In this document: positions 1 through 44,688 of the stretch, in pieces
Layout: each line of letters begins with the position of its first letter
Position numbering within the stretch: position 1 is the stretch's first letter
Source: a phage
Sequence record: PX880098.1
Reading direction: 5' to 3' (one strand)
Length of the DNA: 44,688 nt
Translations under genes and position numbers: made by a program
The notes under the pieces: generated by a model
Seen by the model: only the letters and a program-made list of their open reading frames with translations
The model's database searches: none
Told to the model about the DNA's origin: nothing

Positions 1-1227
1 ATGTTGCTTCTCCCCCACCAATACGAGCTATTGGCAGATACCACGACAAAGATAATCGGGCTGTGTTCCGGATTCGGGGGTGGTAAAACGTACAGTGCCG
101 CGCGTAAAGCGGTGCATCTGGCTCTTCTCAACCCTGGCGTAGACGGAATAATAACAGAGCCGACGTTCCCTCTGTTGGTGCAGGTTATGTTTCCAGAACT
201 TATGGCGGCGCTGGACTTCTTCGGCGTCAAATACAAGTTCAACAAGGTCGAGTCTATTTTTTATTGCGACATCAATGGCCAAACAACCCGTATTATTTGC
301 GGAAGCATGGAGAACTATCAGCGACTTATCGGTATAAACGCCGCGTGGTGTGTGTGCGACGAGTTTGATACCGCTAAGCAAGAAACGGCTTATGCCGCGT
401 ACATGAAGCTGCTGGGTCGTCTTCGCAGGGGTAACGTGCGTCAATTGGTAATAGTGTCCACCCCCGAGGGATTCAGGGCTATGTACCAGATATTCGTAAC
501 CGAAGCAGATGCCAGCAAACGGCTAATACGAGCGAAGACAACCGATAACTACCACTTGCCGGCAGACTACGTAGAGTCAATGCGCAGCCAGTACCCTGAG
601 CAACTCATAAACGCCTACCTGAATGGCGAGTTCGTAAACCTTACATCTGGGGTTGTGTATTACGGGTATCAACGGGGTAAATGTGAATCTAACGAAACTA
701 TTAAACCGGGTGAACCGCTATACATTGGGCAGGATTTTAACGTCGGCAAAATGGCGTCGTGCGTTTATGTAAAACGCGGTGCTGATTTTCATGCGGTAGC
801 CGAGTTGGTCGACCTTTTTGATACCCCTGATGTAGTTCGCGTTATCAAGGAGCGGTGGGCCGGGCATCATATAATTATGTACCCAGACGCCAGCGGACGT
901 AACCGTAAAAGCAACTCCGCTTCCACATCTGACATAGCTATCCTGGAGCAAGCAGGATTTGAGATTAGAGCTAAATCAAAGAACCCACCTGTGAAAGACC
1001 GTGTTGCCGCTAGTAACGCCGCATTTGAGAAAGGTAGAGTCTTTGTTAACTCGAAGGCTTGCCCAGCAACGACACGTGGGTTAGAGCAGCAGGCCTACGA
1101 TAAAAACGGTGAACCAGAGAAGAATGGTGTAATCGACCATATGGTTGACGCCGCGACATATTTGATCGCTTACGAGATGCCAGTAGTTAAACCTGTCATT
1201 AATATACCGGTTACTTTCGCTCTCTAA
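1..1227 (+). CDS. terL: terminase large subunit
   Basis: 408-aa ORF; Walker A P-loop GFGGGKT near the N-terminus; first gene of the head block, directly upstream of a portal-sized ORF; preceded by terS and HNH at the other window end. Confidence 0.8.
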   Translation: MLLLPHQYELLADTTTKIIGLCSGFGGGKTYSAARKAVHLALLNPGVDGIITEPTFPLLVQVMFPELMAALDFFGVKYKFNKVESIFYCDINGQTTRIICGSMENYQRLIGINAAWCVCDEFDTAKQETAYAAYMKLLGRLRRGNVRQLVIVSTPEGFRAMYQIFVTEADASKRLIRAKTTDNYHLPADYVESMRSQYPEQLINAYLNGEFVNLTSGVVYYGYQRGKCESNETIKPGEPLYIGQDFNVGKMASCVYVKRGADFHAVAELVDLFDTPDVVRVIKERWAGHHIIMYPDASGRNRKSNSASTSDIAILEQAGFEIRAKSKNPPVKDRVAASNAAFEKGRVFVNSKACPATTRGLEQQAYDKNGEPEKNGVIDHMVDAATYLIAYEMPVVKPVINIPVTFAL

Positions 1228-1246
1228 CGCGCATGTGTTACCCTTT

Positions 1247-1272
1247 AAAAAGCCGCTTAATTGCGGCTTTTG
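1247..1272 (+). terminator. stem-loop after terL
   Basis: AAAGCCGC-TTAATT-GCGGCTTTT hairpin just after the stop codon; T run is short. Confidence 0.4.
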
Positions 1273-1375
1273 CCGTGGGTGAGATTCCTTAGTGCAACTA
1301 TCGTGTGATACCCTGTCAGCACTAGGCGGGCGAATTCTTGCGCCCTGATATAGCCAACATGAGGGCCAGCGAACA

Positions 1376-2845
1376 ATGTTAACTACGAACGGTCAGAATC
1401 AGGGTGTTAAAACAAAACACCGGGAATGGCTGCACCACTTCGATAAATGGCAGAAGGTACGCCACGCTCTGGAAGGCGACCTTATCCGCTATCTGCGCAA
1501 CGTCGGGAAGAACGAACCGGACCAGAAGTACGCCGCCCAGCGCCAGGAAGAATATGAGAATGGCGCTATCTGCTACAACTTCACTAAACGTACCCTGGCC
1601 GGGATGGTCGGCAGTGTCATGCGCAAAGATCCCGAGCAAATTATCCCTCCTGAACTGGAATACCTGTTGCGTAATGCCGACGGTTCTGGCGTCGGGCTGT
1701 GGCAGCACGCGCAGGACACGCTAATGGAGATTGACTCGGTGGGTCGTGGTGGCTTGCTGGTGGACGCGCCGGAGACAGCCGCAGCGACGGCGGCAGAACA
1801 GAACGCAGGATTATTAAACCCGGTCATCGCATTCTATACCGCAGAGAACATCATCAACTGGCGACTGACACGCATCGGTTCCGTTAACCGCGTGACGATG
1901 GTCGTGCTACGCGAAGTATGGGAATACTCAGAACCCGGCGCAGAGTTCGAAACCAAGTTCGGTGAGCAGTATCGCGTCCTTGACCTGATTGACGGCCGTT
2001 ACCGCCAGCGCATTTACCGCTTCGATGCCGAAGGTGGTGCTCAGGACGAAGTAATCGAAATCTTCCCGGAACTGGGCGAACAGTTACGCGGCAAAATCCC
2101 GTTCACGTTCATTGGGGCTAGCAACAACGACGCTACTATCGACGATGCCCCTTTGCTGCCGTTGGCGGAGCTTAATATTGGGCATTTCCGCAACAGCGCA
2201 GATAATGAGGAATCCAGTTTCGTTGTAGGGCAACCCACTCTGTTCATCGCCCCTGGCGAGAACATGAGCATGGAGCAGTGGAAAGAAGCTAACCCACACG
2301 GCGTGCGTATGGGGTCACGTTCAGGCCATAACATTGGTTACGGCGGCAATGCGTTTCTGGTTCAGGCCGAAGAGAATAATCTCGCCAAACAGAACATGCT
2401 GGATAAAGAGAATCAGGCTATCCAGATTGGCGCGCAGCTTATCACCCCGACGCAGCAAATCACCGCTGAATCCGCCCGCCTGCAACGCGGCGCTGATACT
2501 TCAGTTATGGCGACAATCGCACGTAACGTAAGCATGGCGTATACCGATGCGTTGCGCTGGGTAGCGGCGATGCTGGGGATGCGTGAAGGCACAGAGATTG
2601 AGTTCAAGCTGAATATGGAGTTCTTCCTGCAACCAATGACCGCTCAGGACCGAGCACAGTGGATGGCAGACATTAACGCCGGTTTGCTGCCCGCGACTGC
2701 TTATTATGCTGCGTTGCGCAAGGCGGGTGTAACTGACTGGACAGATGAGGACATTCAGAACGCTATCGAGGATACACCGCTGCCGTTAGGTGCGGTTACT
2801 CAGGTAGCGGGAGAGATTCCGCAGTCGGCGCAGCAACAGGAGTAA
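1376..2845 (+). CDS. portal protein (putative)
   Basis: 489-aa ORF immediately after terL and before a Mu F-like head morphogenesis gene; size and position typical of portal; no motif confirmation. Confidence 0.65.
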   Translation: MLTTNGQNQGVKTKHREWLHHFDKWQKVRHALEGDLIRYLRNVGKNEPDQKYAAQRQEEYENGAICYNFTKRTLAGMVGSVMRKDPEQIIPPELEYLLRNADGSGVGLWQHAQDTLMEIDSVGRGGLLVDAPETAAATAAEQNAGLLNPVIAFYTAENIINWRLTRIGSVNRVTMVVLREVWEYSEPGAEFETKFGEQYRVLDLIDGRYRQRIYRFDAEGGAQDEVIEIFPELGEQLRGKIPFTFIGASNNDATIDDAPLLPLAELNIGHFRNSADNEESSFVVGQPTLFIAPGENMSMEQWKEANPHGVRMGSRSGHNIGYGGNAFLVQAEENNLAKQNMLDKENQAIQIGAQLITPTQQITAESARLQRGADTSVMATIARNVSMAYTDALRWVAAMLGMREGTEIEFKLNMEFFLQPMTAQDRAQWMADINAGLLPATAYYAALRKAGVTDWTDEDIQNAIEDTPLPLGAVTQVAGEIPQSAQQQE

Positions 2846-2849
2846 AGAA

Positions 2850-2869
2850 AAGGCCCCGTTATGGGGCCT
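2850..2869 (-). terminator. intrinsic terminator for the counter-oriented 71-aa gene
   Basis: AGGCCCC-GTTA-TGGGGCCT hairpin; on the minus strand it is followed by TTTTCTTT. Confidence 0.5.
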
Positions 2870-2876
2870 AATAACG

Positions 2877-3092
2877 TTATACGCCGTATTTTATGAAGTC
2901 GAAAGCCCATTGTGTCGGTCTGTATTCAACCCCATTCCCGTCGTCGACCATTACAAGAAAACCCTTATCCATTAGTTTTCTAATTGTGCGGTCCCCTTGC
3001 TGAAAGCTAGTGAAATGTGAGTCGTTTTTGAAGGTATAGCCATGTTTAATGGCTTCTTCTGTTGTTTTCTTCTCTAATTTAGTTAACTTCAT
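2877..3092 (-). CDS. hypothetical protein (counter-oriented moron, 71 aa)
   Basis: Only minus-strand ORF inside the plus-strand head block; visibly AT-rich; own promoter (3121-3149), GAGGA SD and own terminator. Confidence 0.6.
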   Translation of the reverse strand: MKLTKLEKKTTEEAIKHGYTFKNDSHFTSFQQGDRTIRKLMDKGFLVMVDDGNGVEYRPTQWAFDFIKYGV

Positions 3093-3120
3093 TTCTTTAT
3101 ATCCTCGTTTCGATAACTGA

Positions 3121-3149
3121 ATAGTACCCTATTATATTGGTGTCTGCAA
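3121..3149 (-). promoter_or_regulatory. sigma70-like promoter, family B (TTGCAG-N17-TACTAT)
   Basis: Minus-strand reading TTGCAGacaccaatataatagggTACTATTCA; 17-nt spacer; contains ATAG-N4-CTAT; upstream of the 71-aa gene. Confidence 0.55.
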
Positions 3150-3193
3150 ATATTATTTTTATGCGTTACACTGGTGATACTACAGGAGGGCCT

Positions 3194-4237
3194 ATGAGCT
3201 TACTTACATCCCTAATCAGCCACCAGATATGGCTGCAACGCACCGCATCCGGTGAAGTGAAAGACCTTGCGCCGTTTCTTCAGGAAATGCGGGACGAAAT
3301 CAAACAGCAGGTGCTGTTATTCGGTGACGACGGGCGAAGCACCGCGCGGTTGAATAAATTGTTACGCGACCTTGAAGAAGCACTGACCGGGATTACGGAC
3401 GACTGGCAGACAAAGCTGGCAGAAGACCTCAAAGAACTGGCAGCGTACGAGGCCGAGTGGAACGTAAAGACACTGACAGCCAACGTTAACGCGGAATTTG
3501 TTACGCCTACTGCCGAGCAAGTGTGGGCCGCCGCCGAGTTTCAACCTCTGTCACTAAGTGACAAGCCTGTCGATTTCACCAAGCTGATGTCTGGTTGGGG
3601 TGAAACGGAGGTGGCGCGCCTGGTAACTGGCGTTAAGATGGGCTTTGTTCAAGGCAAGACTACACGGCAGATTGTAAAAGAAGTAGTCGGTAAAGGCGGG
3701 CTGGCTGACGTATCGGAGAAATACGCAGCTACGGTAATCCGCACCGCGCTGTCTCACGTGTCCAATGAAGCACGCAACGAGACGTACCGCCAGAACGACG
3801 ACATCATCGAGAAGTATGAGTGGGTGTCAACGCTGGACAGCCGTACCAGTACGATTTGCAGAGCCCGGGACGGAATGACGTGGGAAATTGGTAAAGGGCC
3901 AATGCCCCCAGCCCATCCGAATTGTCGGTCGTGCACGGCCCCGGTAATCAGTTCAGAGTTCGACTTCCTCGATAAAGGTGCAAAACGTGCGGCTAAGGGT
4001 GCGGACGGGGGTACTCAGGTTAGCGCAGACACAACCTATTACGAGTTCCTGAAACAACAACCGGCATGGTTTCAGGATGAAGCACTCGGCCAGGTTCGGG
4101 GTAAGATTTTCCGCAACAGCGGTATATCACCGGAAGAGTTTCGCGTAATATCTGTAGATGGTTTCGGGAATCCGCTCACGCTTAAGCAGATGGCGGAACT
4201 CGATAAACGTGTTGCTGATTATCTGAAAGGGGAATAA
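3194..4237 (+). CDS. head morphogenesis protein (Mu gpF / SPP1 gp7-like)
   Basis: Follows portal; C-terminal region with PMPPAHPNCRSC resembles Mu F-like minor head proteins; start chosen at ATG 3194 after GGAGGG; listed ORF begins at TTG 3137 inside the promoter. Confidence 0.6.
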   Translation: MSLLTSLISHQIWLQRTASGEVKDLAPFLQEMRDEIKQQVLLFGDDGRSTARLNKLLRDLEEALTGITDDWQTKLAEDLKELAAYEAEWNVKTLTANVNAEFVTPTAEQVWAAAEFQPLSLSDKPVDFTKLMSGWGETEVARLVTGVKMGFVQGKTTRQIVKEVVGKGGLADVSEKYAATVIRTALSHVSNEARNETYRQNDDIIEKYEWVSTLDSRTSTICRARDGMTWEIGKGPMPPAHPNCRSCTAPVISSEFDFLDKGAKRAAKGADGGTQVSADTTYYEFLKQQPAWFQDEALGQVRGKIFRNSGISPEEFRVISVDGFGNPLTLKQMAELDKRVADYLKGE

Positions 4238-4698
4238 TGATGGGCTTTTTCAAAGTAACTGATGTGCCGTCGCGTCGTGTAGTCCAGTATGCCCGTGTGT
4301 CTGGCTCTAGAGAGAACGTGGTGTTTATTGAGGATGAAAGTGTACTAGGTACGCCAGTAGACGATATGCCGTTTGCGGACAAGACAGGTATCGCTTTACC
4401 CGCGGCAGGTATGCTTTACGAGATTCCGTATCTGGCGGACGCTGGTGACGTGTATTTCTCTGTGCAACCACAGGACGTTGAACTGGCAGACGGCAGCGCA
4501 ACTATCACTGTCGAGGTTAAGGCTGGTAAAGTGCCGTACGCTCTGACCTGGTACAAAGACGGTAGGGAAGTGGTTAATGCACCAGAAGAGGCTTTGTCTC
4601 TGACAGTTAATGCTGTTGGCGAATACTTCGTTAAAGTTACTGATGCCGATGGTGTAGAGGCTGTCAGCAAAGCGGCGAAGGTTACTAAGCCAGAATAA
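4237..4698 (+). CDS. Ig-like domain structural protein (possible decoration protein)
   Basis: 153-aa ORF; TAATG overlap with upstream gene; Ig-like signature YALTWYKDGREV...GEYFVKVTD. Confidence 0.5.
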   Translation: MMGFFKVTDVPSRRVVQYARVSGSRENVVFIEDESVLGTPVDDMPFADKTGIALPAAGMLYEIPYLADAGDVYFSVQPQDVELADGSATITVEVKAGKVPYALTWYKDGREVVNAPEEALSLTVNAVGEYFVKVTDADGVEAVSKAAKVTKPE

Positions 4699-4702
4699 AC
4701 TG

Positions 4703-4725
4703 AAGCCCCGAAAGGGGCTTTTTAG
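4703..4725 (+). terminator. rho-independent terminator
   Basis: AGCCCC-GAAA-GGGGCT hairpin followed by TTTTT, right after the stop at 4698. Confidence 0.7.
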
Positions 4726-4775
4726 TGTCTGTGATTATTCCATTTATTCCACCGAATTGTAAATGTTGGAATAAA

Positions 4776-4787
4776 CTATTCGAATAG
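4776..4787. promoter_or_regulatory. perfect 12-bp palindrome CTATTCGAATAG abutting a -35 element
   Basis: Self-complementary 12-mer immediately upstream of TTGACT at 4788; shares ATAG/CTAT half-sites with the promoter-embedded palindromes. Confidence 0.5.
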
Positions 4788-4816
4788 TTGACTTTTCACT
4801 AAAAATGTGCTAAGCT
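4788..4816 (+). promoter_or_regulatory. sigma70-like promoter (TTGACT-N17-TAAGCT)
   Basis: -35 TTGACT, 17-nt spacer, -10 TAAGCT; upstream of the spanin genes; preceded by ATGTTGGAATAA motif also found at about 5545. Confidence 0.45.
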
Positions 4817-4996
4817 CCACCTGAGCTTGTGAAGTATGAACAAGCGACCGCGGCGCGGGCAGGTAACGGAGCGGGACGTAAGTCCTGAGTGTAGTTACGC
4901 TGACGCGTTCGGAAGGGCCATACTCTATTGCTTGTGTAAAAAGGAACGGGTTTACTGAGATTACGCCGTTTCTATGTTTAAATGATAAGGACTAGC

Positions 4997-5023
4997 GCCC
5001 CGCTTTATGGCGGGGCTTTACTT
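4997..5023 (+). terminator. hairpin with T run upstream of the spanin start (terminator or attenuator)
   Basis: GCCCCGC-TTTATG-GCGGGGC followed by TTTACTT; lies between the 4788 promoter and the ATG at 5042. Confidence 0.45.
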
Positions 5024-5041
5024 ATCGAGAAAGGGGGAAAC

Positions 5042-5428
5042 ATGAATCTTAAAGCAACTGTCGTAGCGGGGGCATGTTTCATCATCCTGCTATACGCACA
5101 CGGCTACTATCAGTACCGCGTAGGCTGGACCGAAGGCCGGGCGAATCTCGTTTCGCAGCAACAGCAGAAAGCACAGGCTGAGTTAGCGAAGAAAACACAA
5201 CGGCAGCAGCAGGACGAATCAAAGGCCGCTGGTGCTGACAACGAAGGCAAGACGAAATCAGAGGTGATTACCCGTGAAGTCGTTAAGTACATTAAAACGC
5301 CTGGCCGCAGCGTGTGCACTTTCGACGATGCTCGCGTCCTGCTCAAGTCCCGCGCCGTCGCCAACGCCAATTCCATCCCCGGATACGACGATGATGCAGC
5401 CGCCGTGCAAACTGGCAGCGCCAAGTAG
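5042..5428 (+). CDS. i-spanin (Rz-like)
   Basis: N-terminal TM helix (ATVVAGACFIILLYAHGYY), Q/K/A/E-rich coiled-coil periplasmic region; SD AAGGGGGAA before ATG 5042; contains an overlapped lipoprotein ORF. Confidence 0.6.
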   Translation: MNLKATVVAGACFIILLYAHGYYQYRVGWTEGRANLVSQQQQKAQAELAKKTQRQQQDESKAAGADNEGKTKSEVITREVVKYIKTPGRSVCTFDDARVLLKSRAVANANSIPGYDDDAAAVQTGSAK

Positions 5429-5537
5429 CGACGCCGATGAGGATTTGGCTATCGACGTTCAGAACGCCGAATGCGTACGGCAATTGCGCCTGAAAGTGTT
5501 CATGTTGCAGGATTACGTGAGGAATATTCTGGAATAG
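5274..5537 (+). CDS. o-spanin (Rz1-like lipoprotein), overlapped with the i-spanin gene
   Basis: Signal peptide with lipobox LASC, proline-rich mature part SSPAPSPTPIPSP; starts in another frame inside the Rz-like gene and extends beyond its stop. Confidence 0.55.
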   Translation: MKSLSTLKRLAAACALSTMLASCSSPAPSPTPIPSPDTTMMQPPCKLAAPSSDADEDLAIDVQNAECVRQLRLKVFMLQDYVRNILE

Positions 5538-5619
5538 TTGCCTTGCATGTTGGAATAATTTATTCTTGACATGTAAATCCGGGTGGCCCGGGTTCCAACG
5601 TCCAGGGGACATACTGACT

Positions 5620-6324
5620 ATGAATCGTTTTTTACGTTATCCGTTCCAGGAAGAAGCTGGAGCAGAAGATAAATCTGGTGGCGGTGATGCGCCGAAAATG
5701 TTCACCGCTGAAGAAGTTCAGGCGCTGATTGAGAAAGAAGTCGCCGGGCTTAAGGCCAATCAGGAAGCATTGCTGGCGGAGAAGAAAGAAGCCGCCCGTA
5801 AAGCAAAAGAGGCTGAAGAAGAGCGGCAGCGCGCACACCAGGAGGCGTTAAAAGCCGCTGGTAAGATGGACGAGTTCGAAAAGACGATTCGTAGCCAGTA
5901 TGACCCGGTGTTAGCCGAGAAAGATGGTCGCATCTCCAGAATGGCAGAGCGCATCCTCGGCAGCGAACGTAAAGCGGTGCTAGGCTCTTTCGCGGGCGAC
6001 TTTATTACCCCGGAAGCAGTAGACATTCTTGCTCCGTTCGTTAAGACTGAGTTCGAAGGCGATGACGTGGTTACTAAGTTTGTCGGTGCAGATGGCAATG
6101 TAATCACGACTGACCCGGAACAGTTCCGCAAATACCTGCGTGAACACAAAGCGTTTTCGCATTTGATTAAAGCAAATGCAGCTTCCGGCGGCGGGGCTTC
6201 CGGCAGCAAAGGCGGCGGGGCCGCACCAGCGTTTAAAGACATGAGTGAAGCGGAGCGCATTGCTCTGTACGAATCGAACCCTGCCGAATTTGAACGGCAA
6301 CTTAAAGCCCTGAGGAAAAAATAA
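5620..6324 (+). CDS. scaffolding protein (putative)
   Basis: Directly upstream of the major capsid gene; highly charged alpha-helical sequence (KEAARKAKEAEEERQRAHQEALKAAG); start at ATG 5620 after AGGGGA. Confidence 0.6.
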   Translation: MNRFLRYPFQEEAGAEDKSGGGDAPKMFTAEEVQALIEKEVAGLKANQEALLAEKKEAARKAKEAEEERQRAHQEALKAAGKMDEFEKTIRSQYDPVLAEKDGRISRMAERILGSERKAVLGSFAGDFITPEAVDILAPFVKTEFEGDDVVTKFVGADGNVITTDPEQFRKYLREHKAFSHLIKANAASGGGASGSKGGGAAPAFKDMSEAERIALYESNPAEFERQLKALRKK

Positions 6325-7373
6325 TGGCAATTACTACTATCGGCGATATCGTAACTGGTAAAGAATCGGTAATTCTGTCTTATATGACCGAGGACCCGGT
6401 AGAAAAAACCGCGTTCTTCCAGTCCGGTATTCTTACCCCTACTCCGTACGCCGCTGAGATTGCTCGCGGTCCGTCCAACATCGCTAATATTCCTTTCTGG
6501 AAAGCTATCGATACGTCTATCGAGCCTAACTACTCGAACGACGTATACCAGGACATCGCAACCCCGCGTAACGTGCAGACCGGTGAGATGATGGCGCGCG
6601 TTGCGTACCTGAACGAAGGTTTCGGCCAGGCGGACCTGACTGTAGAACTGACCAGCCAGAACCCGCTGCAATCCGTAGCGTCCCGCCTGGATAACTTCTG
6701 GCAGCGCCAGGCGCAACGCCGTCTGATTGCTACCGCGCTTGGCCTGTACAACGACAACGTAGCTGCTACCGATGCCTACCACGAGCAGAACGACATGGTA
6801 ATTGACGTGTCCGCTACTCTGGGCTTCGACTCCGGCGCGTTCATCGATGCTACCCAGACTATGGGTGACGCTCTGATTGGCAACGGCGGCGAAGTGCTAG
6901 GCGCTATTGCTATGCATAGCTTCGTTTATGCGCAGGCACGTAAGCAACAGCTTATTGACTTCATCCGTGACGCCGACAACGACACCATGTTCGCCACCTA
7001 CCAGGGCTATCGTGTGATTGTTGACGACAGCATGACCGTAGTCGGTACAGGCGGCGACCGTAAGTTCATCTCCATCATCTTCGGCAACGGCGCTATCGGT
7101 TACGGGGAAGGCAACCCAACCAATCCGCTGGCCTATGAGCGCGAAGAGTCTCGCGGTAACGGTGGCGGTGTAGAAACCCTGTGGACCCGTAAGACTTGGT
7201 TGCTGCACCCGTTTGGCTACAGCTTCACCAGCGCGGTAATCACCGGCAACGGCACCGAGACTGTCGCACGCTCTGCTTCCTGGCAGGACCTGGCGAACGC
7301 CTCCAACTGGAACCGCGTTGTCGAGCGTAAGCATGTACCGATTGCCTTCCTGGTAACTGGTGTCGGTGCTTAA
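6324..7373 (+). CDS. major capsid protein
   Basis: 349-aa ORF after scaffold, strong SD GAGGA 7 nt upstream, followed by a strong terminator; position and size typical. Confidence 0.7.
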   Translation: MAITTIGDIVTGKESVILSYMTEDPVEKTAFFQSGILTPTPYAAEIARGPSNIANIPFWKAIDTSIEPNYSNDVYQDIATPRNVQTGEMMARVAYLNEGFGQADLTVELTSQNPLQSVASRLDNFWQRQAQRRLIATALGLYNDNVAATDAYHEQNDMVIDVSATLGFDSGAFIDATQTMGDALIGNGGEVLGAIAMHSFVYAQARKQQLIDFIRDADNDTMFATYQGYRVIVDDSMTVVGTGGDRKFISIIFGNGAIGYGEGNPTNPLAYEREESRGNGGGVETLWTRKTWLLHPFGYSFTSAVITGNGTETVARSASWQDLANASNWNRVVERKHVPIAFLVTGVGA

Positions 7374-7388
7374 GGTTAAGCTATAATC

Positions 7389-7417
7389 GAGAGGGACTTC
7401 GGTCCCTCTTTTCATTT
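7389..7417 (+). terminator. rho-independent terminator after the capsid gene
   Basis: AGAGGGAC-TTCG-GTCCCTCT hairpin followed by TTTCATTT. Confidence 0.7.
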
Positions 7418-7432
7418 ACTAAGAGGTAAATT

Positions 7433-7732
7433 ATGGCTAAGACCGGAAAAGGCTTACCGCGCAGCCTTCAGAACGTTGACTTTAGCGACCTAGATATCCC
7501 CGTCACGCCTGCTACTACCAGCGTAGTTGGTGGGGTTAAAAAGTCAGCTACTGTAGCTGCTCCCGCGGCCATTACTGCCGCTGCCGGAGTTCAGGCCGCC
7601 ACAGACCCGACTAAGGCAGAGTTTGATGCGCTTGTAGCGGAGTATAATAAACTCCGAACCGATGTTACCGCGCTGCGCACTACCGTAGCGAACCTGTTAA
7701 CCGCGCTTAAAAACGCAGGAACTGTAAGCTAA
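7433..7732 (+). CDS. hypothetical structural protein (99 aa, Ala/Thr-rich)
   Basis: ORF with SD AAGAGG upstream; in head gene block; no recognisable motif. Confidence 0.5.
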   Translation: MAKTGKGLPRSLQNVDFSDLDIPVTPATTSVVGGVKKSATVAAPAAITAAAGVQAATDPTKAEFDALVAEYNKLRTDVTALRTTVANLLTALKNAGTVS

Positions 7733-7744
7733 AGGAGCTTAAAA

Positions 7745-8095
7745 ATGGTTGATGTAATTAAACGTCGTATTACCGGTGTTTCTGACGATTCTCCTGCCGA
7801 CGGTCAGGTTGAAATCGACATGGCGAATATCTCACCAGCATCTTTTTCTACCGCACTCGCGGCTACCACCGCAGTTACGGCAGGGCAGACTATGACCCTG
7901 ACCGTCGCGGTAACCGGCGGTCTGGAGTCATATTCCTACCAGTGGTACAAGAACAACAACGCTATTGCCGGGGCAAACGCTGCTACCTATGCGAAGGCGT
8001 CCACTACTACCGCAGATTCAGGCACGTATAAAGTGGTTGTTCACGATGTGTATGGTAATATTATCTCCAGCAGCACTGTAGCAACTGTGTCTTAA
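7745..8095 (+). CDS. Ig-like domain protein (possible capsid decoration)
   Basis: SYQWYKNNNAI...SGTYKVVVHD Ig-like signature; SD AAGGAG upstream. Confidence 0.5.
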   Translation: MVDVIKRRITGVSDDSPADGQVEIDMANISPASFSTALAATTAVTAGQTMTLTVAVTGGLESYSYQWYKNNNAIAGANAATYAKASTTTADSGTYKVVVHDVYGNIISSSTVATVS

Positions 8096-8131
8096 TACAA
8101 CGGCCCCTCGGGGCCGTAATAAGGAAAGGTC

Positions 8132-8311
8132 ATGGCAGATAATTATGTAATCCGCGAAAAGTACACCCACGTTGACGTTGTTGACGGTCAGGTGATGCCT
8201 GTTCGCGGTGTGGTAGAGGCTGATGAACTGGTTGCGACTCAACCGGACAACGAAGAAGCGCACAACAACGGCGGTGGTGCTAAGCGTCGTCGCCGTAAAT
8301 CAGAGGAATAA
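8132..8311 (+). CDS. small basic protein (59 aa), absent from ORF track
   Basis: ATG 8132 preceded by AAGGAAAGG; uninterrupted 59 codons; C-terminus GGGAKRRRRKSEE; fills the gap between flanking genes. Confidence 0.5.
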   Translation: MADNYVIREKYTHVDVVDGQVMPVRGVVEADELVATQPDNEEAHNNGGGAKRRRRKSEE

Positions 8312-8314
8312 TTT

Positions 8315-8827
8315 ATGCCGCTAATCGTGGAAGACGGGTCGATAGTACCTAACGCCGACAGTTACATTAGTCTGGCTGACGCCCGCGCGTTAGCGGCTAA
8401 TTATGGTCTGGAGTTGCCAGAAGACGATACCGCTGCTGAAGTAGCCTTGCGCAACGGCGCCACTTATGTCGGGCTTGCAGAACCGCAGATGTGCAGTCGC
8501 CGTGTGTCCGCCGAACAGTCTCTTGCATACCCTCGCGCTGGTGTAACGCTAAACGGGTTCCCCGTAGCGAACAACGCCATCCCGAAGCAGGTGATTCTTG
8601 CGCAGGTAATCGCTGCCGCTACATATGGTGCAGGTACCGAGGTGCGGGCCAACTCAGACGGTCGTTCCGTGCAGACTGAGCGTGTCGAGGGTGCGGTAAC
8701 AGTGACCTACTTCAACAACGGCAGCAGTGGGGCTACAACCGCGATTACAGCTGCTGACGACGCATTACGCCCGTTACTGTGCGGCGGTCTTAACAATGGC
8801 TTCTCGTTTAACGTGTACCGGGGTTAA
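8315..8827 (+). CDS. putative head-tail adaptor / head completion protein
   Basis: 170-aa ORF between capsid and tail genes; assignment by position only. Confidence 0.4.
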   Translation: MPLIVEDGSIVPNADSYISLADARALAANYGLELPEDDTAAEVALRNGATYVGLAEPQMCSRRVSAEQSLAYPRAGVTLNGFPVANNAIPKQVILAQVIAAATYGAGTEVRANSDGRSVQTERVEGAVTVTYFNNGSSGATTAITAADDALRPLLCGGLNNGFSFNVYRG

Positions 8828-8829
8828 AA

Positions 8830-9444
8830 ATGGCGAAAACTAAAACAGAGATGTTCACCCTTATCGGGGCCAATCTCCCTGATAACACGACAGGGCTTAT
8901 CACCCCCGCAGCGTTGCGTGAGGTAATGACGCAGATGGCGGACTCGCCTATTTATGCCACTCCTGGTGTTAAAGAGGTTGAAGTTCTCCGTGCTGCATCG
9001 ACCGTGATACAAGCGCCTACCGCGGTAGACACAGCATTGCAGTTAACTTTTGGCTCTGCTCAGGGAAGTGCGTCTGACCCGGTAATGATTAATGCCGCTG
9101 GGCTAGTTACGTTTAACACCGCGGGTAGCTACGCTGTTCGCATCAAGTTACAGGCGGGGCGTACTGGCGCGAGCGGGACGTCCATCCTGTTATCGCGCAT
9201 TCTTCTTAACGGCGCTCAGTACGGCTCACCCGCCGCTACGAAACTGGTAAGCGCCGACGTAACAATCCCGATTGAGTCTCGGGTCGTTATTAACCCGACC
9301 GCGGGGCAGACTTTTGCCGTTCAGATTATGCGAGACATCGCCGGAAGCAACTTTGGCGGAGTATACTCTCAAGCGGCTACTGTAACCGCATGGGGCACAG
9401 CACCGTCAGCCCTACTGGTTATTTCGAGACTGGAGGCCGCCTGA
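8830..9444 (+). CDS. hypothetical structural protein (204 aa)
   Basis: Tightly packed ORF in head-tail joining region. Confidence 0.5.
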   Translation: MAKTKTEMFTLIGANLPDNTTGLITPAALREVMTQMADSPIYATPGVKEVEVLRAASTVIQAPTAVDTALQLTFGSAQGSASDPVMINAAGLVTFNTAGSYAVRIKLQAGRTGASGTSILLSRILLNGAQYGSPAATKLVSADVTIPIESRVVINPTAGQTFAVQIMRDIAGSNFGGVYSQAATVTAWGTAPSALLVISRLEAA

Positions 9445-9803
9445 TGAGCACAGCTTTCAGTAAACGTATGCAAGGCGTTGGTACACGCCTGTTAACCAAA
9501 TTCGGTAGCACGGTATCTCTGATTCGCGCTGGCTCGAAAGTGTGGGATGAAGTTCTCGGCGAGTACGTCTGGTCCGCGGATGAAGTGTTGCCATTAAAGG
9601 CCGTTCCGGTTCCGGTTAATGCAGGACTGGTGAACGGTACGACGATTCAGGCAGGCGATATGATTGTTAAAGCCGATTACAGCGTAGTTCCGAAGATGGA
9701 AGACAAGGTGCAATTTGGCGGCGAGCAATGGTCTGTCGCAGCTATTGAGAAGAAGATGGTTAACGATGATGTCGTGGCCTACTTTATTCAGGTGAGAAAA
9801 TGA
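9444..9803 (+). CDS. putative head closure / neck protein
   Basis: Start ATG 9444 overlaps upstream stop (CTGATGA); position in neck gene run. Confidence 0.45.
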   Translation: MSTAFSKRMQGVGTRLLTKFGSTVSLIRAGSKVWDEVLGEYVWSADEVLPLKAVPVPVNAGLVNGTTIQAGDMIVKADYSVVPKMEDKVQFGGEQWSVAAIEKKMVNDDVVAYFIQVRK

Positions 9804-10195
9804 GTTTCGCTCTCGATGTCTCTAAGTTCGTGGAAAAGGCGAAGAAGAATCCTGAGAAGGTGATGCGTCAGGTGTCTATCAAGCTGTTTTCCGCTATCAT
9901 AAAGGCGAGTCCGGTAGATACAGGCCGATTCCGTATGAACTGGATGGCGTCTGGCGGTACTCCTGCTTCCGGGATTATGGACGCTACGGATAAATCAGGA
10001 AACATAGCTATCGGAAACGCTACAAGTTTCGTGCTGAAAGCCGCCGACTGGCACGAGTTCACGCTGACAAATAATCTGCCGTATGCCCAACGGCTGGAAT
10101 ATGGCTGGTCGCAACAGGCCCCCGCCGGTATGGTCAGGACTAACGTGTCTCGCTTCCAGCAACTCATTAACGAAGAAGCCAACAAGGTGAAATGA
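9800..10195 (+). CDS. HK97 gp10-like tail component (neck/tail completion)
   Basis: C-terminal NNLPYAQRLEYGW matches the HK97 gp10-family signature; ATGA overlap with neighbours. Confidence 0.55.
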   Translation: MSFALDVSKFVEKAKKNPEKVMRQVSIKLFSAIIKASPVDTGRFRMNWMASGGTPASGIMDATDKSGNIAIGNATSFVLKAADWHEFTLTNNLPYAQRLEYGWSQQAPAGMVRTNVSRFQQLINEEANKVK

Positions 10196-10608
10196 TGGGC
10201 TACTTTGAGGACTTAACCAAAGCGTTCGATGTGCCGCTGGTAGCCTTTGGAACGACCAACGGCATCAAGGTAGCGCTTGAAAACATCGACGCGCCGACGT
10301 CAACAGATACGGCGTATCTGGCAAGCTACATGTTGCTGGCAGATACGGAACAGGCGGATTTGTTCTTCACGGAACAACGCTCAGGTGTTTATCAGGTTGA
10401 CATTAACTACGCATCGGTGAAAGGTAGCGCGCCAATCAATAAAATGGCAGACTTACTTAACACGGCGTTTAAAGCAGGTAAGTCATTTTCACGTAACGAC
10501 ATCTGCGCCGAGGTTCAATCGGTTAGCCTGGGGCCACTGATTGTAGAAAACGGATGGGCCAAACGACCATTGTCAATTAACTTTATTGCATTCACCAAGA
10601 GGCTGTGA
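10192..10608 (+). CDS. putative tail terminator protein
   Basis: 138-aa ORF immediately upstream of major tail protein gene; ATGA-coupled. Confidence 0.45.
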   Translation: MMGYFEDLTKAFDVPLVAFGTTNGIKVALENIDAPTSTDTAYLASYMLLADTEQADLFFTEQRSGVYQVDINYASVKGSAPINKMADLLNTAFKAGKSFSRNDICAEVQSVSLGPLIVENGWAKRPLSINFIAFTKRL

Positions 10609-10610
10609 AT

Positions 10611-11780
10611 ATGGCTACAACTCCTTTTAAGGGCGCGAATACCGCGCAATTCTATGTGGCGGAGACAACCCCTGGCGTAACCCCAGACAACCCTGTCTGG
10701 TCGCCGTTGCGTAACACCGGCGGTGTTCCTGCGGTAACCCGCGATGCGCTCACCTCCAACGAACTCGACGGCAGCCGTGAAACTACGTCCATCCGCACTG
10801 GTAACAAGCAGGTCAGCGGAGAGTACGCCATTGAGCTTAGCTCCCGTAGTCAGGATGATTTCCTCGCTGGTGCGATGACATCTACGTGGCAGGATGGGGT
10901 AACCTTATCCGCTGTCGGTATTACGGTAGACCCGGTAGCAAAAACTTTCACCCGCGACGCTGGCAGCTTCATTACTGACGGTGTAGAGGTCGGGGACCTT
11001 CTGTATTTTGACGCTTTAACTGGCGATAACTCTAAACCGTTCATCGTTACTGCCGTAACAGCTACTGTGGTTACAGGCGCAGGCATTCAGCACACCCTTA
11101 CCGCCGAAGGCCCTATTGAGACCGATGGAAAAACTGGCGACAAACTGGAAACCGGTAACGCATGTAAGACGTTCTCCATCCTGACATGGTTCAAAGGCCA
11201 GTGCGGGAACCCTGACGCGTACATGCTGACCAAAGGCGTGGAAATCTCCGGTTTCACCATTGAACAGGCCGTAAACGCGATGGTGACAGGAAGCTTCCCG
11301 TTCATCGGTCTGAGTCAGGAAATTCTTTCCGGCCCACCGGCAGGTTCCGACTTCTCTCAGGTCACATTCACCGATGAGCCGTTCTCATCTGTAGATGTGT
11401 CTGTGTCCGACGGTTCTACGCCGTTGCGTTGCGATACTCTGACCATCACCAACGACAACGGCGCATCTGCTCAGTTCGAACTTGGTAACAGTAGTGTTGC
11501 GTTCGTGGAGCGTGGTCGCGCGGCTAACACCTTCTCCATCTCCGGTAAGCTGTATGACATGGCGATGATTCAGAAGTTTATCAACGAGCAGCAGGTAGAG
11601 ATTAACTCTATTCTGGCTGGGGTAAACGGGGCCATGTCTTTCAGTTTGAAACGTGCGGAACTTACGGCGGTTACACCAGAGATTGGCGGACCTGAGTCAA
11701 TCACTCAGTCCATTGAAGGCCAGGCCACCGGCAATCAGTACCAGTCTTCTATTGTTATCCAGCGTATCACCTACGCATAA
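10611..11780 (+). CDS. major tail protein
   Basis: 391-aa ORF; SD AAGAGG 8 nt before ATG 10611; followed by strong terminator; position before chaperone and tape measure genes. Confidence 0.6.
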   Translation: MATTPFKGANTAQFYVAETTPGVTPDNPVWSPLRNTGGVPAVTRDALTSNELDGSRETTSIRTGNKQVSGEYAIELSSRSQDDFLAGAMTSTWQDGVTLSAVGITVDPVAKTFTRDAGSFITDGVEVGDLLYFDALTGDNSKPFIVTAVTATVVTGAGIQHTLTAEGPIETDGKTGDKLETGNACKTFSILTWFKGQCGNPDAYMLTKGVEISGFTIEQAVNAMVTGSFPFIGLSQEILSGPPAGSDFSQVTFTDEPFSSVDVSVSDGSTPLRCDTLTITNDNGASAQFELGNSSVAFVERGRAANTFSISGKLYDMAMIQKFINEQQVEINSILAGVNGAMSFSLKRAELTAVTPEIGGPESITQSIEGQATGNQYQSSIVIQRITYA

Positions 11781-11784
11781 AACT

Positions 11785-11810
11785 AAGGCCCCGAAAGGGG
11801 CCTTTTTCTT
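11785..11810. terminator. bidirectional intrinsic terminator
   Basis: AGGCCCC-GAAA-GGGGCCT followed by TTTTTCTT on plus strand; sits where plus and minus transcription converge; identical 29-mer repeated at 23352. Confidence 0.7.
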
Positions 11811-12363
11811 ACAAACCTAATTTTAAAGCAATGTCTATAACGTTCGATTTAACGTCACCGGGTATGATGTAGGTGTCGTAATCTTTTACACCATCAATAT
11901 CGTACAGGTAACTACGACTATCGCCGATGAACGTATAGCCGTCGCGGTGGAGGCGAACGATTCGCACGTCATGCCCCGCGGCGACGATAGGGGCAACTTC
12001 ACTGGCGAATCCACCGTCGGACACTACAAAAACTTCGTCGCCGTCAGGCAAGTTTTCAGCGAGATACTTACCGAAATAATCATCACCGAATACCGGTTTA
12101 ATGAATTGCTCAGAAATGGCAATCATGAACTGACGACGGGACAACCCATTAAGAAAACCCTCTGGCTTTTCTTTCCGTGCCCGGTCGTCGTAGCCGTCGA
12201 TAAATTCGTGGTAAGCATCCTGGCCTAACGCTGCCAAAGCAATATTGAACATTGGATTCTTGAAACTAGTAGTTCCTTTCGCAAAGCCCATTTCTACCAG
12301 CGCCATAGCAAGCGTGTCTTTCCCGCAACCCGCAGGGCCATTAAGAATGATTACCTTAGCCAT
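11809..12363 (-). CDS. deoxynucleoside monophosphate kinase (T4 gp1-like)
   Basis: P-loop GPAGCGKDT; C-terminal DGGFASE...VRIVRLHRDG resembles the T4 gp1 DTRQDHE...VIHVVRPG region. Confidence 0.55.
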   Translation of the reverse strand: MAKVIILNGPAGCGKDTLAMALVEMGFAKGTTSFKNPMFNIALAALGQDAYHEFIDGYDDRARKEKPEGFLNGLSRRQFMIAISEQFIKPVFGDDYFGKYLAENLPDGDEVFVVSDGGFASEVAPIVAAGHDVRIVRLHRDGYTFIGDSRSYLYDIDGVKDYDTYIIPGDVKSNVIDIALKLGL

Positions 12364-12851
12364 TATTTATTGCTCCCATGTGGTTTTAAGTGTGTAGAGT
12401 TCCCGTTACAGTCGTATTCAGTAACCGCGTGAGTGGTTATGCCGAGTTCGCGGAAATGCTTTATTACCGCCGGGGAGTCGTCGAACGCACACAAGATTCT
12501 TTCCAGCCCGATAGCGCGCAACACTTCTTCTTTAATTACGATGTCTTTTCTGTTGTCGTGTTTGCTGCGCATTATCAGCGTGTCAAACTTAACGTTATTT
12601 TCTCGCAACCATTTACGAGTCTCATCCTCAGCATCATCACTGCGCCCGGTAAGGATGATTATGGTCATCCCGGTATACCACAGTGTGTTGCACAAGTGAA
12701 TGTTGTCATATATCGGCGCATCATCTTTACAGGCTATGTTAAAAGGCTTCCACGCCCAGGTTTCGCCGTAGTTATCTTTCGGCAGCAGGTGTAACCGATG
12801 GGTGCCATCTGCCAATGTTCCATCTAAATCGAAAATTACAATATCTTTCAT
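12363..12851 (-). CDS. HAD-family phosphatase, T4 Pnk 3-prime-phosphatase-domain-like
   Basis: VIFDLDGTLA, ILTGR, NRKDIVIKEEVL and AFDDSPAVI align with T4 Pnk phosphatase motifs VIFDVDGTLA, VVSGR, TRKDDVVKEEIF, AIDDRTQVV. Confidence 0.65.
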   Translation of the reverse strand: MKDIVIFDLDGTLADGTHRLHLLPKDNYGETWAWKPFNIACKDDAPIYDNIHLCNTLWYTGMTIIILTGRSDDAEDETRKWLRENNVKFDTLIMRSKHDNRKDIVIKEEVLRAIGLERILCAFDDSPAVIKHFRELGITTHAVTEYDCNGNSTHLKPHGSNK

Positions 12852-13978
12852 CCCAGCATCTCCGGTGAAATAGTTAAACGTGCGACCTCGCCATATTCGG
12901 CGCTATAAGTAATTACGTTTGCACTACGGCCTGACATCCATCCGCCTCGCGAGGCGTAGGCATCTTTAGCCGCTAAGGTGCGGTGTTGCTCAACAATCAT
13001 GTTACGACTTTCTACAATCTTCTGGTGGTGCAGGTGGCCTACGTGGGCGTAGCTGTAAACACTCTCGCCGAACGCTTTACGGAACTTGGCAATCATAACC
13101 GGTTCAATAGCGTCGAACCGTGCTTTATGCCCGTGATGAAAGAACAGCGTCGTTTTGCCGTGTTGCACCATCTTGTAAACATCCGGCGACGTATCGACAA
13201 TCACTCGGCTGTCTTTTGAGTATAAAGTCGTGAACATTTCCGCCAACCACACAGACCCTACAGGGTCGTGATTTCCTTGCACGATAAGCAAGCGAACATT
13301 TTTGTGTTTAACCAGCGCCATATCAACAACACGACGCACCATACGAATCATGTAGCGGACCAGTTTCTGGTAGCGCGTATCTGCATCCAACACATGACGT
13401 GACTCAGGAGTAACGGCATCCAGACTATCAAAGTGCGCGAAGTCACCAAGAAGGTTAATAACCCCTGTTCCAGCATCCGGCGCTTTCTGGAACGCCGCAT
13501 CGAACCAACGAGAAAACAGGTCTTCCGCGATCTTCATGTCCCAATCGTCGCCGCTCTCGTCGGCCCATGCCAGCATACCGAGGTGGAAATCAGATACCGT
13601 GTAAAGATTAAGTAGCTTGTCGTCGCGTTTGGCGCGAACGGCTTTAACAGGTACAACTGGCGTAATCTCTGACTTCATGCCTTCGATTACGGCTTTCATC
13701 AACTCGACCTGACGTTCGGCGTCAGTATCGGTCTTAACCCATTGCAGTTTGGTGTTACCGAACTCATCCACCAGTGACGACGTTCCTTTAATCTTGTAGC
13801 CGTCCGGCACAAGGTGACTAACGTCACGCCCGTGGCCTACACCTTTCTTAGCCAGCTTCGCTTTACGGATACGAATCACGCGGTCTGAGATGCCGTATTT
13901 ACGTGCTATATCTATATTCTTCATCCCGGCGTTCAATTCTTCCTGTAACTGTTCGTCGGTTATTTTCTTATAGGCCAT
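12848..13978 (-). CDS. calcineurin-like metallophosphoesterase with N-terminal HTH-like region
   Basis: MPE motifs SDFHLG (DxH), GDFAHFD, QGNHD, HHGH, GHLHH; N-terminal NIDIARKYGISDRVIRIRKAK resembles an HTH. Confidence 0.6.
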   Translation of the reverse strand: MAYKKITDEQLQEELNAGMKNIDIARKYGISDRVIRIRKAKLAKKGVGHGRDVSHLVPDGYKIKGTSSLVDEFGNTKLQWVKTDTDAERQVELMKAVIEGMKSEITPVVPVKAVRAKRDDKLLNLYTVSDFHLGMLAWADESGDDWDMKIAEDLFSRWFDAAFQKAPDAGTGVINLLGDFAHFDSLDAVTPESRHVLDADTRYQKLVRYMIRMVRRVVDMALVKHKNVRLLIVQGNHDPVGSVWLAEMFTTLYSKDSRVIVDTSPDVYKMVQHGKTTLFFHHGHKARFDAIEPVMIAKFRKAFGESVYSYAHVGHLHHQKIVESRNMIVEQHRTLAAKDAYASRGGWMSGRSANVITYSAEYGEVARLTISPEMLG

Positions 13979-14016
13979 GCTTACTTCCTCGTGTTTAGGA
14001 TTTGTCCTATACTAGC

Positions 14017-14208
14017 TCACTTCTCTTTGACATTCGAGTTGCACGCCCAGATTAAAATAAATATCCATGGCAGCAGAACCCAGCCAAGAAACATATTAGC
14101 CATGAATATCGCCAGTTTCGCTTTATGACCCCGCATATGGGCCACTAAAAACGGGATAAAATAAACTAAAACGATAATGATTAAGAAGAACATAGTAATG
14201 CCGGTCAT
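14017..14208 (-). CDS. superinfection immunity (Imm-like) small membrane protein
   Basis: 63 aa, two TM segments; YFIPFLVAHMRGHKAKLAIFMANMFLGWVLLPWIFILIWA matches the Imm superinfection-exclusion family pattern; AT-rich. Confidence 0.6.
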   Translation of the reverse strand: MTGITMFFLIIIVLVYFIPFLVAHMRGHKAKLAIFMANMFLGWVLLPWIFILIWACNSNVKEK

Positions 14209-14249
14209 GCTGTAGCTCCTGTTTGAGTTAACATTGTTAGTGTAAGTGA

Positions 14250-14278
14250 ATAGTATCCTATTATGTTGGGGAGTGCAA
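14250..14278 (-). promoter_or_regulatory. sigma70-like promoter, family B (TTGCAC-N17-TACTAT)
   Basis: Minus-strand reading TTGCACtccccaacataataggaTACTATTCAC, almost identical to the plus-strand copy at 36092; drives the Imm/MPE/HAD/kinase operon. Confidence 0.6.
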
Positions 14279-14385
14279 GTAATGTGTTAGAATTATTTTG
14301 CGCCTAGTGTCGCACACGAAAAGCGGGTGGTTCCCGTCTGGCGCATTAACCTTAACCAGTAACCTCTTAACCAAAGGATTAAAGA

Positions 14386-14802
14386 ATGAAACTTTCTGAT
14401 TTTTATTACGAAGCTGAGGCGGAAAAAGGCGCCCGTATGCCAATCCCGCTGAAAGACGGCACCGATTCAGGGGAGTGGCTGAACGTTGTTTCACCGGAGG
14501 CAGACGTTGCCGTTAAAGCTATGAGGGCGTTTACACTTGCGTACCGTGCGGCATTAGGTAAATTGAAACCGCTTCGTGATAAATGCGAGGAACTGAAAGA
14601 TTTCTCGGAATACAATATCAAGATGGAAGACGCCGCGGCGGACCTTAACCGCCAGTTAGCACTTGAACTGGTTAACGGTTGGAGTCTCGATGATGAATTT
14701 AATGAAGAGAACCTGAATACTCTTTTTTCACAATATAAACGCCTCGCTGAACACGTTGTTGTTTTCCACAATGAACAGCTACGCCAATTGCAGGAAAAGT
14801 AG
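14386..14802 (+). CDS. tail assembly chaperone (gpG-like)
   Basis: 138-aa acidic ORF immediately upstream of tape measure gene, with downstream ORF in the -1 frame. Confidence 0.6.
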   Translation: MKLSDFYYEAEAEKGARMPIPLKDGTDSGEWLNVVSPEADVAVKAMRAFTLAYRAALGKLKPLRDKCEELKDFSEYNIKMEDAAADLNRQLALELVNGWSLDDEFNEENLNTLFSQYKRLAEHVVVFHNEQLRQLQEK

Positions 14803-14807
14803 ACGCG

Positions 14808-15167
14808 TTGCTCCAGTTTGCCCGTTGGAACTTCATAACCCGCCACAAACGGCGGGAGTTTGACAGTATCGCCGACGGGCATAAAGCCGCGCTAATTGCT
14901 ATGGGGGTTATGCAAGACGCGCCGGAAGCAACGCAGGACACAGGGCCGGAATGCCCCCCTGAGCTATTAACCACCTTCGAGAAGTACAGGGAAATCAAAT
15001 TCACCCGCCGAGTGGACGATGATGGCATCAAGATGTACCCGCGCGAACAGTTAAGATGGTCGGATTTAGTGGCGTATAGCACTGTTTCAGGCCAGAATAT
15101 AGGCATGTTTGAATCCGACATCATCATGAGCTTAGACGCTATTTTCGAGGGTAGAAACGATGGCTGA
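14808..15167 (+). CDS. tail assembly chaperone T-like segment (probably expressed as G-T fusion by -1 frameshift)
   Basis: ORF in -1 frame relative to 14386-14802, open from 14775; listed start is TTG; overlaps tape measure start. Confidence 0.45.
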   Translation: MLQFARWNFITRHKRREFDSIADGHKAALIAMGVMQDAPEATQDTGPECPPELLTTFEKYREIKFTRRVDDDGIKMYPREQLRWSDLVAYSTVSGQNIGMFESDIIMSLDAIFEGRNDG

Positions 15168-17499
15168 TGTAGCTAGTTTAGTTGTAAAAGTATCAGAGCA
15201 AGGCGCGAAAGCTACATCGGACCGTCTTGATAATCTCTCCAAGTCGGCAAAAGTAGCGGGGGCGGCCGTAGCTGGCCTCGCTTCCATCGTCGCCGCTACC
15301 GCGTACAAGGCCGCACAGGAACTGGTAGACTCCCAACGGCAACTGGACAAGATGTCCGCCAGCCTGAAAACGCTAACCGGAAGCACGCAGGGGGCAAGAC
15401 AGGCGTTAAGCATCCTGCAAGACTTCGCGCGCGACACTCCGTATGGCCTTGAACAGGCGGTAGAGGGATTCCGTAAACTGGTGGCTCTCGGCCTTACCCC
15501 CTCAGAAGAAGCGTTGCGCTCCTATGGCAACACTGCCGCTGCTATGGGCAAAGACCTTAATCAGATGATTGAGGCCGTTGCGGACGCTAGTACATTTGAA
15601 TTTGAGCGCCTTAAAGAATTTGGTATCAAGGCCAAGCAGAACAAAAACGATGTTGAATTTACATTCCAGGGCACCACTACGGTAGTTAAGAAGAGCGCCG
15701 CCGATATCGAGCAATACCTGCTCAACATTGGTAACGTAAACTTCGCGGGGGCTATGGCGGACCAGGCTAACACGCTTAATGGGGCTATCGCCAGTGCCAG
15801 CGATTCCTGGTCGCAGTTAAAAATGACACTGGCTACCAGCCTTGATGTTGGTGCTCTTGCGGAACCTATCCGGTACATCGATGATTTAATCCAGGAACTT
15901 AACGCACAGGTAGCATCCGGCGAACTCGCCGCTGAGATGCGTATGTGGGGTGACATCGCGTCGGAAGTAGGAAGCGCGATAGAGATGTCGTTCGATGCGG
16001 CATTTGGTTTCGTAGGTGATGCGATAAATGGACTTAATGAACTTTGGGATTTTAGCAGTAAAAGTATCACCGACAGCGGCGAACAAACTGCGACAACCAT
16101 CGCGGAATCAGCTGCCGATGCGCTCGATTTCATCGCAGAAGAATTTACCGCGATGGAGCGCTTCTTTGAAGATATGGTTAAAGGGGCACAGGACGCGGGC
16201 CGGTTGGTGAAAGCTGCCTTCACACCAGGGGAATCTGTAGACGTAGCAAAAAACATTAACTTCCAGCTAGGGATGGCACTGGATACTCAGCGCGATGTTG
16301 CAGACCTGACCCGTAAAAGTTTCCGCGAACAGGTGGAGGCTCAGCAAAACATAGTCGCGCTTAAACGCGCGGCATATGACATCGACAAAGAAGCCGCTAA
16401 GGAAGAAGGTCTTAGTAAATTTAAGGTAACTGGTACTGGTGGCGGATCCGAAGATGACAGCGCAGGTGCAAAAGCCGCTAAAAAAGCCGCAGATGCGTTC
16501 GAGCGCCAGAAGAAAGCCGCTGAGGATTTCTACTACCAGTCGATTCATCTCAATGATGACGTATTCCAGAAAATAGAAGCCAACCAGGAACAGCAGCTAA
16601 CCAAGCTACAGGAGTTTTACGGCAATCAGCTTCTTAGCGACCAGCAATACGAGAACGCTAAAACTCAGATTATGTTGGAGGCGGACACCGCTCGCCAGGA
16701 AGAACTCGCCAAGCGGGAGAAAGAACGACAGGAGAAAAAGCAGAAAGGCGACGACTTCATGGCTCAGATTATGGGCCAGAACGCTACTGAGCTTGAGCTT
16801 CTCGACATCCAGGAGCAGCAGAAACTGGCGGTCGCAGATAAGTACCGCGAACAGGGTCTGATTAACGAGGAACAGTATCAGGCGGCGCTTAACGCTATCA
16901 ATGAGCAGTATGCTATGAAGCGCGCCGACGCAACGGCAACGGCCTTTGGTAACATGGCCTCAAACATCGGGTCTGCGTTGGGCGAGGCTTCTGGAGCGTA
17001 TAAGGCATTCGCTATCGTACAGGCCACTATCGCCACGTACACCGCGGCTATTGAGGCGTATAAGTCAACGGCGGCCATCCCCATAGTCGGCCCGTTCCTG
17101 GCCCCTGTAGCCGCTGCCGCTGCTGTCGGGGCGGGTATGGCGCAGATTTCCGCTATCAGGTCCGCGCGTGAACAGGGTGGTCAGTTATCCGCGGGGCAGG
17201 CTTCCACCATCGCTGAACGCGGTAAACCCGAAGTTATCATGCCCGCTGGCGCATCGCGCGTGCGCACAGCACAGCAAATGAAAGAGATTATGGGGCAAAA
17301 CGGGTCTTCTTCCGGCCCGTCTAATGTTACCATTGTAAACAACACATCGAGTCAAATCGGCAACGTATCCACTGAGCAAGACGATGAGGGGCGTCTTCGT
17401 ATCATCATCGAAGAGCAAGTTGCCGCATCTTTGCAGAACAGCAACAGTAAGATTAGCAAGGCCCGCAAGGCCACAAGAAACGCGCCGGGGTTCAAGTAA
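15160..17499 (+). CDS. tail tape measure protein
   Basis: 779-aa mostly alpha-helical ORF after chaperone pair and before lambda-like tail tip genes. Confidence 0.8.
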   Translation: MADVASLVVKVSEQGAKATSDRLDNLSKSAKVAGAAVAGLASIVAATAYKAAQELVDSQRQLDKMSASLKTLTGSTQGARQALSILQDFARDTPYGLEQAVEGFRKLVALGLTPSEEALRSYGNTAAAMGKDLNQMIEAVADASTFEFERLKEFGIKAKQNKNDVEFTFQGTTTVVKKSAADIEQYLLNIGNVNFAGAMADQANTLNGAIASASDSWSQLKMTLATSLDVGALAEPIRYIDDLIQELNAQVASGELAAEMRMWGDIASEVGSAIEMSFDAAFGFVGDAINGLNELWDFSSKSITDSGEQTATTIAESAADALDFIAEEFTAMERFFEDMVKGAQDAGRLVKAAFTPGESVDVAKNINFQLGMALDTQRDVADLTRKSFREQVEAQQNIVALKRAAYDIDKEAAKEEGLSKFKVTGTGGGSEDDSAGAKAAKKAADAFERQKKAAEDFYYQSIHLNDDVFQKIEANQEQQLTKLQEFYGNQLLSDQQYENAKTQIMLEADTARQEELAKREKERQEKKQKGDDFMAQIMGQNATELELLDIQEQQKLAVADKYREQGLINEEQYQAALNAINEQYAMKRADATATAFGNMASNIGSALGEASGAYKAFAIVQATIATYTAAIEAYKSTAAIPIVGPFLAPVAAAAAVGAGMAQISAIRSAREQGGQLSAGQASTIAERGKPEVIMPAGASRVRTAQQMKEIMGQNGSSSGPSNVTIVNNTSSQIGNVSTEQDDEGRLRIIIEEQVAASLQNSNSKISKARKATRNAPGFK

Positions 17500-17999
17500 T
17501 GAGCGACTTATATTTCCCACGTAGCCTTAAGCCTATCGTATCGAAAGGCTATTCAATGACCAGACGCAACAACGTCTGGAGTGTAGATTTAGCTGGCGGC
17601 GGGGTGCGTCAGGGCCGTGACACGTACTACGACGTGTTCCCAGTGAGCGTAACCCTGATTACATCTGCAATGGGGCGGCAGGCGTTTCTGTCGTTCCTTG
17701 AGAAAGTCGATGGTGGTGCTTCAAGTTTCTGGATGGCGCACGACTTCGGCATGGGTATCGAGGATTATCAGGTAACAATCACGTCAACCATCGCGGAATC
17801 CACCGAAGACGGCATTAACTGGACAATTACCTTCACGGCAACCGCTGAGAAGTCTCCATTCCAGGACCTCGAGAATCAGTGCCTGATTAATAATCTGCCC
17901 GATTTGTACGGCTGCTATGGTGATGGGCTGGGATGTTTCCTTAAAGCATACGGAACCGCACAATCAACGTTTCCACGAATTTGGGACCCGATGCAATGA
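17499..17999 (+). CDS. minor tail protein (gpM-like position)
   Basis: First gene after tape measure; ATGA overlap. Confidence 0.5.
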   Translation: MSDLYFPRSLKPIVSKGYSMTRRNNVWSVDLAGGGVRQGRDTYYDVFPVSVTLITSAMGRQAFLSFLEKVDGGASSFWMAHDFGMGIEDYQVTITSTIAESTEDGINWTITFTATAEKSPFQDLENQCLINNLPDLYGCYGDGLGCFLKAYGTAQSTFPRIWDPMQ

Positions 18000-18511
18000 G
18001 CCAGGAATCAGTAGAAGCCGCCTATCGCCGCAAGCTGGCCTCAAATCCCGACGGCGAGATGGACTACATCACGTTACAAATCAGCCACCCGTTGCTGTCA
18101 AAGACGTATTATCTTGTGCGCGGGTTACAGGAACTCACAGCAACACTGGAGACGGGCGAAACTATCACGTTTGAGCCGACCCCGATGGAGGCGTCGGGGG
18201 CTGCTAATAATAACGACATGGACCAGACTACGACGTTTACCCTTCCTGACGTCGGAAATTTACTGGACGATGAGCTGGATAATATTCCGATGGACAGTAC
18301 TGAGTTGCCGAAGTTCGTATTTCGCCGTTATGTCAGCACCGACCTGTCTTACCCAGCAGACGGCCCTGTGGTATACGAGGCGCAGACAATAGCCCAGGAC
18401 AAGGGACGATTCTCTGCTAATTTAGGGACACCTATGCTTAACCAACGAAGCACTGGTATACTCATGACACCTAAAGAGATACCTTTATTACGCGGCCTGT
18501 TAATCACATGA
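17996..18511 (+). CDS. minor tail protein (gpL-like position)
   Basis: Start ATG 17996 overlapping upstream stop; second gene after tape measure. Confidence 0.5.
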   Translation: MSQESVEAAYRRKLASNPDGEMDYITLQISHPLLSKTYYLVRGLQELTATLETGETITFEPTPMEASGAANNNDMDQTTTFTLPDVGNLLDDELDNIPMDSTELPKFVFRRYVSTDLSYPADGPVVYEAQTIAQDKGRFSANLGTPMLNQRSTGILMTPKEIPLLRGLLIT

Positions 18512-18873
18512 ACATTAACGACTACACGGGGATACCCTACGACTTTCGCAAACGCAATTGCTGGCATCACGTGCGTATTGTCCGTGCGGATGCCGGGTTA
18601 GCTACACCGGCGTTCGACGCCACAAGCCCAACGGCAATTAACGACGCGTTTGATGAAGGCCGTCGTGACACGAAGGGGCTTACGAAAATTGATAAGCCTG
18701 AAAACTTGTGCGCGGTTCTTATGGGTAGGCGTCGCGGTGGTAGAATCGTATGGCACGCCGGGGTCTACTTTGACGGAATGGTGAGTCATTGCGAAATGGC
18801 CTCCCGTCAGGTACGGCTTGACAGGCTTGTTGACCTAAGAGACTTGTACACGGAGATTGAATTTTGGCGATAA
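18508..18873 (+). CDS. tail assembly protein with NlpC/P60-like Cys-His motif (gpK-like)
   Basis: RNCWHHV and HAGVY motifs suggest a Cys/His peptidase fold; position matches lambda K. Confidence 0.5.
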   Translation: MNINDYTGIPYDFRKRNCWHHVRIVRADAGLATPAFDATSPTAINDAFDEGRRDTKGLTKIDKPENLCAVLMGRRRGGRIVWHAGVYFDGMVSHCEMASRQVRLDRLVDLRDLYTEIEFWR

Positions 18874-21410
18874 TCCTGCACTACACGCGAAATGCTAACG
18901 GTGTTTTCGACCGCACAAAACACGTCGGGACGCCGATGGAGTTTGTCGTCAACAATATCCCCGACGGCGTTCCTGTGCGCGTATATCTCGGTGAGATTGG
19001 TGATGACACCGATATCACTGACGACTTCGACGCGCTTAAAGACGAGGACGCGGTGTTCCACATAGTAGAAGGAGCTGGTGGCGGTGCGCTTGTAGTAGGT
19101 GCGCTTGTTGCGTTGGTCGTCGTCGCGGCTACGGTTTTACTAACTAAGAAACCTAGTCTGGCGGTAACAGCGACAAATAACCAAGCAAAATCCGCTAATA
19201 ACAGCCTCACAGACCGCTCCAACAAACCACGGCCTTATGAGCGCTCTTATGATATCTGCGGGACGGTGCAGACTATACCCAACGACCTGATGCAGACGTA
19301 TAAGGCGTTCGACAATATCGGGAATTTACTAGAATACTCGTACTATGACGCGGGGCGCGGGTATCTGCATATTGAGGCTGACGGTGTCACAGAGGGCGAC
19401 ACCCTGATAAGTGACATCACAGGCTCCTCTGTTGCCGTGTATGCGCCATATACCTCCCCGAACAACACCGCGTCACCGCAACTACAAATCGGCGACGTCA
19501 TTGACCAGAAACTCTATGTAACATACTCCAACGACGACGTTGACGGTATTGTACTAAAAGCGCCAAACGACATTGGGGCTAACCCAAGCGCCGACGGCAC
19601 AGCTAAACGCATTTCAAACACCGGCTACATCTATGACCCGTCAGGAGACTCTGCTTTTTCTGAGTTTCTTAGCGTTGGTGATATCGCGGTGCTGAGCAAC
19701 TTCGATGTTGCTGATGTCACTAACCTGAACGGCTCGTTTGAGGTTTTATATGTTGACGACTTCGAAGTGAGATTAGCCGTAAACGGTGCTTCTAACTGGA
19801 CAGCGTTGACCAGCGGGCAGACGTACACACTAACTGAGCGTTCGGATACTTTCATAGGCCCGCGCGACACCTATGATGTGTCCTTGACCGACTGGTACTA
19901 CATGGTACGGGGAGAGGTTGACCGCGTGCTCGCTAACGTTGCCGGGCAGAACGGCCTCTACAAATACGACGGAGGTTATAGTCGCGCCAACGTAACCGTA
20001 GAACTCCAGTACCAGATGATTGATTCTCAACGTAACCCGTTGGGGGATATCTACACAGTACAGGCCACAGTTACCGGTAATAGCACTGATTACGTCGGCA
20101 CGTCCATTTATGGGCAATTGCCTACTGCATCGCGTTTCCGCGCCCGCATGCGCCGTGTAACTAATTTCGATAAAGACTACGACGGTACGGTAAGCGACGA
20201 GATAACATTCACCAACCTGTATGGGCAGTCTCTGGACACAACCCCGCACTACGGAAACCGAACTACCGTACATTGCGCACGTAAACAGACGCCGCGGGCC
20301 GCAAGTATCGATAACCCTGAACTACGCATGATTGCGACCGAGATGTGCTACAAATACCTCGGCAACGGGGTATTCGATACCGAGATGACCCCTAATACAC
20401 AGGCGGTGCAGTCGCTAATCAGACTTGCCAGAGACCCCGCAGTGGGTAATCTGGAACTGACAACGGCAAACATGGACAAGTTACTTGCTGTGCAGGAAGA
20501 AATTGAGTCCTATTTCGGAAGTGAATTAGCGGGGCAATTCTGCTACACGTTCGACGACTATGACACAACTATGCAGGACATTGTTCAGACCATAGCGGAA
20601 GCCGTGTTCTGTACTGCATACCGTAAAGGTGCGGATATTATGCTGCGATTCGACCGTCCTGTCGCGGGTCCTGAAATGGTGTTCACCCACCGCAGTAAGA
20701 CGACAGGAACGGAGAAATGGACGCGCACATTCAACGATTCGACAACCTACGATAGCCTGTCGTTCTCGTACATTGACCCGGATACAAACGTGCGGGAAAC
20801 TATTTATATCCCGGAAGAACTCGGCGCAAACACCGAGGAATATGAATCGAAGGGCGTGCGTAACTATCAGCAAGCGTACTGGCTGGCATGGCGTCGTTAC
20901 CAGCGCAATGCGTTAAGTAAAGTTGTCGTAGAGTTCGAAGCTACGGAAGAAGGTGCTCTCGCTACTCCCGGCGGCGTAATCAGTGTGGTTAAAGGCTCGC
21001 GTATCGCGCCGCAGGATGGCTATGTTGTTGCCGTTAATGGGCTTACGCTGACACTGTCGCAGCCTGTTACGTTTACCCCCGGCGATGACCACTCCATCAT
21101 CCTCAAGAAGCGCGACGGCTCTGTTCAGAGTATCTCTGTTATCAAAGGAAGCCACGACCGCGAGGTGATTATGCTATCCGCGCCGGAGGAGGCAATCTAC
21201 ACGGGGAATAGCGCGCTAAAAACCGAGTTTTCATTCGGCAACGAAGCAAGGCATAATGCTCAGAAGATAGTTGTTTCTTCAATCGACCCGGGCGACGACC
21301 GCACGGTCAAGATTACTGGCTACAACTATGACGACGGATTCTATAAATACGACGGCGTCGCGCCTCACGGCAGCGGTTTCTCCGACGGATTAAGCAACGG
21401 TTTTAGTTAA
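18864..21410 (+). CDS. tail tip / central fiber protein (gpI-like N-terminus fused to gpJ-like body)
   Basis: 848-aa ORF; N-terminal GAGGGALVVGALVALVVVAATVLL hydrophobic patch typical of lambda I-like proteins; listed start is TTG, true start may be ATG 18936. Confidence 0.55.
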   Translation: MAIILHYTRNANGVFDRTKHVGTPMEFVVNNIPDGVPVRVYLGEIGDDTDITDDFDALKDEDAVFHIVEGAGGGALVVGALVALVVVAATVLLTKKPSLAVTATNNQAKSANNSLTDRSNKPRPYERSYDICGTVQTIPNDLMQTYKAFDNIGNLLEYSYYDAGRGYLHIEADGVTEGDTLISDITGSSVAVYAPYTSPNNTASPQLQIGDVIDQKLYVTYSNDDVDGIVLKAPNDIGANPSADGTAKRISNTGYIYDPSGDSAFSEFLSVGDIAVLSNFDVADVTNLNGSFEVLYVDDFEVRLAVNGASNWTALTSGQTYTLTERSDTFIGPRDTYDVSLTDWYYMVRGEVDRVLANVAGQNGLYKYDGGYSRANVTVELQYQMIDSQRNPLGDIYTVQATVTGNSTDYVGTSIYGQLPTASRFRARMRRVTNFDKDYDGTVSDEITFTNLYGQSLDTTPHYGNRTTVHCARKQTPRAASIDNPELRMIATEMCYKYLGNGVFDTEMTPNTQAVQSLIRLARDPAVGNLELTTANMDKLLAVQEEIESYFGSELAGQFCYTFDDYDTTMQDIVQTIAEAVFCTAYRKGADIMLRFDRPVAGPEMVFTHRSKTTGTEKWTRTFNDSTTYDSLSFSYIDPDTNVRETIYIPEELGANTEEYESKGVRNYQQAYWLAWRRYQRNALSKVVVEFEATEEGALATPGGVISVVKGSRIAPQDGYVVAVNGLTLTLSQPVTFTPGDDHSIILKKRDGSVQSISVIKGSHDREVIMLSAPEEAIYTGNSALKTEFSFGNEARHNAQKIVVSSIDPGDDRTVKITGYNYDDGFYKYDGVAPHGSGFSDGLSNGFS

Positions 21411-21422
21411 AGAGGACTCTAT

Positions 21423-23354
21423 ATGTCAAGCGGATGCGGTGACGTTTTAAGCCTGGCGGATTTACAGACCGCCAAGAAACACCAGATTTTCGAGGCCGAG
21501 GTTATCACGGGTAAATCCGGCGGCGTAGCCGGTGGCGCCAATATCGATTACGCTACAAATGCCGTTACAGGGCAGACGCAGAAGACACTCCCTGCCGTGT
21601 TGCGTGACGCCGGGTTCAGACCTGCGTCTTTCACATTCGAAACAGGTGGGACGCTGGGCGCGAATGACGCCGACTTGGCGGTGTTGTGGCCAGGGCCATC
21701 TGGCGACGGCAACTATTATGCGTGGAAAGGTGCTCTGCCAAAAACTATCCCTGCATCTTCGACGCCAGCCTCGACGGGCGGAGTAGGTCAGACCGCATGG
21801 GTTGCCGTTAGCGAAGCTGCATTGCGCCGTGATTTGGCCCTAAGCACTGGCGCAGGGTTAGTTGGTACGTCTTCGGGGCGCACGGTGCAGGGCGAGGTCG
21901 ATCATTTCAAAATAGGGTATATGACCCCCGATGATTTCGGCGCGGTAGGTGATGGTGCCACCGACGACACCACGCCTTTGCAACAGGCTATTGACTATTG
22001 TTCAAGCAACGGTATCGCGTTAAGAATCCCCGCAAAATCTTATGTTTGGAATGGCGGTATTATAACTTCACCCATAACAATAATCGGTGACAGACGTCCA
22101 GATTACAATTTTAGCTCCAATTCTATGTCTAACGGGTCTGTCATAATTGGCAATTTAAGATTTTCCGCAAGCCAGGTGATTATTAAGTCACTTGGTGTGC
22201 GTAGGCCTACAGGCTCCCCCGGAGATTGTCTGGTGTTATCGACCGATAACTATGCTGGTGGGGCTTGTATTGTTCAAGATGTAGTTGCCGCGGGCCTTTC
22301 CGGTTCGGACACGTACCACAGCGTTCTTGTTGAAGGCTACGATTCCGCGCATGTATCTCAAATAACTGGCGGTTATAATCTTTTTGGCCTCGCGATTAAG
22401 TCAAGAAACGTTGTTGCCAGAGGCGTAATAACCGTAAGCTGTGATACTGGCGTTATCATTAAATCTGATAGTGAGTTCAGCACGGCAAAAAATGTGGTGC
22501 TGGACGGGCACATTAATGTCGGTAATGGTGTTTCTAGTCAAGGTGTTTGGATTTACAGCACAACCGCACAACTTGAGCGTATTACCTGCGCAAACTTACA
22601 AAGCATCGATTCCGCTATACATATGCGGATTAAGTCCGAAAACGTAGCTAATGACGTGCAAATTGTTGGGGCAAATTATTCAGGATCTACTTATGCGGAT
22701 GTGCTCGTCGAAGGCACTTCGGCTGGCACGTTGTACAATGTTAGTTTAGATAGTATAACCGCAGTAAATAGCCAGAAATTTATGGCTGCAGGTTTCTGTG
22801 AACAACTGATGGTAACAGGATTCTATGGGTCCCTGAAACCTGGCGCTCCCGCCGATACTGCGTTTGAGGTTAGCGCCGCCGTAGGGCTTTTTAGCGGGTC
22901 AAATATCCAACTAGTCCGTCAATACAGCAGTGACCTAATGACAATGAATCTCGGTAACAGTTATCTTAATAATAGATTATCATCTGTTAAGGCGAAAGTA
23001 ATAGGAAACGGCAAACCTAGGCCGGGGTATAAAGAACAGAATCTTAGCGGCGCTGCGGCTACAATGATTGTTGGCGACAGTTTGGGGCCCTCTGGGGTTG
23101 TGTCTGTCACCGCGATATCCACCGGCAGTTCATTCAGCAGTATTGCTATTAATGACGACTATGGTCAGCCGGTTAAGCCAGGTTTTCTTCTAATAATCCG
23201 AAACGCATCCGCTATCTCGTTCGTTATGAACCATAATCCAGGGTCTGGTGGAATCGCAAATAACGGGGCGGTTGGTAAGACCATTGCGGGCGGAGACACT
23301 ATAATGTACGTTTTTGACGGGACGAATTGGCGTCAAACTCCATCTATAGCTTAA
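21423..23354 (+). CDS. tailspike / receptor-binding protein with pectate-lyase-like beta-helix
   Basis: 643 aa; DDFGAVGDGATDDTTPLQQAID is the pectate-lyase-superfamily beta-helix signature common in phage depolymerases; last gene of tail block. Confidence 0.65.
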   Translation: MSSGCGDVLSLADLQTAKKHQIFEAEVITGKSGGVAGGANIDYATNAVTGQTQKTLPAVLRDAGFRPASFTFETGGTLGANDADLAVLWPGPSGDGNYYAWKGALPKTIPASSTPASTGGVGQTAWVAVSEAALRRDLALSTGAGLVGTSSGRTVQGEVDHFKIGYMTPDDFGAVGDGATDDTTPLQQAIDYCSSNGIALRIPAKSYVWNGGIITSPITIIGDRRPDYNFSSNSMSNGSVIIGNLRFSASQVIIKSLGVRRPTGSPGDCLVLSTDNYAGGACIVQDVVAAGLSGSDTYHSVLVEGYDSAHVSQITGGYNLFGLAIKSRNVVARGVITVSCDTGVIIKSDSEFSTAKNVVLDGHINVGNGVSSQGVWIYSTTAQLERITCANLQSIDSAIHMRIKSENVANDVQIVGANYSGSTYADVLVEGTSAGTLYNVSLDSITAVNSQKFMAAGFCEQLMVTGFYGSLKPGAPADTAFEVSAAVGLFSGSNIQLVRQYSSDLMTMNLGNSYLNNRLSSVKAKVIGNGKPRPGYKEQNLSGAAATMIVGDSLGPSGVVSVTAISTGSSFSSIAINDDYGQPVKPGFLLIIRNASAISFVMNHNPGSGGIANNGAVGKTIAGGDTIMYVFDGTNWRQTPSIA

Positions 23355-23358
23355 AACT

Positions 23359-23382
23359 AAGGCCCCGAAAGGGGCCTTTTCT
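23359..23382. terminator. bidirectional intrinsic terminator
   Basis: AGGCCCC-GAAA-GGGGCCT plus T run; between convergent tailspike and minus-strand operon. Confidence 0.7.
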
Positions 23383-23523
23383 CTACTCTTCTGATAACTT
23401 CTCCAGTACAAACGCCAGTTGTGCATTAGCGGCATCTCTCTGTTGCCGTAGGCGTAGAACCTCCTCTTCAATTTCCTTGATACGTTTTTGCAATGCCGGA
23501 ATCGGGGCTATGATGTTCATCAT
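23383..23523 (-). CDS. small coiled-coil protein (46 aa), absent from ORF track
   Basis: ATG overlaps the stop of the upstream gene (ATGA); uninterrupted 46 codons; last gene before the terminator. Confidence 0.4.
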   Translation of the reverse strand: MMNIIAPIPALQKRIKEIEEEVLRLRQQRDAANAQLAFVLEKLSEE

Positions 23524-23708
23524 TTGAACTCCACCAAACCGTTGTTAAAGAACTCGGCGATTATGTAGCCCGAGTCATCGTCGTAATCGGCGACTATCTC
23601 GCCATCGTCCTCATAAGTTACGCGGTACTCAATGCCGTTATAGTAGGCCTGATATTCTTCACCCTCTTTGAACTCAGGTACGTTTGAGCTAACACAAAAC
23701 AATTTCAT
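23520..23708 (-). CDS. hypothetical protein (62 aa, acidic)
   Basis: ATGA-coupled ORF in minus-strand operon. Confidence 0.5.
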   Translation of the reverse strand: MKLFCVSSNVPEFKEGEEYQAYYNGIEYRVTYEDDGEIVADYDDDSGYIIAEFFNNGLVEFK

Positions 23709-23890
23709 TTCTTACCTTCGCTTTTCTTGAAACTGCACTTTATGTCCGGCAGCGTGTAGCACCGTGATTTTTCGTATTTACCGTTCGAGCTTACCAAAAC
23801 AAAGCTGTTGCCGTCTTTTGATATGTACTCGACAATAAAAGTATTGGATGTATGTACGCTGTATATTTCGTCTCCAACATTAAGCTTCAT
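23705..23890 (-). CDS. hypothetical protein (61 aa)
   Basis: ATGA-coupled ORF downstream of helicase gene. Confidence 0.5.
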   Translation of the reverse strand: MKLNVGDEIYSVHTSNTFIVEYISKDGNSFVLVSSNGKYEKSRCYTLPDIKCSFKKSEGKK

Positions 23891-26352
23891 TTCTTACCTC
23901 GTCTCTTCATGTAATTAAGCAATTCTTCCTGGACAGATTTCTTCTCGTCAGTGCGCGCGGCGACAACCTCATCCAGCGTGTCTTTAGCAACGATGTGGTA
24001 TAGGAACACAGGGCGCTCGTGACCCGCCTGTTTCTGGCGTACTGGGCCTATACGCTCAACAACCTGCAAATAGTGCTCAAGGTTCCAGCCTTGTGAAATG
24101 AATGCCAGATGATGCCCTCCGTCCTGTAAATTCAAACCATGGCCCGCTGACGCAGGATGCACGCATAATATTTCGATTTCCCCGCGGTTCCACGCTTCCA
24201 TCTGCTTATTACCTTTAACGCCTTTGGCAAACGCCTGCGCCTGCGGGAATCGCTTAAGGATGCGCTCCAGTTCGTGCTTGAACTGATAGGCCACTAGTAA
24301 CGGCGCACCCTGTAGCTCCTCAACAATGGACTCCAGAGCATCCAGTTTCGTGTCGTGTACTTTCTCCCAGTCTTTCGTTGCTTCGCCATCTGGCCCTGAT
24401 ACGTATACGGCACCGGATGCAATCTGCAGACACTTAGAGGTCTTCGCCGCAGCGTTAGCCGCTTCAACTTCTCCGCTCTCCAGTTCAGCAAATAACTTCT
24501 CCTCCATATCGATGTACGCCTGACGCGCTTTCTTCGGCAGGTCAATTTCAACCGGTACAATTATTGGCGCTTCACAACCAAACCACTCGGCAGCGTCAAT
24601 CGTGAGACTAATGTCCTTCATCTTCTGGTGAATTTCGTTATCCGCACCTGGGCGGGCGTGGTATTCGCGCGCCATAGCCGATTTGCCTTTCTGTACCGAG
24701 TTAAACCAGCGGTCGGTGAATGCTGTGTATGATGACCCCAGGCGCTCGCCAGCGTCGATAAACCAGTTCTGGCCCCACAAGTCCTTGAGGCCGTTTGGTG
24801 ACGGTGTACCGGTCAGATTGATGAAACGTTTAACATTACCGAACGCCACTTTGCTTAGTGCCTTTGCTCGCTTGCTTCCGCCAGAACGGCTGCGGAATGA
24901 TTTCAACTTCGTGCTCTCATCGGCAACAATAACCGTAAAAGGCCAGTCGTCTTTGCCGTAGTAGTCAATCAGCCACTCGATTACCTCATAGTTCGTGCAC
25001 ACCACGTTAGCGTCGGACTCCAGCGCCGCGATGCGGCGCTTCTCTGAACCGGTCGCATCTACGACGCGCAGACAAGGGAAACCCCACTTAGTTTGTTCTG
25101 CCGGCCATGTGCCGGACGCAACACGCAACGGCGCAAGGATTAACACACGGTCGTCATCATTAAGTTGGCCGTTGCGGAACAGCCGATTGAGAACCCACAT
25201 CGTCGAGCTTGTGTTGTGCGTTACGGTGAAGTCGCCTAATAGAAACCGGTGGTCACCGTCGATAGTGAAGCCGTAATAATCATCTACGCCGACCGGGGTT
25301 ATAGATTCTATTCCAACGTTAAGTACGTTTTTATTAATATTACGCTTCGGTAAATTCTGGTGGCGGCCACGCACGAAAGGCACCTCAGAAAAATCGCCTG
25401 ATACCGATACGCGGAAGTAATCCCCCCAAACATCAGTGTTTGCGCAACGCTTACGAGTTTTCTTCTTGTAAGCGGCGAAACCAAGAGAACGGCATAGATA
25501 GCAAAAATCATCAGCGAGTCGCTCGCTTACCGAAATCCAGTCAAAACCTGCTTTAGACAAATCACAATAACCGTCGCTATCCAGAAGCCCCGCCAGCAAT
25601 TCTAAACGTTGCTGCCGGTCGCCGCATTTGTAATTATGCGGTATATGCTTATGGTTCAAGACCCCCGCCGACCTCAGCGCGTGCGTAAGCCCGTGCTTCT
25701 TATTGCCAGTATTGCCGTAAGATATACTCCATGTAAGTCCTTCTTTTCGTATTTGCATCCCATTACGCGCTGCGTACGATTCAAGATACTCCCTTATTTC
25801 CTTTTCGTTTTCCCCAGATGTTATGGCTCCCGACGATGAGGTGCCATCACCAAGCCACAGCCCCATAAGGTACGGGGGCAATAAAGCATCGTCCTGATCT
25901 TTCCTCGGGAAATCGACAGGTACTCGCCAACCCTTAAGATACCCATTAGGTCCGGTTACATATTTCGGCAACTTAAGCCAGTCGCGGACGCTTATGTCGA
26001 AAACGGTATTATCCGGCCATGAACCCTTTGCTATCCCTGTAGTAGTTCGCAGTGATAATATATGGCTTTCGTTTACCGTATACGACTCTCCTTTTCGCGG
26101 TTTAACCTCGTACATCATCTCCCGGCCTCTACCGAGAGACAGTACATTTCTAGGCGTTGAATCTGGCCCCATAAGCACGTCACCGACGATGACGTCTTCT
26201 ACTTTCTTGGTCGTACCGTCAAACATAATAACTTCAGTCCCGCGTTTCAGGCACTTGCCGCTACCCATACTTGCCCAGATATTACAGCGCGGGTTCCGCA
26301 GCATGAACGAGGTCATGAGCTTTTGATAAGGCCTTCTAGTGAATTTACTCAT
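23887..26352 (-). CDS. SNF2-family helicase interrupted by an intein
   Basis: Walker A split as MGSGK|intein|TSS; DExx-like box VIVADESTKLK; NLTGTPSPNGLKDLW and GHGLNLQDGG helicase motifs. Confidence 0.75.
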   Translation of the reverse strand: MSKFTRRPYQKLMTSFMLRNPRCNIWASMGSGKCLKRGTEVIMFDGTTKKVEDVIVGDVLMGPDSTPRNVLSLGRGREMMYEVKPRKGESYTVNESHILSLRTTTGIAKGSWPDNTVFDISVRDWLKLPKYVTGPNGYLKGWRVPVDFPRKDQDDALLPPYLMGLWLGDGTSSSGAITSGENEKEIREYLESYAARNGMQIRKEGLTWSISYGNTGNKKHGLTHALRSAGVLNHKHIPHNYKCGDRQQRLELLAGLLDSDGYCDLSKAGFDWISVSERLADDFCYLCRSLGFAAYKKKTRKRCANTDVWGDYFRVSVSGDFSEVPFVRGRHQNLPKRNINKNVLNVGIESITPVGVDDYYGFTIDGDHRFLLGDFTVTHNTSSTMWVLNRLFRNGQLNDDDRVLILAPLRVASGTWPAEQTKWGFPCLRVVDATGSEKRRIAALESDANVVCTNYEVIEWLIDYYGKDDWPFTVIVADESTKLKSFRSRSGGSKRAKALSKVAFGNVKRFINLTGTPSPNGLKDLWGQNWFIDAGERLGSSYTAFTDRWFNSVQKGKSAMAREYHARPGADNEIHQKMKDISLTIDAAEWFGCEAPIIVPVEIDLPKKARQAYIDMEEKLFAELESGEVEAANAAAKTSKCLQIASGAVYVSGPDGEATKDWEKVHDTKLDALESIVEELQGAPLLVAYQFKHELERILKRFPQAQAFAKGVKGNKQMEAWNRGEIEILCVHPASAGHGLNLQDGGHHLAFISQGWNLEHYLQVVERIGPVRQKQAGHERPVFLYHIVAKDTLDEVVAARTDEKKSVQEELLNYMKRRGKK
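25213..26253 (-). mobile_element. intein with LAGLIDADG homing endonuclease domain (347 aa)
   Basis: Begins with Cys after GSGK, ends THN followed by Thr; two LAGLIDADG-like motifs LMGLWLGDGTS and LAGLLDSDGY; C-terminal block FLLGDFTVTHN. Confidence 0.75.
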
Positions 26353-26540
26353 TTCAGCACCAGTACCAGTTCTTTACGCCCGAACGCCGTAACGTTACCG
26401 GTTACATCTTCGATAACCAGTTTACCGTTCGACCCGACGAACACCGTATCAACGGCAACAGGACGACGTGTCTTAACGTTGAAAATCATGTCGCCAGGTA
26501 CGATGTCACGTGCTGGTTTGCGGTCGTATTCGTGTTTCAT
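26349..26540 (-). CDS. hypothetical protein (63 aa)
   Basis: First ORF downstream of promoter 26574-26602; ATGA-coupled to the helicase gene. Confidence 0.5.
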   Translation of the reverse strand: MKHEYDRKPARDIVPGDMIFNVKTRRPVAVDTVFVGSNGKLVIEDVTGNVTAFGRKELVLVLK

Positions 26541-26570
26541 TTCTCAATTCCTTATATTGTTGGTGTAGGG

Positions 26571-26858
26571 CTAACTATAATAGTATGCTATTAGGGTGTC
26601 AACCTGTTTTATAGAGCCAACCACAAAAACATTCGCACCACGTTTACGCATCCGCTCGTGTTCACGTAACTGGTGCGGGTCTGGCTTCGTGTTTTCGTCT
26701 TTCTTCACCTCGACGAACCAGACTATGCCGCCAGGGAGAATTACCAGCAGGTCAGGAGCGCCGGAACGTCCTTCGTAGGAGAGCTTACGAACGAGGCCAC
26801 CCAGGGCCTCGAATCGCCCCTTCGCATATTTCTGTACGCGCCCCTCAGGCGTACTCAT
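26571..26858 (-). CDS. VRR-NUC domain nuclease
   Basis: PD-(D/E)xK signature GAPDLLVILPGGIVWFVEVKK; SD GAGAGGGG upstream. Confidence 0.55.
   Translation of the reverse strand: MSTPEGRVQKYAKGRFEALGGLVRKLSYEGRSGAPDLLVILPGGIVWFVEVKKDENTKPDPHQLREHERMRKRGANVFVVGSIKQVDTLIAYYYS
26574..26602 (-). promoter_or_regulatory. sigma70-like promoter, family A (TTGACA-N17-TATAGT)
   Basis: Minus-strand reading TTGACAccctaatagcatactatTATAGT with AT-rich upstream region; contains ATAG-N4-CTAT. Confidence 0.6.
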
Positions 26859-26939
26859 CTACGCACCCCTCTCGTTTTGTGTGCTCAATCCCGCAGCGCG
26901 GACAGATTCGATAGTCTTCTTCGTAGAACCAGTAAATTT

Positions 26940-27071
26940 TCATTCCAGCACCCACAGATAAATTGCGACGAACATACCTAATACGGCGACAATCATGCCG
27001 TATTGACCCTCGTGACAGTAGACCCCGGCGGCAAATCCCGCCAGTACCGCGATAATCAGTTTACTTAGCAT
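26940..27071 (-). CDS. small hydrophobic protein (43 aa), absent from ORF track
   Basis: ATG overlaps the 3-prime end of the polymerase gene; sequence MLSKLIIAVLAGFAAGVY...FVAIYLWVLE predicts a membrane hairpin. Confidence 0.35.
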   Translation of the reverse strand: MLSKLIIAVLAGFAAGVYCHEGQYGMIVAVLGMFVAIYLWVLE

Positions 27072-29301
27072 AACGCATCATCTCCGCGCCTTCTGCTACA
27101 AGAGGGAACCCCTCGGCCCATTCAGGTAATTCGCACATCAACCGCTCAAGTTCAGCCACCGTGTACTCGGGGGTATCTGGTGTCTCGCAGATAATCTCAT
27201 CGTGGACATGAAGTACAATCGGATAACCGTTTGCTTCTACGTTCAGCAGCGCGTTGGCCAGCAAATCACGGCACAACGCCTGGGTGCAGTTTTCCACCAG
27301 TTTACCGGAGTAGGTGTACTGGAAGCCCCACTGGCGGGTTAGCTGATTTTCGCCCTGGTACTTGATGCGCACGTTAGTAGACACCTTTCCGTCTTCATCT
27401 GTCTCTTTCGATACACTTAACCCGACGCCAGGGTATGACATAACGCGACCCGACGGCAACGTCATGCGCAGCCACCAACCAGCGACCTTGTTGCCGTTGT
27501 TGTCTGTTTCTACGTTGCGCGAAAACTTAACCCCCCGCGGCCCTGCGGTGAACTCTTTACCCGGATTGCGGATAGCCGCCATAGCCGCGTCTTCAATATC
27601 GCGCCAGAATTGGACTATTGCAGGATTAGCTTCCCGGTACATGCGCTTTAAAGCGTCACAGGTACGCCAGACTTTCTTATCAAGAATATACGATGGTCTG
27701 TCATCCTTTTCACCAGGACGTGGGGGGCGCTTGGCTTCCTGAATACGCGCCCACTCATAGCCTCGCGCGGTAGCAGCCCAGATATGGTCCGGGAAAGTCC
27801 CGTCTAAAGTGCAGGTCATATCGTTCAAATCAAGACCTAAGTTTTTAGCAAACGTGACGAAAGCACCGACGCCCCCCGCGTAGCCGAGGCCCAGAACCAT
27901 TGCTTTGGCTATTTGTCTTTGGTCCTTTGTTACGGCTTCATACGCAACGTTGAACACCGTTGATGCGAGTTTCTTGTACACATCAACCCCGTTTACAAAT
28001 ACTTCGATTAAATCGTCTTCTCCGGCCAGCCACGCAAGCCCGCGGCCCTCGACGTTGGAGTAATCGGCAACAACAAACTTATGCCCTGCTTCCGGTATTA
28101 TGCAGCTGCGCACCGTCGACGCCGTTAGTTTGGCTACATCGAAACGGCGATGTGCGCGTCCTTTAAGCAGAAGGTCTATTCCGTAGGACAATGGGTGCGT
28201 TACTCGCCACCAGTCCTTCTCTGACATCCAGTCGTAACGTACTTTCTTCTTTTCATTCTTCGGGTCGTCGTGATAGTACCCGCGCGCCAGGTTCTGTGGC
28301 TGAAAGCCTTTACCCGCAAACCGCAATGTACGCTTAGCCCCACCATACTGGATGCAGCCACGGCGGCGGTCGTCCGACGAGCGGCCCAACAGCAGCGGGT
28401 TATATTTCGTTGACGCAGTGGACGCGGCGCCGAGGCGCATTTCGATAATCGTGCGGGCGTCGTCCGGTAAATCATCATCTGCTAGCAGGTCATTCAGCAT
28501 CGACTTCTGTGCGTTATGGATGCGGTGCGCTGGCGCAAGTTCACGCAGAATCGGCAAGAAGTCTTTACCAGTAAGTGAGCCGCCGTATTTACGTTGGGCT
28601 TCTTCCTGTAACTGCGCCTTGTGTTTCTCTACCGCTTCAATCGCTGCTTCTGCAAGCGCGACGTCAACCTTAAACCCGCGGTCATTGATTAACTGGTCCA
28701 GCTCCAGTACACGGTCTTCGAACTCGGAGTTACCCCACCGCGGCAGCTTATGGAAGACTTCGCGCATCGCAGTGATGTCGCTAACGGCGTACTTGATGAA
28801 CAGCGACCACTCATCCGGGTGCGTTTCCGCGGTGTAGCGTCTGATTTTGTAGTTCTTCGGTGTCGGTTTAGAGAAACGCTGAATCAGTGCCTTGCCGCGT
28901 TTGTCTTTCGCGTTGTCGGCGGATACACCAAGCACTTCACACAAGGCGTCAAGTGAACCGGGCAGCGCGTGACGAAAAGCCCAAATCATCGTATCAATAG
29001 TGTTGCTTACCGGAATATCAAAACCCCAGCAGTGCTTCATGATGAGCCTGTCGAACATTGAGCCGTTGTGCCACACCATCTTGATGCGGCTGTTTGGCTT
29101 AACCAGTCGGCGTAGCGCGCGGTGCAAATCGCCCGGCATATCGCTGCCGTCAGTGCAATCCCATACCTGCACAGGCTCGTCGTCAAAAGCATAGGTACAG
29201 ATAAGCACTTCTGTAGTTGGGTGTTCGGCGTAAGCGTAAGAACCGACTTTCTTTAAATCGGCTTCGGAGAATGTTTCAAAGTCTAAGAACAGGTAACTCA
29301 T
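27061..29301 (-). CDS. DNA polymerase, family A, with 3-prime-5-prime exonuclease domain
   Basis: Exo I motif LDFETFS; motif A DYSNVEGRGLA, motif B RQIAKAMVLGLGYAGG, motif C HVHDEII. Confidence 0.85.
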   Translation of the reverse strand: MSYLFLDFETFSEADLKKVGSYAYAEHPTTEVLICTYAFDDEPVQVWDCTDGSDMPGDLHRALRRLVKPNSRIKMVWHNGSMFDRLIMKHCWGFDIPVSNTIDTMIWAFRHALPGSLDALCEVLGVSADNAKDKRGKALIQRFSKPTPKNYKIRRYTAETHPDEWSLFIKYAVSDITAMREVFHKLPRWGNSEFEDRVLELDQLINDRGFKVDVALAEAAIEAVEKHKAQLQEEAQRKYGGSLTGKDFLPILRELAPAHRIHNAQKSMLNDLLADDDLPDDARTIIEMRLGAASTASTKYNPLLLGRSSDDRRRGCIQYGGAKRTLRFAGKGFQPQNLARGYYHDDPKNEKKKVRYDWMSEKDWWRVTHPLSYGIDLLLKGRAHRRFDVAKLTASTVRSCIIPEAGHKFVVADYSNVEGRGLAWLAGEDDLIEVFVNGVDVYKKLASTVFNVAYEAVTKDQRQIAKAMVLGLGYAGGVGAFVTFAKNLGLDLNDMTCTLDGTFPDHIWAATARGYEWARIQEAKRPPRPGEKDDRPSYILDKKVWRTCDALKRMYREANPAIVQFWRDIEDAAMAAIRNPGKEFTAGPRGVKFSRNVETDNNGNKVAGWWLRMTLPSGRVMSYPGVGLSVSKETDEDGKVSTNVRIKYQGENQLTRQWGFQYTYSGKLVENCTQALCRDLLANALLNVEANGYPIVLHVHDEIICETPDTPEYTVAELERLMCELPEWAEGFPLVAEGAEMMRYAK

Positions 29302-29320
29302 TATTTTGACCCTTAGTAAA

Positions 29321-29340
29321 AAGGCCCAATGAAGGGCCTT
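29321..29340 (-). terminator. hairpin with downstream T run (possible attenuator before polymerase gene)
   Basis: AAGGCCC-AATGAA-GGGCCTT; minus-strand reading followed by TTTTACT. Confidence 0.4.
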
Positions 29341-29359
29341 AGTTAAATTGATTCAGATA

Positions 29360-29986
29360 TTAGCGGCGGCGACGTTCGCGGCGCGGTGCCCCATCTTCTT
29401 CGTCGTCTTCCAGGTCATTGACGCTTGCTGCGACTTTAGAACCGCCGAACGCTTTACCTTCACCAACGTATTTAATTGCCAGAAGGTTAACACCGAGAAC
29501 TTTATATTTCTGGCTGAACCAGATTTCGACGCTTGCGTTAGCGACACAGCCGCTGTAAACCTGTTCGCCTTCAATCTGTTCTCCGTCTACATTGAAGTCC
29601 TGCTCTACCTGAGTCTCACCTTTTTTAGAGGTTACAATCAGCGGCTGTTTCTGTGCCTTCGCTTTGAAGTAGAAGCCTTCCGGGAAGTCTTCAAACGGAT
29701 TGTCGCGCTCAGCAATGTCTTTAATCGCGCATTTATCCATGTGCTTACCTTCACCGTAGTTGGACTTCATCCACTTCTCGGCAGCGGCTGCACCTAACGC
29801 TTCTTCAACTACAGCGTACACAGTGTCGTAGAGCGCATCGATTTGAGCATGGTCTGACGGCAGGATGATAGTCGCGCTGTACTGGCCTTTAGTGATGGAG
29901 CCATCATCGTTTTCACGGTCTTTTTCGCGTTCAAATACGTTAACCCATGCAGTGTTTACTTTACGCAGATTTAATTTCAGTCCCAT
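29360..29986 (-). CDS. putative single-stranded DNA-binding protein (T7 gp2.5-like organisation)
   Basis: 208 aa; position between exonuclease and polymerase; C-terminal acidic stretch DLEDDEED followed by basic RRERRRR; assignment tentative. Confidence 0.4.
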   Translation of the reverse strand: MGLKLNLRKVNTAWVNVFEREKDRENDDGSITKGQYSATIILPSDHAQIDALYDTVYAVVEEALGAAAAEKWMKSNYGEGKHMDKCAIKDIAERDNPFEDFPEGFYFKAKAQKQPLIVTSKKGETQVEQDFNVDGEQIEGEQVYSGCVANASVEIWFSQKYKVLGVNLLAIKYVGEGKAFGGSKVAASVNDLEDDEEDGAPRRERRRR

Positions 29987-30041
29987 TTCTCGATTCCTCA
30001 GTTTTCAGTTTACTCCGGGAGCTGCCCGGCCAGTGATTAGA

Positions 30042-30070
30042 ACTATAATAGCTAACTATTCAGGTGTCAA
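30042..30070 (-). promoter_or_regulatory. sigma70-like promoter, family A (TTGACA-N17-TATAGT)
   Basis: Minus-strand reading TTGACAcctgaatagttagctatTATAGT; near-identical to the copy at 32491. Confidence 0.6.
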
Positions 30071-30074
30071 CACT

Positions 30075-31316
30075 TTATTCTAAATCTTCTTCACTAACCT
30101 GATTCCACTCAGGCCGTTTGTCGTCTGCCGTTGCGACGCATGGCGCGCCTGGCTTACGTGTAATGAAGTCTTTCAGTTCTTCTTCGGGTATTACTTTAAC
30201 AGCTTCTGTCGGCGTCATGAGCACTTGCTTCATTAGTGCTATGCCATACTCGCCAGCCACTTTCTCTGTATCTTTCCACGCACGATTGCCCATCTTACCT
30301 TCAACCAGCTTGTACCCCGGAACTTTCTTACCGGAATGCAAAGCGGCGGCCATCGCTTTCTCAACCTTGTCGATGTGCTGGCGCAACAACGGCAACTTCT
30401 CATACTCAGCTACGAGTTGCTCTGGTGTAAGTTCCAGTGCAAAGTCGTCTTCCAGTTCTTCCGCCAGTACAGAATTAACCGTTTTTGTACGCGCTGCGCA
30501 CTGTTCAGAGAAACGACACCACTGGCATCCATCGACCGACGGCTTGAAGTCAGACGCTTTCAGGTTCTTTTTACCGCGAGAATAAGCATCAAGGGCTAAC
30601 AATGCACGTTTCTGTGCGAACTTAGCGAACAGTTCCAGACCTTCAACCGAGATGTCCCACTCGGACGCCCCGCCAGCATACGGCTGGAAGATGACCAGAC
30701 GAACCACGGTGATGTTATAACGTCTCTTGAGTCGGCGATAGACACCGAGAGCATAAAGCATAAGCTGCTTGTTTTCTTTCGCTTCAACACGATGTCGTCC
30801 AGTTTTCAGGTCGCCGACAATGAGCATGTGCTCGTCTGTGTTTGCCAGTTCCTGAACGGCAACAAGGTCAGCGGTTCCGAACGTCTCAACGCCTTCATAC
30901 CCGGGATGCAACACCTCAGTAAGATTGACGCGCATTTCCAGCTTGGCGTAAGTCGCTACGTCGATAATCGCTTTGCAATAGTCTGTGTACTTGCGCACCT
31001 GCTCAATCATGTCAGCCGTAATCAGTACCGCGCCTTTCATCTGGCTGATTAGCGCCTTAATCTGGCCTTTACCCTCGTCCAGCACATAAGCGCCGAGTTC
31101 GCGCTCTAGCGGCAGCGCAGTGCCTTTGATGTACTGATTTAAATGGACCTCAGCTATAGTGTGCATAGCTGTGCCTAATACCGCAGATTTACCTGACGTG
31201 TTAGGGATATCTTTTTCACAGGCCAGCGATGCGGCGCAGCTTAACCACTTTTTAGCACCTGACGGCGACAGTAAGGCGTGCACATCGTTATTGCCGCCGC
31301 GTTCTTTTAAAATCAT
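30075..31316 (-). CDS. Cas4/RecB-like PD-(D/E)xK exonuclease with Fe-S cysteine cluster
   Basis: Nuclease core LIVGDLKTG; N-terminal Cys (LSCAASLAC) plus C-terminal CQWCRFSEQC as in Cas4-type nucleases; C-terminus SEEDLE. Confidence 0.6.
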   Translation of the reverse strand: MILKERGGNNDVHALLSPSGAKKWLSCAASLACEKDIPNTSGKSAVLGTAMHTIAEVHLNQYIKGTALPLERELGAYVLDEGKGQIKALISQMKGAVLITADMIEQVRKYTDYCKAIIDVATYAKLEMRVNLTEVLHPGYEGVETFGTADLVAVQELANTDEHMLIVGDLKTGRHRVEAKENKQLMLYALGVYRRLKRRYNITVVRLVIFQPYAGGASEWDISVEGLELFAKFAQKRALLALDAYSRGKKNLKASDFKPSVDGCQWCRFSEQCAARTKTVNSVLAEELEDDFALELTPEQLVAEYEKLPLLRQHIDKVEKAMAAALHSGKKVPGYKLVEGKMGNRAWKDTEKVAGEYGIALMKQVLMTPTEAVKVIPEEELKDFITRKPGAPCVATADDKRPEWNQVSEEDLE

Positions 31317-31453
31317 TCCGTAATCTCCTCAATCCACGCGCAATCAAAACTGTCTGCGTCAAGTTCGTCTAGCATGTATTCAGCATCAGCGTAAGTTAGG
31401 TATCGACTGTGCTCGTAATCTTTATCGCCAATTGAGTACATAACCGCAAACAT
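31313..31453 (-). CDS. small acidic protein (46 aa), absent from ORF track
   Basis: SD GGGAGG before ATG 31453; stop overlaps exonuclease start (ATGA); overlaps the end of ORF 31422-31721 by about 30 nt, so uncertain. Confidence 0.3.
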   Translation of the reverse strand: MFAVMYSIGDKDYEHSRYLTYADAEYMLDELDADSFDCAWIEEITE

Positions 31454-31721
31454 TCCGTACCTCCCACTGGTCAATTAAATGCCGCGTCTGGTGCTGGCAG
31501 TGCATAGCCCACCCATACATCGATTCGAAGACATAAAAGTCAGGTTTGGCGAAAGTCGTGCGCTTAATCTGCAACACGTGGCGGCCTATATCTTTAGGCC
31601 GCGGCACTTTGCCTAAGTATGCCATCTCTTCCATCTGGTGCGCACCGGACGGCGCACGCAACAGCCACAACGCCTCTGTGTTATCTCGCCCGTCTACGGC
31701 GCGGTAGAGTTGGTAAATCAT
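31422..31721 (-). CDS. hypothetical protein (99 aa)
   Basis: ATGA-coupled ORF in replication operon. Confidence 0.5.
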   Translation of the reverse strand: MIYQLYRAVDGRDNTEALWLLRAPSGAHQMEEMAYLGKVPRPKDIGRHVLQIKRTTFAKPDFYVFESMYGWAMHCQHQTRHLIDQWEVRNVCGYVLNWR

Positions 31722-31927
31722 TCTGCAACCTCACATTCGCCGGCGGCCAAGCTAAAATAGAACACATCATCATCACACTCAGACCTAATATTTAACCCAA
31801 ATTTGTCAAATTCTGTCTCGCTAACATCGAAGCCCTTACCAGCCCAATCATATCCATTGACTTCCACTGGAAAATTAATACTCGACAGTTCGGCGTATCC
31901 GTCGTCGTTCAGTAGCCTTATTTTCAT
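31718..31927 (-). CDS. hypothetical protein (69 aa, acidic)
   Basis: ORF in replication operon. Confidence 0.5.
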   Translation of the reverse strand: MKIRLLNDDGYAELSSINFPVEVNGYDWAGKGFDVSETEFDKFGLNIRSECDDDVFYFSLAAGECEVAE

Positions 31928-31970
31928 ATTTCCGACCCTCAGTTAAAGCGGCCCGAAAGCCGCCGGATAA

Positions 31971-32459
31971 TTATTCTTCTTCGAAATACTTGTTCTTGAT
32001 TGCCGTCAGGCGTTCCAGGTACTCCGCCAGGTCTTCGTCTTTAATCGCGGCAATCTTCATTTTCTTACCAGTGAACTCTTCCAGCAGTTCATCAGAATCA
32101 TCGCACGCGGCATCGCTCGGACCTTCGTTAATAGCGTCATCGATAGCCTGAATCTGGTCACGAAGAGACTGGTAATCTACTTCTTCCTGCTCTGGCGCTG
32201 GCTCCTCTGCTTTAGCTTTACGCGGCTTGCGTTTTGACTTCTCTTCTTCTTCCGGTTTAGTGTCAACGATGTCTTCACCTTCGACCGGAATTTCTTTTGA
32301 AGGTTTAGTTAAAGCCTCTTTTACGCTTACACCCTGCAACTTACAAAACTCAGCAAAATGTTCTGGTGAGCCAATCACAGGTTCTTTCACACTGTTCGCG
32401 GCAATCAGTTCATGCGCAACTACGAAACGTTCCAGTAATACTAAGAATTTCTCTAACAT
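31971..32459 (-). CDS. hypothetical acidic protein (162 aa)
   Basis: First gene after promoter 32491-32520; conserved leader TAAACGAGAGGAGAGAAACAA before ATG. Confidence 0.55.
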   Translation of the reverse strand: MLEKFLVLLERFVVAHELIAANSVKEPVIGSPEHFAEFCKLQGVSVKEALTKPSKEIPVEGEDIVDTKPEEEEKSKRKPRKAKAEEPAPEQEEVDYQSLRDQIQAIDDAINEGPSDAACDDSDELLEEFTGKKMKIAAIKDEDLAEYLERLTAIKNKYFEEE

Positions 32460-32490
32460 TTGTTTCTCTCCTCTCGTTTAGTATGGGCTA

Positions 32491-32520
32491 ACTATAATAG
32501 CTAACTATTCATGTTGTCAA
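32491..32520 (-). promoter_or_regulatory. sigma70-like promoter, family A (TTGACA-N18-TATAGT)
   Basis: Minus-strand reading TTGACAacatgaatagttagctatTATAGT; divergent from the HTH gene. Confidence 0.6.
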
Positions 32521-32584
32521 TGGGCTTTTCTAAAATAATTAATATGGTACTATTCACATATCAACTGACTAAGGAGTAATTGAC

Positions 32585-32800
32585 ATGCAACCATCTGAGC
32601 TAGGTATCCGTGTAGAACAACGCCGCAAAGAACTCGGCATCTCCCAGCGCCGTCTGGCTGTCCTGGCCGGCGTTTCCCAGGGCGCGATTAACCAACTGGC
32701 TCTCGGGGTAACTCAGGACGTCCGCCCGGCAACTCTGTTTAAACTGGCGGAAGTGCTGCAAGTAGACGCCAAGTGGCTGGCGTTCGGTGAAGGGGCTTAA
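32585..32800 (+). CDS. XRE-family HTH transcriptional regulator (Cro-like)
   Basis: 71 aa; HTH ISQRRLAVLAGVSQGAINQLALG; only plus-strand gene in the replication block, divergent from a family A promoter. Confidence 0.7.
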   Translation: MQPSELGIRVEQRRKELGISQRRLAVLAGVSQGAINQLALGVTQDVRPATLFKLAEVLQVDAKWLAFGEGA

Positions 32801-32816
32801 CGCCCCTTTCTTTTTG
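32790..32816 (+). terminator. intrinsic terminator after HTH gene
   Basis: GGGGC-TTAAC-GCCCC followed by TTTCTTTTTG. Confidence 0.6.
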
Positions 32817-32817
32817 C

Positions 32818-35100
32818 CTATTCCAAATCCTCCTCTGTCACCACCAGCATTTCATTAGGTTCGTATATTGTCTTCGGCCTTAGTCTATCCCCTATTCTTT
32901 CAGGTATACGATACGTTCGCGGCACTACTTCGCCGTTAGCGTCACAGCCTAGCATTAGTTCGCCATCTTTCAGCATTTTATCAAGATGGGTGTTAGTCAC
33001 AGAAAAGTCACCGGAACGGGCAACTATCTGCTGCTGAGTAAAACCGCGACCTGTGTCATCTGACTGTTGCAGGTCTTCCAGTGCCGAAAGTATTGACTCC
33101 TTTCTCCCTTCATCCCTGCCGCGTTTAACTTCTTCCTTTACTTTTTCTTTACCTTTATCGGATAGCCCTTCTTCCCGCTCCTTCTCCTCGTCAGTTTTGA
33201 ACGGCTCGAAGCCCCACGGCATCAATACAAGCGCTTTGTGCGGTTCAGGCAGGTCGAGGTTTACGATTGTGCCGTATTCCTCTGTGCTACCCCGGAACTC
33301 AACCGCGCGGTACTCTTTCGGCGGCGGGGCTTCGCGGAACTGTACGGACTCAAGCACCATGCCAACCGTTTTCTGCTGAGGCCCGTGCTTAAATTTTGAG
33401 TGGTATACGTTTATCTGACGGTCGGTAGCGCGTTCGATTGTCAGCTCTACGTCAACGCCCGCGTACAGCGCCCCACTGCCACGGGCTTTCTTTCCACCCT
33501 TCGGCGTATGGTGGACGACGCCTACCGCGGCTTTAGTCGCGTCGCGTACTTCTTTCAGGATGGCGATGACTTTACCCATGCCGATTGCCGTTGATGAACT
33601 GTTCTCGTCGAACTTATCAATCGTCAGGGCCAGGGTCTGGTTAAGGGTGTCGAACGCGACCATGCCAATTGGCTCGTCGCCAGCAGTTTCTCGCATCAGC
33701 TTAATCAGGCTTTTCAGTTTTCCGACTTCACCCATATCGATGACGTGTACATAATCTTTACCTTCCACGCCATATTTAGCCGCGAGCGCGTCAATACGTG
33801 TGCGGGTGGCGGCACCGCCCTCCCCGTCGATATAGAAATGGTGGCAACGCTGGGTGTCCGCCCCTGCAAACCTGTATCCGGCGGCGCTGAGGTACATCAT
33901 CCCCAGCGTATAAAACGATTTGTACGTACCGGATTCCCCAACAATATCCCAGATGCAATCTGACGGCATGTACCCTTCAACGACGAAATCAGCCTTTACC
34001 GGTTCCGGCAACTCGCCCTCCTCTGAGTCTTCGTCATCTTCCAGGTCGTCAAGGCTGCATGAAACGGACTCCCGCGCACCCCAACCTATAGCCTCTGCAA
34101 CCTCACTGAACGGAAGCCCGGTCGCGTCGCACGCGTATTTCCACACCTCTTTCGGTGACATGCCTTCGGTCGCCGTAATGTCGGTGTCGTGAATCATGGT
34201 TACGTTCGGCGCTTCGTACCCCTCGCGCGGGAAGCACAGCAGGAAGTCATCTGGCCTCGGCGTCGGGTCGCTGTATTTTTCTGCGTGTTCCGGCGTAGCT
34301 GGCATCTTAAGGCCGCGCGGCGTCATGATACCGCCGTATTCAAACGCCAGCGCCTCAAACGCATCGGTAAACGCTGTGCGCAGTTCTTCCGGTATCTGGT
34401 AATCCGACGCGCTGCTAACGTCGACGGCTGGGATGCCTTCCAGTAACTCGTCCGGGTCAATCAGGTCGTTGCGACGAGACCAGATAACCTGAGAGCCGAC
34501 CGGCGGCAGGTACATCGGCTGCGACAGAGTGAACCCGCTGCGGTCAGCACCCATGCCTTTAAAGAAGTGCTCCAGCAATCCGTGACGAACGCGGATGATG
34601 TCACCGCCTTCAACCGGACGACCCAGAGGCATGACTACGCGAAAGCGCGGTGACTCATCGGTATGTGATGCCGTGGTGTAGAGACACATAGCCCGACGGC
34701 TGCGCTTAACCAGACGCACTGCTTCCTGGTACTCTTCCGGTGTTGCACTGTCGAAGTCCAGATACGCCAGCGACGATTTGCTTACAGACGCGTCACAGCG
34801 ATAAAAGAAACCTTTGCGCGCTTGCTTAAAGTCACCGGTTTCCGGGTCTTTTACGGTGCTGTGCGTTGAGTCGCACGCGGCAGTGATATAGCCAGGCGCT
34901 GTCTTCGGGTTAACCCCGTCTCGAATGGCATCGAGCGGCTGTATTAACTCTTTCAGGTCGTCCAGTGTTGCCGTGTGCGTGGTTCTGACGTTTATATCCT
35001 TTTTCTCAGCCCGCGCGTTGCGACGTGACCACGAGTAGGATAAAATTACATCGGACATGTTGTATATTCCTTCAGCAAGTAATTTGGCCTCGGCGTTCAC
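32818..35100 (-). CDS. primase-helicase (AEP-type primase domain fused to P-loop NTPase)
   Basis: AEP-like DxD motif AYLDFDSATPEEY and SH-TDE motif in N-terminal half; Walker A GESGTYKS in C-terminal half; C-terminus TEEDLE. Confidence 0.6.
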   Translation of the reverse strand: MNAEAKLLAEGIYNMSDVILSYSWSRRNARAEKKDINVRTTHTATLDDLKELIQPLDAIRDGVNPKTAPGYITAACDSTHSTVKDPETGDFKQARKGFFYRCDASVSKSSLAYLDFDSATPEEYQEAVRLVKRSRRAMCLYTTASHTDESPRFRVVMPLGRPVEGGDIIRVRHGLLEHFFKGMGADRSGFTLSQPMYLPPVGSQVIWSRRNDLIDPDELLEGIPAVDVSSASDYQIPEELRTAFTDAFEALAFEYGGIMTPRGLKMPATPEHAEKYSDPTPRPDDFLLCFPREGYEAPNVTMIHDTDITATEGMSPKEVWKYACDATGLPFSEVAEAIGWGARESVSCSLDDLEDDEDSEEGELPEPVKADFVVEGYMPSDCIWDIVGESGTYKSFYTLGMMYLSAAGYRFAGADTQRCHHFYIDGEGGAATRTRIDALAAKYGVEGKDYVHVIDMGEVGKLKSLIKLMRETAGDEPIGMVAFDTLNQTLALTIDKFDENSSSTAIGMGKVIAILKEVRDATKAAVGVVHHTPKGGKKARGSGALYAGVDVELTIERATDRQINVYHSKFKHGPQQKTVGMVLESVQFREAPPPKEYRAVEFRGSTEEYGTIVNLDLPEPHKALVLMPWGFEPFKTDEEKEREEGLSDKGKEKVKEEVKRGRDEGRKESILSALEDLQQSDDTGRGFTQQQIVARSGDFSVTNTHLDKMLKDGELMLGCDANGEVVPRTYRIPERIGDRLRPKTIYEPNEMLVVTEEDLE

Positions 35101-35117
35101 CGCGTCGGGGCTTTCTT

Positions 35118-35351
35118 TTATTCCAGGTCTTCTAAAGTAGCGGTCATTCCGCGAACTTCAGCAACAGCGCTATATTTCCCGCCCACATTTTTCACGACAC
35201 CGGATTTAACCAGTACTCGTAACGACGCTTCAATAATGGCGGAACTATAGTACTTAAAATAACTACGGCGCAAGTCGATAACACTGCACGACCCTTTTTT
35301 ACGTGTTAACGAAACTACAGCTGTGAATACCCGTGACTGAAACTCGGTCAT
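35118..35351 (-). CDS. hypothetical small protein (77 aa), possible winged-helix
   Basis: ATGA-coupled to upstream HTH ORF; C-terminus TATLEDLE. Confidence 0.5.
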   Translation of the reverse strand: MTEFQSRVFTAVVSLTRKKGSCSVIDLRRSYFKYYSSAIIEASLRVLVKSGVVKNVGGKYSAVAEVRGMTATLEDLE

Positions 35352-35518
35352 TTCACGTTCTCCTTAATCCATGCTTCCACTTTCTCCGGGTCGAACGTGC
35401 CTGGCTGCCGGCGGCCCATAATGCGAATACAACAATCCGGGAACTTCCCACTCTTTAACCAGTTATTGAGCGTGCGGCGAGTAACCCCGATACGCTCAGC
35501 TACTTCATTCTGTGTCAT
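35348..35518 (-). CDS. AlpA/Xis-like HTH DNA-binding protein (56 aa), absent from ORF track
   Basis: SD AAGGAG before ATG 35518; HTH VAERIGVTRRTLNNWLKSGKFP; stop overlaps next start (ATGA). Confidence 0.6.
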   Translation of the reverse strand: MTQNEVAERIGVTRRTLNNWLKSGKFPDCCIRIMGRRQPGTFDPEKVEAWIKENVK

Positions 35519-35657
35519 CTTTAATCTCCTTAATTATTTCACGCGCTAACGCTGTAGCTGTGCCGTATTTATTGGGGCAGTATCTGCTCTCATTATGCCC
35601 ACTAAACCACGCTTCTATCAGCAACTCTTTCAACTGTTCTTCTGTCAAAGTAACCAT
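35505..35657 (-). CDS. small protein (50 aa), absent from ORF track
   Basis: First ORF after minus-strand promoter 35690-35718; SD GAGGG; overlaps downstream gene start. Confidence 0.4.
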   Translation of the reverse strand: MVTLTEEQLKELLIEAWFSGHNESRYCPNKYGTATALAREIIKEIKDDTE

Positions 35658-35689
35658 TCTCAAACCCTCATTATCAGTTAACGAAACCG

Positions 35690-35718
35690 AGTATACATTG
35701 CGAATAATGGGAAATCAA
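35690..35718 (-). promoter_or_regulatory. sigma70-like promoter (TTGATT-N17-TATACT) of the leftward operon
   Basis: Minus-strand reading TTGATTtcccattattcgcaatgTATACT; back-to-back with the plus-strand promoter at 35734. Confidence 0.5.
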
Positions 35719-35733
35719 ACACAATCGCACCTA

Positions 35734-35762
35734 TTGACATTAAGAAAATCTTCGTTTAAGGT
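35734..35762 (+). promoter_or_regulatory. sigma70-like promoter (TTGACA-N17-TAAGGT), rightward
   Basis: Consensus -35 TTGACA with 17-nt spacer and TAAGGT; no ORF for about 380 nt downstream; terminator at 35999. Confidence 0.45.
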
Positions 35763-35998
35763 GCTTCTATATCTTAGTTACTTTGATTCCTGTTCACCTT
35801 GTAAAACCCGCCGAAAACGAGCGCCCAACGCGAAGTGTTAGGCGGCAGTTTACTGAACACGAGAATTATTGTAACTTTCCGTCCTTAGTATCTCCGGTTG
35901 CCATGGGCAAGCTCTATTCTCATCGGCAGCATATCTCTTAAGTATCTGATTTTCTTAATGTGCCGTAGATTCGCAACCGTAAAAATGTAACGATTATT

Positions 35999-36026
35999 GG
36001 GCAGGCTTAAGGCCTGCCCTTTAGTT
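35999..36026 (+). terminator. intrinsic terminator in divergent control region
   Basis: GGGCAGGC-TTAAG-GCCTGCCC followed by TTTAGTT. Confidence 0.6.
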
Positions 36027-36091
36027 ACCAAGTAATAAGAATAATGGCACAACAGTTCCTAAATAATCACAACGGCAACGCAATTAATCTC

Positions 36092-36120
36092 TTGCACGCC
36101 CCAACATAATAGGATACTAT
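36092..36120 (+). promoter_or_regulatory. sigma70-like promoter, family B (TTGCAC-N17-TACTAT)
   Basis: TTGCACgccccaacataataggaTACTATTCAC; contains ATAG-N4-CTAT; upstream of the PAPS-reductase-like gene. Confidence 0.6.
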
Positions 36121-36154
36121 TCACTTATAGTGACGAGACAGAGGAGTGATGGTC

Positions 36155-36916
36155 ATGAGCAAGCCGGTAATAGCGGTCTGGTTTTCGTGTGGTGCTGCCA
36201 GTGCGGTAGCTGCAAAAATAACTATCGAGAAATACAGTCATACTCATGATGTGCGTGTGCTTAACAACCCGGTGGCAGAGGAGGACGCTGACAACATACG
36301 TTTTCTTCATGATGTTGAAAATTGGATAGGTGTGAAAATTGAATCAGTAATTAACCCTATGTTCCCGAACGCCAGCGCTGTAGAGGTCTGGGACCATCAG
36401 CGTTATATGTCCGGCATTGCTGGAGCACCATGTACGAAGGCACTTAAGAAGCTCGCCAGAAAGCATTGGGAGCAATCAAATCGCTGTGACCATATCGTGC
36501 TTGGTTTTACTGCTGATGAGGCGCATCGCGCAGATAATTTCGTCAAAAACGAAAGGCGCAGTTTGATTCCAGTTCTGATTGAAGCCGGATACACAAAAGG
36601 AGACTGCTTTCGAATCCTTCTGGAGAACGGCATTCGACTTCCTCGTATTTATCACTTGGGTTACCCAAACGCGAACTGCATAGGATGTGTAAAAGCCACA
36701 TCTCCAACCTACTGGAATCTTGTCCGTCGCGTTCATCCTGAGGTATTTGTCCAACGTGCAGAGCAATCACGACGATTGGGTGTTCGTCTTGTTAGATATT
36801 CCGGAGAGCGCATCTATCTCGACGAGTTGCCGCCAGACGCAGTTGGCCGCCCAATAAAAAGTCTTGATTTTGAATGTGGGATTTTCTGTAAACCAGCAGA
36901 TGAGGATGAAGAATGA
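36155..36916 (+). CDS. PAPS reductase-like / PP-loop ATP pyrophosphatase superfamily protein with C-terminal Cys pairs
   Basis: N-terminal VWFSCGAAS at the position of a PP-loop SGGxDS; C-terminal CIGC and CGIFC; start ATG 36155 chosen 8 nt after GAGGAG. Confidence 0.5.
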   Translation: MSKPVIAVWFSCGAASAVAAKITIEKYSHTHDVRVLNNPVAEEDADNIRFLHDVENWIGVKIESVINPMFPNASAVEVWDHQRYMSGIAGAPCTKALKKLARKHWEQSNRCDHIVLGFTADEAHRADNFVKNERRSLIPVLIEAGYTKGDCFRILLENGIRLPRIYHLGYPNANCIGCVKATSPTYWNLVRRVHPEVFVQRAEQSRRLGVRLVRYSGERIYLDELPPDAVGRPIKSLDFECGIFCKPADEDEE

Positions 36917-37254
36917 AAACTGATATCACCGAACTGACTCAGAGAGAGCTTTATGCAAAAGTTGAGAAGCAAGCTCATTCCCTTCGAGGAAATCCATTTG
37001 AATATATGGTAATAACCGGGATGTGTCCTGTGAACGTTGTCGAATTACATGCTAAGAAAATACAATCCTTACTAACAGATCAAATTGGTTATAAAGAGGA
37101 GATTGCAGCACTCCGCCAGCGCATCGCTGAGCTGGAGTCACGCACCGTGACTTCCTATTGCGATACCGACAACCACCAGTTCGAAAGACTCAGCGACCAC
37201 AAACATCACTTCATCAACGGCACTTGCGTAGAGTGCCTGGCTAAAAGTGAATAA
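36913..37254 (+). CDS. hypothetical protein (113 aa) with C-terminal Cys/His cluster
   Basis: ATGA-coupled; coiled-coil middle; CDTDNHQF...HKHHFINGTCVEC suggests metal binding. Confidence 0.5.
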   Translation: MKTDITELTQRELYAKVEKQAHSLRGNPFEYMVITGMCPVNVVELHAKKIQSLLTDQIGYKEEIAALRQRIAELESRTVTSYCDTDNHQFERLSDHKHHFINGTCVECLAKSE

Positions 37255-37439
37255 CTACCTGTTCATATTAATTATAAGTGCGCTCTATGTGGCGCACGCT
37301 TTAGTGGAGACGCATCTATGACCAGACACCAACGACGTCGCTACACACTAACAAAGTTCAGTTTCAACACGGATTTTAAAGAACGAACGGCATCGAATCA
37401 TGATGCCCGTGCCTACGACTCTGAGGGAGGTTGCCGTTA

Positions 37440-37631
37440 ATGAAAATTCGTATAACTGATGTTGATTATGTGCTGCCGCCGGATTATGGCGACCATTCAC
37501 TGCGTTACTTTGGCATCTCCGTCGGGGATGATTTCGATGTTACGTCAAGTAATGATTTTGGCCACTTCGTCGAACACTGCGGTGAGGAACTGTACGTGCG
37601 TAACCGTGAATGTGAAGTTCTGGAGGACTAA
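37440..37631 (+). CDS. hypothetical protein (63 aa)
   Basis: ATG 37440 preceded by GAGGGAGG; listed ORF starts at upstream TTG. Confidence 0.5.
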   Translation: MKIRITDVDYVLPPDYGDHSLRYFGISVGDDFDVTSSNDFGHFVEHCGEELYVRNRECEVLED

Positions 37632-37634
37632 GTT

Positions 37635-37784
37635 ATGAGAGAAGCATTCGAACGGTGGGCCGTAGTCGAGGGTCTGCCGGTTAACAAGGGTTCGAAGAAA
37701 GAGTACCTGAACGTTAAGACGCGTCTCGCGTGGCGGGCGTGGAAAGCTGGTGCGCAATTTCGTGCTGGTGTAACAGGTCAATAG
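37635..37784 (+). CDS. small basic protein (49 aa), absent from ORF track
   Basis: SD GGAGGA before ATG 37635; 49 uninterrupted codons; followed by terminator. Confidence 0.5.
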   Translation: MREAFERWAVVEGLPVNKGSKKEYLNVKTRLAWRAWKAGAQFRAGVTGQ

Positions 37785-37807
37785 GTTACTATTTTGCTTT
37801 GTGTCTT

Positions 37808-37837
37808 ACGCTGCTACACAGCAGCGTATCATTTTTC
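37808..37837 (+). terminator. rho-independent terminator
   Basis: ACGCTGCT-ACAC-AGCAGCGT followed by ATCATTTTTC. Confidence 0.65.
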
Positions 37838-37921
37838 TCATTTTTGTTCTATTTCACCAAACGCAACAATCGAAGCGACTATTGCAGGAGATGCAACAAT
37901 ACAGGCACCAATAAAATTTAC

Positions 37922-37950
37922 TTGCACGCTAAGATAGAATAGGCTACTAT
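37922..37950 (+). promoter_or_regulatory. sigma70-like promoter, family B (TTGCAC-N17-TACTAT)
   Basis: TTGCACgctaagatagaataggcTACTATTCAT; contains ATAG-N4-CTAT; followed by conserved leader. Confidence 0.6.
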
Positions 37951-37981
37951 TCATTTACACAAACGAGAGGAGAGACAGAAG

Positions 37982-38131
37982 ATGGTTACTTTGATGGTTA
38001 TGGAATTCGAAAACAGCGTAGCAACTTACCGCGAGATGACTATGGCGCAGGCGTATCACCTGGCCTCAAACGGCAACTTCTACAAGGCGCAAATCATCAA
38101 TGAGTTCGGGGTAATTGACTATGAATTTTAG
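37982..38131 (+). CDS. small protein (49 aa), absent from ORF track
   Basis: ATG preceded by the conserved 21-nt leader AAACGAGAGGAGAGACAGAAG; 49 uninterrupted codons. Confidence 0.5.
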   Translation: MVTLMVMEFENSVATYREMTMAQAYHLASNGNFYKAQIINEFGVIDYEF

Positions 38132-38393
38132 CAGCTACACCGTGACCGTTGATTTTGAGGGGCTGGAGTTGCCCCTCCCAAACAACTATCGGTATATAAC
38201 CCGTGACCGTTTCGGTTTTATTCAGGGGTGGCGGGACAAACCAACAGACACTGAGTTCGGGATGTCAGGCGGAGAAGAGTTGCCGATTACTTTCGGGCAT
38301 CAGAGTAGTAATGAAGAACTTAAAACTGTGATTCGTAAGTACCGCCGCCGCGGTAACACCGGGCTTATAGCTATAACCGGCGTTGTTGAGTAA
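38121..38393 (+). CDS. hypothetical protein (90 aa)
   Basis: ATG 38121 overlapping upstream stop; listed ORF begins at TTG 38115. Confidence 0.5.
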   Translation: MNFSSYTVTVDFEGLELPLPNNYRYITRDRFGFIQGWRDKPTDTEFGMSGGEELPITFGHQSSNEELKTVIRKYRRRGNTGLIAITGVVE

Positions 38394-38412
38394 ACGAGAG
38401 GAGAGACAGAAG

Positions 38413-39111
38413 ATGAGTAACAAAAACGAAGTATTCGAGTACCTGATTGACCAGTTACGGCAGCACGTAAATAGCCACCCATACAAGCAACAGTGCGAAG
38501 ACCTGGCGCATGAGGTGCAGTCACTCAAGAATCAGTTACGTGATGCGTCGGCGCTGGTGGCGGAGTTGCAGGAAGACAACATTAAGAAATCCGACCATAT
38601 ATCACATCTGACCGGGCAATTGTCCGCGTATCGCAATGATGCGTTGCGCTTTCAAGCGCAAGTCGGGGACCTGGTAAAACGACTGGCTAAGGCCACTGGT
38701 GACGAGTCTGTGCAGATTAAGGAGTTGACGCTCGCGCTAGATAGTTTAGATAACGAGGTTATGTGTCTTCGTTCAATCGTTTACCTGGACCCTAAAGGCG
38801 CGATTGGGTACATCCGGCGGGCAAATAGTGCAATGACTGACACCCTGCGCCGCCAATACCTTAGCAAAGCACTTGAGGAACTCGGATGTAAGGATGCGCC
38901 AGAACAATCCGGTTGCCGAAAGGAAGACGTGCAGGAATGTGCGCACGATTGGGTGCTAGATGAAAAAGGGGACTACTTCATTTGCGCTAAATGCGGTAAG
39001 CAAGAATCGGAATTGAGCGATTGCCAACACGCTAATACCGTCGGTTTGCGCAAAGGCTTTGCGCCGGGTTTTACTAAAAAGTGTCTTGATTGCGGGGCTA
39101 AACTGAAATGA
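38413..39111 (+). CDS. hypothetical protein with N-terminal coiled coil and C-terminal zinc-ribbon-like Cys pairs
   Basis: Preceded by identical 21-nt leader; Cys pairs CAKCGK and CLDCGAK near the C-terminus; 232 aa from ATG 38413. Confidence 0.55.
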   Translation: MSNKNEVFEYLIDQLRQHVNSHPYKQQCEDLAHEVQSLKNQLRDASALVAELQEDNIKKSDHISHLTGQLSAYRNDALRFQAQVGDLVKRLAKATGDESVQIKELTLALDSLDNEVMCLRSIVYLDPKGAIGYIRRANSAMTDTLRRQYLSKALEELGCKDAPEQSGCRKEDVQECAHDWVLDEKGDYFICAKCGKQESELSDCQHANTVGLRKGFAPGFTKKCLDCGAKLK

Positions 39112-39311
39112 CCAGCATCTTATTTATCTGGGTACTGTCCGCAGGCCAGATGCACCTGGCGGCATCAGAAACGTTTTACTCGATGGAGGCGTGCCAGTCA
39201 GCGGCACGCGCCGCAGAGAACGCGCACTTCCTGTTTCAGGGCGACAAGCCCAACGATTCAGAGGTACGCGCTATCTGCTCACCTAAGCGACTTGGTAAAC
39301 AGGAGAAATAA
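39108..39311 (+). CDS. hypothetical protein (67 aa) with N-terminal hydrophobic segment
   Basis: ATGA-coupled; N-terminus MTSILFIWVLSAGQMHLAAS resembles a signal peptide or TM. Confidence 0.45.
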   Translation: MTSILFIWVLSAGQMHLAASETFYSMEACQSAARAAENAHFLFQGDKPNDSEVRAICSPKRLGKQEK

Positions 39312-39312
39312 C

Positions 39313-39498
39313 ATGGTACAGAGATACGATGTATGGTGCATAGAAGATATTTTTAAGAATAGCCACGACGGTAGCTACGTTAAGTACGAAGATTACGCGA
39401 AACTTGAAGCTGAGTTACAGAAATACAAAGACCAGTACCCTGATTACGTCGAGTGCGCGAACTGTGGGTCAGTTACACATGTGGAAGGGGTGGAGTGA
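39313..39498 (+). CDS. small protein, paralog 1 (61 aa)
   Basis: SD AGGAGA before ATG 39313; N-terminus MVQRYDVW and YEDYAKLEAELQKY shared with the next gene. Confidence 0.5.
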   Translation: MVQRYDVWCIEDIFKNSHDGSYVKYEDYAKLEAELQKYKDQYPDYVECANCGSVTHVEGVE

Positions 39499-39677
39499 TG
39501 GTGCATAGATACGAAAACGACCACGGCGATATGTTTCAGGCCGCGGGAGGGCGCTGGGTCCTATACGAAGACTACGCGGAGCTGGCGCGTAAACTGCGCG
39601 AGCTTGCTAAGCAGGTAGTAAACAGTCCGTGCGACTGGAAGACGGATGAATTAGCGCGCGAGATTCTGGACCTATGA
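39498..39677 (+). CDS. small protein, paralog 2 (59 aa)
   Basis: TGATG-coupled; N-terminus MVHRYENDH and YEDYAELARKLREL parallel the upstream gene. Confidence 0.5.
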   Translation: MVHRYENDHGDMFQAAGGRWVLYEDYAELARKLRELAKQVVNSPCDWKTDELAREILDL

Positions 39678-39967
39678 GCCTTGCAACTGACATCCTGAAA
39701 CGGAGCGGCCTTGCGCCGCTGTCGCCGAGAGCGAACACACGAATATACAAGCGCCGCCGTAATGCGCTGTACCCTGAGATTCAGGCCAGACGCAAAGCAG
39801 TCCGCGCCTGCGGATTCCAGAACGGGAAGGCTGTGAATCTCGGTGAGTTTAAAACAAAGGAACGTGCGGCTATCGCTAATCGGTTATTTAATTACTGGAA
39901 ATCGCTGGGTTATGAAGATATTCCGACGAAACCACAGAGACGACAATACATCTGGCGTCATAAATAA
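39674..39967 (+). CDS. hypothetical basic protein (97 aa)
   Basis: ATGA-coupled ORF; last gene before the lysis cassette. Confidence 0.5.
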   Translation: MSLATDILKRSGLAPLSPRANTRIYKRRRNALYPEIQARRKAVRACGFQNGKAVNLGEFKTKERAAIANRLFNYWKSLGYEDIPTKPQRRQYIWRHK

Positions 39968-39997
39968 ACCGTTATTAAGATAATTCCTAACCGTGCT

Positions 39998-40037
39998 ATC
40001 CTCCAGTTACTGCATACTTAATACGCACCTGGAGGAT
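39998..40037 (+). promoter_or_regulatory. hairpin able to sequester the holin Shine-Dalgarno
   Basis: ATCCTCCAG (39998-40006) pairs with CTGGAGGAT (40029-40037), which includes the GGAGGA SD of the TTG-initiated holin gene. Confidence 0.45.
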
Positions 40038-40042
40038 TCATC

Positions 40043-40351
40043 TTGGATAAATTTACTGAAACAGTGACTGGGTGGCTTCTGGCAGCCGCACTAGCTGGTG
40101 GGGTAATCGGACTACGACAACATAAGTCTGTTATTTCTGGCCCCATCGACGGATTCTGCTTTATCGCAACCGGCTTCACTTGCGCTGTATTCGGCGCGCC
40201 TCTTGCCGCTCAATGGTTCGGTATTACCGGCGAGCGCGAGATAGCTGGCCTCGGATTCATCATCGCTATTCTCTGGATGCCCATCTATTCCCGTCTCTCC
40301 GGTATCGTCTCTGGAGAATACATCGCTCGTCGAGGAGGCACAGATGAATGA
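40043..40351 (+). CDS. holin (putative, multi-TM)
   Basis: 102-aa protein with several hydrophobic helices; TTG start 6 nt after GGAGGA; immediately upstream of endolysin. Confidence 0.55.
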   Translation: MDKFTETVTGWLLAAALAGGVIGLRQHKSVISGPIDGFCFIATGFTCAVFGAPLAAQWFGITGEREIAGLGFIIAILWMPIYSRLSGIVSGEYIARRGGTDE

Positions 40352-40616
40352 GTTATTCTGGTTCGGTGGTATGCTGGCAATCGGGGGCACATCGCTGTTT
40401 AATGTGTATCATCCCAGCGTTGACGACGGGCTATTTGGTCGGGTGCTCTATATCCTGACCGCTATCGTCTGCGCCGCCGGATGTATCCACCTGTTACAGG
40501 GCAGCATGTCGCCGACGCTGCCTGAGACGTTAATCACATTAGTTGCGCTGCGCCAGATTCGTCAGGCGTGGCTGTCATACGGAGGGTATAAGCGTGTCTC
40601 GAAATATTTCAGATAA
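40344..40616 (+). CDS. second small membrane protein of lysis cassette (holin or antiholin-like)
   Basis: 90 aa, two predicted TM helices; overlaps both holin and endolysin genes. Confidence 0.45.
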   Translation: MNELFWFGGMLAIGGTSLFNVYHPSVDDGLFGRVLYILTAIVCAAGCIHLLQGSMSPTLPETLITLVALRQIRQAWLSYGGYKRVSKYFR

Positions 40617-41082
40617 TGGATTGCAGTTCAAGAAAGCGTGGGAAAAGTTTCGCGGAACTGCATACAAAGCAACGCCGAACGAGAAATACTGGACTATAGG
40701 CTGGGGCCATACCGGGCCTGATGTGTACGAAGGGCAGAAGATTACAGAAGGCCAGGGGTTGCTGTTACTGAACCGCGATATGCAGTGGGCTGTGAAAGCA
40801 GTCGATGACGTCGCACACCCCTCCCTGACCCAGGCCCAGTTTGATGCTGTTGTTGACCTGGTGTTCAACGCAGGGACTGGCGTGATCGCGGCTACTACTG
40901 GCACGGGTAAGGCCCTGCGCTCCGGTGATGTTGCGACGCTGCGGGCTAAGCTGGCGCTGTTCATCAATCAGAACGGCAAACCGTTACTCGGCCTGCGTCG
41001 CCGTACCGCCGGTCGTCTGGCGCTGTTCGACGGTAAACCGTGGCAGGAGGCTGAGGCTATTGGGCGCGCGGTGAAAGGTTGA
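40594..41082 (+). CDS. endolysin, T4 lysozyme-like (GH24)
   Basis: KATPNEKYWTIGWGHT matches the T4-lysozyme-type YxxIGxGH catalytic region; GTG start 8 nt after GGAGG; listed ORF has longer N-terminal extension. Confidence 0.7.
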   Translation: MSRNISDNGLQFKKAWEKFRGTAYKATPNEKYWTIGWGHTGPDVYEGQKITEGQGLLLLNRDMQWAVKAVDDVAHPSLTQAQFDAVVDLVFNAGTGVIAATTGTGKALRSGDVATLRAKLALFINQNGKPLLGLRRRTAGRLALFDGKPWQEAEAIGRAVKG

Positions 41083-41147
41083 CACCTAAGACTAATCCGA
41101 CGATACTTAAATCACCTCCTGTTCCATCCCTCTACTCTCCAGTTTTA

Positions 41148-41178
41148 TCCCGGCCCTGACCCAGCCGGGATTTTTTTA
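41148..41178 (+). terminator. rho-independent terminator after lysis cassette
   Basis: TCCCGGC-CCTGACCCA-GCCGGGA followed by TTTTTTT. Confidence 0.75.
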
Positions 41179-41261
41179 TCTATTTTCTGCAATGACTAGT
41201 GGACTATTATTCTCGACCCTATTATACTTACTCCATCGACAGCGAGAACGGAGTAGAGAAT

Positions 41262-41411
41262 ATGAAAATCACAGATATCGAAGCATTCAAAGATGCACAA
41301 CTGATGGCACGCATTGCCGTTAGTAACCTAAGCAACAATATTCCGGCGGACGCTTTCTGGTCCGCGGCGATGCAGACACTGAAAGCAGCTTATGCAGGTG
41401 ATAAGAAATGA
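41262..41411 (+). CDS. small protein (49 aa)
   Basis: ATG 41262 after GGAGTAGAG; listed ORF starts further upstream at a non-ATG codon. Confidence 0.45.
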   Translation: MKITDIEAFKDAQLMARIAVSNLSNNIPADAFWSAAMQTLKAAYAGDKK

Positions 41412-41566
41412 GCGAACAAGGTCCAGCAAGCCAGCCATTACGAGTAGGCCGTAAAGTCAGTCACACCCCGTTCCCGACACGCGAGGAACTGATGAAACGT
41501 AACAGTTTCCCGGGGCCGGACAAGAACAAGTATCTCAATCGCATGTGGGGAGAGCGTAAAGAATGA
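41408..41566 (+). CDS. small protein (52 aa), absent from ORF track
   Basis: ATGA-coupled at both ends; 52 uninterrupted codons. Confidence 0.45.
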   Translation: MSEQGPASQPLRVGRKVSHTPFPTREELMKRNSFPGPDKNKYLNRMWGERKE

Positions 41567-41799
41567 CTGACCGTGAATACGAAAAGATGATGGTAGAGGC
41601 TGTTAACGGCGGCGTAGACATCGGTCACGTGATGCACGTCCTGAATACTAAAATAGCGGTAGCCGAGCAAATGGTAGAGTCGCTTTACGAGACACGCCGT
41701 GAACTTATTAACCGCTTCAACCTGAACAAGGGGCGAGCTATTTCTGACGATTTCGATGGGGATTACCGAAATGGCGATTTTTATGAGGGAGCCGAATAA
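41563..41799 (+). CDS. hypothetical protein (78 aa)
   Basis: ATGA-coupled ORF. Confidence 0.5.
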   Translation: MTDREYEKMMVEAVNGGVDIGHVMHVLNTKIAVAEQMVESLYETRRELINRFNLNKGRAISDDFDGDYRNGDFYEGAE

Positions 41800-42077
41800 T
41801 GCCTAAAATCACAATCGCATCACTCGAACACCGTATTATGGTGCTTGAGTCAGAGAAACAGACGTTAGGCGGGCAACTGTCGATTAACGGTGAGTTTCAA
41901 CTGGAGGCGTTTAAGTTGTTACTCGCACTCACGGCGGACATAGAAAATATGCTCAGCTTGCTGGAGTCAGGAGAGTGGTCAGAGCATTGCACTAAATCAG
42001 AGTCAGGCCAACGGCTTGAGTCGGAGATTACTAACATGCTTAGTGGTCTTGGGTGGTCGCCAGATGAAAGCGCCTGA
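41799..42077 (+). CDS. hypothetical protein (92 aa)
   Basis: TAATG-coupled ORF. Confidence 0.5.
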   Translation: MPKITIASLEHRIMVLESEKQTLGGQLSINGEFQLEAFKLLLALTADIENMLSLLESGEWSEHCTKSESGQRLESEITNMLSGLGWSPDESA

Positions 42078-42246
42078 ACCAGTAGTTATTGATGGCGTCC
42101 TGTGGAAACCTTACTCGGTTAACCACATCGACGCCGACGGGAAGAAGTTCAGCTTCTACATTTTTGCAATTAGCCGTGAGCACGCCGCTTGTGTGGTAAA
42201 CGACATACGAGAAACGGCGTGGCTCGGTGATGAGATAGTGGGGTGA
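42064..42246 (+). CDS. hypothetical protein (60 aa)
   Basis: ATG 42064 chosen; weak SD, alternative TTG start at 42016. Confidence 0.4.
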   Translation: MKAPEPVVIDGVLWKPYSVNHIDADGKKFSFYIFAISREHAACVVNDIRETAWLGDEIVG

Positions 42247-42248
42247 GT

Positions 42249-42509
42249 ATGGAACAGATTGAGCAACTCAAGAAGAACAACAAAGACCTTAAAAAAGCAT
42301 TGGATAAGATTAACGGCAAATATTCAAAAGCGACTCAGGAGCTGACCGCTGCGAAACTGGAGATTGAACACTTAACGCGTGTTCGCGACATTCTGGAGAA
42401 CGCCGAAACTTTGCGCAGCCAGCGGGCTCGGATTAATACGACAGTATCAATTCTGATTGGCGTCGCGGTTGGGATGTTAGTTATGTGGGGTGTTGGGTAT
42501 GGGTCTTGA
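42249..42509 (+). CDS. coiled-coil protein with C-terminal TM segment (86 aa)
   Basis: SD GGTGAG before ATG; C-terminal ILIGVAVGMLVMWGVGYG hydrophobic segment. Confidence 0.5.
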   Translation: MEQIEQLKKNNKDLKKALDKINGKYSKATQELTAAKLEIEHLTRVRDILENAETLRSQRARINTTVSILIGVAVGMLVMWGVGYGS

Positions 42510-42581
42510 GACGGTTACTGTCCTTGTAACGGCAAGCTATTTTATCGGCGTATTGGTTGGATTTCTGTGGGGTCGTAGATA

Positions 42582-42863
42582 ATGGCACGTACTGTTTCCG
42601 CGAGATTCACTGATATTGAATCCGCTATAGAAGAAGCCGTTTATTGTAGATTTTGCAACCCCTCCGCAGTACATAACTACGGAGTTATTGTTAAATACGG
42701 CAAGTTTGAGGTTAGAAGGGTGCGCGCCGACCGTCCGTACGAGTTTTTATGGACAACAGAAAGCCTCATCCCGCGGTGCCACATTTACACAAGCGGTGCA
42801 CATACGATTTTTGTAGACCTTAACAAGAAAGATATTACCGTCACTAAAGGAGAGACAAATTGA
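42582..42863 (+). CDS. hypothetical protein (93 aa)
   Basis: ORF with ATG 42582. Confidence 0.5.
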   Translation: MARTVSARFTDIESAIEEAVYCRFCNPSAVHNYGVIVKYGKFEVRRVRADRPYEFLWTTESLIPRCHIYTSGAHTIFVDLNKKDITVTKGETN

Positions 42864-43096
42864 TTACCAGCATCCCTAAACTGATTGAAGAGTACGGAAA
42901 TATGTCGGAGACTTGCCGACAAACCGGTATCTGCGAGATGACGATTGCCAAGTACAGCAAAGACGTGAACTGCGAGCGCCACGTAATTTATAACAACCGT
43001 CTGATGACGCACGTTAAGACAAGCCCGGTGTTATTCACGCGCCGGGGTATCACTAAAACTGAGCAACGTATCGCACGAGGTGAGAGCGGGGAATGA
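42860..43096 (+). CDS. hypothetical protein (78 aa), possible HTH
   Basis: TTG start 6 nt after AAGGAGAGACA leader; ETCRQTGICEMTIAKY could form an HTH. Confidence 0.45.
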   Translation: MITSIPKLIEEYGNMSETCRQTGICEMTIAKYSKDVNCERHVIYNNRLMTHVKTSPVLFTRRGITKTEQRIARGESGE

Positions 43097-43197
43097 GACT
43101 ATTAATCATCCCTAACGCCTGGGCTATTGCCGTAGCCAACGACCACTACGGCGGAGATGGTAAAAGAGCACCACGACACGGCCTATACAACTGATGC

Positions 43198-43223
43198 AAG
43201 CCCTCTACGGAGGGCTTTTCTGT
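43198..43223 (+). terminator. rho-independent terminator
   Basis: AAGCCCTC-TACG-GAGGGCTT followed by TTCTGT. Confidence 0.6.
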
Positions 43224-43315
43224 ACATCCCGCCCAATCCCCTTATATAATCCCTTTAGACGCGTAGGGCGCGTCTGGTGCGCTCTGATGGTCAGACGCAT
43301 ATGCAAGGGGATTCT

Positions 43316-43825
43316 ATGAAGCTGAAACTTAAGCAGCCATCGCCGGAGGTGGTGCAAGCTGCACATGAAGAAGCTGTTAGCGCAAACCGTCGCCGTAAAC
43401 GACCGCGCGGTAAACAGAGCCTTTATCAATCATCCCATAATTCCGCCGCGTTGTGGGACCCGGACTATTGCGACGCGTTAATCGAGTTCTTCGACCGCAC
43501 GTCGTGGGAACTTGTGCCCACGTCCAAAGGCGACGAACGTCCGCTGATTAAGGATAAACCACCATCACTGGCCCGCTTCGCCTTACACATCGGCGTCACT
43601 ATCCCGATTATTAAGCTGTGGTTGCGCGAGATTCCCGCATTTGCAGAAGCCTATGAAACGGCACAGGCACTGGAAGAGGCATATTTCACTGAGACAGGCG
43701 CGGCGGGTATCTCTGCTACGTTTGCCGCTGCGAAGCTGGGGTTGAATAAGAAAGACGAACCTGAGAGCGAAGGCAATACATCGCAGAACATCACAGTAGT
43801 GATAAAGAAAGATACAGGCGAGTAA
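43316..43825 (+). CDS. terS: terminase small subunit (putative)
   Basis: Position upstream of terL across the window junction; basic N-terminal region RRRKRPRGK; SD AAGGGG 6 nt before ATG 43316; no motif confirmation. Confidence 0.5.
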   Translation: MKLKLKQPSPEVVQAAHEEAVSANRRRKRPRGKQSLYQSSHNSAALWDPDYCDALIEFFDRTSWELVPTSKGDERPLIKDKPPSLARFALHIGVTIPIIKLWLREIPAFAEAYETAQALEEAYFTETGAAGISATFAAAKLGLNKKDEPESEGNTSQNITVVIKKDTGE

Positions 43826-43849
43826 TAGACGGGCTAGATAATTGATGTT

Positions 43850-43883
43850 AGTATCAACCCATCCATTGAAGTGGGTTGATACT
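43850..43883 (+). repeat. perfect 12-bp inverted repeat abutting the HNH start codon
   Basis: AGTATCAACCCA (43850-43861) and TGGGTTGATACT (43872-43883) with 10-nt loop; ATG at 43884. Confidence 0.6.
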
Positions 43884-44681
43884 ATGAATTACGAAAAGAT
43901 ATACGAAAGCCTGATAGCTCGTTGTAGGTCGTTACCCCGCCAGGGCTACACCGAAAGACACCACATACTGCCGAGGTCCTTAGGCGGTGATGACTCCCCT
44001 GAGAATCTTATTGATCTATCCGCAAGAGAACATTTCTTCGCGCATCTCCTTCTGGCAAAAATCCACGGTGGTAACATGTGGGCCGCTCTGGCATACATGT
44101 CAAGAGGCGGCACTAAGTCAAGCAAACTGCATAAATGCACATCCCGTCAGTATGAGTTTATAAAGCGTAAAGACGCTGAATGGCGTAGCTTGAGGTACCG
44201 CGGGGATAAGAACCCGTTCTACGGGAAAACACATTCACCACAAGCCCTGGTGAAAATGCGCAAACCTAGGGTCAATAAAGAGAGACTTTTTGGGCGGACG
44301 GTGCCAGGTGTCGGGGCTATCATATCGTTTGTGCAGACGTATAAACCCCGCGCGGTAGAAATAGATACTACGGTTAGAGACCGAATTGATAGTTGGTTCA
44401 CGGTAGACGAGGAACTGCGGCAGCTTAATGTATTCCTCGCCCGTAGCCAGGGGCAGAAAGCGCTCAATCGCGACCACCGCGGCGAAAAGAACCCAAACTA
44501 CGGCAATGGGAAAGCCATATCAGGCGAAAAGAACCCGATGTTTGGAAAGAAACACAGCGAAAGCACCAGGGCCAAAATTGCGGAGAAAATGAAACGCACT
44601 ATGGTGTGCCCGCACTGCGGCAAAGAATCTAACATAGCAAACGCACATAGGTGGCACTTTGACAACTGCAAACACAAATGA
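43884..44681 (+). CDS. HNH homing endonuclease with NUMOD-like DNA-binding repeats
   Basis: HNH core YTERHHILPRSLGGDDSPENL...EHFFAH; repeated NPFYGKTHS and KNPNYG/KNPMFGKKHSESTRAKI NUMOD3-like motifs; C-terminal CPHCG...C zinc finger. Confidence 0.7.
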   Translation: MNYEKIYESLIARCRSLPRQGYTERHHILPRSLGGDDSPENLIDLSAREHFFAHLLLAKIHGGNMWAALAYMSRGGTKSSKLHKCTSRQYEFIKRKDAEWRSLRYRGDKNPFYGKTHSPQALVKMRKPRVNKERLFGRTVPGVGAIISFVQTYKPRAVEIDTTVRDRIDSWFTVDEELRQLNVFLARSQGQKALNRDHRGEKNPNYGNGKAISGEKNPMFGKKHSESTRAKIAEKMKRTMVCPHCGKESNIANAHRWHFDNCKHK

Positions 44682-44688
44682 GAAAGAG

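Follow-up and report, generated by a model that had tools for sequence, protein, structure and literature searches.

A moron-type gene for a predicted winged-helix protein in a slot of exchangeable cargo at the portal–MuF junction of a Kagunavirus-type phage

The moron concept derives from comparisons of lambdoid phages; classic morons are a feature of temperate phages, in which the prophage expresses them. Exchange of small genes is also documented for virulent phages: PeSL cassettes of T4-type phages carry small non-essential genes that are swapped between related virulent phages (Arbiol et al., 2010, PMC2839356; Comeau et al., 2014, PMC4122927). The locus described here has features of both. 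As in a moron, a single extra gene separates two genes that are direct neighbours in close relatives; its base composition deviates, a terminator is predicted downstream and the promoter of its own is likewise a prediction, and, judging from sequence comparison, the gene appears to be dispensable for virion production. As in the PeSL cassettes, the exchange boundaries of the variable genes coincide with conserved, repeated regulatory motifs. The best explanation as a whole, to which a probability of about 0.7 is assigned, is a moron-type cassette in a Kagunavirus cargo-exchange slot, with non-late expression and a small DNA-binding regulator as its product.

The DNA analysed is phage sequence record PX880098.1, and “the window” refers to this whole stretch of 44,688 nt. 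It represents the complete or near-complete genome of a Kagunavirus-type siphophage (Guernseyvirinae), a coliphage from a virulent group. An 801-bp query spanning the locus retrieved 158 phage records at 80–95% identity, nearly all of them Escherichia/Salmonella Guernseyvirinae. Between the genes for the portal and the Mu-F-like head morphogenesis protein (MuF), a gap of 348 bp holds a single minus-strand ORF (Table 1). A preliminary description made from the sequence had reported a 71-aa minus-strand ORF at this junction, inside an otherwise plus-strand head operon and much more AT-rich than its neighbours. The ORF was borne out at its coordinates, and composition analysis agrees: the ORF and the whole junction both have a GC content of 39.4%, compared to 55% in the portal gene, 53% in the MuF gene and 50.7% in the window. 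For GC, the ORF ranks in the bottom 1.8% of 216-nt windows, and the whole junction in the bottom 0.5% of 348-nt windows; the window-wide minimum over 216 nt (32.9%) falls at the accessory locus. An Rfam search of the whole window gave no match. Elsewhere in the head region, an embedded Rz/Rz1-like spanin pair at 4982–5537 is situated between the Hoc-like and scaffold genes, away from other lysis genes; this location is kept in Kagunaviruses and is therefore ordinary for the group.

Table 1. Features of the accessory locus and its surroundings, and cargoes found at the same junction in relatives (window coordinates where given).
Feature	Position	Strand	Basis or remark
Large terminase	1-1227	+	Left of portal
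DUF4055 portal protein	1376-2845	+	Left neighbour of accessory gene
Intrinsic terminator of accessory gene	2843..2869	-	Terminator scan and RNA folding; predicted
Accessory gene	2877..3092	-	ORF, 71 aa, ATG start; predicted stand-alone MarR-like winged helix-turn-helix protein
Shine-Dalgarno GAGGAT	3106..3101	-	8 nt 5' of accessory-gene ATG; read from sequence
Overlapping promoter-like site TCGATA-N17-TATATT	3110-3138	+	Called by generic sigma-70 scan; directed at head morphogenesis gene
Palindromic core AATAGTACCCTATT (AATAG-N4-CTATT)	3120..3133		One of 8 promoter-associated window sites
Family B sigma-70-like promoter of accessory gene	3149..3121	-	Family resemblance and conservation; predicted
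Conserved right-hand slot end	3150..3193	+	Reaches AGGAGG ribosome-binding site and MuF ATG (3194)
Mu-F-like head morphogenesis protein (MuF)	3194-4237	+	Right neighbour
Ig-like protein	4237-4698	+	Relatives' annotation: Hoc-like head decoration
173-aa cargo, phrog_3007	portal–MuF junction	-	fBC-Eco01, SHAK7693 (read); phage 26, Shashou (span and annotation)
217-aa cargo, KilA-N match E 3e-4, just under Pfam cut-off	portal–MuF junction	-	EcoPhCCP1
93-aa Cys-rich cargo, no family match	portal–MuF junction	-	CR01, 22664BS2
94-aa cargo, phrog_1273	portal–MuF junction	-	K-02, LM08P1
Three small genes, one matching phrog_16707	portal–MuF junction	-	SXAU_B4

The gene proved to be accessory and variable at this junction. 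None of the 158 related Guernseyvirinae records contains it, coverage of the junction query staying below 80% in every record, and a tblastn search of 50,697 phage records for the 71-aa protein gave no Guernseyvirinae match. In phage Golestan, where the sequence was read, portal and MuF genes are separated by a 69-bp spacer that contains a hairpin and the remnant TATAGTATGCTATTA. Most Kagunavirus isolates among the matches listed have junction spans that fit a spacer of ~70 bp, Golestan being the one in which the sequence itself was read; the spans of Bas70-76, K1H and K1ind1-3 are equal in size to that of Golestan. A minority of isolates carry minus-strand cargo at exactly this junction, comprising at least five unrelated types besides the 71-aa gene (Table 1). 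Three observations concern these relatives themselves: the 173-aa cargo (L001, L002) is annotated inconsistently, as “DNA polymerase III sliding clamp” or as “RusA-like resolvase,” with Pfam support at only E 0.006; the gene 22664BS2_018 (L005; 129 aa) seems to be over-extended at its N-terminus, through the promoter block; and SHAK7693 (OR594180.1) is classed as Autographiviridae/Kayfunavirus in the public record, while its sequence is Kagunavirus-like.

When eight junctions were aligned, likeness was confined to the hairpin behind the portal gene and to a promoter and leader block on the right, and the cargo in between was unrelated. The shared right-hand block comprises the last ~80–100 bp, i.e., promoter, leader and MuF ribosome-binding site, and its terminal part (3150..3193) is 90–99% identical among cassette-bearing Kagunaviruses, regardless of cargo. 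The block is common to all cargo types except that of EcoPhCCP1, which shares the hairpin only and has a different promoter of its own with a different palindrome. Relatives with other cargo have a hairpin of the same GGCCCC type here, and a comparable one occurs in the single empty junction that was read (Golestan). Since the promoter is shared by relatives with other cargo and the hairpin is found even in an empty junction, these signals are attributes of the slot, and what is exchanged is the coding sequence alone. As far as sequence comparison goes, the slot is thus a pair of fixed regulatory ends with exchangeable content, and the promoter is not foreign, being one of the phage's own repeated types. 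A literature search found no description of the portal–MuF junction or of the 71-aa protein family.

The hairpin itself has the properties of an intrinsic terminator. On the minus strand, the stem-loop 2869..2851 (AGGCCCC-ATAAC-GGGGCCT) has seven pairs, six of them G-C, around a 5-nt loop and is followed by TTTTCTTT, which together were called by the terminator scan; the U-tract is UUUUCUUU at 2850..2843. The folding energy of the terminator RNA is -14.5 kcal/mol (z = -3.3), and 0 of 200 shuffled sequences fold equally well. Read on the plus strand, the same stem-loop (2851-2869) precedes UAAUAACG, which is not a U-tract, and the terminator scan gives no call; the hairpin therefore serves the minus-strand gene. 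The hairpin terminator that had been proposed for the 71-aa gene is accordingly retained as a prediction, on the strength of the minus-strand call and the fold.

The proposal of a family B promoter for the gene fared less evenly. The minus-strand site has a -35 element TTGCAG (3149..3144), a 17-nt spacer and a -10 element TACTAT (3126..3121). Three further family B sites occur in the window, at 14249 (-), 36108 (+) and 37938 (+), all upstream of co-directional genes; they read TTGCAC-N17-TACTAT-TCA and are followed by a similar AAACGAG(A)GGAG leader. All four sites have in common an AATAG-N4-CTATT core and the sequence TACTAT-TCA at the -10 element, and the leader of the accessory gene, AAACGAGGA, is similar to those behind the other family B promoters (AAACGAGAGGAG). 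However, a generic sigma-70 scan leaves the minus-strand site uncalled, as ~8 of 12 consensus positions are matched, which is below the threshold, and calls an overlapping site on the opposite strand instead. That plus-strand site is unlikely to drive the head morphogenesis gene and is probably incidental: its -35 element falls in cargo-specific sequence and is not conserved among relatives. The minus-strand -35 element (CTGCAA on the plus strand), in contrast, has been conserved in five relatives whose junction holds different cargo. The promoter was assigned to the minus strand because of this difference in conservation and because of the family resemblance. What stands of the original proposal is a predicted promoter that lies on the correct strand, belongs to a four-site family and is conserved in relatives, with a score below the threshold of the generic scan.

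The palindromic core extends beyond this promoter family. With its 10 specified bases, AATAG-N4-CTATT would be expected ~0.04 times in 44.7 kb, yet eight copies are present (3120, 14249, 26579, 30047, 32496, 36108, 37780 and 37938). At 26579, 30047 and 32496, it fills the spacer of a second promoter type, TTGACA-N17-TATAGT. The palindrome could possibly be the operator of a phage regulator. It was also considered as an operator of the 71-aa protein itself, which was rejected: the same promoter and palindrome are found in phages without the gene, and there are seven other sites in the window. A gene at 32585-32800 (+), which encodes a 71-aa core HTH_3/XRE protein, is located at a divergent pair of AATAG-N4-CTATT sites and is the obvious candidate for a regulator that binds them.

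Family B promoters are found ahead of other small or metabolic genes in the window. The one at 14249 precedes an Imm_superinfect gene, behind which genes for an exonuclease, a polynucleotide kinase and a dNMP kinase follow; another precedes a PAPS-reductase-like gene. The Imm_superinfect gene (14017-14208, minus strand; 63 aa, AT-rich; Pfam E 1.7e-13) lies directly behind its promoter and, ahead of the exonuclease and kinase genes, is also small and accessory-looking. Downstream of a family B promoter, an exact 24-nt repeat, AAACGAGAGGAGAGACAGAAGATG, which comprises leader, ribosome-binding site and start codon, begins two successive small genes (37961-37984 and 38392-38415).

The constancy of the signals and the variability of the cargo could also be read the other way round, namely that selection keeps the regulatory signals and that the ORF is a passenger: leftward promoter and hairpin would then tune read-through in the late operon via convergent transcription. 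The conservation of the promoter block and hairpin across most cassettes fits this idea, as does the empty Golestan junction, in which hairpin and remnant are retained. However, most of the listed isolates are viable without the promoter block at the junction, and the ORF is intact and highly conserved in five independent contigs as well as in distant phage groups, with a conserved fold. Moreover, homologues in other phages use the promoter types of those phages. A role of the signal pair with the ORF as a mere passenger is therefore judged to be highly improbable.

Five uncultured Guernseyvirinae contigs (L022, L023, L025, L010 and L011) carry the same gene at the corresponding junction, which allowed gene and flanks to be compared. 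In the three Kagunavirus-like contigs (L022, L023, L025), the gene is 98.6% identical to that of the window at the nucleotide level, compared to 89–91% for the portal and 87–88% for the MuF gene (Fisher p = 6e-8 for gene versus flanks in L022). In L010 and L011, which are more distant Guernseyvirinae, the gene is 87% identical and the flanks 67–77% (p = 2.5e-7). The similarity of the gene thus greatly exceeds that of either flank, also at synonymous sites, which indicates that the 71-aa gene was exchanged laterally in recent times, after the lineages had diverged. Some of these contigs have peculiarities of their own. In L010 (MN855815, metagenomic), a Lar-type restriction-alleviation gene (3501-3704) lies between the accessory-gene promoter and the head morphogenesis gene (2427-3504), and the latter was called as two pieces of 147 and 210 aa, although it is intact in the near-identical L011. 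L025 (IMG/VR) has a portal gene that is 91% identical to the window and a terminase gene that is only 67% identical, which places a mosaic joint in or near the 149-bp gap between terL and portal (1228-1375). In L022, a NUMOD3 (homing-endonuclease-type) gene at 5304-5909 lies immediately upstream of terL.

Beyond Guernseyvirinae, the closest homologues (67–72% amino acid identity) are encoded by Asteriusvirus jumbo phages, including gp306 of phage 121Q, and by ~140-kb Klebsiella/Salmonella phages; more distant ones occur in phages of Xylella, Bordetella and Burkholderia. The gene for 121Q gp306 sits in a long array of small genes, with a TTGACA-type promoter-like motif on either side, and the homologue in KP12 (Vequintavirinae) is a lone gene opposed to the direction of its neighbours. 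In KP12 (L021) and in L014, the sequence TTGACAcGCCCCAGGGAATGGGGCATACT just downstream of the homologous gene combines a -35 element, a GC hairpin and a -10 element in one PeSL-like composite. All six gene copies that were measured are AT-rich (29–44% GC). When 185,579 genomes of bacteria and archaea were scanned with two peptide patterns, by which distant prophage homologues could be missed, no close relative was detected; the family was seen in virulent phage genomes and in viral and metagenomic contigs. Horizontal acquisition, which had been suggested from signals and composition, is thus corroborated by a gene that is conserved beyond its flanks in other contigs and whose nearest other homologues belong to unrelated phage groups. 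Overall, sequence comparison shows a gene that has been exchanged laterally, appears to be dispensable and occupies a slot that is used repeatedly.

These data also bear on the idea that the ORF encodes a conserved component of head assembly or the virion, or is a chance antisense ORF. Only its position within the head gene cluster speaks for this. The gene is absent from all 158 related isolates, and lies on the opposite strand with predicted signals of its own. Its homologues in unrelated phages are surrounded by small genes, away from any recognisable structural module, and its product is predicted to adopt a winged-helix fold. Family-wide conservation and the confident fold together exclude a chance ORF, and a virion component is hardly credible. 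The preliminary description had named conservation at this position in all relatives, together with a virion role, as the finding that would speak against an accessory gene; what was found is a gene missing from relatives and a winged-helix prediction.

Pfam, NCBIfam, PHROGs and PADLOC searches with the 71-aa protein retrieved no significant family, with 0 families in PADLOC (defence proteins, the one defence-related library searched) at E up to 1 and 0 in NCBIfam. A word-indexed protein search detected eight close relatives, and an exhaustive HMM search of 1.84 billion proteins yielded 36 representatives (50% clustering), among which four long proteins that match a short repeat-like stretch (residues ~13–58) were set aside as spurious. 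The AlphaFold model of the 71-aa protein (pLDDT 93.6, pTM 0.81) shows, in order, a helix (5–17), a short strand, a loop with the conserved motif, a second helix (30–42), a β hairpin (46–59) and a final helix (61–69), and thus contains a predicted winged helix-turn-helix core. Profile matches are weak and concordant (AspA, AdcR, MarR_2, PadR, DUF4364 and HTH_45): the AspA match of the 71-aa protein is marginal (E 0.005 over 33 residues), DUF4364 is matched by 10 of the 36 family members (best E 4e-6), though not by the 71-aa protein itself, and one to three of the 36 have sub-threshold matches to MarR or MarR_2. The closest structural matches of the model are nearly all DNA-binding regulators; a BFVD fold search returned uncharacterised viral proteins only. 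The family is basic (median pI 9.2, mean net charge +2.7), with a basic residue at the position of K16 in 89% of members and at that of R35, in the recognition helix, in 64%. Judged by fold and charge, the protein is most likely a small transcription regulator that would bind specific DNA sequences.

Some properties of the protein fit less well with canonical DNA binding. Family members have an acidic wing tip throughout (DDGNG in the 71-aa protein), and the protein has Asp42 and Phe64 at positions that are Lys or Arg in 83–89% of the family, which makes canonical contacts by wing and backbone less plausible. Moreover, the most conserved motif of the family, K-x-G-F-T-F-x-G-D-S-x-F (residues 16–27), is modelled as a loop and is located where the second helix of an HTH normally is, not in the recognition helix. 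An alternative is therefore that the winged helix binds protein instead of DNA and that the small product, made early, inhibits either a host factor or a protein of anti-phage defence; the gene would then be anti-defence cargo in a variable slot. The acidic wing tip, the loss of two otherwise conserved basic positions and the placement of the top conserved motif outside the recognition helix argue in this direction, as does the Lar-type restriction-alleviation gene that adjoins the accessory gene in the slot of L010. High sensitivity to restriction-modification systems has been reported for Kagunaviruses, as has a block of some of them by cryptic prophages of K-12 (PMC11990801), so that anti-defence cargo would be useful to them. 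Against protein binding stand the overall basic character of the family, the predominance of DNA-binding regulators among the nearest structural matches and the empty PADLOC search. Protein binding is thus considered unlikely, although it is the main rival of a DNA-binding regulator, which remains the preferred reading.

For this preferred reading, the following sequence of events can be envisaged. The slot is bounded on the left by the GC-rich hairpin just past the portal stop codon, and on the right by the ~80–100-bp block that combines a leftward sigma-70 promoter of the phage's own type with the MuF ribosome-binding site. The AT-rich cargo probably entered by recombination from a wider pool of small genes of virulent phages. 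Host RNA polymerase would then transcribe the accessory gene from the family B promoter, against the head operon, and halt at the predicted terminator of the gene. As family B promoters also precede genes of nucleotide and DNA metabolism, the accessory gene is probably expressed together with non-late, non-structural genes. Since the hairpin lacks a U-tract on the plus strand, late transcription from the portal side probably reads through in antisense and dampens expression of the accessory gene at later times. The product would be a minimal MarR-like winged helix-turn-helix protein without dimerisation helices, which might confer a conditional advantage, e.g., by silencing a promoter of the host, a prophage or a competing phage, and which would have no role in virion assembly.

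A more far-reaching version of this idea is that the protein is a portable factor for counter-defence or inter-phage competition, which acts early and either silences a specific promoter of a host, prophage or rival phage or blocks a defence protein. This version is speculative and regarded as quite unlikely. If true, recombination at the conserved boundaries formed by promoter and terminator would spread such a factor among unrelated virulent phages (Kagunavirus, Asteriusvirus and Vequintavirinae). In Kagunaviruses, the portal–MuF slot would then serve as a small island of anti-defence genes, which would agree with the Lar-type gene alongside in one contig.

Irrespective of function, the locus provides a clean, well-bounded example of accessory-gene exchange in small virulent siphophages: a fixed slot in which promoter and terminator can be reused and in which at least six different cargoes alternate. 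Kagunaviruses have been considered attractive models for synthetic biology by the authors of the BASEL collection (PMC11990801), and the portal–MuF slot could serve as a landing site for their engineering. The winged-helix family and the other slot cargoes are reasonable candidates for screens for host takeover or anti-defence.

Compared with described proteins, the 71-aa protein is not a member of the MarR family in the strict sense (PF01047/PF12802): it is half the size of MarR regulators such as PDB 2rdp and 5h3r (71 versus ~140 aa; 7–17% identity), is devoid of the N- and C-terminal dimerisation helices, falls below the curated Pfam thresholds and has an acidic wing tip. It shares its build with small stand-alone winged-helix proteins such as AspA of an archaeal plasmid (PDB 4rs8, 5k1y) and a PhiH1 repressor-like protein (3b73), which belong to the same class of 70–100 aa with a winged helix and one C-terminal helix. 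However, the match is marginal, as noted above, and the accessory locus offers no partition or repressor context.

With regard to the locus as a whole, PeSL cassettes are built around one composite of promoter and stem-loop, whereas here promoter (3121-3149) and hairpin (2851-2869) are ~250 bp apart and flank the gene. Classic morons differ from it in other respects: the Kagunavirus group is virulent, the promoter is of the phage's own lytic-cycle type, and promoter and hairpin are part of a reusable slot and did not arrive with the gene. Although its protein family is uncharacterised, the locus is an ordinary phage moron that leaves the current understanding of such genes unchallenged.

Follow-up and report, generated by a model that had tools for sequence, protein, structure and literature searches.

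The window, the whole stretch of 44,688 nucleotides analysed here (record PX880098.1), is a complete Kagunavirus-like genome (Guernseyvirinae) of a virulent Kagunavirus-type coliphage. It carries eight exact copies of the inverted repeat ATAG-N4-CTAT, several near-matches, and genes for two small HTH proteins, one XRE-like and one AlpA-like (Table 1). The promoters that contain the dyad drive early genes, replication genes and morons, the latter being extra reverse-strand genes inside the late region.

Table 1. Dyads, promoters and candidate regulator genes in the window (rc, reverse complement)
Feature	Position (strand)	Sequence	Promoter elements	Genes and context
Dyad, P3121 (-), family B	3121..3132	ATAGTACCCTAT	left half (rc TACTAT) is the -10; -35 TTGCAG 3144-3149	drives moron 2877-3092; on + strand, in spacer of TCGATA(3110)-N17-TATATT(3133-3138), ahead of head-morphogenesis gene
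Dyad, P14250 (-), family B	14250..14261	ATAGTATCCTAT	-10 rc TACTAT 14250-14255; -35 TTGCAC 14273-14278	drives superinfection-immunity gene 14017-14208; overlapped by + strand TAGTAT (14251-14256), TTAACA at 14228
Dyad, P26580 (-), family A	26580..26591	ATAGTATGCTAT	in 17-bp spacer; -35 26597-26602; -10 TATAGT 26574-26579	inside nuclease gene 3' end; drives 26349-26540 and helicase/methylase gene
Dyad, P30048 (-), family A	30048..30059	ATAGCTAACTAT	in spacer; -35 30065-30070; -10 30042-30047	drives SSB, DNA polymerase and nuclease genes
Dyad O1, P32497 (-), family A	32497..32508	ATAGCTAACTAT	in 18-bp spacer; -35 32515-32520; -10 32491-32496	divergent from XRE-like gene
Degenerate dyad O2, 1 mismatch	32542..32553 (+)	ATATGGTACTAT	right half is -10 TACTAT 32548-32553; -35 poor	XRE-like gene's own promoter
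Dyad, family B (+)	36109..36120 (+)	ATAGGATACTAT	right half in -10 TACTAT 36115-36120; -35 TTGCAC 36092-36097	drives 36146-36916 (PAPS-reductase-like) and downstream genes
Dyad, promoter-less	37781..37792 (+)	ATAGGTTACTAT	no -35	
Dyad, family B (+)	37939..37950 (+)	ATAGGCTACTAT	right half in -10 TACTAT 37945-37950; -35 TTGCAC 37922-37927	drives gene from 37981 and downstream genes
1-mismatch dyad, P41200	41196..41207 (+)	CTAGTGGACTAT	wrapped around -35 TGGACT 41200-41205 (TTGACT in relatives); -10 TATACT 41223-41228	conserved promoter
1-mismatch dyad, P4788	4784..4795 (+)	ATAGTTGACTTT	around -35 TTGACT 4788-4793; -10 TAAGCT 4811-4816	promoter-like
P_L, without dyad	35690..35718 (-)		TTGATT-N17-TATACT	leftward immediate-early promoter
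XRE-like gene	32585..32800 (+)			71 aa, HTH_3 (E=1e-12)
AlpA-like gene	35348..35518 (-)			56 aa, HTH_17 (MerR-like winged HTH), clade-specific

Dyad counts and promoter architecture

Dyad counts were compared with 100 dinucleotide-preserving shuffles of the window, in which 0.43 copies of ATAG-N4-CTAT were expected (maximum 2) and none of the 100 shuffles reached eight; the chance expectation of roughly one copy in the preliminary description was thus slightly generous. The seven coordinates listed there are each an exact match, and the copy at 37781-37792 had been missed. When every 4-mer dyad with a gap of 0-12 was enumerated without bias (3,328 tests), this dyad ranked first (p=1.7e-8). Every copy in the window extends to the 14-bp form AATAG-N4-CTATT, of which 12 sites were found with at most one mismatch, versus 1.27 expected.

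The dyad enters promoters in two architectures, as previously described. In family B (TTGCAC/G-N17-TACTAT) the right half-site lies within the -10, and in family A (TTGACA-N17/18-TATAGT) the dyad fills the spacer. Family B promoters are near-identical to one another over about 38 bp, and their -10 is invariably TACTAT, in which the non-consensus C needed by the half-site is kept. Family A promoters are near-consensus. The distance from the -35 to the dyad start varies among promoters (5-6, 8 or 11-12 bp), and within promoters the dyad is invariably next to a -10 or overlapping one, in both orientations.

The promoter-less copy at 37781 shares bases with the stop codon (CAA TAG) that ends a small + strand gene (37636-37785), and a terminator (37807-37828) follows it after 15 nt. 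It is a stand-alone site or else a scar left by a family B cassette. The pairing of 37781 with 37939, about 158 bp apart, recurs in L007 and in several IMG/VR loci. P41200, a probable late promoter, follows a terminator (41150-41178) and heads an operon of small, terminase and structural genes; Jerseyvirus has ATAG-TTGA-CTAG at this position. The related outward-facing palindrome CTATTCGAATAG reported at 4776 did not stand out from chance, as CTAT-N4-ATAG occurs once and 34 of the 100 shuffles reach that number. Overlapping it is AATAG-TTGA-CTTTT (4783-4796), a one-mismatch dyad around a -35 (TTGACT), and P41200 is arranged alike.

Conservation of the dyad in related phages

In 55 Kagunavirus and Jerseyvirus sequences (1.26 Mb), 257 copies of the dyad were counted at orthologous promoters, versus about 12 copies expected in 1.26 Mb at the shuffle rate of the window. 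The half-sites are invariant across the clade and the central 4 bp take 32 forms. In an alignment that took the XRE start, not the motif, as its anchor, O1 had no half-site changes and six central tetramers among 33 distinct Kagunavirus sequences, and anchored alignments of P26580 and P30048 likewise had fixed half-sites and a varying centre. O2 was always ATAT..CTAT, all 33 distinct Kagunavirus sequences having an identical mismatch, and O1 of Jerseyvirus was always ATCG..CTAT. One Jerseyvirus dyad is common to two overlapping divergent promoters. In this phage and its Salmonella relatives the dyad occupies the core of almost all strong early promoters. No other feature is shared by both promoter families (A and B), the register-8 promoters of Jerseyvirus and the stand-alone sites.

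No copies were found in St162, the Klebsiella phage VLCpiS11a or a Dhillonvirus. The SSB promoter retains TTGACA, the -10 and the leader hairpin in both St162, where the left half of the dyad has been lost, and VLCpiS11a, where there is no dyad. Because orthologous promoters persist without it in these two phages, the dyad is a separable add-on and not promoter core; judged by these sequences, it is dispensable for promoter function.

Candidate readers and alternative explanations

We tentatively read AATAG-N4-CTATT as the operator of a phage-encoded HTH protein, with the XRE-like protein as first candidate, that would repress by occluding RNA polymerase, and hold this reading with slightly less than even confidence. 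The preliminary description had proposed an operator for a phage or host regulator; the operator is the best-supported reading, given the conservation, the variable register, the use of both orientations and the absence from related orthologous promoters, and the host regulator found no support. The two HTH proteins named there are the only two viable candidates, the AlpA-like protein being a close second that computation does not separate from the first.

The XRE-like protein has phage 434 Cro as its best PDB match (E=5e-7; both are 71 aa), and O1 and O2 flank its gene upstream. An XRE-type reader is further supported by analogy, because the Edwardsiella phage eiAU-183 has both a promoter-embedded dyad of its own (GTTAA-N6-TTAAC, 5 copies, p=3e-8), undescribed as far as we have seen, and an XRE homologue; in a scan of ten of its small early proteins, no other DNA binder was recognisable. 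That phage also resembles the present one in a related replication module, a promoter-leader cassette (TTGCAA-N17-TATAGT...GGAG-ATG) and a lineage-specific dyad at about five early/moron promoters; it differs in its half-sites and spacing, in a dyad that overlaps the start site as well as the 3' end of the -10, and in having no AlpA-like gene. Counting against the XRE-like protein, St162 and the Klebsiella phage have homologues of it (39% identity) but no global dyad, the recognition helix differs between the genera (SQGAINQ vs SQSLITH) where the half-sites are identical, and in Jerseyvirus degeneracy is greatest at the two XRE-proximal sites.

In a somewhat unlikely but substantial alternative, the same operator and occlusion would be served by the AlpA-like protein, made first from the dyad-free P_L, and the XRE-like protein would be only a local regulator with another target. 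P_L is conserved in both genera and drives the AlpA-like gene, which is the first downstream, orf77 and the primase-helicase gene. The AlpA-like protein and the dyad occur together in every Kagunavirus and Jerseyvirus sequence sampled and are both absent from 4 of 4 outgroups, three of which encode XRE homologues; all 443 phage records with the AlpA-like protein are of Kagunavirus/Jerseyvirus type, and no distant homologues were found among 5.8 billion proteins. Like the half-sites, its HTH and wing hardly change from one genus to the other (87% identity). In the transcriptome of K1B4, the only one for a Kagunavirus and too coarse to reveal early shut-off, an HTH-domain gene that we infer to be the AlpA-like one is among only four 'early' genes. 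The AlphaFold model (pLDDT 77) best matches MerR-like proteins consisting of the DNA-binding domain only, with RacA, which binds a 14-bp inverted repeat, at the top. The fold-search E-values are weak (>= 0.01), however, no dimerisation element is visible, and small HTH_17/excisionase-like proteins such as Xis, BldC and RdfS, also among the fold matches, typically bind direct repeats head-to-tail. Within Kagunavirus, moreover, the putative recognition helix has an R-to-Q change with the dyad unchanged.

It is improbable that no extra factor is involved and that the motif is the shared core of duplicated or recombining sigma-70 promoter cassettes, as detected by PHIRE, with ATAG and CTAT appearing palindromic as pieces of -10-like hexamers (TATAGT, TACTAT, TATTAT). 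The right half is in every case part of a -10 or next to one, ATAG is contained in TATAGT, family B promoters share their 38-bp near-identity, published annotations call these 20-mers promoters, and the promoter-less copies could be recombination scars of such cassettes, which would speak against a separate element. Part of the conservation of the right half-site is indeed owed to RNA polymerase, because this half is a -10-like hexamer in most registers. In family A, however, the dyad lies wholly in the spacer, unread by sigma-70, and its halves are invariant while the centre and remaining spacer drift; the dyad alone unites the different classes of site, it occurs in both polarities relative to transcription, and it is missing from the orthologous promoters of St162 and the Klebsiella phage.

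Two further possibilities were considered. Promoter-internal elements serve as loading sites for lambda Q and Pseudomonas AlpA, and the dyad could similarly recruit a positive factor, either a Q/AlpA-type antiterminator that carries polymerase past the numerous intrinsic terminators in the rightward and late operons, or a marker of phage promoters after host shut-off. The genome is rich in + strand terminators between promoters and late genes, and weak dyads surround the -35 of P41200, the probable late promoter. This is nevertheless very unlikely, since a stereospecific polymerase contact would not tolerate the varying register to -35/-10, near-consensus family A promoters need no activation, and the AlpA-like protein starts right at the HTH and has no counterpart of the N-terminal segment with which Pseudomonas AlpA enters the RNA exit channel. 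The least probable explanation is that an E. coli/Salmonella DNA-binding protein reads the dyad and ties early transcription to host physiology. Phages infecting two host genera, whose transcription factors are mostly shared, have identical half-sites, but we know of no enterobacterial factor with an AATAG-N4-CTATT consensus, the Salmonella and Klebsiella relatives St162 and VLCpiS11a infect similar hosts without having the dyad, and its distribution tracks phage gene content.

Relation to known systems and proposed mode of action

The recurring motif has already been published. The 'phage promoters' predicted by PHIRE in the Kagunaviruses fBC-Eco01 (PMC9825357) and Golestan (PMC7203180) are the same 20-mers, seven per genome with the consensus tgAATAGTa-ccTATTat-T, and include the XRE-proximal pair and a stand-alone site after the portal gene. 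Both papers treat them as promoters and one ascribes them to a phage RNA polymerase (PMC9825357, PMC7203180); no RNA polymerase gene is annotated in the relatives. Dyad symmetry, variable register and an operator reading are absent from these papers, and only the dyad/operator reading is new here.

The arrangement resembles, as far as sequence can tell, that of the phage 434 Cro/repressor and its lambda and P22 equivalents, with a small HTH_3 protein and a 14-bp dyad conserved outside and variable in the centre, putative operators overlapping the core promoter, and a divergent promoter region in which two sites neighbour the regulator gene. The operators of 434 are 14-bp dyads whose outer bases are conserved and whose central bases vary. 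Unlike 434, the present phage is virulent, its annotated relatives have neither a CI partner nor an integrase, its half-site sequence differs, its single sites are scattered over at least 7-10 promoters genome-wide in place of tripartite OR/OL clusters, and a non-Cro (AlpA-like) protein is equally viable as putative reader. Aca (anti-CRISPR-associated) proteins are small HTH autorepressors that damp very strong early promoters through inverted repeats overlapping -35/-10, also in virulent phages, and a candidate small HTH protein with dyads on strong early promoters is found here as well. Aca genes, however, lie within the operon they repress, beside acr genes, whereas the present sites extend over the whole genome and neither candidate regulator is linked to recognisable anti-defence genes. 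Many dispersed sites, some outside promoters (37781; the post-portal site in relatives), recall mycobacteriophage L5, in which a single repressor, gp71, serves dispersed operator/'stoperator' sites. The L5 'stoperators' are asymmetric 13-mers that block elongation orientation-dependently in a temperate phage, whereas the present sites are symmetric and nearly all on core promoters.

In the operator reading, a small phage HTH protein would bind the dyad as a symmetric pair and, once accumulated, would shut the dyad promoters by occluding host RNA polymerase. Occlusion is suggested because the dyad always abuts or overlaps the promoter -10, and the variable geometry fits it, as activation would call for contacts of fixed geometry. 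The conserved one-mismatch sites, at the -10 of the XRE-like gene and the -35 of P41200 and P4788, may provide graded, weaker control.

Occurrence and conservation of the dyad

The inverted repeat ATAG-N4-CTAT, referred to here as the dyad, was found eight times in the window (see the table), against a mean of 0.43 copies and a maximum of 2 in 100 dinucleotide-preserving shuffles. The preliminary description had listed seven of these sites; all seven are present, far above the shuffled controls, but the copy at 37781 had been omitted. Among all 4-mer dyads with gaps of 0-12 (3,328 tests), ATAG-N4-CTAT ranked first (p=1.7e-8). All eight copies extend to the 14-bp form AATAG-N4-CTATT, two bases further out are partly conserved, and allowing up to one mismatch in the 14-mer gave 12 sites versus 1.27 expected. 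The palindrome CTATTCGAATAG at 4776, previously regarded as a related outward-facing element, did not hold up, as the single copy of CTAT-N4-ATAG is what chance predicts.

The region 23000-44688 of the 44.7-kb window matched Kagunavirus coliphages at ~88-90% identity over ~70% of the query and Salmonella phages of the genus Jerseyvirus more distantly, and the gene order of the window is that of the annotated relatives Bas73 and Ivi, among whose 80-81 annotated genes there is no RNA polymerase, CI repressor or integrase. The dyad occurs in 7-8 copies in each of seven Kagunavirus genomes and in 4-5 copies in each of five Jerseyvirus genomes, and has zero copies in the one Dhillonvirus genome compared. 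In total, 257 copies were found in 55 sequences of the clade (1.26 Mb), including 42 further IMG/VR loci. In alignments anchored on the downstream proteins, and hence independent of the motif, the half-sites are fixed, and drift is seen in the four central bases and in the remaining spacer; 32 forms of the central tetramer were found between invariant half-sites. The dyad is a real, strongly non-random and deeply conserved element.

Anchoring on the start codon of the gene for the XRE-like protein, a 71-aa HTH_3 protein, yielded 46 distinct upstream regions (33 Kagunavirus and 13 Jerseyvirus), which contain two sites, O1 and O2. No half-site change was found in O1 of the 33 Kagunavirus sequences despite six different centres, and the same single mismatch (ATCG) was present in O1 of all 13 Jerseyvirus sequences. 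O2, a weaker site, always reads ATAT...CTAT in Kagunavirus. The fixation of these imperfections suggests tuned affinities rather than decay.

In relatives without the moron at the portal/head-morphogenesis junction, a dyad, cttATAGTATGCTATtaac, lies right behind the portal terminator without a -35 element and with TATAGT formed by its left half. The head-morphogenesis gene of Bas73 is annotated to start at a codon inside this dyad, probably a mis-call.

Promoters and leaders associated with the dyad

Seven of the eight sites lie on core promoters, and all promoter-borne dyads adjoin or overlap the -10 element. The two promoter families proposed in the preliminary description were recovered, with the dyad in the spacer at three sites (family A) and the right half-site forming the 3' part of the -10 at four (family B). 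A Shine-Dalgarno sequence and an ATG follow 25-35 nt past each dyad promoter, and transcripts should not include the dyads, since these precede the predicted start sites. The downstream genes include a PAPS-reductase-like gene and other early genes, the replication genes for SSB, DNA polymerase, exonuclease and helicase, and two morons, one of which encodes a superinfection-immunity protein. The eighth copy, at 37781, has no -35 and lies on the stop codon of a 49-codon gene, 15 nt upstream of a terminator. This gene falls below the 50-aa ORF cut-off, and its stop codon is part of the dyad.

Reading of the sequence did not yield an opposite-strand sigma-70 promoter at any family-A site: 17 bp upstream of the plus-strand TATAAT at 32491-32496 there is no usable -35. 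Plus-strand promoter candidates are present in the divergent regions at 3121 and 14250, which are possible exceptions; at 14250, the -10 hexamers of opposite strands overlap (TAGTAT/TACTAT).

Three of four one-mismatch sites are also on promoters. P41200 follows the endolysin terminator, heads the operon of small, terminase and structural genes, and is conserved in Kagunavirus and Jerseyvirus, with a one-mismatch dyad over the -35 that differs by genus; the late (terminase/structural) transcription unit probably begins here. No dyad is present in P_L, the conserved leftward immediate-early promoter (35690-35718, minus strand; TTGATT-N17-TATACT). The segment at the promoter-like P4788, between the Hoc-like and spanin/scaffold genes, is a candidate phage small RNA: it is 97-98% identical in seven Kagunaviruses versus ~90% genome-wide and has a folding z of -2.9. 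It had no blastn match in the Jerseyvirus genomes and no Rfam family, none being found anywhere in the window.

Two leader elements were observed as well. The motif aACGAGA(N0-4)GGAG lies just 5' of the start codons in most dyad-promoter cassettes, is found too in Jerseyvirus and the Klebsiella phage, and may be an extended ribosome-binding site or an element of translational control. The 5' UTR of the SSB gene contains a hairpin that is kept in Kagunavirus, Jerseyvirus, St162 and the Klebsiella phage, and that may serve as a translational operator through which SSB regulates itself.

Positions of dyads, promoters and associated features (window coordinates unless a relative is named)
Feature	Position	Strand or direction	Details
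Structural operon	1-23354	rightward	broken by short leftward gene clusters (reverse-strand 'morons')
Replication block	23.5-35.7 kb	leftward	
Early/lysis block	36.1-41.1 kb	rightward	then small genes and terminase
Dyads of TTGCAC/G-N17-TACTAT promoters	36109, 37939	rightward	family B
Dyads of TTGCAC/G-N17-TACTAT promoters	3121, 14250	leftward	family B
Dyads filling spacer of near-consensus TTGACA-N17/18-TATAGT	26580, 30048, 32497 (O1)	leftward	family A; replication block
Dyad without -35	37781		
49-codon ORF	37636-37785	+	MREAFERWAVVEGLPVNKGSKKEYLNVKTRLAWRAWKAGAQFRAGVTGQ; starts 5 nt past stop of previous gene
O2	32542-32553		on -10 of XRE gene's own promoter; -35 poor
One-mismatch dyads	P41200, P4788		wrapped around TTGACT -35 hexamers
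P41200 region	41150-41265	+	terminator, TTGACT/TGGACT-N17-TATATT/TATACT, leader, ATG at 41263
P4788 segment	4788-5026	+	TTGACT-N17-TAAGCT; strong intrinsic terminator 4997-5016, ~200 nt on
aACGAGA(N0-4)GGAG leaders	P36109, P37939, P3121, P32497, P41200		e.g. 36132-36146, 37962-37975
SSB leader hairpin	~30013-30031	-	ggCCGGGcagctCCCGGag
Post-portal dyad	L001 3358, L002 8699, L005 2806, L006 2817, L007 42311, L011 2791		
Jerseyvirus divergent pair	L003 5190-5240 and equivalents in L008, L009, L015	+	TTGACG-N8-dyad, towards tail chaperone gene
Jerseyvirus divergent pair	same	-	TTGCAT-N8-dyad, towards immunity-like gene
Perfect 12-bp palindrome	L012 (Klebsiella phage VLCpiS11a) 7938-7949		ATACTATAGTAT; just upstream of XRE homologue; one base per half-site from Kagunavirus dyad
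GTTAA-N6-TTAAC	L013 (Edwardsiella phage eiAU-183) 13209, 14854, 27758, 28101, 42907		TTGCAA/TTGACG-N17 cassettes
Putative target DNA of (XRE)2 or (AlpA-like)2			AATAGGATACTATT

Candidate readers of the dyad

Three small candidate DNA binders are encoded nearby: the XRE-like protein (32585-32800), the AlpA-like protein (56 aa, HTH_17, 35348-35518) and orf77 (35118-35351). The last was excluded because it is missing from many loci that keep the full set of dyads. The XRE-like protein matched PF01381 (HTH_3, E=1.2e-12), and its best PDB match, over the full length, was 434 Cro (1zug, E=4.9e-7). In the 14-bp dyads that serve as operators of 434, the outer bases are conserved and the centre varies, a geometry that the present dyad shares; the XRE-like gene also has both O1 and O2 upstream. 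These points favour the XRE-like protein as the reader. The protein is encoded in every dyad-bearing genome. Three observations speak against it: homologues at 39% identity are also encoded in St162 and the Klebsiella phage, which have no global dyad; its recognition helix is not the same in Kagunavirus and Jerseyvirus, although their half-sites are identical; and the two sites next to the XRE gene are the most degenerate ones of Jerseyvirus.

In favour of the AlpA-like protein, its distribution matches that of the dyad exactly in the genomes sampled, and no distant homologue was found in IMG/VR or in a set of 5.8 billion proteins. Its HTH and wing are almost invariant, and it is the first product from the dyad-free P_L. 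The AlphaFold model (pLDDT 77) resembles MerR-like domain-only proteins, including RacA, BldC and excisionases; RacA binds inverted repeats, and BldC and excisionases bind direct repeats.

No natural knock-out of either gene was found among the 42 IMG/VR loci, and no significant replacement dyad was found in the XRE-positive, AlpA-negative St162 and Klebsiella phage. In the latter (VLCpiS11a), ATAC-N4-GTAT occurs three times genome-wide, which is not significant, with one copy beside the XRE gene. The XRE-like protein is placed slightly ahead of the AlpA-like protein as the candidate reader, in what is nearly a coin toss. To our knowledge, the dyad has no convincing match to the consensus of ArgR, FNR, TrpR, NarL, IHF, LexA or IscR.

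The dyad as a putative operator

Five lines of sequence evidence indicate that the dyad is a module separate from the promoter core. Its first base lies 5-6, 8 or 11-12 bp past the -35 hexamer, and the -10 varies with this register (TATAGT adjoining the dyad, TATTAT with a 3-base overlap, TACTAT with a 4-base overlap). Its internal polarity is mild (ATAATAG...CTATTCA) and is inverted in family A relative to family B. In Jerseyvirus, a single dyad is common to two overlapping divergent promoters. The orthologous SSB promoter keeps its TTGACA, -10 and leader hairpin both in St162, which has lost the left half-site, and in VLCpiS11a, which lacks the dyad entirely, so this promoter should work without it. 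Lastly, the -10 of family B is TACTAT without exception, which keeps a non-consensus C demanded by the half-site.

In its behaviour the dyad resembles an operator superimposed on sigma-70 promoters, at which a small phage HTH protein most likely represses transcription; repression is predicted mainly because occlusion tolerates variable placement within the polymerase footprint and stereospecific activation does not. A plain sigma-70 core, consisting of -35, extended -10 and -10, would leave unexplained the spacer half-sites of family A, which are invariant amid otherwise drifting sequence, and the St162 and Klebsiella orthologues have no dyad. The recurrence of the motif is already published: seven 'phage RNAP promoters' with the consensus tgAATAGTa-ccTATTat-T were reported for fBC-Eco01 (PMC9825357), and seven PHIRE 20-mers, among them O1, O2 and the post-portal site, for Golestan (PMC7203180); neither paper mentions that the motif is dyad-symmetric, that sigma-70 hexamers are present or that a phage polymerase is absent. 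A promoter for a phage RNA polymerase, as labelled in PMC9825357, disagrees with the annotated genes of Bas73 and Ivi, which include no such enzyme, and the fixed orientation and distance to the transcribed gene expected of it are contradicted by dyads of both polarities in at least three registers relative to the sigma-70 hexamers.

The spacers of 17-18 bp also differ from the over-long 19-20 bp spacer of sites bound by MerR-type activators. L5-type stoperators are asymmetric, orientation-dependent and mainly within transcription units; the dyads are symmetric and mostly on core promoters. As for antitermination of the Q/AlpA type, the dyads are inside promoters with terminators downstream, and the HTH of the AlpA-like protein is at its very start, without the N-terminal segment expected of an antiterminator in the RNA exit channel.

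The closest functional model for the putative operator is the 434/lambda Cro-operator system. As in Cro/CI-type systems, there is a small phage-encoded HTH_3 protein, a dyad of ~14-18 bp that is conserved in its outer bases and variable in its centre, and sites that overlap core promoter elements and flank the XRE gene. It differs in the virulent lifestyle, the uncertain reader, the lack of a CI partner or integrase in the annotated relatives, and single, dispersed sites instead of a tripartite OR/OL. One tiny HTH protein would read a single 14-bp dyad that occupies four or more registers and ten or more promoters: the -10 elements of the promoters for early, replication and moron genes would be covered by high-affinity sites, and conserved one-mismatch sites, deliberately weakened, would lie at the promoter of the regulator itself and around the -35 in the promoters of the late operon and the small RNA, giving a 'Cro without CI' global timer. 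The orphan AlpA-like protein would be the alternative reader. That either protein times the whole programme of Kagunavirus and Jerseyvirus, siphoviruses of a strictly virulent lineage, through this dyad is a tentative proposal, and rather unlikely as it stands.

A similar promoter-operator system, to all appearance not yet described, seems to exist in the related Edwardsiella phage eiAU-183, in which five copies of GTTAA-N6-TTAAC (p=3e-8) mark about five homologous promoter cassettes and overlap the start site as well as the 3' end of the TATAGT -10. Of ten small early proteins scanned in this phage, only the XRE homologue was recognisable as a DNA binder.

Promoter-overlapping operators and Cro-like repressors are textbook matter, and no established principle is challenged by the dyad. 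In the literature searched, neither an operator nor the binding of a regulator is described for Guernseyvirinae, and the published temporal transcriptome of a Kagunavirus (5-120 min, peak-time classes) is too coarse to reveal shut-off of the dyad promoters. Kagunavirus and Jerseyvirus, with hundreds of isolates, are among the phages of E. coli and Salmonella most often isolated for therapy and food biocontrol, and their transcription programme has hardly been studied. Should the dyad prove to be an operator, it would explain the PHIRE 'phage promoters' in genomes without a phage RNA polymerase and provide a compact repressor/operator pair with graded strong sigma-70 promoters for engineering these phages; if the AlpA-like protein reads it, this would be a new kind of palindrome-reading MerR-like mini-regulator. 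An operator would also offer an entry, via two small proteins and a 14-bp site, to the temporal switch of the whole subfamily.

Follow-up and report, generated by a model that had tools for sequence, protein, structure and literature searches.

A 14-bp palindrome overlapping dispersed promoters of a Kagunavirus is probably the operator of a small 434-Cro-like repressor

What do accessory and early genes dispersed over a phage genome share upstream of their start codons, and which protein might recognize it? The window considered here is the whole 44,688-nucleotide stretch of a Kagunavirus (sequence record PX880098.1). As the first-pass annotation had described, four sites (family B) each consist of TTGCA(C/G), a 17-nt spacer with AATAGG at its end and TACTATTCA, and this pattern has 4 exact matches in the window compared with 0.14 expected (0 of 100 shuffles reach 4). 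On its own, TACTATTCA occurs five times in the window (0.29 expected), and the fifth copy, at 32548 before the HTH gene, is the weaker relative that had been pointed out ahead of an XRE-like regulator. The near-identity reported for the copies at 14250 and 36092 is also real, with 14247-14279 and 36091-36123 differing at 2 of 39 positions. All four sites are intergenic, with a ribosome-binding site and start codon 20–40 nt downstream, leaders of ~22–35 nt from predicted transcript start to start codon and an RBS-like GAGG or AGGAG ahead of each start. The sites, each with its copy of the palindromic operator discussed below, and their putative units are as follows.

3149-3118, minus strand: family-B promoter 1, with -35 TTGCAG 3149-3144, -10 TACTAT 3126-3121, operator AATAGGGTACTATT 3133-3120 and a predicted start at ~3114
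3092-2877, minus strand: 71-aa gene, putative unit of promoter 1, closed by terminator 2869-2851
14278-14247, minus strand: family-B promoter 2, with -35 TTGCAC 14278-14273, -10 TACTAT 14255-14250 and operator 14262-14249
14208-11809, minus strand: putative unit of promoter 2, with Imm 14208-14017, exonuclease/phosphoesterase 13978-12848, PNKP-type phosphatase 12851-12363 and dNMP kinase 12363-11809, closed by terminator 11804-11785
36092-36123, plus strand: family-B promoter 3, with -35 TTGCAC 36092-36097, -10 TACTAT 36115-36120 and operator 36108-36121
36146-36916, plus strand: PAPS-reductase-like gene, which with small ORFs forms the putative unit of promoter 3, to terminator 37807-37828
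37922-37953, plus strand: family-B promoter 4, with -35 TTGCAC 37922-37927, -10 TACTAT 37945-37950 and operator 37938-37951, the most symmetric copy (GAATAG-N4-CTATTC)
From ATG 37982, plus strand: small-gene cluster, putative unit of promoter 4

The gene labels given earlier (71-aa ORF, Imm/nucleotide-enzyme island, PAPS-reductase-like gene, small genes and XRE gene) agree with ours. Family matches identify the promoter 2 genes as Imm_superinfect, metallophosphatase/exonuclease, PNKP-type phosphatase and dNMP kinase, and the PAPS-reductase-like gene as phrog_424, while a family search with the 71-aa ORF of promoter 1 gave no hit.

The spacing between TTGCA(C/G) and TACTAT is exactly 17 bp at 4/4 sites, giving each a sigma-70-type -35/-10 pair as defined by a -35 that starts TTG and, 16–18 bp further on, a -10 with A at position 2 and T at position 6. 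Only 7 of the 12 hexamer positions agree with the sigma-70 consensus (TTGCAC 3/6, TACTAT 4/6), and for this reason the sites were not listed by a generic promoter scan with a threshold of at least 9 of 12. We infer that transcription starts at these sites, with the weakness of the hexamers keeping their promoter activity short of certain. The proposal of a host-type promoter family before accessory and early genes thus stands as regards position, orientation, spacing and terminators, whereas the features that had been used to define the family are not promoter features. The AATAGG at the spacer end and the TCA after the -10 are the arms of one 14-bp inverted repeat, AATAG-N4-CTATT, and the label "extended -10" was misapplied, as TCA falls downstream of the -10 while the usual extended -10 is a TGn upstream of it. 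Because the same repeat is found in three strong leftward TTGACA-N17/18-TATAGT promoters ahead of replication genes, family B does not form a class apart with a recognition sequence of its own and is instead the weaker-hexamer subset of a single operator-bearing promoter set.

Within the window, the palindrome has 8 exact copies where 0.01 are expected, and 12 copies at no more than one mismatch where 1.27 are expected. All but one of the eight exact copies overlap a -35/-10 pair oriented towards a gene. Beyond family B, the promoters that carry the palindrome are listed here together with the regulator gene.

32541-32556, plus strand: regulator-gene promoter of the extended -10 type, with TG 32545-32546 and TACTAT 32548-32553, without a -35
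32541-32554, plus strand: one-mismatch operator AATATGGTACTATT, overlapping the regulator-gene promoter
32585-32800, plus strand: regulator gene, encoding a 71-aa HTH_3/XRE 434-Cro-like protein, with terminator 32789-32809
32520-32491, minus strand: promoter TTGACA-N18-TATAGT, divergent from the regulator gene, with a perfect operator 32496-32509 in its spacer; its putative unit runs from 32459-31971 through the PD-(D/E)XK nuclease gene 31316-30075
30070-30042, minus strand: promoter TTGACA-N17-TATAGT with operator 30047-30060; its putative unit holds the gp2.5-like SSB gene 29986-29360 and the PolA gene 29301-27061
26602-26574, minus strand: promoter TTGACA-N17-TATAGT with operator 26579-26592; its putative unit holds a 63-aa ORF and the intein-bearing SNF2 helicase gene 26352-23887

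The divergent region beside the regulator gene (32459-32585) therefore holds two operator copies, one over each promoter. The base that mismatches at the regulator's copy is the T of the TG motif and is invariant in 36 relatives, and the copy at 32548 is best read as a putative autoregulatory site. In family B, the operator spans ~-19 to -6 and includes the -10 hexamer, while in the TTGACA promoters it spans ~-25 to -12, which is 6 bp further upstream relative to the -10. Measured from the -35, it starts after 4–5 nt in the TTGACA promoters, 7 nt in the Imm promoter of Jerseyviruses (-10 TATTAT) and 10 nt in family B. As it shifts relative to the hexamers in this way, the operator is an element in its own right that always overlies the core promoter.

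Across 36 Kagunavirus contigs, all homologous sites retain both 5-bp arms. In the TTGACA promoters, the 4 bp between the arms vary freely (CTAA, TGAA, CGAA, CTCG, TTCG, TATG and others), and in the family-B centre only the ..TA needed for TACTAT is kept. This pattern bears on a rival explanation, that the copies are a plain promoter family descended from one duplicated or cassette-moved promoter, with the palindrome a by-product of AT-rich, -10-like sequence and no regulator involved. Such an origin fits the 37/39 identity of the 14247 and 36092 copies, the presence of the module with its 5' leader ahead of different cargo in different phages, the -10-like letters in both arms and the promoter scores on the opposite strand of two sites. 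Common descent leaves unexplained, however, the fixed arms amid changing centre and flanks, the three different offsets of the operator from the -35, and the presence of identical arms in otherwise unrelated TTGACA promoters and of near-identical ones beside distant CI/Cro homologues in GC-rich phages, and we regard it as quite unlikely. The most likely role of the shared 14-base palindrome is as the binding site of a small, 434-Cro-like repressor that the phage itself encodes.

The candidate repressor is the 71-aa product of the regulator gene, which matches Pfam HTH_3 (1.2e-12). Its best solved relative by sequence is 434 Cro (full length, E 4.9e-7), and an AF2 model (pLDDT 84, five helices) has 2cro as its top Foldseek match (40% identity, TM 0.72–0.78). 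No CI partner, integrase or lysogeny module was found, with a single HTH_3 gene among the ORFs scanned, which took in part of the small ones, and neither CI nor integrase is annotated in the relatives Ent3, S134 and Shemara. Papers on related phages likewise report no lysogeny genes and treat the phages as lytic (PMC9825357, PMC7203180). On these ORFs and annotations, the locus is not part of a CI/Cro lysis–lysogeny switch.

The operator and the regulator were compared with those of other Guernseyvirinae. In the Jerseyvirus Ent3, there are 4 exact palindromes (0.04 expected), all at homologous promoters, and the Jerseyvirus and Kagunavirus XRE regulators are only 51% identical. The Cornellvirus regulator is 39–41% identical to the Kagunavirus one, and the AATAG palindrome is absent from Cornellviruses, which instead carry ATTAG-N4-GTAWT at the homologous P_L, P_R, SSB and other promoters (5 exact copies compared with 0.11 expected, for a motif that was partly defined after inspecting the data and is not a strict palindrome). 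The recognition helices read SQGAINQ in Kagunavirus, SQSLITH in Jerseyvirus and TQSAISH in Cornellvirus. As the Jerseyvirus helix is no nearer to that of Kagunavirus than to that of Cornellvirus, despite the operator common to Jerseyvirus and Kagunavirus, co-variation of helix and operator is not clean.

Regulator homologues outside the group were retrieved by protein similarity alone, on the unrelated IMG/VR contigs L056, L058-L061 (52–63% GC) and L064 (46% GC), with HTH domains 36–43% identical to the regulator. In all of these, clusters of AWTAG-N4-CTAWT lie immediately upstream of the homologue's own gene (exact counts of 4 and 3, compared with 0.00 expected), and in L056, L059, L060 and L061 a second pair lies 0.6–2.4 kb downstream. 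In L056, the homologous stretch forms the N-terminal domain of a CI-type repressor of 230 aa, which faces a Cro-like gene. These lambdoid-type CI/Cro regions share with the window a homologous HTH domain, a near-identical half-site, A(A/T)TAG, and the 5+4+5 spacing. Their layout is different, with an S24-peptidase-domain CI-type repressor facing the Cro-like gene and two operator clusters (OR/OL-like), whereas in the window the short Cro-like protein stands alone and the operators occur singly, at many promoters. That homologues adjoin such clusters in unrelated phages indirectly supports the 71-aa HTH protein as the predicted binder of the operator.

The binder might instead be a 56-aa HTH_17 (excisionase/MerR-like) protein (35518-35348) or another phage or host factor. 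The HTH_17 protein is 86–89% identical between Kagunavirus and Jerseyvirus, the genera with the identical palindrome, and is missing, like that palindrome, from Cornellvirus, while the XRE protein, as noted above, has diverged strongly between the first two. We nevertheless find this assignment very unlikely: Cornellvirus has a related element at the same promoters, yet an HMM search (E up to 10) found no HTH_17 homologue there; no copy of the palindrome lies at the HTH_17 operon's own promoter (35718-35690); the distant XRE homologues have their AWTAG-N4-CTAWT clusters in loci without an HTH_17 homologue; and a two-fold 5+4+5 site has the geometry of 434 Cro.

The same repeats have been published under another name. 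The genome papers on the Kagunaviruses fBC-Eco01 and VB_EcoS-Golestan each list, as PHIRE "phage promoters", seven of the same 20-mers at homologous positions (PMC9825357 Table S2; PMC7203180 Table S4). Both papers present the 20-mers only as repeated promoter-like sequences. In the passages retrieved by term search, neither mentions dyad symmetry or a link to the HTH gene, and the word "repressor" appears in neither text (PMC9825357, PMC7203180). The fBC-Eco01 paper credits them to a phage RNA polymerase, an enzyme missing from the genome, labelling these PHIRE repeats "phage RNAP promoters" with the consensus tgAATAGTa-ccTATTat-T (PMC9825357). Promoters for a phage-encoded RNA polymerase have virtually no chance of being the explanation, being contradicted by gene content (every ORF of >400 aa in the window is otherwise assigned, to terminase, portal, tape measure, tail protein, tailspike, SNF2 helicase with intein, PolA, PD-(D/E)XK nuclease or helicase-primase, and no RNA polymerase is annotated in the relatives Ent3, S134 and Shemara) and by the correctly spaced sigma-70-type -35/-10 pair at each site.

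Directly established are the sequences and how far they exceed chance, where they lie relative to genes, how they are conserved, what the protein is by fold and kinship, and the association of its lineage with this operator type. Together, these point to host sigma-70 promoters that are probably shut down by the phage's Cro-like repressor at the AATAG-N4-CTATT operator. Family B would act as host sigma-70 promoters of moderate strength (TTGCAC, 17-bp spacer, TACTAT). A 434-Cro-like dimer would sit on the operator with one recognition helix per AATAG half-site and the central four bp uncontacted, and once bound, would block RNA polymerase; the position of the operator suggests repression rather than activation. 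As the protein builds up, the early and replication operons and the accessory-gene cassettes would be turned down, and at higher levels, so would the regulator's own gene. In the literature, we found no transcript mapping for any Guernseyvirinae phage.

The known operators of 434 are 14 bp long, with 5 contacted, 4 non-contacted and 5 contacted bp (PMC1636474). The phage regulator resembles 434 Cro in being a 71-aa, five-helix HTH_3 protein for which 434 Cro is the best match in sequence and fold, and the 14-bp operator is likewise two-fold symmetric, with a variable 4-bp centre between outer blocks of 5 conserved bp on each side. Further parallels are the overlap of operators with core promoter elements, the copies in the divergent region beside the regulator gene, and the retention of the first glutamine of the recognition helix (Q28 in 434) together with an operator that starts with A. 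In contrast to 434, the half-site is AATAG rather than ACAAT, no CI partner, integrase or lysogeny module was found with the regulator, and operators occur at about nine promoters across 35 kb rather than in two triplets (OR1-3, OL1-3).

Dispersed single operators are also a feature of phage P1, whose one repressor, C1, has many individual operators spread through the genome, at promoters that serve unrelated functions. The P1 operators are asymmetric 17-mers, C1 maintains lysogeny, and the C1 protein is unrelated to the Cro-like regulator.

The units at 3149 and 14278 resemble morons, as minus-strand promoter-gene-terminator cassettes set within the plus-strand, late structural module between conserved genes, with cargo that varies among close relatives. 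The 71-aa gene of the 3149 unit has a DNA match in no Guernseyvirinae record, though its promoter has matches, and its product shares ~70% identity with hypothetical proteins from jumbo (~350 kb) E. coli phages and from large Klebsiella phages of ~140 kb. Relatives differ in what they carry at the portal/head slot, with other genes there in phiWAO78-1, fBC-Eco01 and Ent3, and the promoter module and 5' leader precede different cargo genes in different phages. Unlike the arbitrary promoter of a typical moron, the cassette promoter here is the phage's own operator-bearing one, and the cargo would therefore be tied to the early regulon.

A more ambitious reading, which we offer tentatively and consider unlikely as a whole, is a global clock in a phage without lysogeny genes: one Cro-like protein and ~9 dispersed operators would shut off early, replication and accessory transcription, the operator-promoter and leader would form a portable "slot" that wires captured genes into the clock, and, at the two cassettes within the structural module, one bound dimer could set the balance between leftward accessory and rightward late-restart transcription.

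Operator-regulated early promoters are an ordinary kind of phage gene control, and the general understanding of that control is unchanged by this finding. It does offer a cheaply testable regulatory map for the Guernseyvirinae, which are widely isolated for therapy and food safety, in which a single small repressor would act through a defined 14-bp site at about nine target promoters. It also corrects the published RNA polymerase promoter label, accounts for the common upstream sequence of accessory genes with different origins in these phages and suggests, for engineering, a compact promoter/operator/repressor set with natural insertion slots.

Two further copies of the palindrome stand apart.

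37780-37793, no strand assigned: exact palindrome AATAGGTTACTATT, beginning at the stop codon of ORF 37635-37784, just before terminator 37807-37828
41195-41208, no strand assigned: copy with one mismatch, ACTAGTGGACTATT, overlapping the -35 of a rightward promoter (41200-41228) that is conserved and comes after a terminator

The first is the one of eight exact copies that is not at a promoter, having no -35 partner, and is present in only about one third of relatives. The second has AATAGTTGACTAGT at the matching position in Jerseyviruses and is possibly a weak operator site.

Finally, the opposite strand of two family-B sites also scores as a promoter, with candidate rightward promoters across the operator at 3110-3138 (TCGATA-17-TATATT) and 14228-14256 (TTAACA-17-TAGTAT).

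Kagunavirus genomes, from a Guernseyvirinae genus of siphoviruses infecting E. coli, are ~90% identical to the window, which is also collinear with the Jerseyvirus Ent3. Its genes are laid out as follows:

1 to ~23 kb, plus strand: terminase, portal, head and tail genes
23-35 kb, leftward: replication operons
from 36 kb onward, rightward: small genes and lysis genes

The four family-B promoters described in the first-pass annotation, at 3149 (minus), 14278 (minus), 36092 (plus) and 37922 (plus), lie where it placed them. TTGCAS-N17-TACTATTCA occurs exactly 4 times (0.14 expected), with 2 of 39 positions differing in the most similar pair, and a fifth TACTATTCA precedes the helix-turn-helix (HTH) gene at 32548 (5 in total, 0.29 expected). 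The labels given to the downstream genes (a 71-aa moron, the Imm/nucleotide-enzyme island, a PAPS-reductase-like gene and a cluster of small genes) are also correct. All sites are intergenic, with ~22-35 nt from the predicted transcript start to the start codon and a GAGG/AGGAG ribosome-binding site ahead of each start codon, and the units are closed by terminator-like hairpins:

2869-2851: terminator-like hairpin
11804-11785: terminator-like hairpin
32789-32809: terminator-like hairpin
37807-37828: terminator-like hairpin

Because the family-B hexamers match the consensus at only 7 of 12 positions, a generic promoter scan missed them. Reading family B as sigma-70-type promoters fits the sequence, but the AATAGG spacer end and TACTATTCA, proposed as the signature of the family, together form an inverted repeat, AATAG-N4-CTATT, to which each contributes one arm.

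This palindrome has 8 exact copies in the window (0.01 expected) and 12 with at most one mismatch (1.27 expected). Exact copies are found in the four family-B sites and in three leftward, near-consensus (11/12) TTGACA-N17/18-TATAGT promoters (26602, 30070 and 32520), which drive the SNF2-helicase operon, the SSB/PolA operon and an operon whose last gene encodes a PD-(D/E)XK nuclease. In the TTGACA promoters, the palindrome falls inside the spacer, its last base being the first T of the -10, while in family B it is located 6 bp further downstream and includes the -10. The eighth exact copy (37780-37793), perhaps an orphan operator or a relic of a lost promoter, has no -35 partner. It begins where ORF 37635-37784 has its stop codon, lies 14 nt before the terminator at 37807-37828 and is present in ~12 of 38 relatives. 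A one-mismatch palindrome, AATATGGTACTATT, overlaps the promoter of the XRE-type regulator gene (32585-32800, plus), which lacks a -35 and has an extended -10 (TGgTACTAT), the mismatched base being the T of the TG motif. With the exact copy in the 32520 promoter, the 127-bp divergent region 32459-32585 therefore contains two palindromes, 45 bp apart and one per promoter. The one-mismatch match at 4783, over a TTGACT -35, may be a weak site, while that at 20501 falls within a tail-protein gene and was taken as chance. Two plus-strand promoters of TTGACT/TGGACT type, at 4771-4796 (the region of the 4783 match) and at 41195-41228, carry a one-mismatch palindrome over the -35 (AATAGTTGACTTTT and ACTAGTGGACTATT), with an everted repeat, CTATTCGAATAG, additionally at 4773-4784. 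Both Kagunavirus and Jerseyvirus conserve the 41195 site, but the arm that holds the mismatch is not the same in the two genera.

Across 37 IMG/VR contigs (regulator 78-100% identical), the arms are kept at all homologous sites, while the central 4 bases vary: the TTGACA promoters show at least 10 variants, and family B fixes just the ..TA that TACTAT requires. As intergenic regions are mostly ≥70% conserved, column-by-column conservation inside Kagunavirus has limited power, and the argument is carried by the comparison between genera. The palindrome recurs unchanged in the Jerseyviruses Ent3 and S134, where it occupies the homologous Imm, helicase, SSB, leftward (P_L) and rightward early promoters (4 exact in Ent3, 0.04 expected). 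The offset from the -35 varies by site: the Jerseyvirus Imm promoter has TTGCAT plus 7 nt and a -10 of TATTAT, versus TTGCAC plus 10 nt and TACTAT in Kagunavirus family B. In the Cornellvirus Shemara, direct reading of the homologous promoters identified an element of the same size with altered letters at P_L, the rightward promoter P_R, SSB and others; its pattern, ATTAG-N4-GTAWT, was partly derived after inspecting the Shemara data and has 5 exact matches (0.11 expected). When the entire Shemara genome was searched for repeated 16-mers in the manner of PHIRE, all the repeats obtained were GC-rich and coding. Fixed 5-bp arms, a free centre and sliding relative to the hexamers over the core promoter indicate that the palindrome is not part of sigma-70 recognition, and it resembles a dimer-binding site. 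The feature is real, non-random and conserved: a set of predicted sigma-70 promoters with a common putative Cro-type operator.

The regulator is a 71-aa HTH_3 protein whose best solved relative, phage 434 Cro, is also 71 aa and aligns end to end (E 4.9e-7). Its single-sequence AF2 model (pLDDT 84) has five helices and best matches 2cro (40% identity, TM 0.72-0.78). The 434 operators are 14 bp long and are contacted at the outer 5+5 bp but not across the inner 4 bp (PMC1636474), and this 5+4+5 layout is that of the window palindrome. The main competitor as binder is a 56-aa HTH_17 protein (35518-35348), which is 86-89% identical between Kagunavirus and Jerseyvirus, where the XRE protein is 51% identical, and is missing in Cornellvirus, which does not have the AATAG palindrome. 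However, Shemara keeps the related element at the same promoters despite having no HTH_17 homologue, and its XRE protein is 39% identical. Furthermore, A(A/T)TAG-N4-CTA(A/T)T palindromes occur without an HTH_17 protein at the loci of distant XRE homologues, which were retrieved by protein similarity alone from unrelated contigs (L056 and L058-L061, GC 52-63%; L064, 46%). Two or three lie directly upstream of the homologue gene in each of these contigs, and a second pair lies 0.6-2.4 kb downstream in L056, L059, L060 and L061; exact palindromes number 4 and 3, with 0.00 expected. In L056, the homologous sequence makes up the N-terminal domain of a 230-aa CI-type repressor, which faces an 88-aa Cro-like gene as in the classic lambdoid layout. 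In L064, the recognition helix is SQGAITQ (SQGAINQ in the window), and the upstream arms are AATAG/CTATT, but the centre is 5 bp. On the Cornellvirus and distant-homologue results, we favour the XRE protein over HTH_17 as the likely binder. A weak point is the recognition helix of Jerseyvirus, SQSLITH, which resembles that of Kagunavirus no more closely than that of Cornellvirus.

The distant loci form lambdoid-style immunity regions, in which a Cro-like gene and a CI-type repressor with an S24 peptidase domain face each other (L056 9900-10780, L059 9931-11224, L060, L061, L058 and L064 1996-2085). Their 14-bp operators lie in an OR-like cluster and, in L056 and L059-L061, also in an OL-like pair. 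The Guernseyvirinae regulator is a relative of this immunity specificity group. A further apparent relative at 40% (L038) turned out to be an unrelated 123-aa protein on a GC-rich contig and was dropped.

With the Cro-like XRE protein as binder, host RNA polymerase would start at the operator-bearing promoters early in infection, and the Cro-like protein would be produced from its own weak-operator promoter. As it accumulated, it would fill the perfect operators, covering -25 to -6, and shut polymerase out, so that the replication operons and accessory cassettes would be turned down, and its own gene later. No palindrome is present at the HTH_17/helicase-primase operon promoter (TTGATT-17-TATACT, 35718-35690), which would escape this control. 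Binding, repression and the actual start sites of the operator-bearing promoters are all what we infer, and no Guernseyvirinae transcriptome or start-site data were found in the literature searched.

An RNA hairpin was rejected, as transcription is predicted to start only downstream of the palindrome, and a stem of 5 AT-rich bp would have little strength. The ARG box (TGAAT-N4-ATTCA), the LexA box, sigma-54 promoters (TGGCAC-N5-TTGC) and T4 MotA-type middle promoters each misfit in spacing or letters. The same 20-mers, seven per genome, appear among the PHIRE-predicted promoters of the Kagunaviruses VB_EcoS-Golestan (PMC7203180, Table S4) and fBC-Eco01 (PMC9825357, Table S2; consensus tgAATAGTa-ccTATTat-T), so that the repeat as such had been published before. 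The fBC-Eco01 paper attributes the 20-mers to a phage RNA polymerase, which is contradicted by gene content: the window has no RNA polymerase gene, and all its ORFs >400 aa are otherwise assigned (terminase, portal, tape measure, tail protein, tailspike, SNF2 helicase with intein, PolA, PD-(D/E)XK nuclease and helicase-primase). In the two papers, the passages retrieved by term search mention neither dyad symmetry nor the HTH gene. As far as could be found, the operator reading is new, although the kind of control that it proposes is well known.

No Guernseyvirinae record matches the DNA of the 71-aa cassette gene under the 3149 promoter (2877-3092, minus), whereas the promoter itself does have matches. 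The gene product shares ~70% identity with hypothetical proteins from jumbo E. coli phages (~350 kb) and from large Klebsiella phages (~140 kb) and has no Pfam or PHROG match; the gene looks like recently captured foreign cargo. Its slot, flanked by the portal and head-morphogenesis genes, contains different cargo in phiWAO78-1, fBC-Eco01 and Ent3, and fBC-Eco01 has a second slot with the same promoter module. The shared module includes the -35 and the operator/-10 as well as some of the leader. On the strand opposite two family-B promoters, a scan gave rightward promoter-like pairs, TCGATA-17-TATATT (3110-3138, plus) and TTAACA-17-TAGTAT (14228-14256, plus), which overlap the family-B palindromes and face the head-morphogenesis and tail-chaperone genes downstream of the cassette terminators. 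The pairs could represent divergent promoters with a common operator, serving to restart transcription of the late genes.

The ~570 bp that separate the HTH_17/helicase-primase operon from the 36092 promoter (35519-36090) contain no convincing gene and have hairpins at 35822-35844 and 35999-36019; the Ent3 counterpart is ~1 kb and unannotated. Two small ORFs heading different operons, 35505-35663 (minus) and 37982-38131 (plus), begin with identical nucleotides (ATGGTTACTTTGA..., protein MVTL...) and fall into separate PHROG families, phrog_20928 and phrog_4653, both of unknown function. An intein bearing a LAGLIDADG homing endonuclease is carried by the 821-aa SNF2-type helicase gene (23887-26352, minus; domains Hom_end_hint, LAGLIDADG_3 and SNF2-rel_dom), an arrangement also annotated in Ent3, while the helicases of S134 and Shemara have no intein. 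Finally, an HNH/NUMOD3 homing-endonuclease gene (43842-44681, plus) sits between the small and large terminase genes.

What the first reader, a model, noticed from the sequence alone, without database searches (positions are those of the whole stretch)
11785..14278. Counter-oriented accessory island inside the tail module: Imm-like, HTH-metallophosphoesterase, Pnk-type phosphatase and gp1-like kinase
Between the major tail protein gene and the tail chaperone genes lies a four-gene minus-strand operon with its own family B promoter (14250-14278) and a bidirectional terminator (11785-11810). It encodes a superinfection-exclusion-like membrane protein, a calcineurin-like phosphoesterase with an HTH-like N-terminus, a HAD phosphatase clearly homologous to the T4 Pnk 3-prime-phosphatase domain, and a P-loop kinase resembling T4 gp1. 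This enzyme set in a morphogenesis block is unusual and could be a nucleotide salvage unit or a nucleic-acid end-healing (counter-defence) unit; no ligase partner is visible.
Basis: partly seen in the sequence, partly recalled or inferred. Interest (0 to 1): 0.65.

Follow-up and report, generated by a model that had tools for sequence, protein, structure and literature searches.

The report
Phage nucleotide-recycling operon between tail genes
A four-gene operon on the opposite strand sits between the tail genes of this Kagunavirus-type coliphage and most likely manages DNA-breakdown nucleotides and blocks rival phages; it is real, but it is a common, already annotated gene set of lytic phages.

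Summary
Four minus-strand genes lie between the tail-tube gene and the tail-chaperone genes: an Imm-like membrane protein, an HTH-metallophosphoesterase (MPE), a HAD phosphatase and a P-loop kinase. They are bounded by a conserved sigma-70-type promoter that recurs in the genome and by a two-way terminator hairpin.

The window is a complete Kagunavirus-like genome, and relatives carry an island at this position, though its content varies. The MPE–HAD–kinase trio recurs in the same order in T1-like siphophages and in a T7-like podophage.

The kinase is T4 gp1-like: gp1 is its top structural match, both fall in the same PHROG family, and only its P-loop aligns with T4 Pnk. The HAD carries the Pnk-type catalytic motifs, but its best family is the one that holds T5 Dmp, a characterised 5'-dNMP phosphatase. 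The MPE has all metal-binding motifs and folds like the Mre11, SbcD and PolD-DP1 nucleases.

In other phages the kinase sits beside dCMP deaminase, ribonucleotide reductase and ThyX. I therefore favour a host-DNA and nucleotide-pool module over end-healing. The MPE's role is the weakest inferred step. Novelty is low, because the arrangement is already annotated and was discussed in print in 2026.

The parts
14250..14278 (-). Sigma-70-type promoter TTGCAC-N17-TACTAT driving the operon; one of a repeated promoter family in this genome.
   Evidence: Read directly from the sequence. Conserved in 17 Kagunavirus relatives and recognisable in Jerseyvirus horsemountain. Near-identical copies lie at 36092-36120(+), 37922-37950(+) and 3121-3149(-). 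The 17-mer core occurs 5 times against 0.06 expected. It matches the consensus at only 7/12 positions, so the generic scanner missed it.
14017..14208 (-). 63-aa Imm-like small membrane protein, a candidate superinfection-exclusion factor. It occupies the promoter-proximal slot, which varies between relatives.
   Evidence: PF14373 Imm_superinfect 1.7e-13 (50.7 bits, cut-off 27.9); phrog_1039 1.3e-22. In relatives the slot holds an Imm variant with a different N-terminus, or an unrelated 108-aa protein with a signal-peptide-like N-terminus, phrog_14165.
12848..13978 (-). 376-aa protein with three parts: an N-terminal LuxR/sigma-70-region-4-like HTH (about residues 1-45), a beta-hairpin/helix linker, and a binuclear metallophosphoesterase domain (about 119-376). 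Predicted DNA nuclease.
12363..12851 (-). 162-aa stand-alone HAD (DxDxT) phosphatase of the PNKP / T5-Dmp type. Predicted (deoxy)nucleotide phosphatase.
   Evidence: PF25109 HAD_PNKP 1e-20; phrog_415 3.7e-66 against phrog_505 2.7e-26. PDB profile hits: Pnkp1 3e-15, T4 Pnk 1.5e-10. D8, D10, T68, K107 and D124-D125 align with T4 Pnk D165, D167, S211, K258 and D277-D278 (residue roles from PMC3592404). T5 Dmp falls in the same PHROG; hhalign probability 71%.
11809..12363 (-). 184-aa P-loop kinase with a GxGKD Walker A motif and many conserved arginines. Predicted dNMP kinase of the T4 gp1 type.
11785..11804 (.). Two-way intrinsic terminator hairpin shared by the tail-tube gene (+) and the island operon (-).
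   Evidence: 8-bp stem with 6 GC pairs, GAAA loop, T-run on both strands. Folding energy -16.3 and -18.9 kcal/mol, z -3.7 and -4.4. A repeat is annotated at the equivalent spot in Jerseyvirus horsemountain.

Best explanation
This is a non-structural operon of a virulent Kagunavirus-type phage. It uses the same promoter type as the genome's Cro-like regulator gene and its rightward gene clusters of small, mostly unassigned ORFs, so early or middle expression is likely (inferred).

Its three enzymes manage the deoxynucleotide pool that arises when DNA is broken down during infection.
- The HTH-metallophosphoesterase binds DNA through its N-terminal HTH and cuts it with an Mre11/SbcD/DP1-like two-metal site. 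This step is inferred and is the weakest.
- The HAD enzyme, a relative of T5 Dmp and of the T4 Pnk phosphatase domain, removes phosphates from mononucleotides or from 3'-phosphate products that cannot be used directly. This step is inferred from family membership.
- The gp1-like kinase converts 5'-dNMPs to dNDPs, which host NDP kinase turns into dNTPs for the phage's own DNA polymerase. This is the best-supported step.

The first gene encodes a small Imm-like membrane protein that probably excludes superinfecting phages. It occupies a slot that differs between relatives.

The position between tail genes is a fixed feature of Guernseyvirinae genome layout. It does not indicate a role in tail assembly.
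For: Kinase:
- It hits the same PHROG (139) as a genuine T4-type gp1.
- The family keeps GKD plus conserved R61, R77, R137, R140 and R150, as NMP kinases do (the comparison with NMP kinases rests on my own knowledge).
- Relatives without a HAD partner sit next to dCMP deaminase (L001, L003) and near ribonucleotide reductase and ThyX.

HAD:
- Its best family, phrog_415, also holds T5 Dmp (3.6e-57), whereas T4 Pnk is phrog_505 first.
- It shares with Dmp an insertion after motif I that T4 Pnk lacks.
- It scores above threshold for class-B acid phosphatase, a family that includes nucleotidases (the nucleotidase point rests on my own knowledge).

Linkage:
- Of 80 viral loci holding the kinase, 66 have the HAD upstream on the same strand and 26 have the whole trio.
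- The trio keeps its order in a T1-like contig, Webervirus Sushi and podophage Nifs112.

MPE:
- All metal ligands are invariant and the nearest folds are nucleases.
- This phage has its own polymerase, helicase-primase and SSB, but the ORFs screened showed no nucleotide-synthesis enzymes.

Literature:
- T1-type phages degrade the host chromosome and reuse the nucleotides, and the genes responsible are unidentified (PMC11447400).
- The exonuclease gene is present in 508 of 522 Drexlerviridae. The PNK and dNMP-kinase genes that follow it were proposed to enhance nucleotide supply (PMC13164509).
- T5 pairs a predicted MPE (A1), necessary and sufficient for host DNA degradation in vivo, with Dmp (bioRxiv 10.64898/2026.04.02.716235).
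Against: - No activity has been measured for any of the four proteins.
- A co-transcribed dNMP phosphatase and dNMP kinase look futile unless their substrates differ.
- The HAD keeps every T4 Pnk catalytic residue, including the aligned R176 and R213 equivalents, so a polynucleotide 3'-phosphatase activity is not excluded.
- The MPE is not demonstrably homologous to T5 A1 (hhalign probability 17%, different PHROG).
- The MPE also occurs without HAD or kinase in many Jerseyviruses and in Dhillonvirus StarDew, as far as that record runs.
- It is also found in a Frateuria terrea prophage between RusA and the lysis genes, which fits poorly with a host-chromosome destroyer.
- A DNA ligase gene lies just downstream of the kinase in two unrelated phages.
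- Direct hhalign of the kinase family against gp1 is weak (42%, 45 columns).
Confidence: 0.5

Rival explanations
1. Split end-healing unit. The HAD removes 3'-phosphate or 2',3'-cyclic phosphate from broken RNA or DNA. The kinase phosphorylates 5'-OH ends. The MPE trims or opens damaged ends. A host ligase, or in some phages a phage ligase, seals the break. This would counter host nucleases that leave 3'-P/5'-OH ends.
For: - The HAD passes the Pfam HAD_PNKP threshold, and its closest solved relatives are Pnkp1 and T4 Pnk.
- All T4 Pnk phosphatase catalytic residues are conserved.
- A phosphatase tightly linked to a P-loop kinase (66 of 80 loci) is the Pnkp logic.
- An ATP-dependent DNA ligase gene follows the kinase directly in Pantoea phage Nifs112 and one gene further down in contig L001.
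Against: - The kinase shares only the P-loop with T4 Pnk (26 columns).
- The kinase family carries the arginine-rich NMP-kinase pattern, and no invariant aspartate follows strand 2. My recollection is that T4 Pnk has its general base there.
- The HAD's best PHROG is that of T5 Dmp, not that of Pnk.
- The ORFs screened in the window include no RNA or DNA ligase.
- Kinase-only relatives sit in nucleotide-metabolism contexts.
Confidence: 0.15
2. The neighbours do not form one pathway. HAD and kinase are a nucleotide-pool pair. The HTH-MPE is an independent core factor, for example a DNA-processing enzyme for replication or recombination intermediates, or a regulator tied to the switch to late or lysis genes. 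It merely shares the transcription unit.
For: - The MPE occurs in 2041 phage records against 1537 for the kinase. For Salmonella phages the counts are 373 against 43.
- Jerseyvirus horsemountain keeps Imm and MPE but carries an HNH endonuclease and a Rha/ANT protein in place of HAD and kinase.
- In 40 of 80 kinase loci the MPE was not found in the sequence held.
- In Drexlerviridae the MPE is a core gene fixed upstream of the lysis cassette (PMC13164509).
- In Dhillonvirus it follows the lysis genes, and in a Frateuria prophage it lies between RusA and the lysozyme gene.
- The N-terminal domain resembles sigma-70 region 4 / LuxR HTHs, with a weak hit to a late transcriptional activator PHROG.
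Against: - The same MPE-HAD-kinase order, often with overlapping or tightly spaced genes, is kept in four phage lineages at 39-58% protein identity. Chance adjacency does not readily explain that.
- All MPE catalytic residues are invariant, so it is an enzyme and not only a DNA binder.
Confidence: 0.25
3. Counter-defence by removing danger signals. The HAD, or the kinase, clears modified mononucleotides such as m6dAMP that are released from degraded host DNA. Systems like Metis sense these molecules, so clearing them would hide genome degradation from the host.
For: - Metis is triggered by m6dAMP, and its own HAD protein MisB dephosphorylates m6dAMP (bioRxiv 10.1101/2025.11.05.686725).
- The phage HAD belongs to a dNMP-phosphatase-containing family.
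- In T1-like genomes the trio lies a few genes downstream of a Dam-type methylase gene.
Against: - T5, which carries Dmp, is still restricted by Metis according to that paper.
- MisB is reported as PF13419, not PF25109, and MisA has a PUA-like N-terminus, not an HTH.
- None of the four proteins hits a PADLOC model. That database dates from 2023, and I did not check whether it covers Metis.
- Nothing here bears on substrate preference.
Confidence: 0.05

Closest known systems
T4 gp1 deoxynucleoside monophosphate kinase (PDB 1DEK; phrog_139)
   Different: The island kinase is 184 aa against 241 aa. Direct profile-to-sequence alignment is weak (probability 42%, 45 columns). Substrate range is unknown. 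It is usually preceded by a HAD phosphatase gene, which is not the case at the T4-type gp1 locus examined.
T5 Dmp, deoxynucleoside-5'-monophosphatase (phrog_415)
   Same: Same PHROG as the island HAD (3.6e-57 and 3.7e-66). Shared DLDGT motif, the following 'HR' and a cap-like insertion, and the T-x-R motif II. Both sit in phages that also carry an MPE with nuclease-like structural features.
   Different: Only 23% identity. The C-terminal halves do not align cleanly, and Dmp has an insertion of about 40 residues. Dmp does not reach any Pfam family, whereas the island HAD passes HAD_PNKP. Dmp is a pre-early gene whose products are excreted; here the HAD is co-transcribed with a kinase.
T4 Pnk (PseT) phosphatase domain and Capnocytophaga Pnkp1 (PF25109)
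   Same: Pfam HAD_PNKP 1e-20, and the closest solved structures by sequence. The nucleophile, acid-base Asp, motif II S/T, Lys and Mg-binding DD are all conserved.
   Different: It is a stand-alone protein with no fused Pnk-type kinase, and the neighbouring kinase is gp1-like. It has an insertion of about 16 residues after motif I that Pnk lacks. Its score to the Pnk PHROG (505) is lower than to phrog_415.
T5 A1, predicted metallophosphatase that drives host DNA degradation
   Same: Both are phage MPEs whose structural neighbours are double-strand-break-repair nucleases and polymerase proofreading subunits (bioRxiv 10.64898/2026.04.02.716235). A1 interacts with host RNA polymerase and works alongside a separate DNA-binding protein, A2. 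The island MPE carries a sigma-region-4-like HTH of its own.
   Different: Homology is not demonstrable: hhalign probability 17% over 21 columns around GNHD, and different PHROGs (1745 against 704). A1 is 556 aa and largely confined to Demerecviridae. T5 A2 does not match the HTH.
Mre11 / SbcD / PolD DP1 nucleases
   Different: No Rad50/SbcC partner was seen among the ORFs screened in the genome. The protein has an N-terminal HTH. No significant sequence match to any solved MPE. Pfam Metallophos scores fall below threshold.
'DNA repair exonuclease – PNK – dNMP kinase' genes of Drexlerviridae (e.g. Klebsiella phage Sushi gp37-39)
   Same: Orthologous trio in the same order (MPE about 40%, HAD 58% identity, kinase 42-46% in Klebsiella T1-like phages). 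It has been described in print with a nucleotide-supply hypothesis (PMC13164509).
   Different: There it lies in the replication/lysis region on the same strand as its neighbours. Here it is inverted inside the tail gene block and is led by an Imm-like gene.

Membership tests
T4 gp1-type dNMP kinase (phrog_139) | Match to the family profile that also captures genuine gp1 | tested here: met
   Window kinase hits phrog_139 at 5.6e-46. A T4-type gp1 taken from a Tequatrovirus record hits phrog_139 at 7e-66.
T4 gp1-type dNMP kinase (phrog_139) | gp1 fold closer than other P-loop kinases | tested here: met
T4 gp1-type dNMP kinase (phrog_139) | Direct sequence homology to gp1 over most of its length | tested here: inconclusive
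   hhalign of family alignment A1 against gp1 gives probability 42% over 45 N-terminal columns. A PDB profile search found only P-loop matches.
T4 gp1-type dNMP kinase (phrog_139) | Phosphorylates dNMPs to dNDPs | not testable with these tools
   Needs an enzyme assay.
T4 Pnk / PNKP-type HAD 3'-phosphatase (PF25109) | Pfam HAD_PNKP above the gathering score | tested here: met
   74.8 bits against a cut-off of 27.6, residues 3-145.
T4 Pnk / PNKP-type HAD 3'-phosphatase (PF25109) | DxDxT nucleophile and acid-base, motif II S/T, motif III Lys, motif IV DD | tested here: met
   D8, D10, T68, K107 and D124-D125 align with T4 Pnk D165, D167, S211, K258 and D277-D278 (residue roles from PMC3592404).
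T4 Pnk / PNKP-type HAD 3'-phosphatase (PF25109) | Partnered with a polynucleotide 5'-kinase of the Pnk type | tested here: not met
   The adjacent kinase aligns with T4 Pnk only over 26 P-loop columns and is gp1-like by fold.
T4 Pnk / PNKP-type HAD 3'-phosphatase (PF25109) | Pnk family is the best-scoring phage family | tested here: not met
   phrog_505 (the Pnk family) scores 2.7e-26 against 3.7e-66 for phrog_415. T4-type Pnk itself scores 2.1e-126 on 505 and 4.7e-24 on 415.
T5 Dmp-type dNMP 5'-phosphatase (phrog_415) | Same family profile as characterised Dmp | tested here: met
   T5 Dmp hits phrog_415 at 3.6e-57 over its full length. The window HAD scores 3.7e-66.
T5 Dmp-type dNMP 5'-phosphatase (phrog_415) | Direct homology to Dmp, including the insertion after motif I | tested here: inconclusive
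   hhalign probability 71%, E 3.8e-5, 71 columns from motif I to motif II. The C-terminal half does not align cleanly.
T5 Dmp-type dNMP 5'-phosphatase (phrog_415) | Hydrolyses 5'-dNMPs | not testable with these tools
   Needs an enzyme assay with 5'-dNMP, 3'-dNMP and 3'-phosphate oligonucleotides.
Binuclear metallophosphoesterase superfamily | Motifs DxH, GD, GNH(D/E), H, GHxH all present | tested here: met
   D130, H132, G178-D179, N236-H237, H282, G314 and H317 are invariant, and D238 and H315 nearly so, in 44 relatives. The fold is confirmed. Pfam scores, however, fall below their cut-offs.
Mre11/SbcD nucleases | Rad50/SbcC ATPase partner | tested here: not met
   PHROG screening of ten ORFs in the replication and right-hand regions (179-821 aa) found a helicase, polymerase, SSB, exonuclease and helicase-primase, but no SMC-like ATPase. 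Not every ORF was screened.
Mre11/SbcD nucleases | DNA exo- or endonuclease activity | not testable with these tools
T5 A1 host-DNA-degradation factor (phrog_1745) | Sequence or profile homology to A1 | tested here: not met
   hhalign probability 17% over 21 columns. A1 is phrog_1745, the island MPE is phrog_704.
CthPnkp / lambda-phosphatase-type end-healing MPE | Fold closest to PPP-family phosphatases | tested here: not met
T4 Imm superinfection immunity protein (PF14373) | Pfam domain above the gathering score in a small hydrophobic protein | tested here: met
   50.7 bits against 27.9, residues 15-56. The sequence shows two hydrophobic stretches.
T4 Imm superinfection immunity protein (PF14373) | Blocks DNA entry of superinfecting phage | not testable with these tools
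   Needs exclusion assays.
Metis defence system (MisA/MisB) | PUA-like sensor fused to an MPE, plus a PF13419 HAD | tested here: not met
   The island MPE has an HTH N-terminus, and the HAD is PF25109. There are no PADLOC hits, but I did not check whether that 2023 database covers Metis. The system is described in bioRxiv 10.1101/2025.11.05.686725.

The most novel reading that the evidence does not exclude
The HTH-metallophosphoesterase (phrog_704) is the still-unidentified nuclease that T1-like, Guernsey-like and related lytic phages use to destroy the host chromosome. It would be a functional analogue of T5 A1 that arose separately. Together with the Dmp-like phosphatase and the gp1-like kinase it would form a portable three-gene 'host DNA to dNDP' cassette that moves between unrelated phage lineages. 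The phosphatase would sort or clean the breakdown products: 3'-phosphates, or modified dNMPs that would otherwise be misincorporated or sensed by the host.
Probability: 0.25. Interest if true: 0.55.

Novelty: new member of a known kind. Interest (0 to 1): 0.3.

Why it matters
This gene set is one of the most widespread uncharacterised enzyme groups in lytic phages of enterobacteria. The MPE is in 2041 of 50,697 phage records, the HAD in 2330 (a count that includes fused Pnk-type proteins) and the kinase in 1537. The MPE is a core gene of Drexlerviridae.

Databases label the HAD 'polynucleotide kinase' and the MPE 'DNA repair exonuclease'. Both names come from annotation transfer and are probably misleading.

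If the module turns out to be the machinery that converts host DNA into phage precursors, it would answer which genes T1-type phages use to degrade the host chromosome. It would also bear on how such phages meet defences that sense or starve nucleotide pools. As it stands, the island is an ordinary, conserved feature of its phage group.

Tried and rejected
- Sequence searches of the kinase against solved structures, alone and as a 40-sequence profile, returned only P-loop matches. The fold search was needed to place it.
- Sequence and profile searches of the MPE against solved structures gave nothing significant, only weak HTH and GNHD matches.
- hhalign of the MPE family against T5 A1 and T5 A2 showed no demonstrable homology.
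- A BFVD fold search of the MPE returned only unnamed or generically named phage MPEs and 'DNA polymerase II small subunit' labels. It gave no functional lead.
- NCBIfam and PADLOC scans of all four proteins gave nothing above threshold.
- megablast of the island against 5,426 complete E. coli genomes found no match, so it is not seen as a prophage there.
- The first scan of bacterial genome contigs with the 44-sequence MPE alignment failed for lack of a conserved stretch. The repeat with 9 sequences used a single pattern and found only 5 loci, so it says little about prevalence.
- Literature searches on Kagunavirus/Guernseyvirinae with these enzyme names found only genome-announcement annotation. 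A search for the T1 genes behind host-DNA degradation found nothing that maps them.
- The idea that the island is a recent foreign insertion was rejected. GC content is only slightly lower (0.47-0.50 against about 0.52), and the locus is shared with Jerseyvirus.
- The anti-Metis idea is kept only as a low-probability rival.

Full report
**What the window is.** The 44,688-bp window behaves as a complete genome of a Kagunavirus-like siphophage (Guernseyvirinae). The 3.1-kb stretch around the finding matches 301 phage records, mostly Escherichia and Salmonella phages. The best full-length matches are about 92% identical, for example vB_EcoS-22664BS2. Structural genes run rightward from a 408-aa ORF at the left end, which I take to be the large terminase but did not test. 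Replication genes run leftward from about 35 kb: helicase, PolA-type polymerase, Gp2.5-like SSB, exonuclease and helicase-primase.

**Checking the observation.** Four minus-strand ORFs fill the gap between the tail-tube gene and the tail-assembly chaperone genes.
- The tail-tube gene is at 10605-11780 (PF18906, 6.3e-38). The chaperone genes are at 14386-14802 and 14808-15167.
- The four ORFs are Imm-like 14017-14208, HTH-MPE 12848-13978, HAD 12363-12851 and kinase 11809-12363.
- The last three are tightly packed, with overlaps of 4 nt and 1 nt, which suggests a single transcript.
- The operon ends at an 8-bp GC-rich hairpin (11785-11804) with T-runs in both directions. It folds far better than shuffled sequence, with z-scores of -3.7 and -4.4.

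**The promoter.** The stated promoter, TTGCAC-17-TACTAT at 14278-14250, is a modest sigma-70 match at 7 of 12 positions, and the scanner did not call it. Two things show it is not a chance match.
- It is conserved across 17 Kagunavirus relatives and recognisable in a Jerseyvirus.
- It has near-identical copies elsewhere. Copies at 36092-36120 and 37922-37950 sit in front of the rightward gene clusters, and a one-mismatch copy is at 3121-3149. Its 17-mer core also lies in front of a Cro-like HTH gene at 32585-32800.
- The core occurs 5 times against 0.06 expected by chance.

It ties the island to non-structural, probably early or middle, transcription. That timing is an inference, since no expression data are available.

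**The kinase.** Sequence searches against solved structures found only the P-loop.
- A 40-sequence alignment shows an invariant GxGKD, an SDGGF motif and a set of conserved arginines: R61, R77, R137, R140 and R150.
- The AlphaFold model is confident, with pLDDT 94.6.
- A genuine T4-type gp1 taken from a Tequatrovirus record falls in the same PHROG (139) as the island kinase.
- Direct hhalign to gp1 is weak, at 42% over 45 columns.
- Against T4-type Pnk only 26 P-loop columns align.

**The HAD phosphatase.** It passes Pfam HAD_PNKP (1e-20) and, more weakly, class-B acid phosphatase.
- Its nearest solved relatives are Capnocytophaga Pnkp1 and T4 Pnk.
- The residues that PMC3592404 describes as the T4 Pnk phosphatase machinery (D165, D167, S211, K258, D278) all have counterparts: D8, D10, T68, K107 and D124-D125.
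- The decisive cross-check came from PHROGs. The island HAD scores 3.7e-66 on phrog_415 and only 2.7e-26 on phrog_505.
- T4-type Pnk scores 2.1e-126 on 505 and 4.7e-24 on 415. T5 Dmp, the characterised deoxynucleoside-5'-monophosphatase, scores 3.6e-57 on phrog_415 over its full length.
- The HAD family and Dmp share the segment after motif I (HR…P…N-A…D), which T4 Pnk lacks. hhalign gives probability 71% over 71 columns.

The database label 'polynucleotide kinase' for this family is thus annotation transfer. Its characterised member is a mononucleotide phosphatase. T4 Pnk's phosphatase also accepts 3'-dTMP in vitro (PMC3592404), so mononucleotide activity is plausible across the wider group.

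**The metallophosphoesterase.** Pfam Metallophos scores fall below threshold, but the family is very large.
- It comprises 4,526 clusters at 50% identity and is present in 2,041 phage records.
- All metal-binding motifs are invariant in 44 relatives of 32-50% identity.
- The model (pLDDT 90.9) shows a three-helix HTH, a beta-hairpin/helix linker and the MPE domain.
- The HTH gives weak hits to GerE/LuxR-type regulators and to FixJ. The Sushi record annotates it as sigma-70 region 4.

A DNA-binding nuclease is the most economical reading, but the margin over non-nuclease folds is small and no activity is known.

**The Imm-like protein.** PF14373 scores 50.7 bits against a cut-off of 27.9. In relatives this promoter-proximal slot holds an Imm variant with another N-terminus, or an unrelated 108-aa protein with a signal-peptide-like N-terminus. 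It is therefore a variable slot for envelope proteins. That fits superinfection exclusion, which is an inference.

**Distribution.**
- A T1-like 53-kb contig carries MPE (39% identity), HAD (49%) and kinase in the same order, between a Dam gene and the lysis genes.
- Klebsiella phage Sushi (Webervirus) has them as gp37-39.
- Pantoea podophage Nifs112 (Autographiviridae) has them as ORF32-34, followed by a DNA ligase gene.
- Among the 80 best IMG/VR loci with a kinase relative, 66 have the HAD upstream on the same strand and 26 have the full trio. This sample is not random and contains close relatives.
- Kinase relatives that lack the HAD sit next to dCMP deaminase, and near ribonucleotide reductase and ThyX. 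In one 74-kb contig the order is dCMP deaminase, MPE, a DUF4406 protein, kinase.
- The MPE is more widespread than its partners. Jerseyvirus horsemountain keeps Imm and MPE at the same locus but has an HNH endonuclease and a Rha/ANT protein in place of HAD and kinase.
- Dhillonvirus StarDew carries the MPE after its lysis genes, with no HAD or kinase in the remaining 213 bases of the record. A Frateuria terrea prophage carries it between RusA and the lysozyme gene.
- No copy is found in 5,426 complete E. coli genomes.

**Literature.**
- A 2026 analysis of Drexlerviridae found the 'DNA repair exonuclease' in 508 of 522 genomes, upstream of the lysis cassette. It noted that PNK and dNMP-kinase genes often follow, and suggested that they extend the replication module by enhancing nucleotide supply (PMC13164509).
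- The TLS re-annotation states that T1 and TLS degrade the host genome and reuse its nucleotides, and that the responsible genes have not been identified (PMC11447400).
- In T5, the predicted metallophosphatase A1 is necessary and sufficient for host DNA degradation. It resembles double-strand-break-repair nucleases and polymerase proofreading subunits, and it interacts with RNA polymerase. Dmp adjusts the nucleotide pool (bioRxiv 10.64898/2026.04.02.716235).
- The island MPE shows the same kind of structural neighbours and carries its own HTH. However, it is not demonstrably homologous to A1 or A2.

**Interpretation.** The best-supported model is a nucleotide-pool and host-DNA-recycling operon with an exclusion gene at its head.
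- The kinase step is well supported.
- The HAD as a nucleotide phosphatase is moderately supported.
- The MPE as the nuclease that feeds them is inferred.

The model's main difficulty is that a dNMP phosphatase and a dNMP kinase made together need different substrates. The phosphatase might act on 3'-phosphates, on modified or unwanted dNMPs, or on ribonucleotides.

The end-healing rival keeps some weight. The HAD has all the Pnk catalytic residues, it is tightly paired with a kinase, and a ligase gene follows in two lineages. But the kinase evidence goes against it.

A third possibility is that the MPE has an independent core role and is only a neighbour. Its wider distribution and its link with lysis genes support that.

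**Verdict.** The claim that the set is unusual is not supported. The arrangement is conserved, already annotated in many GenBank records, and has been discussed in print. Its biochemistry remains untested.

Noticed in passing
window 14297-14361 (+), in the intergenic region 14209-14385: This is the only Rfam hit in the whole window: int-alpA RNA (RF02996), 34.2 bits, just under the gathering score of 35.8 (E 0.0019 for the whole window). The same spot in relative vB_Eco_K-02 scores 36.6, above threshold. It lies on the strand of the tail-chaperone genes, just upstream of them, where late transcription must resume after the inverted island. On a 7-sequence alignment, 98% of cells pair, and a Jerseyvirus shows two compensatory changes in one hairpin.
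   Followed up: partly
window 14250-14278(-), 36092-36120(+), 37922-37950(+), 3121-3149(-), 32541-32557(+): A promoter family TTGCAC-N17-TACTAT shares a conserved spacer and extended -10 region (AATAGGNTACTATTCA). The shared spacer suggests a regulator binding site as well as a promoter. One copy precedes a 71-aa Cro/CI-type HTH gene at 32585-32800, which ends in its own terminator-like hairpin.
   Followed up: partly
L015, L016, L018, L021, L022 (e.g. L018:4997-5323) compared with window 14017-14208: In some Kagunavirus relatives the Imm-like gene is replaced by an unrelated 108-aa protein with a signal-peptide-like N-terminus (phrog_14165, unknown function). Others carry an Imm variant with a different N-terminus. 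The first slot of the operon is therefore a hot spot for envelope proteins.
   Followed up: partly
L007 (Salmonella phage horsemountain) 3759-6695: At the same locus this Jerseyvirus has Imm, an MPE (54% identical), an HNH endonuclease, a small ORF and a Rha/ANT-type protein in place of HAD and kinase. The right half of the island is therefore exchangeable.
   Followed up: yes
L094 (Frateuria terrea, 492-kb contig) 6019-7104: An HTH-MPE homologue (49% identity) sits in an apparent prophage. A DNA methylase and RusA lie upstream, and lysozyme, terminase and portal genes lie downstream. This resembles the nin/Q region of lambdoid phages.
   Followed up: partly
window 36146-36916 (+): A 256-aa PAPS-reductase-like protein (phrog_424, 7e-41) is the first gene after one copy of the promoter family. 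Its role in a virulent siphophage is unclear.
   Followed up: no
H137, Escherichia phage AV108 47511-47912: A 166-kb phage, whose second match I take to be its fused Pnk, carries a separate stand-alone '3'-phosphatase' (45% identical to the island HAD) next to the ribonucleotide reductase beta-subunit gene. This is another nucleotide-metabolism context for this HAD type.
   Followed up: no
window 43842-44681 (+): A 279-aa homing-endonuclease-like gene (phrog_655, 1.1e-60) lies at the right end of the genome.
   Followed up: no

Follow-up and report, generated by a model that had tools for sequence, protein, structure and literature searches.

The phosphatase domains of the solved Pnkp end-healing enzymes are parts of larger proteins. 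T4 Pnkp (PseT; 1LTQ, 5UJ0) combines a HAD phosphatase domain with a Pnk-type kinase; catalytic roles are described for its residues Asp165, Asp167, Ser211, Lys258 and Asp278, and the phosphatase cleaves 3'-dTMP besides polynucleotides (PMC3592404). Pnkp1 (4XRP), from the bacterial Pnkp1-Rnl-Hen1 complex, is likewise a kinase-phosphatase fusion. A stand-alone HAD protein is found in phage T5: Dmp (T5.001), a deoxynucleoside 5'-monophosphatase according to both its annotation and the literature. Its gene is co-transcribed with A1, whose metallophosphatase-like product is required for the degradation of host DNA and also suffices for it (bioRxiv 10.64898/2026.04.02.716235). Phages T1 and TLS also degrade host DNA and reuse its nucleotides, the responsible enzymes not having been identified (PMC11447400). 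A 2026 paper points out a trio of exonuclease, PNK and dNMP kinase genes in the Drexlerviridae and suggests that it adds a supply of nucleotides to the replication module (PMC13164509).

Here, we describe a gene from a phage sequence of 44,688 nucleotides (PX880098.1), referred to below in its full length as the window. The window is probably a complete genome, as related genomes measure 44-45 kb. A megablast search with positions 11000-15000 matched 391 phage records, the best full-length matches being Escherichia phages with 87-91% identity, several of which belong to Kagunavirus (Guernseyvirinae). The ORF of interest (12363..12851, minus strand) runs from ATG to TAA and encodes 162 amino acids. 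It is an active-looking, stand-alone HAD (DxDxT) phosphatase of the Pnkp-phosphatase clade, in an operon with a metallophosphoesterase (MPE) and a gp1-like kinase.

The original prediction had compared this product to the phosphatase domain of T4 Pnk, and profile searches bear out the likeness. Pfam HAD_PNKP (PF25109), which has a cut-off of 27.6 bits, matches over positions 2-140 of its 143 with a score of 74.8 bits (E 1e-20), while Acid_phosphat_B and generic HAD models match more weakly and NT5C only reaches an E of 0.051. The best PHROG is 415, named "polynucleotide kinase" (E 3.7e-66, profile positions 20-183 of 218); PHROG 505, the T4-Pnk-like family, is matched at 2.7e-26 and through its C-terminal part only. 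Among PDB sequences, phmmer retrieves only the phosphatase domains of Pnkp1 (4xrp) and T4 Pnk (1ltq, 5uj0). A family profile that we built from 74 members matches 4xrp at 2.7e-27 and 1ltq at 5.7e-20, in the latter case over the entire domain (T4 residues 160-300), and hhalign gives 99.4% for this profile and the T4 phosphatase domain. The AlphaFold model (mean pLDDT 92.7, low only in the last ~15 residues) has a Rossmann-like HAD fold that is nearest to the solved Pnkp phosphatases; after them rank class B/C acid phosphatases and a plant VSP, all enzymes of the nucleotidase type. A fold search in BFVD returned only phage HAD or Pnk proteins, with no identifiable rank for T5 Dmp. The prediction of a separate polypeptide also holds: the product starts at motif I, and the window contains no tblastn match to the kinase domain of T4 Pnk.

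The catalytic motifs, all on the minus strand, follow each other in the order predicted. Motif I, DLDGT (residues 8-12; 12816..12830), supplies D8, D10 and T12, equivalent to T4 D165, D167 and T169. Motif II, TGR (residues 68-70; 12642..12650), aligns Thr68 and Arg70 with S211 and R213, and the motif III region, RKDIVIKEE (residues 101-109; 12525..12551), places Asp103 and Lys107 at T4 D254 and K258. Motif IV, DD (residues 124-125; 12477..12482), corresponds to T4 D277 and D278, so that Asp124 and Asp125 are predicted Mg2+ ligands. All ten T4-essential residues have counterparts in the window protein, with R19 (R176) and D44 (D187) also matched; the list of residues essential to the T4 3'-phosphatase derives in part from PMC3592404 and in part from Shuman-laboratory mutagenesis. 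In an alignment with 146 family representatives, Lys107 is invariant (146/146), and Asp8 and Asp10 are kept in 145 and 143 of them, respectively. T4 R246 and R279, the arginines of the sulfate site, are a pair proposed to hold the penultimate phosphodiester of the polynucleotide. The equivalent of the former is R95, kept in 141/146 representatives; the position of the latter is taken by Ser126, and is an Arg in only 78/146. Conserved catalytic residues do not fix the regiospecificity, because this HAD clade holds both the T4 3'-phosphatase, active on polynucleotides and 3'-nucleotides, and the 5'-dNMPase of T5.

A second distinguishing element is an insert of ~14-17 amino acids after motif I (residues ~21-37; 12741..12791, minus strand), located where HAD enzymes carry a C1 cap and gapped opposite T4 Pnkp and Pnkp1 in alignments. 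Within it, Trp34 is nearly invariant across the family, and a helix at residues 31-43 is predicted to lie partly inside the insert. In HAD enzymes generally, a cap goes together with small-molecule substrates. T5 Dmp has the insert as well, and we considered it as a marker of mononucleotide specificity. It was dropped as decisive evidence, since the insert with its conserved Trp also occurs in P0379, P0383 and P0350, canonical proteins in which a Pnk-type kinase is joined to a HAD domain. These three score 119-149 bits against the family profile, compared to 75 bits for T4.

The main rival explanation builds on this resemblance to T5 Dmp. The window protein would be a mononucleotide phosphatase acting on the whole range of 5'-(d)NMPs or only on some of them, such as damaged, modified or unwanted ones, and would shape or sanitise the pool of host-DNA breakdown products, of which the kinase takes the remainder. 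We regard this as unlikely, though a serious contender. Both proteins share PHROG 415, which Dmp matches at E 3.6e-57 over positions 1-217 of 218 (its Pfam search gave no match), as well as the insert. Moreover, hhalign of the family profile with Dmp (77.9%, E 1.9e-5, 149 columns) spans motif I, the insert (HRxxx...ACKxD) and motifs II-IV. Yet the direct similarity is weak: with the same profile, HMMER assigns 23 bits to Dmp against 75 to T4 Pnkp and 101 to Pnkp1, and BLAST aligns the window protein to Dmp with 35% identity over just 48 N-terminal residues. The presence of the insert in canonical kinase-phosphatases and the poor NT5C score further weaken the case. In addition, a dNMP kinase would have to compete for its substrate with any general 5'-dNMPase to which it is coupled or fused, and the nucleotides of the host are recycled, not thrown away, by T1-like phages (PMC11447400). 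The original prediction had left the substrate open, with which we agree as PHROG 415 also holds a 5'-dNMP phosphatase.

The phosphatase gene belongs to a cassette of four leftward genes embedded in a rightward tail-gene block. The first (14017..14208, minus strand) encodes a superinfection-immunity-like membrane protein of 63 amino acids (PHROG 1039, E 1.3e-22), which is annotated in relatives. It is followed by a 376-amino acid protein with an HTH-like N-terminus and an MPE domain (12848..13978, minus strand), the stop codon of which overlaps the start of the phosphatase gene (ATGA). This protein falls into PHROG 704, "DNA repair exonuclease" (E 1.7e-162), and is weakly matched by Pfam Metallophos_2, Metallophos and GerE. 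Its translation contains the intact MPE motifs DFH, GDFAHFD, GNHD, HHGH and GHLHH. A phmmer search against the PDB found no relative of the protein, and an NCBIfam search no match for its MPE domain; by subfamily, it may be a nuclease or a phosphodiesterase. The pair of MPE and HAD genes parallels the A1-dmp pair of T5; BLAST detects no similarity between the MPE protein and T5 A1.

Downstream of the phosphatase, as predicted, lies a gp1-like P-loop (d)NMP kinase of 184 amino acids (11809..12363, minus strand), the start codon of which overlaps the phosphatase stop codon (TAATG). It matches PHROG 139, "dNMP kinase", at E 5.6e-46. Both single-sequence and profile searches against the PDB merely returned P-loop matches to AAA+ ATPases and adenylate kinases; since sequence searches detect just the P-loop, a structure comparison was needed for its identity. 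The predicted structure has an NMP-kinase fold with a P-loop, to which the T4 gp1 dNMP kinase is closest. Judging from the overlapping start and stop codons, the phosphatase gene is the middle one of a translationally coupled trio of HTH-metallophosphoesterase, HAD phosphatase and gp1-like kinase. A GC-rich hairpin with T-runs on both strands follows the kinase gene (11785..11804) and looks like a bidirectional intrinsic terminator, which would end both the cassette and the convergent tail gene. None of the four proteins encoded by the cassette is recognised by PADLOC as part of a defence system.

Relatives of the phosphatase are widespread. The window protein has tblastn matches in 1845 phage records, under names as different as polynucleotide kinase, kinase-phosphatase, acid phosphatase and HAD hydrolase. 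Of 1.84 billion cluster representatives, all searched with HMMER, 7869 match at E<=1e-3, and the best 150 of these 7869 are nearly all 140-210 amino acids long, i.e., stand-alone. Identity to the window protein amounts to 97.5% for phage ST20, 85% for Raoultella phage RP180, ~47-61% for T1-like phages and ~56-58% for Klebsiella phages. Stand-alone Pnkp-type phosphatases are therefore a large and already catalogued family, and the gene is a common, poorly named one and no oddity. Our literature search, including a query for PF25109, found no paper that characterises a stand-alone member. This matters for annotation, as a very large phage family is called "polynucleotide kinase" even though its members have no kinase domain, and T5 Dmp, the sole characterised PHROG 415 protein, is a 5'-nucleotidase.

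Members of the family and their close relatives also occur in other genomic settings. In a Krischvirus, a stand-alone copy directly follows nrdA and nrdB, near denA, and there is a second match elsewhere in the genome. A stand-alone relative in Stenotrophomonas phage AXL_1 abuts an ATP-dependent DNA ligase, and Streptomyces phages have a full-length Pnk beside an RNA ligase and tRNA genes.

In RNA (tRNA) repair in the manner of T4, the enzyme would act on RNAs that anticodon nucleases or toxins of the host have cleaved, taking off their 2',3'-cyclic or 3'-phosphates. The nearest solved relatives, T4 Pnkp and Pnkp1, are indeed RNA-repair enzymes, and the setting of the Streptomyces phage Pnk relatives points in the same direction. 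Against this, tblastn with Rnl1, an actinophage RNA ligase, an ATP-dependent DNA ligase and the T4 Pnk kinase domain reveals neither a ligase nor a Pnk-type kinase in the window (best E 0.08), and neither is annotated in a genome that is 89% identical. Instead, the genes that are conserved beside the phosphatase gene encode a DNase-like MPE and a dNMP kinase, and removal of a 3'-phosphate would block the ligation route of the host RtcB. Because of the missing ligase in particular, we consider T4-style RNA repair highly improbable.

The association of phosphatase and kinase reaches far beyond the window. Copies of the cassette are present in Kagunavirus, T1-like phages and some podophages, and tblastn with P0234 as a query places the HAD and kinase genes next to each other and colinear in at least 539 phage records. 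In three metagenomic proteins, P0234 (403 amino acids), P0235 (461 amino acids) and P0368, the two are fused. P0234 and P0235 consist of an N-terminal HAD domain, a linker and a domain that shares 46-47% identity with the window kinase; between P0368 and P0234, the identity is 74%. These true fusions were located via a protein database and contigs; scans of IMG/VR found no relatives of them. Both P0234 and P0368 are encoded on phage-like contigs of 45-61 kb, each time adjoined by an MPE gene with 67% identity to that of the window. Apparent fusions in T1-like phages, where a single tblastn piece covered 95% of P0234, were discarded: in Shfl1, the two genes lie in the same frame with four stop codons between them.

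Variants of the cassette occur in other phages. Aeromonas podophage ZPAH7B has the order exonuclease, endonuclease, MPE, HAD and kinase, with a kinase that is 45% identical to the window kinase. Its MPE (phosphodiesterase, phrog_221) shows no similarity to the window MPE by BLAST and is an unrelated metallophosphoesterase. In phage Lidtsur, an exonuclease, an endonuclease VII, an MPE (53% identical to the window MPE) and a HAD are followed by a MazZ-like dATP/dGTP pyrophosphohydrolase N-domain; the latter domain is fused to a HAD in P0224. The linkage of HAD, MPE and kinase is thus conserved across unrelated phage groups, and sometimes takes the form of a fusion.

HAD and kinase could make up a new two-enzyme unit, usually split and occasionally fused. 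It would either be a PNKP analogue, in which a gp1/phosphomevalonate-kinase-like domain serves as the polynucleotide 5'-kinase in place of the Pnk kinase, or couple 3'-dephosphorylation to a subsequent 5'-phosphorylation and channel 3'-phosphorylated products of DNA breakdown into dNDPs. In that event, the unit would be mislabelled in hundreds of phage genomes. We hold this reading to be rather unlikely. Taken by itself, the idea of a split PNKP analogue proposes that the HAD protein removes 3'-phosphates from polynucleotides, and that the gp1-like protein has replaced the Pnk-type kinase in phosphorylating their 5'-OH ends. Together, the two would heal broken DNA ends, for instance after damage by host nucleases, for use by the host ligase or polymerase. 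Several observations are consistent with it: the fusions have the phosphatase-kinase order of eukaryotic PNKP, the same HAD clade has been fused in parallel to Pnk-type kinases (P0350, P0379, P0383), the relative in AXL_1 adjoins a DNA ligase, and the adjacent MPE carries the annotation of a DNA repair exonuclease. Nonetheless, our estimate for a split PNKP is lower still, and we deem it quite improbable.

The explanation that we tentatively favour, at somewhat less than an even chance, is that the window protein is a 3'-phosphoesterase acting on DNA breakdown products in a host-DNA recycling module. The analysis shows what the protein's fold and active site are and how the genes are linked and fused; the 3' regiospecificity, the DNA-derived substrate and the place in this pathway are inferred. 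Three considerations argue for it over the alternatives. The family is much nearer to the Pnkp phosphatases than to Dmp. When coupled or fused, a dNMP kinase and a general 5'-dNMPase would work against one another on a common substrate, whereas a 3'-phosphatase would be compatible with the kinase or act earlier. Finally, the partners and neighbours of the family are DNA nucleases, a ligase and nucleotide-pool enzymes.

By analogy with T4 Pnkp, the predicted chemistry is that of an Mg2+-dependent phosphomonoesterase. Asp8 would attack the phosphate to form an aspartyl-phosphate, with Asp10 as the general acid/base and Mg2+ presumably held by Asp8, Asp124 and Asp125. Thr68 and Lys107 would stabilise the transition state, and Arg19, Asp44, Arg70 and Asp103 are expected to be architectural. 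The phosphatase is probably co-transcribed and translationally coupled with the upstream MPE, a putative DNase, and the downstream gp1-like dNMP kinase. It would strip 3'-phosphates from 3'-phosphorylated DNA ends or oligonucleotides, 3'-dNMPs and 3',5'-bisphosphates, which would allow nuclease digestion to proceed and leave the products as 5'-dNMPs. The kinase could then turn these 5'-dNMPs into dNDPs, such that MPE, phosphatase and kinase may together be a module of three enzymes that recycles host DNA and supplies nucleotides.

Some features speak against a 3'-phosphoesterase role, namely the Ser126 counterpart of Arg279, the insert at the cap position, the nucleotidase-type structural neighbours and the membership of T5 Dmp in PHROG 415. 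A further difficulty is where the 3'-phosphates would come from, as Mre11/SbcD-type MPE nucleases typically generate 3'-OH termini.

Which enzymes of T1-like phages degrade the host DNA and enable its reuse is a long-standing question (PMC11447400), to which the conserved cassette offers a plausible solution. If the phosphatase is 3'-specific, or the kinase is a polynucleotide kinase, it would constitute a new end-processing or salvage unit. If, on the other hand, a Dmp-like nucleotidase is coupled to the kinase, the question becomes one of nucleotide-pool control. The rare fusion forms provide a simple and directly testable biochemical hypothesis.

Among the known systems, class B/C acid phosphatases and plant VSP (HAD subfamily IIIB, PF03767) differ from the window protein in being secreted proteins or lipoproteins with larger caps. 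The window protein does exceed the PF03767 cut-off (39.1 against 27), but only over profile positions 77-186 of 230, and it scores far better against HAD_PNKP. It has no signal or leader sequence: the N-terminus, MKDIVIFDLDGT, leads straight into motif I. A link to the PUA-Cal-HAD defence system was also considered and rejected, as the HAD protein in that system is of a different, Pdxp-like C1-cap type and offers a functional analogy only.

Compared to T4 Pnkp, the window protein lacks the fused Pnk-type kinase and the 7-amino acid insertion after motif II, and instead has the insert after motif I, a Ser in place of Arg279 and a C-terminal tail of 15 residues modelled with low confidence. T4 Pnkp works with a ligase partner, for which tblastn finds no candidate in the window genome. 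The two proteins also differ in their PHROG, as T4 Pnkp belongs to 505 (with only 86.9 bits for 415) and the window protein to 415. Pnkp1 has no insert either, and operates with ligase and Hen1 partners that have no equivalents in the window. T5 Dmp resembles the window protein in being stand-alone and in sharing PHROG 415, the insert after motif I and the catalytic motifs. Unlike the window protein, it counts 244 amino acids, with extra insertions and a C-terminal extension, and it is expressed pre-early with no linkage to a dNMP kinase. T5 discards host nucleotides, whereas T1-like phages reuse theirs. The closest counterparts are the stand-alone genes of Kagunavirus, the Drexlerviridae (T1-like) and Webervirus, which are direct orthologues without substantial differences, in the same neighbourhood of exonuclease, HAD and dNMP kinase. 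Public annotations name them inconsistently ("polynucleotide kinase", "kinase-phosphatase", "acid phosphatase"), and to call a protein that consists of a phosphatase only a "kinase" is an error.

The name 'polynucleotide kinase' under which PHROG 415 is filed, the family of the stand-alone Pnkp-type HAD phosphatase (window 12363-12851, minus strand), is misleading for the family as a whole, because its members have no kinase domain and its sole characterised member is a 5'-nucleotidase. That member is Dmp of phage T5 (124-858 in the T5 stretch, L013), an experimentally defined 5'-dNMP phosphatase for which no Pfam match is found. In Lidtsur (L009, 3554-3862), a MazZ-like dATP/dGTP pyrophosphohydrolase N-domain is encoded after the HAD gene, and in the database protein P0224 the same type of domain is joined with the HAD in one fused protein. 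This MazZ-like neighbour or fusion partner is a second, independent tie of the HAD family to nucleotide-pool enzymes. In the T4-like phage Krischvirus KFS-EC, a stand-alone HAD gene of PHROG 415 (L007, 2998-3474) lies right behind nrdA and nrdB, with denA and rnlA nearby. A second match, detected by tblastn at another place in the KFS-EC genome, is possibly a full-length Pnk. In Stenotrophomonas phage AXL_1 (L010, 2995-4358), a stand-alone PHROG 415 HAD gene abuts that of an ATP-dependent DNA ligase, the adjacent codons having one base in common; this arrangement suggests healing and sealing of DNA nicks in that lineage.

In T1-like phages, represented by Shigella phage Shfl1 (L002, 2947-4161), the HAD and kinase genes lie in the same reading frame and consequently appear in tblastn as a single continuous match. 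Four stop codons lie in the spacer of about 108 nt that separates the two genes. The lengths of 236-237 amino acids of many database HAD proteins from T1-like contigs may reflect differing calls of start or extent.

In the window, the immunity-like, HTH-metallophosphoesterase, HAD and kinase genes form a leftward cassette of four genes (11785-14208, minus strand), flanked by a tail assembly chaperone gene and by a rightward gene (10605-11780) that is annotated in relatives as 'minor tail protein' or 'tail tube protein'. A bidirectional terminator-like hairpin (11785-11804) closes the cassette. A promoter scan returned no convincing promoter for it, the best candidates reaching only 9 of 12 consensus matches at a frequency expected by chance. 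Upstream of the tape-measure gene, two successive ORFs on the plus strand (14386-14802 and 14808-15167) resemble a typical tail assembly chaperone pair, with a possible programmed frameshift.

Across phage groups, the metallophosphoesterase (12848-13978, minus strand) is more conserved than the HAD or the kinase, with 53-67% identity to its homologues from Lidtsur and metagenomic contigs compared to about 45% for the other two. It may act as a DNase or as a phosphodiesterase, and no relative of solved structure was detectable for it by sequence.

In bacteria, a PUA-Calcineurin-HAD defence system detects the m6-dAMP that is set free when a phage induces degradation of the host DNA, and depletes dNTPs (bioRxiv 10.64898/2026.01.15.699771). 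In principle, a phage cassette with a metallophosphoesterase, a HAD phosphatase and a dNMP kinase might change this m6-dAMP signal; the HAD of the defence system differs in type from that of the phage cassette.

Follow-up and report, generated by a model that had tools for sequence, protein, structure and literature searches.

The tailspike encoded in the analyzed phage DNA was found to be a mosaic, in which an N-terminal anchor (aa 1–160) of Kagunavirus type is joined to a receptor-binding module (aa 161–643) that is shared, almost without change, with phages of the genus Skatevirus. We consider it highly probable (about 0.9) that this spike is modular and that the module was exchanged across phage genera as one DNA cassette, and very recently. 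The window, namely the whole stretch of 44,688 nt, is a Kagunavirus genome with approximately 90% identity to its relatives. The case is a clean and real swap of a host-range module, yet one that has already been described for near-identical phages (PMC11990801, PMC10408124).

Organization of the tailspike gene and its anchor

The tailspike ORF directly adjoins the 3' end of the gene for a J-like central tail protein (18864–21410). Three Pfam profiles, namely Tail_spike_N, Pect-lyase_RHGA_epim and Phage_depo_C, exceeded their curated cut-offs in its product. The only full-length matches at 96% nucleotide identity were the genes annotated as 'tail spike protein' in the Kagunavirus phages Bas70–73 (BASEL collection) and vB_Ec_DUEC01; these spikes also comprise 643 aa, have the same anchor–neck–module order and follow a J-like gene. 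The features of the locus are listed in Table 1.

Table 1. Features of the tailspike locus (positions in the window)
Feature	Position	Strand	Basis
Tailspike gene	21423..23354	+	ATG start, 643 aa (ORF list)
Predicted pan-Kagunavirus virion-attachment segment, aa 1–63	21423..21611	+	Nucleotide matches in ~90 Kagunavirus records
Second N-terminal domain (TSP1/gp66-type Tail_spike_N), aa 64–132	21612..21818	+	Pfam PF18668, PDB sequence matches
47-nt conserved 'neck' block encoding ALRRDLALSTGAGLVG; candidate 5' homology arm	21819..21865	+	Junction alignment
37-nt lineage-specific patch, aa 149–160 (SSGRTVQGEVD), neck block to module	21866..21902	+	Junction alignment
Receptor-binding module, most probably exchanged, aa 161–643	21903..23351	+	Identity to Bas77, GC3, codon usage, AlphaFold2, Foldseek, Pfam
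Right-handed beta-helix in module, ~aa 177–471	21951–22835	+	AlphaFold2 model
C-terminal beta-sandwich in module, ~aa 536–639	23028–23339	+	AlphaFold2 model
Stop codon and G+C-rich hairpin terminator (TAAAACTAAGGCCCC-GAAA-GGGGCCTTTT); module 3' edge and candidate 3' homology arm	23352..23380	+	Alignment, RNAfold

The anchor proved to be two-tiered. Its pan-genus part is limited to nt 1–~190 of the gene, which show 89–92% identity in about 100 Kagunavirus records whose C-termini are diverse; for about 90 records of this genus, K1G and other endosialidase spikes among them, the stretch from nt 1 to ~188–195 was the sole match. The spikes of K1G/K1H type, which occupy the same locus in the same backbone, are ~91% identical to the window over the first ~63 aa (nt 1–188); past this point they carry a different module, a K1-capsule endosialidase (984 aa), and have neither the neck block nor the beta-helix module of the window. 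A longer match, covering gene nt 1–446, was found in nine Kagunaviruses, and the homology to XY2, NTEC3, 590B and Bas74–76 ends at nt 443–446; thus, the domain of aa 64–132 is common to a subset of Kagunaviruses only. In addition, a tblastn search showed that Jerseyvirus spikes match aa 1–135 at 75–78%. The N-terminal anchor is therefore conserved in the genus independently of the receptor-binding type.

PF18668 (Tail_spike_N, TSP1/Gp66 N-terminal domain) matched aa 97–130 with 51.4 bits (cut-off 25), covering only profile positions 36–69 of 70. This assignment is backed by PDB sequence matches to TSP1 of the Kuttervirus CBA120 (4oj5, aa 72–191, E = 1.5e-15) and to 8x8m (aa 57–211), 5w6f and 5w6h. 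All of them are restricted to the N-terminal domain and neck, so the PDB sequence search is uninformative on the chemistry of the module. These characteristics allow us to assume that an attachment segment and a TSP1/gp66-like N-domain are followed in the anchor by a helical neck, and that the anchor secures the spike at the tail tip beside the J-like protein.

An N-terminal head-binding domain of P22 type was absent, its place being taken by the Kagunavirus/Jerseyvirus anchor and Tail_spike_N. Membership among the P22-like (Lederbergvirus) tailspikes was thus ruled out by the anchor type; the O16 spikes of Lederbergvirus (Bas106, Huey/Dewey/Louie) match the module alone, at ~31% identity.

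Distribution of the module and position of its joints

The initial annotation proposed horizontal replacement of the receptor-binding part of this gene, and comparison with Skatevirus and with other Kagunaviruses bore this out directly. From gene nt 481 to 1932, the window and Skatevirus Bas77 differ at 7 of 1452 nt (99.5% identity), and six of these differences change an amino acid; differences become dense before nt 480, and the first ~360 nt of the gene are unrelated (~50% identity). Gene nt 373–1932 match Bas77–80 at 98%, while the anchor of their spike, annotated as 'tail fiber protein', is wholly different (MATTPTNKPIPSEDPRDLKF...). A comparison of 11 kb of the window with 13.5 kb of Bas77 detected no similarity other than the spike. 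The receptor-binding domain is thus incongruent with the anchor and backbone, as judged by pairwise comparison.

The complementary picture was obtained with the Kagunaviruses XY2, Bas75 and K1G, which have other receptor-binding domains. They are homologous to the window in the genes preceding the spike gene and in its 5' end; this backbone homology is lost at 21902 (XY2), 21891 (Bas75) and 21760 (K1G) and regained at 23351–23352, that is, at the stop codon.

Co-linear relatives of the whole protein do exist, namely the spikes of Bas70–73 and DUEC01, but they do not refute the exchange, because they carry the same mosaic and their identity to the window is uneven along the gene: ~90% in nt 1–480 and 98.6% after that. 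Their modules are 97–98% identical to that of the window at the protein level, whereas the genome backbone is only 81–91% identical, as determined for Bas70. Between Bas70 and the window, 20 of the 1452 nt and 12 amino acids of the module differ; in addition, the window genome contains a helicase intein and Bas70 does not.

In the phage collection, the module was found at >95% identity in nine phages only, and its next relatives (~30%) belong to other O16-dependent BASEL phages. In a large protein database, the module was joined to five or more unrelated N-termini, one of them in a spike of a lambdoid Enterobacter asburiae prophage, encoded just after GpJ; all relatives outside Kagunavirus and Skatevirus showed protein identity of 83% or lower.

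The joint was refined relative to the initial annotation, which had put the break at about 22000. This position holds for composition (change-point at 21976), whereas the true joint lies at codon 160/161 (21902/21903), ~70–90 nt upstream of the compositional break and within its statistical support interval. The joint is located shortly 3' of the neck block, which is near-identical, at synonymous sites too, in the window, Bas70, XY2, Bas75 and the Skatevirus Bas77, whereas the flanks diverge. For Kagunavirus and five further lytic genera, motifs conserved on either side of the receptor-binding domain have been put forward as hotspots of recombination, and the position of the neck block corresponds to that of the 44-nt 'motif one' (PMC10408124). 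A sensitive blastn search found the block at the nucleotide level in 20 phage records only (Kagunavirus, Skatevirus and the Kayfunavirus Bas105), and an exact match was present in one IMG/VR contig. Thus, the block is local to this exchange network, and its interpretation as a universal hotspot was rejected. In the adjacent 37-nt patch, 14 shared positions set the window apart from Bas77, XY2 and Bas75, which agree with each other there; Bas70 is nearer to the window, and the differences are mostly synonymous.

At the 3' side, the stop codon and hairpin stem do not vary among the window, Bas70, Bas77, XY2, K1G and Bas75, whereas the coding sequence immediately 5' of the stop is unrelated between receptor-binding types. 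The homology to Bas77 extends to 23384, beyond the point where that to the Kagunavirus backbone restarts (23351). The hairpin (23359–23378) has a predicted energy of −16.3 kcal/mol (RNAfold); the consensus terminator scan, whose rule demands a longer T-tract, found no terminator in 21000–24000. The hairpin also occurs away from the spike: downstream of the minor tail protein gene there is an identical copy of 29 nt (11778–11806). At the spike, the loop sequence GAAA is common to the window and Bas77, and GTTT to Bas70 and XY2. Note that nine promoter-like sites were counted in 21000–24000, with 3.5 ± 2.0 expected.

The exchange would most likely have proceeded by homologous recombination, with one crossover within the conserved neck sequence or immediately 3' of it (21819–21902) and the other in the shared stop codon and terminator hairpin (23352–23380); short sequences are what this idea of homology arms draws on. 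It can further be proposed that the cassette is portable between two such short DNA arms and that the lineage of the window acquired it from a Skatevirus-like phage separately from the event in Bas70–73. The different terminator loops, the 7 versus 20 differences in the module and the distinct 37-nt patch at the 5' joint suggest a separate acquisition, but the proposal as a whole is tentative and, in our opinion, rather unlikely. If true, it would mean very recent, repeated and arm-guided exchanges among lytic siphovirus genera sharing an O16 host niche.

Base composition and the likely source of the module

The break in GC content inside one ORF described in the initial annotation was confirmed: GC content is 0.577 in gene nt 1–570 and 0.457 in nt 571–1932, with a window mean of 0.507. 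The best two-segment change-point by maximum likelihood was placed at gene nt 554 (2*dLL = 25.7, support interval nt 469–612). The step of 0.12 corresponds to ~3 SD of the same statistic slid along the whole window, where an equally extreme step was found at 6 of 856 positions, all at ~34100–34450 and coinciding with a gene end. The 5' part had also been described as GC-rich like the neighboring tail genes, which is true of GC3 (0.588 versus 0.583 in the J-like gene) but not of total GC; the latter amounts to 0.588 in nt 1–480 and exceeds that of the neighbors (0.52), because this Gly/Ala/Thr-rich segment has a GC2 of 0.575 versus a genome mean of 0.42.

The GC3 of the module (nt 481–1932) is 0.424, which is below all 55 stretches of the same length from the other long genes of the window (mean 0.584, sd 0.032). 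In Bas77, the locus has a GC content of 0.463 and the spike shows no internal step; the GC3 of its module (0.420) is close to that of its own anchor (0.412) and of the neighboring genes (0.39–0.52), and the module looks compositionally native there. The codon log-likelihood ratio per codon was +0.039 in the anchor and −0.015 in the module, negative values being the Skatevirus side. Of 27 window genes, 26 had a positive ratio, and all 10 Bas77 genes had a negative one, although the genes compared were those on which the codon-usage models had been trained, and the module's shift to the side of Skatevirus is only weak.

The likely source of the module is a Skatevirus-like phage or a shared third-party pool, since the synonymous-site composition of the module fits a Skatevirus-like genome of ~46% GC and not the Kagunavirus backbone. 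Transfer from Skatevirus to Kagunavirus is a candidate direction. A less favored alternative that still deserves serious weight is an exchange without a Skatevirus donor, in which either a third pool (prophages or other O16-infecting phages) fed both genera, the lineages of the window and Bas70 separately, or the transfer ran from Kagunavirus to Skatevirus. The occurrence of the module family on different N-termini, among them prophage-type spikes of E. coli and Enterobacter, agrees with it, as do the AT-rich receptor-binding domains of Kagunaviruses of any type; the closer similarity of the window module to Bas77 than to Bas70 and the distribution of the two loop sequences also hint at separate crossovers. 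Against this alternative stand the match in GC3 between the Bas77 module and its own genomic surroundings and the lower identity of relatives outside both genera.

It is very improbable that no transfer took place and that the GC step reflects the differing amino-acid make-up and folding constraints of an anchor rich in Ala and Gly and a beta-helix rich in Asn, Ser and Ile, in a gene inherited vertically in Kagunavirus. The anchor and module differ in GC by 0.106, 0.110 and 0.164 at codon positions 1, 2 and 3, so more than half of the break is due to amino-acid composition, and the codon-usage signal is confined to the GC3 part. Gly and Ala together make up 29% of the anchor versus 20% of the module, and Asn and Ile 4% versus 15%. 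The GC step was also present in every Kagunavirus spike examined, whichever receptor-binding domain it has, and the domains of XY2, K1G and Bas75 are similarly AT-rich (GC3 0.42–0.48); composition alone is therefore weak evidence for exchange. However, the drop in GC3 falls outside the range of the other long genes of the window, and the explanation by composition only was rejected, as it is contradicted by the 99.5% identity of the module in an unrelated genus and by the non-homologous sequence that other Kagunaviruses hold exactly there, between conserved flanks. Homology proves the exchange better than composition does. An assembly chimera joining reads of two co-occurring phages, which has in its favor the generic possibility alone and a look-up of identical proteins that gave no record of this exact protein elsewhere, can be practically dismissed and was rejected, because the same anchor–module junction occurs co-linearly in five independently isolated and sequenced phages (Bas70–73 and DUEC01), the reading frame is intact and the flanks on both sides are syntenic with Kagunavirus genomes.

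Fold and putative function of the module

The beta-helix starts where the initial annotation had placed it: PF12708 (Pect-lyase_RHGA_epim) matched aa 170–358 (31.1 bits, cut-off 27), and the stacked short strands of the AlphaFold2 monomer model extend over aa 177–471 with a pLDDT of ~85–95. A second all-beta domain was modeled at aa 536–639 (pLDDT ~75–87), and PF25692 (Phage_depo_C, depolymerase C-terminal beta-sandwich) matched aa 560–637 (28.9 bits, cut-off 25). A Foldseek search against the PDB retrieved solved beta-helix tailspikes with a probability of 1.0; the matches are generic, with TM values of 0.2–0.3, which are low partly because the N- and C-terminal domains are poorly placed in the monomer model. 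The best matches mix hydrolases, epimerases and lyases and define no enzyme class, and the term 'pectate-lyase-like' is a label of the fold only. Residues E304, D307, D341, D349, D411 and E460 are invariant in 18 homologues and can be regarded as candidate catalytic residues only.

TSP1 and TSP3 of CBA120 (PDB 4oj5, 6nw9) were the top Foldseek matches and have a beta-helix spike plan in common with the window. However, their beta-helix bodies show 12–15% identity to the window spike, with low TM-scores, and have other glycan targets; in CBA120, moreover, four spikes are assembled into a branched complex, and the phage is a myovirus. The O-antigen endoglycosidase spikes of P22, Sf6 and HK620 were matched with Foldseek E values of ~1e-3 to 1e-4. 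These are trimeric right-handed beta-helices that bind and cleave O-antigen, and by analogy the window spike probably works alike, although it is part of a siphovirus. AlphaFold-Multimer trimers have been reported for representative BASEL spikes (PMC11990801).

Experiments have shown a strict requirement of Bas70–73 and Bas77–82 for the E. coli O16 O-antigen (PMC11990801); enzymatic processing by the BASEL O16 spikes was inferred in the published studies, not measured (PMC11990801, PMC10408124). According to tblastn, aa 191–643 of the window spike share 97.3–99.1% protein identity with Bas70–73 and Bas77–80. Because of this 97–99% identity to spikes of phages that need the O16 O-antigen, the module most likely binds this O-antigen and enzymatically processes it. 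In this way, the phage would be able to pass through the O-antigen layer, and the module would determine the host range.

Thus, the module most likely decides which E. coli the phage infects, probably O16 strains. The joints at codon 160/161 and at the stop codon/terminator offer practical splice points for engineering the host range of Kagunavirus. The spike adds one more data point to the established picture, in which anchors track taxonomy, and receptor-binding domains track host serotype and cross genera.

Composition and predicted structure of the tailspike

The genome was assigned to a Kagunavirus (Guernseyvirinae) siphophage using megablast with a 24-kb query, of which 70–83% was covered by many E. 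coli Kagunaviruses at ~88–91% identity. The tailspike ORF, on the plus strand, lies where the initial annotation had placed it and is followed by the minus-strand replication gene block (Table). Three Pfam domains were found in its product, all scoring past curated cut-offs. Modeling using AlphaFold2 with an alignment of 18 homologues led to a confident beta-helix at residues ~177–471 (pLDDT about 85–95), a C-terminal all-beta domain (residues 536–639) and a poorly defined N-terminal part of mixed structure that includes neck helices (residues 129–142 and 155–162). Both the Pect-lyase_RHGA_epim domain and the model agree with the beta-helix initially assigned to the AT-rich part. Foldseek matches in the PDB were beta-helix tailspikes, namely CBA120 TSP3 and TSP1, followed by phi29 gp12, Sf6 and HK620; the predicted fold class is clear from these matches, whose low TM-scores define no enzyme class. 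Sequence matches in the PDB were confined to the N-domain and neck.

The intragenic GC break noted initially is real: GC content was 0.577 at gene nt 1–570 and 0.457 at nt 571–1932, with a likelihood change-point at nt 554 (position 21976; support nt 469–612). The step reaches ~3 SD of the window-wide distribution, and equal steps were found elsewhere only near 34100–34450, at a gene end. The sole other step of matching strength between intervals (GC 0.577 in 34001–35000 versus 0.447 in 35001–36000) is not intragenic; it lies near 35100, where a 760-aa ORF (32818–35100, minus strand) ends and an AT-rich region (about 35100–38000) starts. The 5′ part is indeed GC-rich, but in the anchor (residues 1–160) this stems from amino-acid content (Gly, Ala, Thr), the synonymous sites being typical of the genome. 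In GC3, the receptor-binding module (residues 161–643) fell below 55/55 stretches of its own length from the remaining long genes (mean 0.584, SD 0.032). The composition break is only in part a codon-usage signal. Since the spikes of XY2, K1G and Bas75, Kagunaviruses with other modules, share the GC step, it marks Kagunavirus receptor-binding domains generally; alone, it would be no proof that an event was recent. Sigma-70-like promoter matches were somewhat over-represented in 21000–24000 (9 versus 3.5 ± 2.0 in dinucleotide-preserving shuffles); several sit within the module, on both strands, and suggest no function.

Table. Features of the tailspike region and related loci (window coordinates unless specified)
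Feature	Position	Strand	Size	Details
J-like tail protein gene	18864–21410		848 aa	directly upstream of the tailspike ORF
Tailspike ORF	21423–23354	+	643 aa	
Anchor	gene nt 1–480			GC 0.588; GC1 0.600; GC2 0.575; GC3 0.588
Module	gene nt 481–1932			GC 0.461; GC1 0.494; GC2 0.465; GC3 0.424
Long ORFs, mean				GC 0.514; GC1 0.57; GC2 0.42; GC3 0.55
Tail_spike_N	aa 97–130			Pfam
Pect-lyase_RHGA_epim	aa 170–358			Pfam
Phage_depo_C	aa 560–637			Pfam
Neck block	21819–21865		47 nt	encodes ALRRDLALSTGAGLVG
Patch 3′ of neck block	21866–21902		37 nt	
Spike stop codon and hairpin	23352–23380			hairpin 23359–23378; stem TAAAACTAAGGCCCC-loop-GGGGCCTTTT; −16.3 kcal/mol
Small AT-rich ORF	23520–23708	−	62 aa	between spike terminator and helicase block
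SNF2-type DNA helicase gene	23887–26352	−	821 aa	
Helicase intein	~25189–26263			LAGLIDADG homing endonuclease; Pfam Hom_end_hint, LAGLIDADG_3
E. asburiae prophage spike	8001–9914 of prophage locus L006		637 aa	GCA_016771105.1, contig JAENNF010000002.1

Homology map and joints of the module

By sequence comparison, the homology map rather than composition is decisive for the proposed mosaic spike. Nucleotide matches formed four nested classes: the full-length gene in Bas70–73 and DUEC01 (96%); nt 373–1932 in Skatevirus phages Bas77–80 (98%; 46–47-kb genomes, annotated as "tail fiber protein"); nt 1–446 in XY2, NTEC3, SCS92, 590B, KMB35 and Bas74–76 (~90%); and nt 1–~190 in ~90 further Kagunaviruses, K1 endosialidase phages among them (89–92%). 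The anchor is two-tiered. Compared base by base, differences from the Bas77 spike were dense to nt 480, followed by 7 in 1452 nt (99.5%); the Bas70 spike showed ~50 differences in nt 1–480 and 20 after. The sole alignment between 11 kb of the window and 13.5 kb of Bas77 was 21795–23384. Backbone homology ends at 21902 (XY2), 21891 (Bas75) and 21760 (K1G) and restarts at 23351–23352, the spike stop codon. The foreign segment is therefore placed at 21903–23351 (residues 161–643). Horizontal replacement of the receptor-binding domain, as proposed initially, is thus supported by the near-identity to Bas77 and the broken backbone homology; the break stands, with its joint refined to codon 160/161, where that near-identity starts (21903).

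At the 5′ joint, the neck block is near-identical, even at synonymous sites, between the window, Bas70, XY2, Bas75 and Bas77, and both flanks diverge. The adjoining patch has one variant in the window and Bas70 and another in Bas77, XY2 and Bas75; crossovers evidently occurred on either side of it. At the nucleotide level, the block was found in 20 phage records only, namely Kagunaviruses (two module types), Skatevirus Bas77–81 and Kayfunavirus Bas105, and in IMG/VR in one contig only.

At the 3′ joint, the stop codon and hairpin stem were invariant in six of six aligned Kagunavirus and Skatevirus phages. The 4-nt loop was GAAA (window, Bas77), GTTT (Bas70, XY2) or AAAC (K1G, Bas75), which weakly hints that the window and Bas70 lineages may have distinct 3′ crossover points. 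The AAAC and GTTT loops are reverse complements of each other, as would result from inversion of the hairpin tip. Stop codon and G+C-rich hairpin form a 29-nt sequence, TAAAACTAAGGCCCCGAAAGGGGCCTTTT, that is repeated exactly in direct orientation (chance expectation, none): it ends the minor tail protein gene (10605–11780) at 11778–11806 and the tailspike gene at 23352–23380, in both cases at a convergent-transcription junction. Because an identical copy ends the former gene, the hairpin is a general terminator and not a spike-specific signal. In position, the neck block and hairpin match two proposed recombination hotspots (PMC10408124), "motif one" for the block and "motif three", a terminator, for the hairpin.

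In a large protein database, the module family (54–99% identity) is carried on at least five unrelated N-termini, one being that of a lambdoid prophage spike in an Enterobacter asburiae chromosome, encoded just after GpJ. The module of this spike is 77% identical to that of the window and its anchor is different again; the prophage encodes tail tube, tape measure, DUF1833, GpJ and, last, the spike, with host genes ~1.3 kb downstream.

A further mosaic patch (17996–19917) involves the 5′ third of the J-like gene. Bas70, XY2 and Bas75 showed only ~81% identity over 17996–19524 and no homology at ~19525–19853/19916, after which it returned at 87–91%; the K1G alignment is unbroken over 17934–21760 (87%).

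Inferred direction and age of the exchange, and a second mobile element

The Bas77 locus has a GC content of 0.463 (GC3 of its genes 0.39–0.52), and its spike has no internal step (GC3 0.412 in the anchor, 0.420 in the module). A synonymous-codon log-likelihood ratio of Kagunavirus backbone versus Skatevirus genes came to +0.039 per codon in the anchor versus −0.015 in the module, with positive values in 26/27 window genes and negative ones in 10/10 Bas77 genes; the models had been trained on the genes compared. By the Bas77 composition and this ratio, the module resembles resident sequence of a Skatevirus-like genome and appears to be an import in the window, a modest signal; a third-party donor is conceivable. 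Given that backbones cannot be aligned between the two genera and are only ~90% identical within Kagunavirus, seven differences in 1.45 kb imply that the exchange would have been very recent.

The helicase intein is a second horizontally moving element of this genome. It is inserted in the helicase P-loop (GSGK|C...HN|T), shares ~95% identity with the inteins of Salmonella Jerseyvirus phages (170/177 matching records were Salmonella phages and 4/177 Escherichia phages) and is absent from the helicase homologues of Bas70, XY2 and Bas75 (462–474 aa). The 62-aa ORF had no Pfam match and was found at the nucleotide level in six phage records only (ZCEC5, KMB36 and Ro145 phages), not in Bas70, XY2, K1G or Bas75.

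Predicted function of the tailspike

The phages Bas70–73 (Kagunavirus) and Bas77–82 (Skatevirus and relatives) are described as infecting K-12 only with O16 O-antigen restored (PMC11990801), and the module protein is 97.3–99.1% identical to the spikes of these phages. Judging from homology and the literature, the spike most likely binds and enzymatically processes O16 O-antigen as the sole receptor-binding protein. Candidates for the active site are the acidic residues E304, D307, D341, D349, D411 and E460, which do not vary across the 18 aligned sequences. No database record was found for the exact protein sequence in a look-up. Modular exchange was already published for Kagunavirus generally (PMC10408124) and for near-identical spikes (PMC11990801); module swapping is textbook for tailspikes, and this spike adds a new variant, at the isolate level, to a known type.
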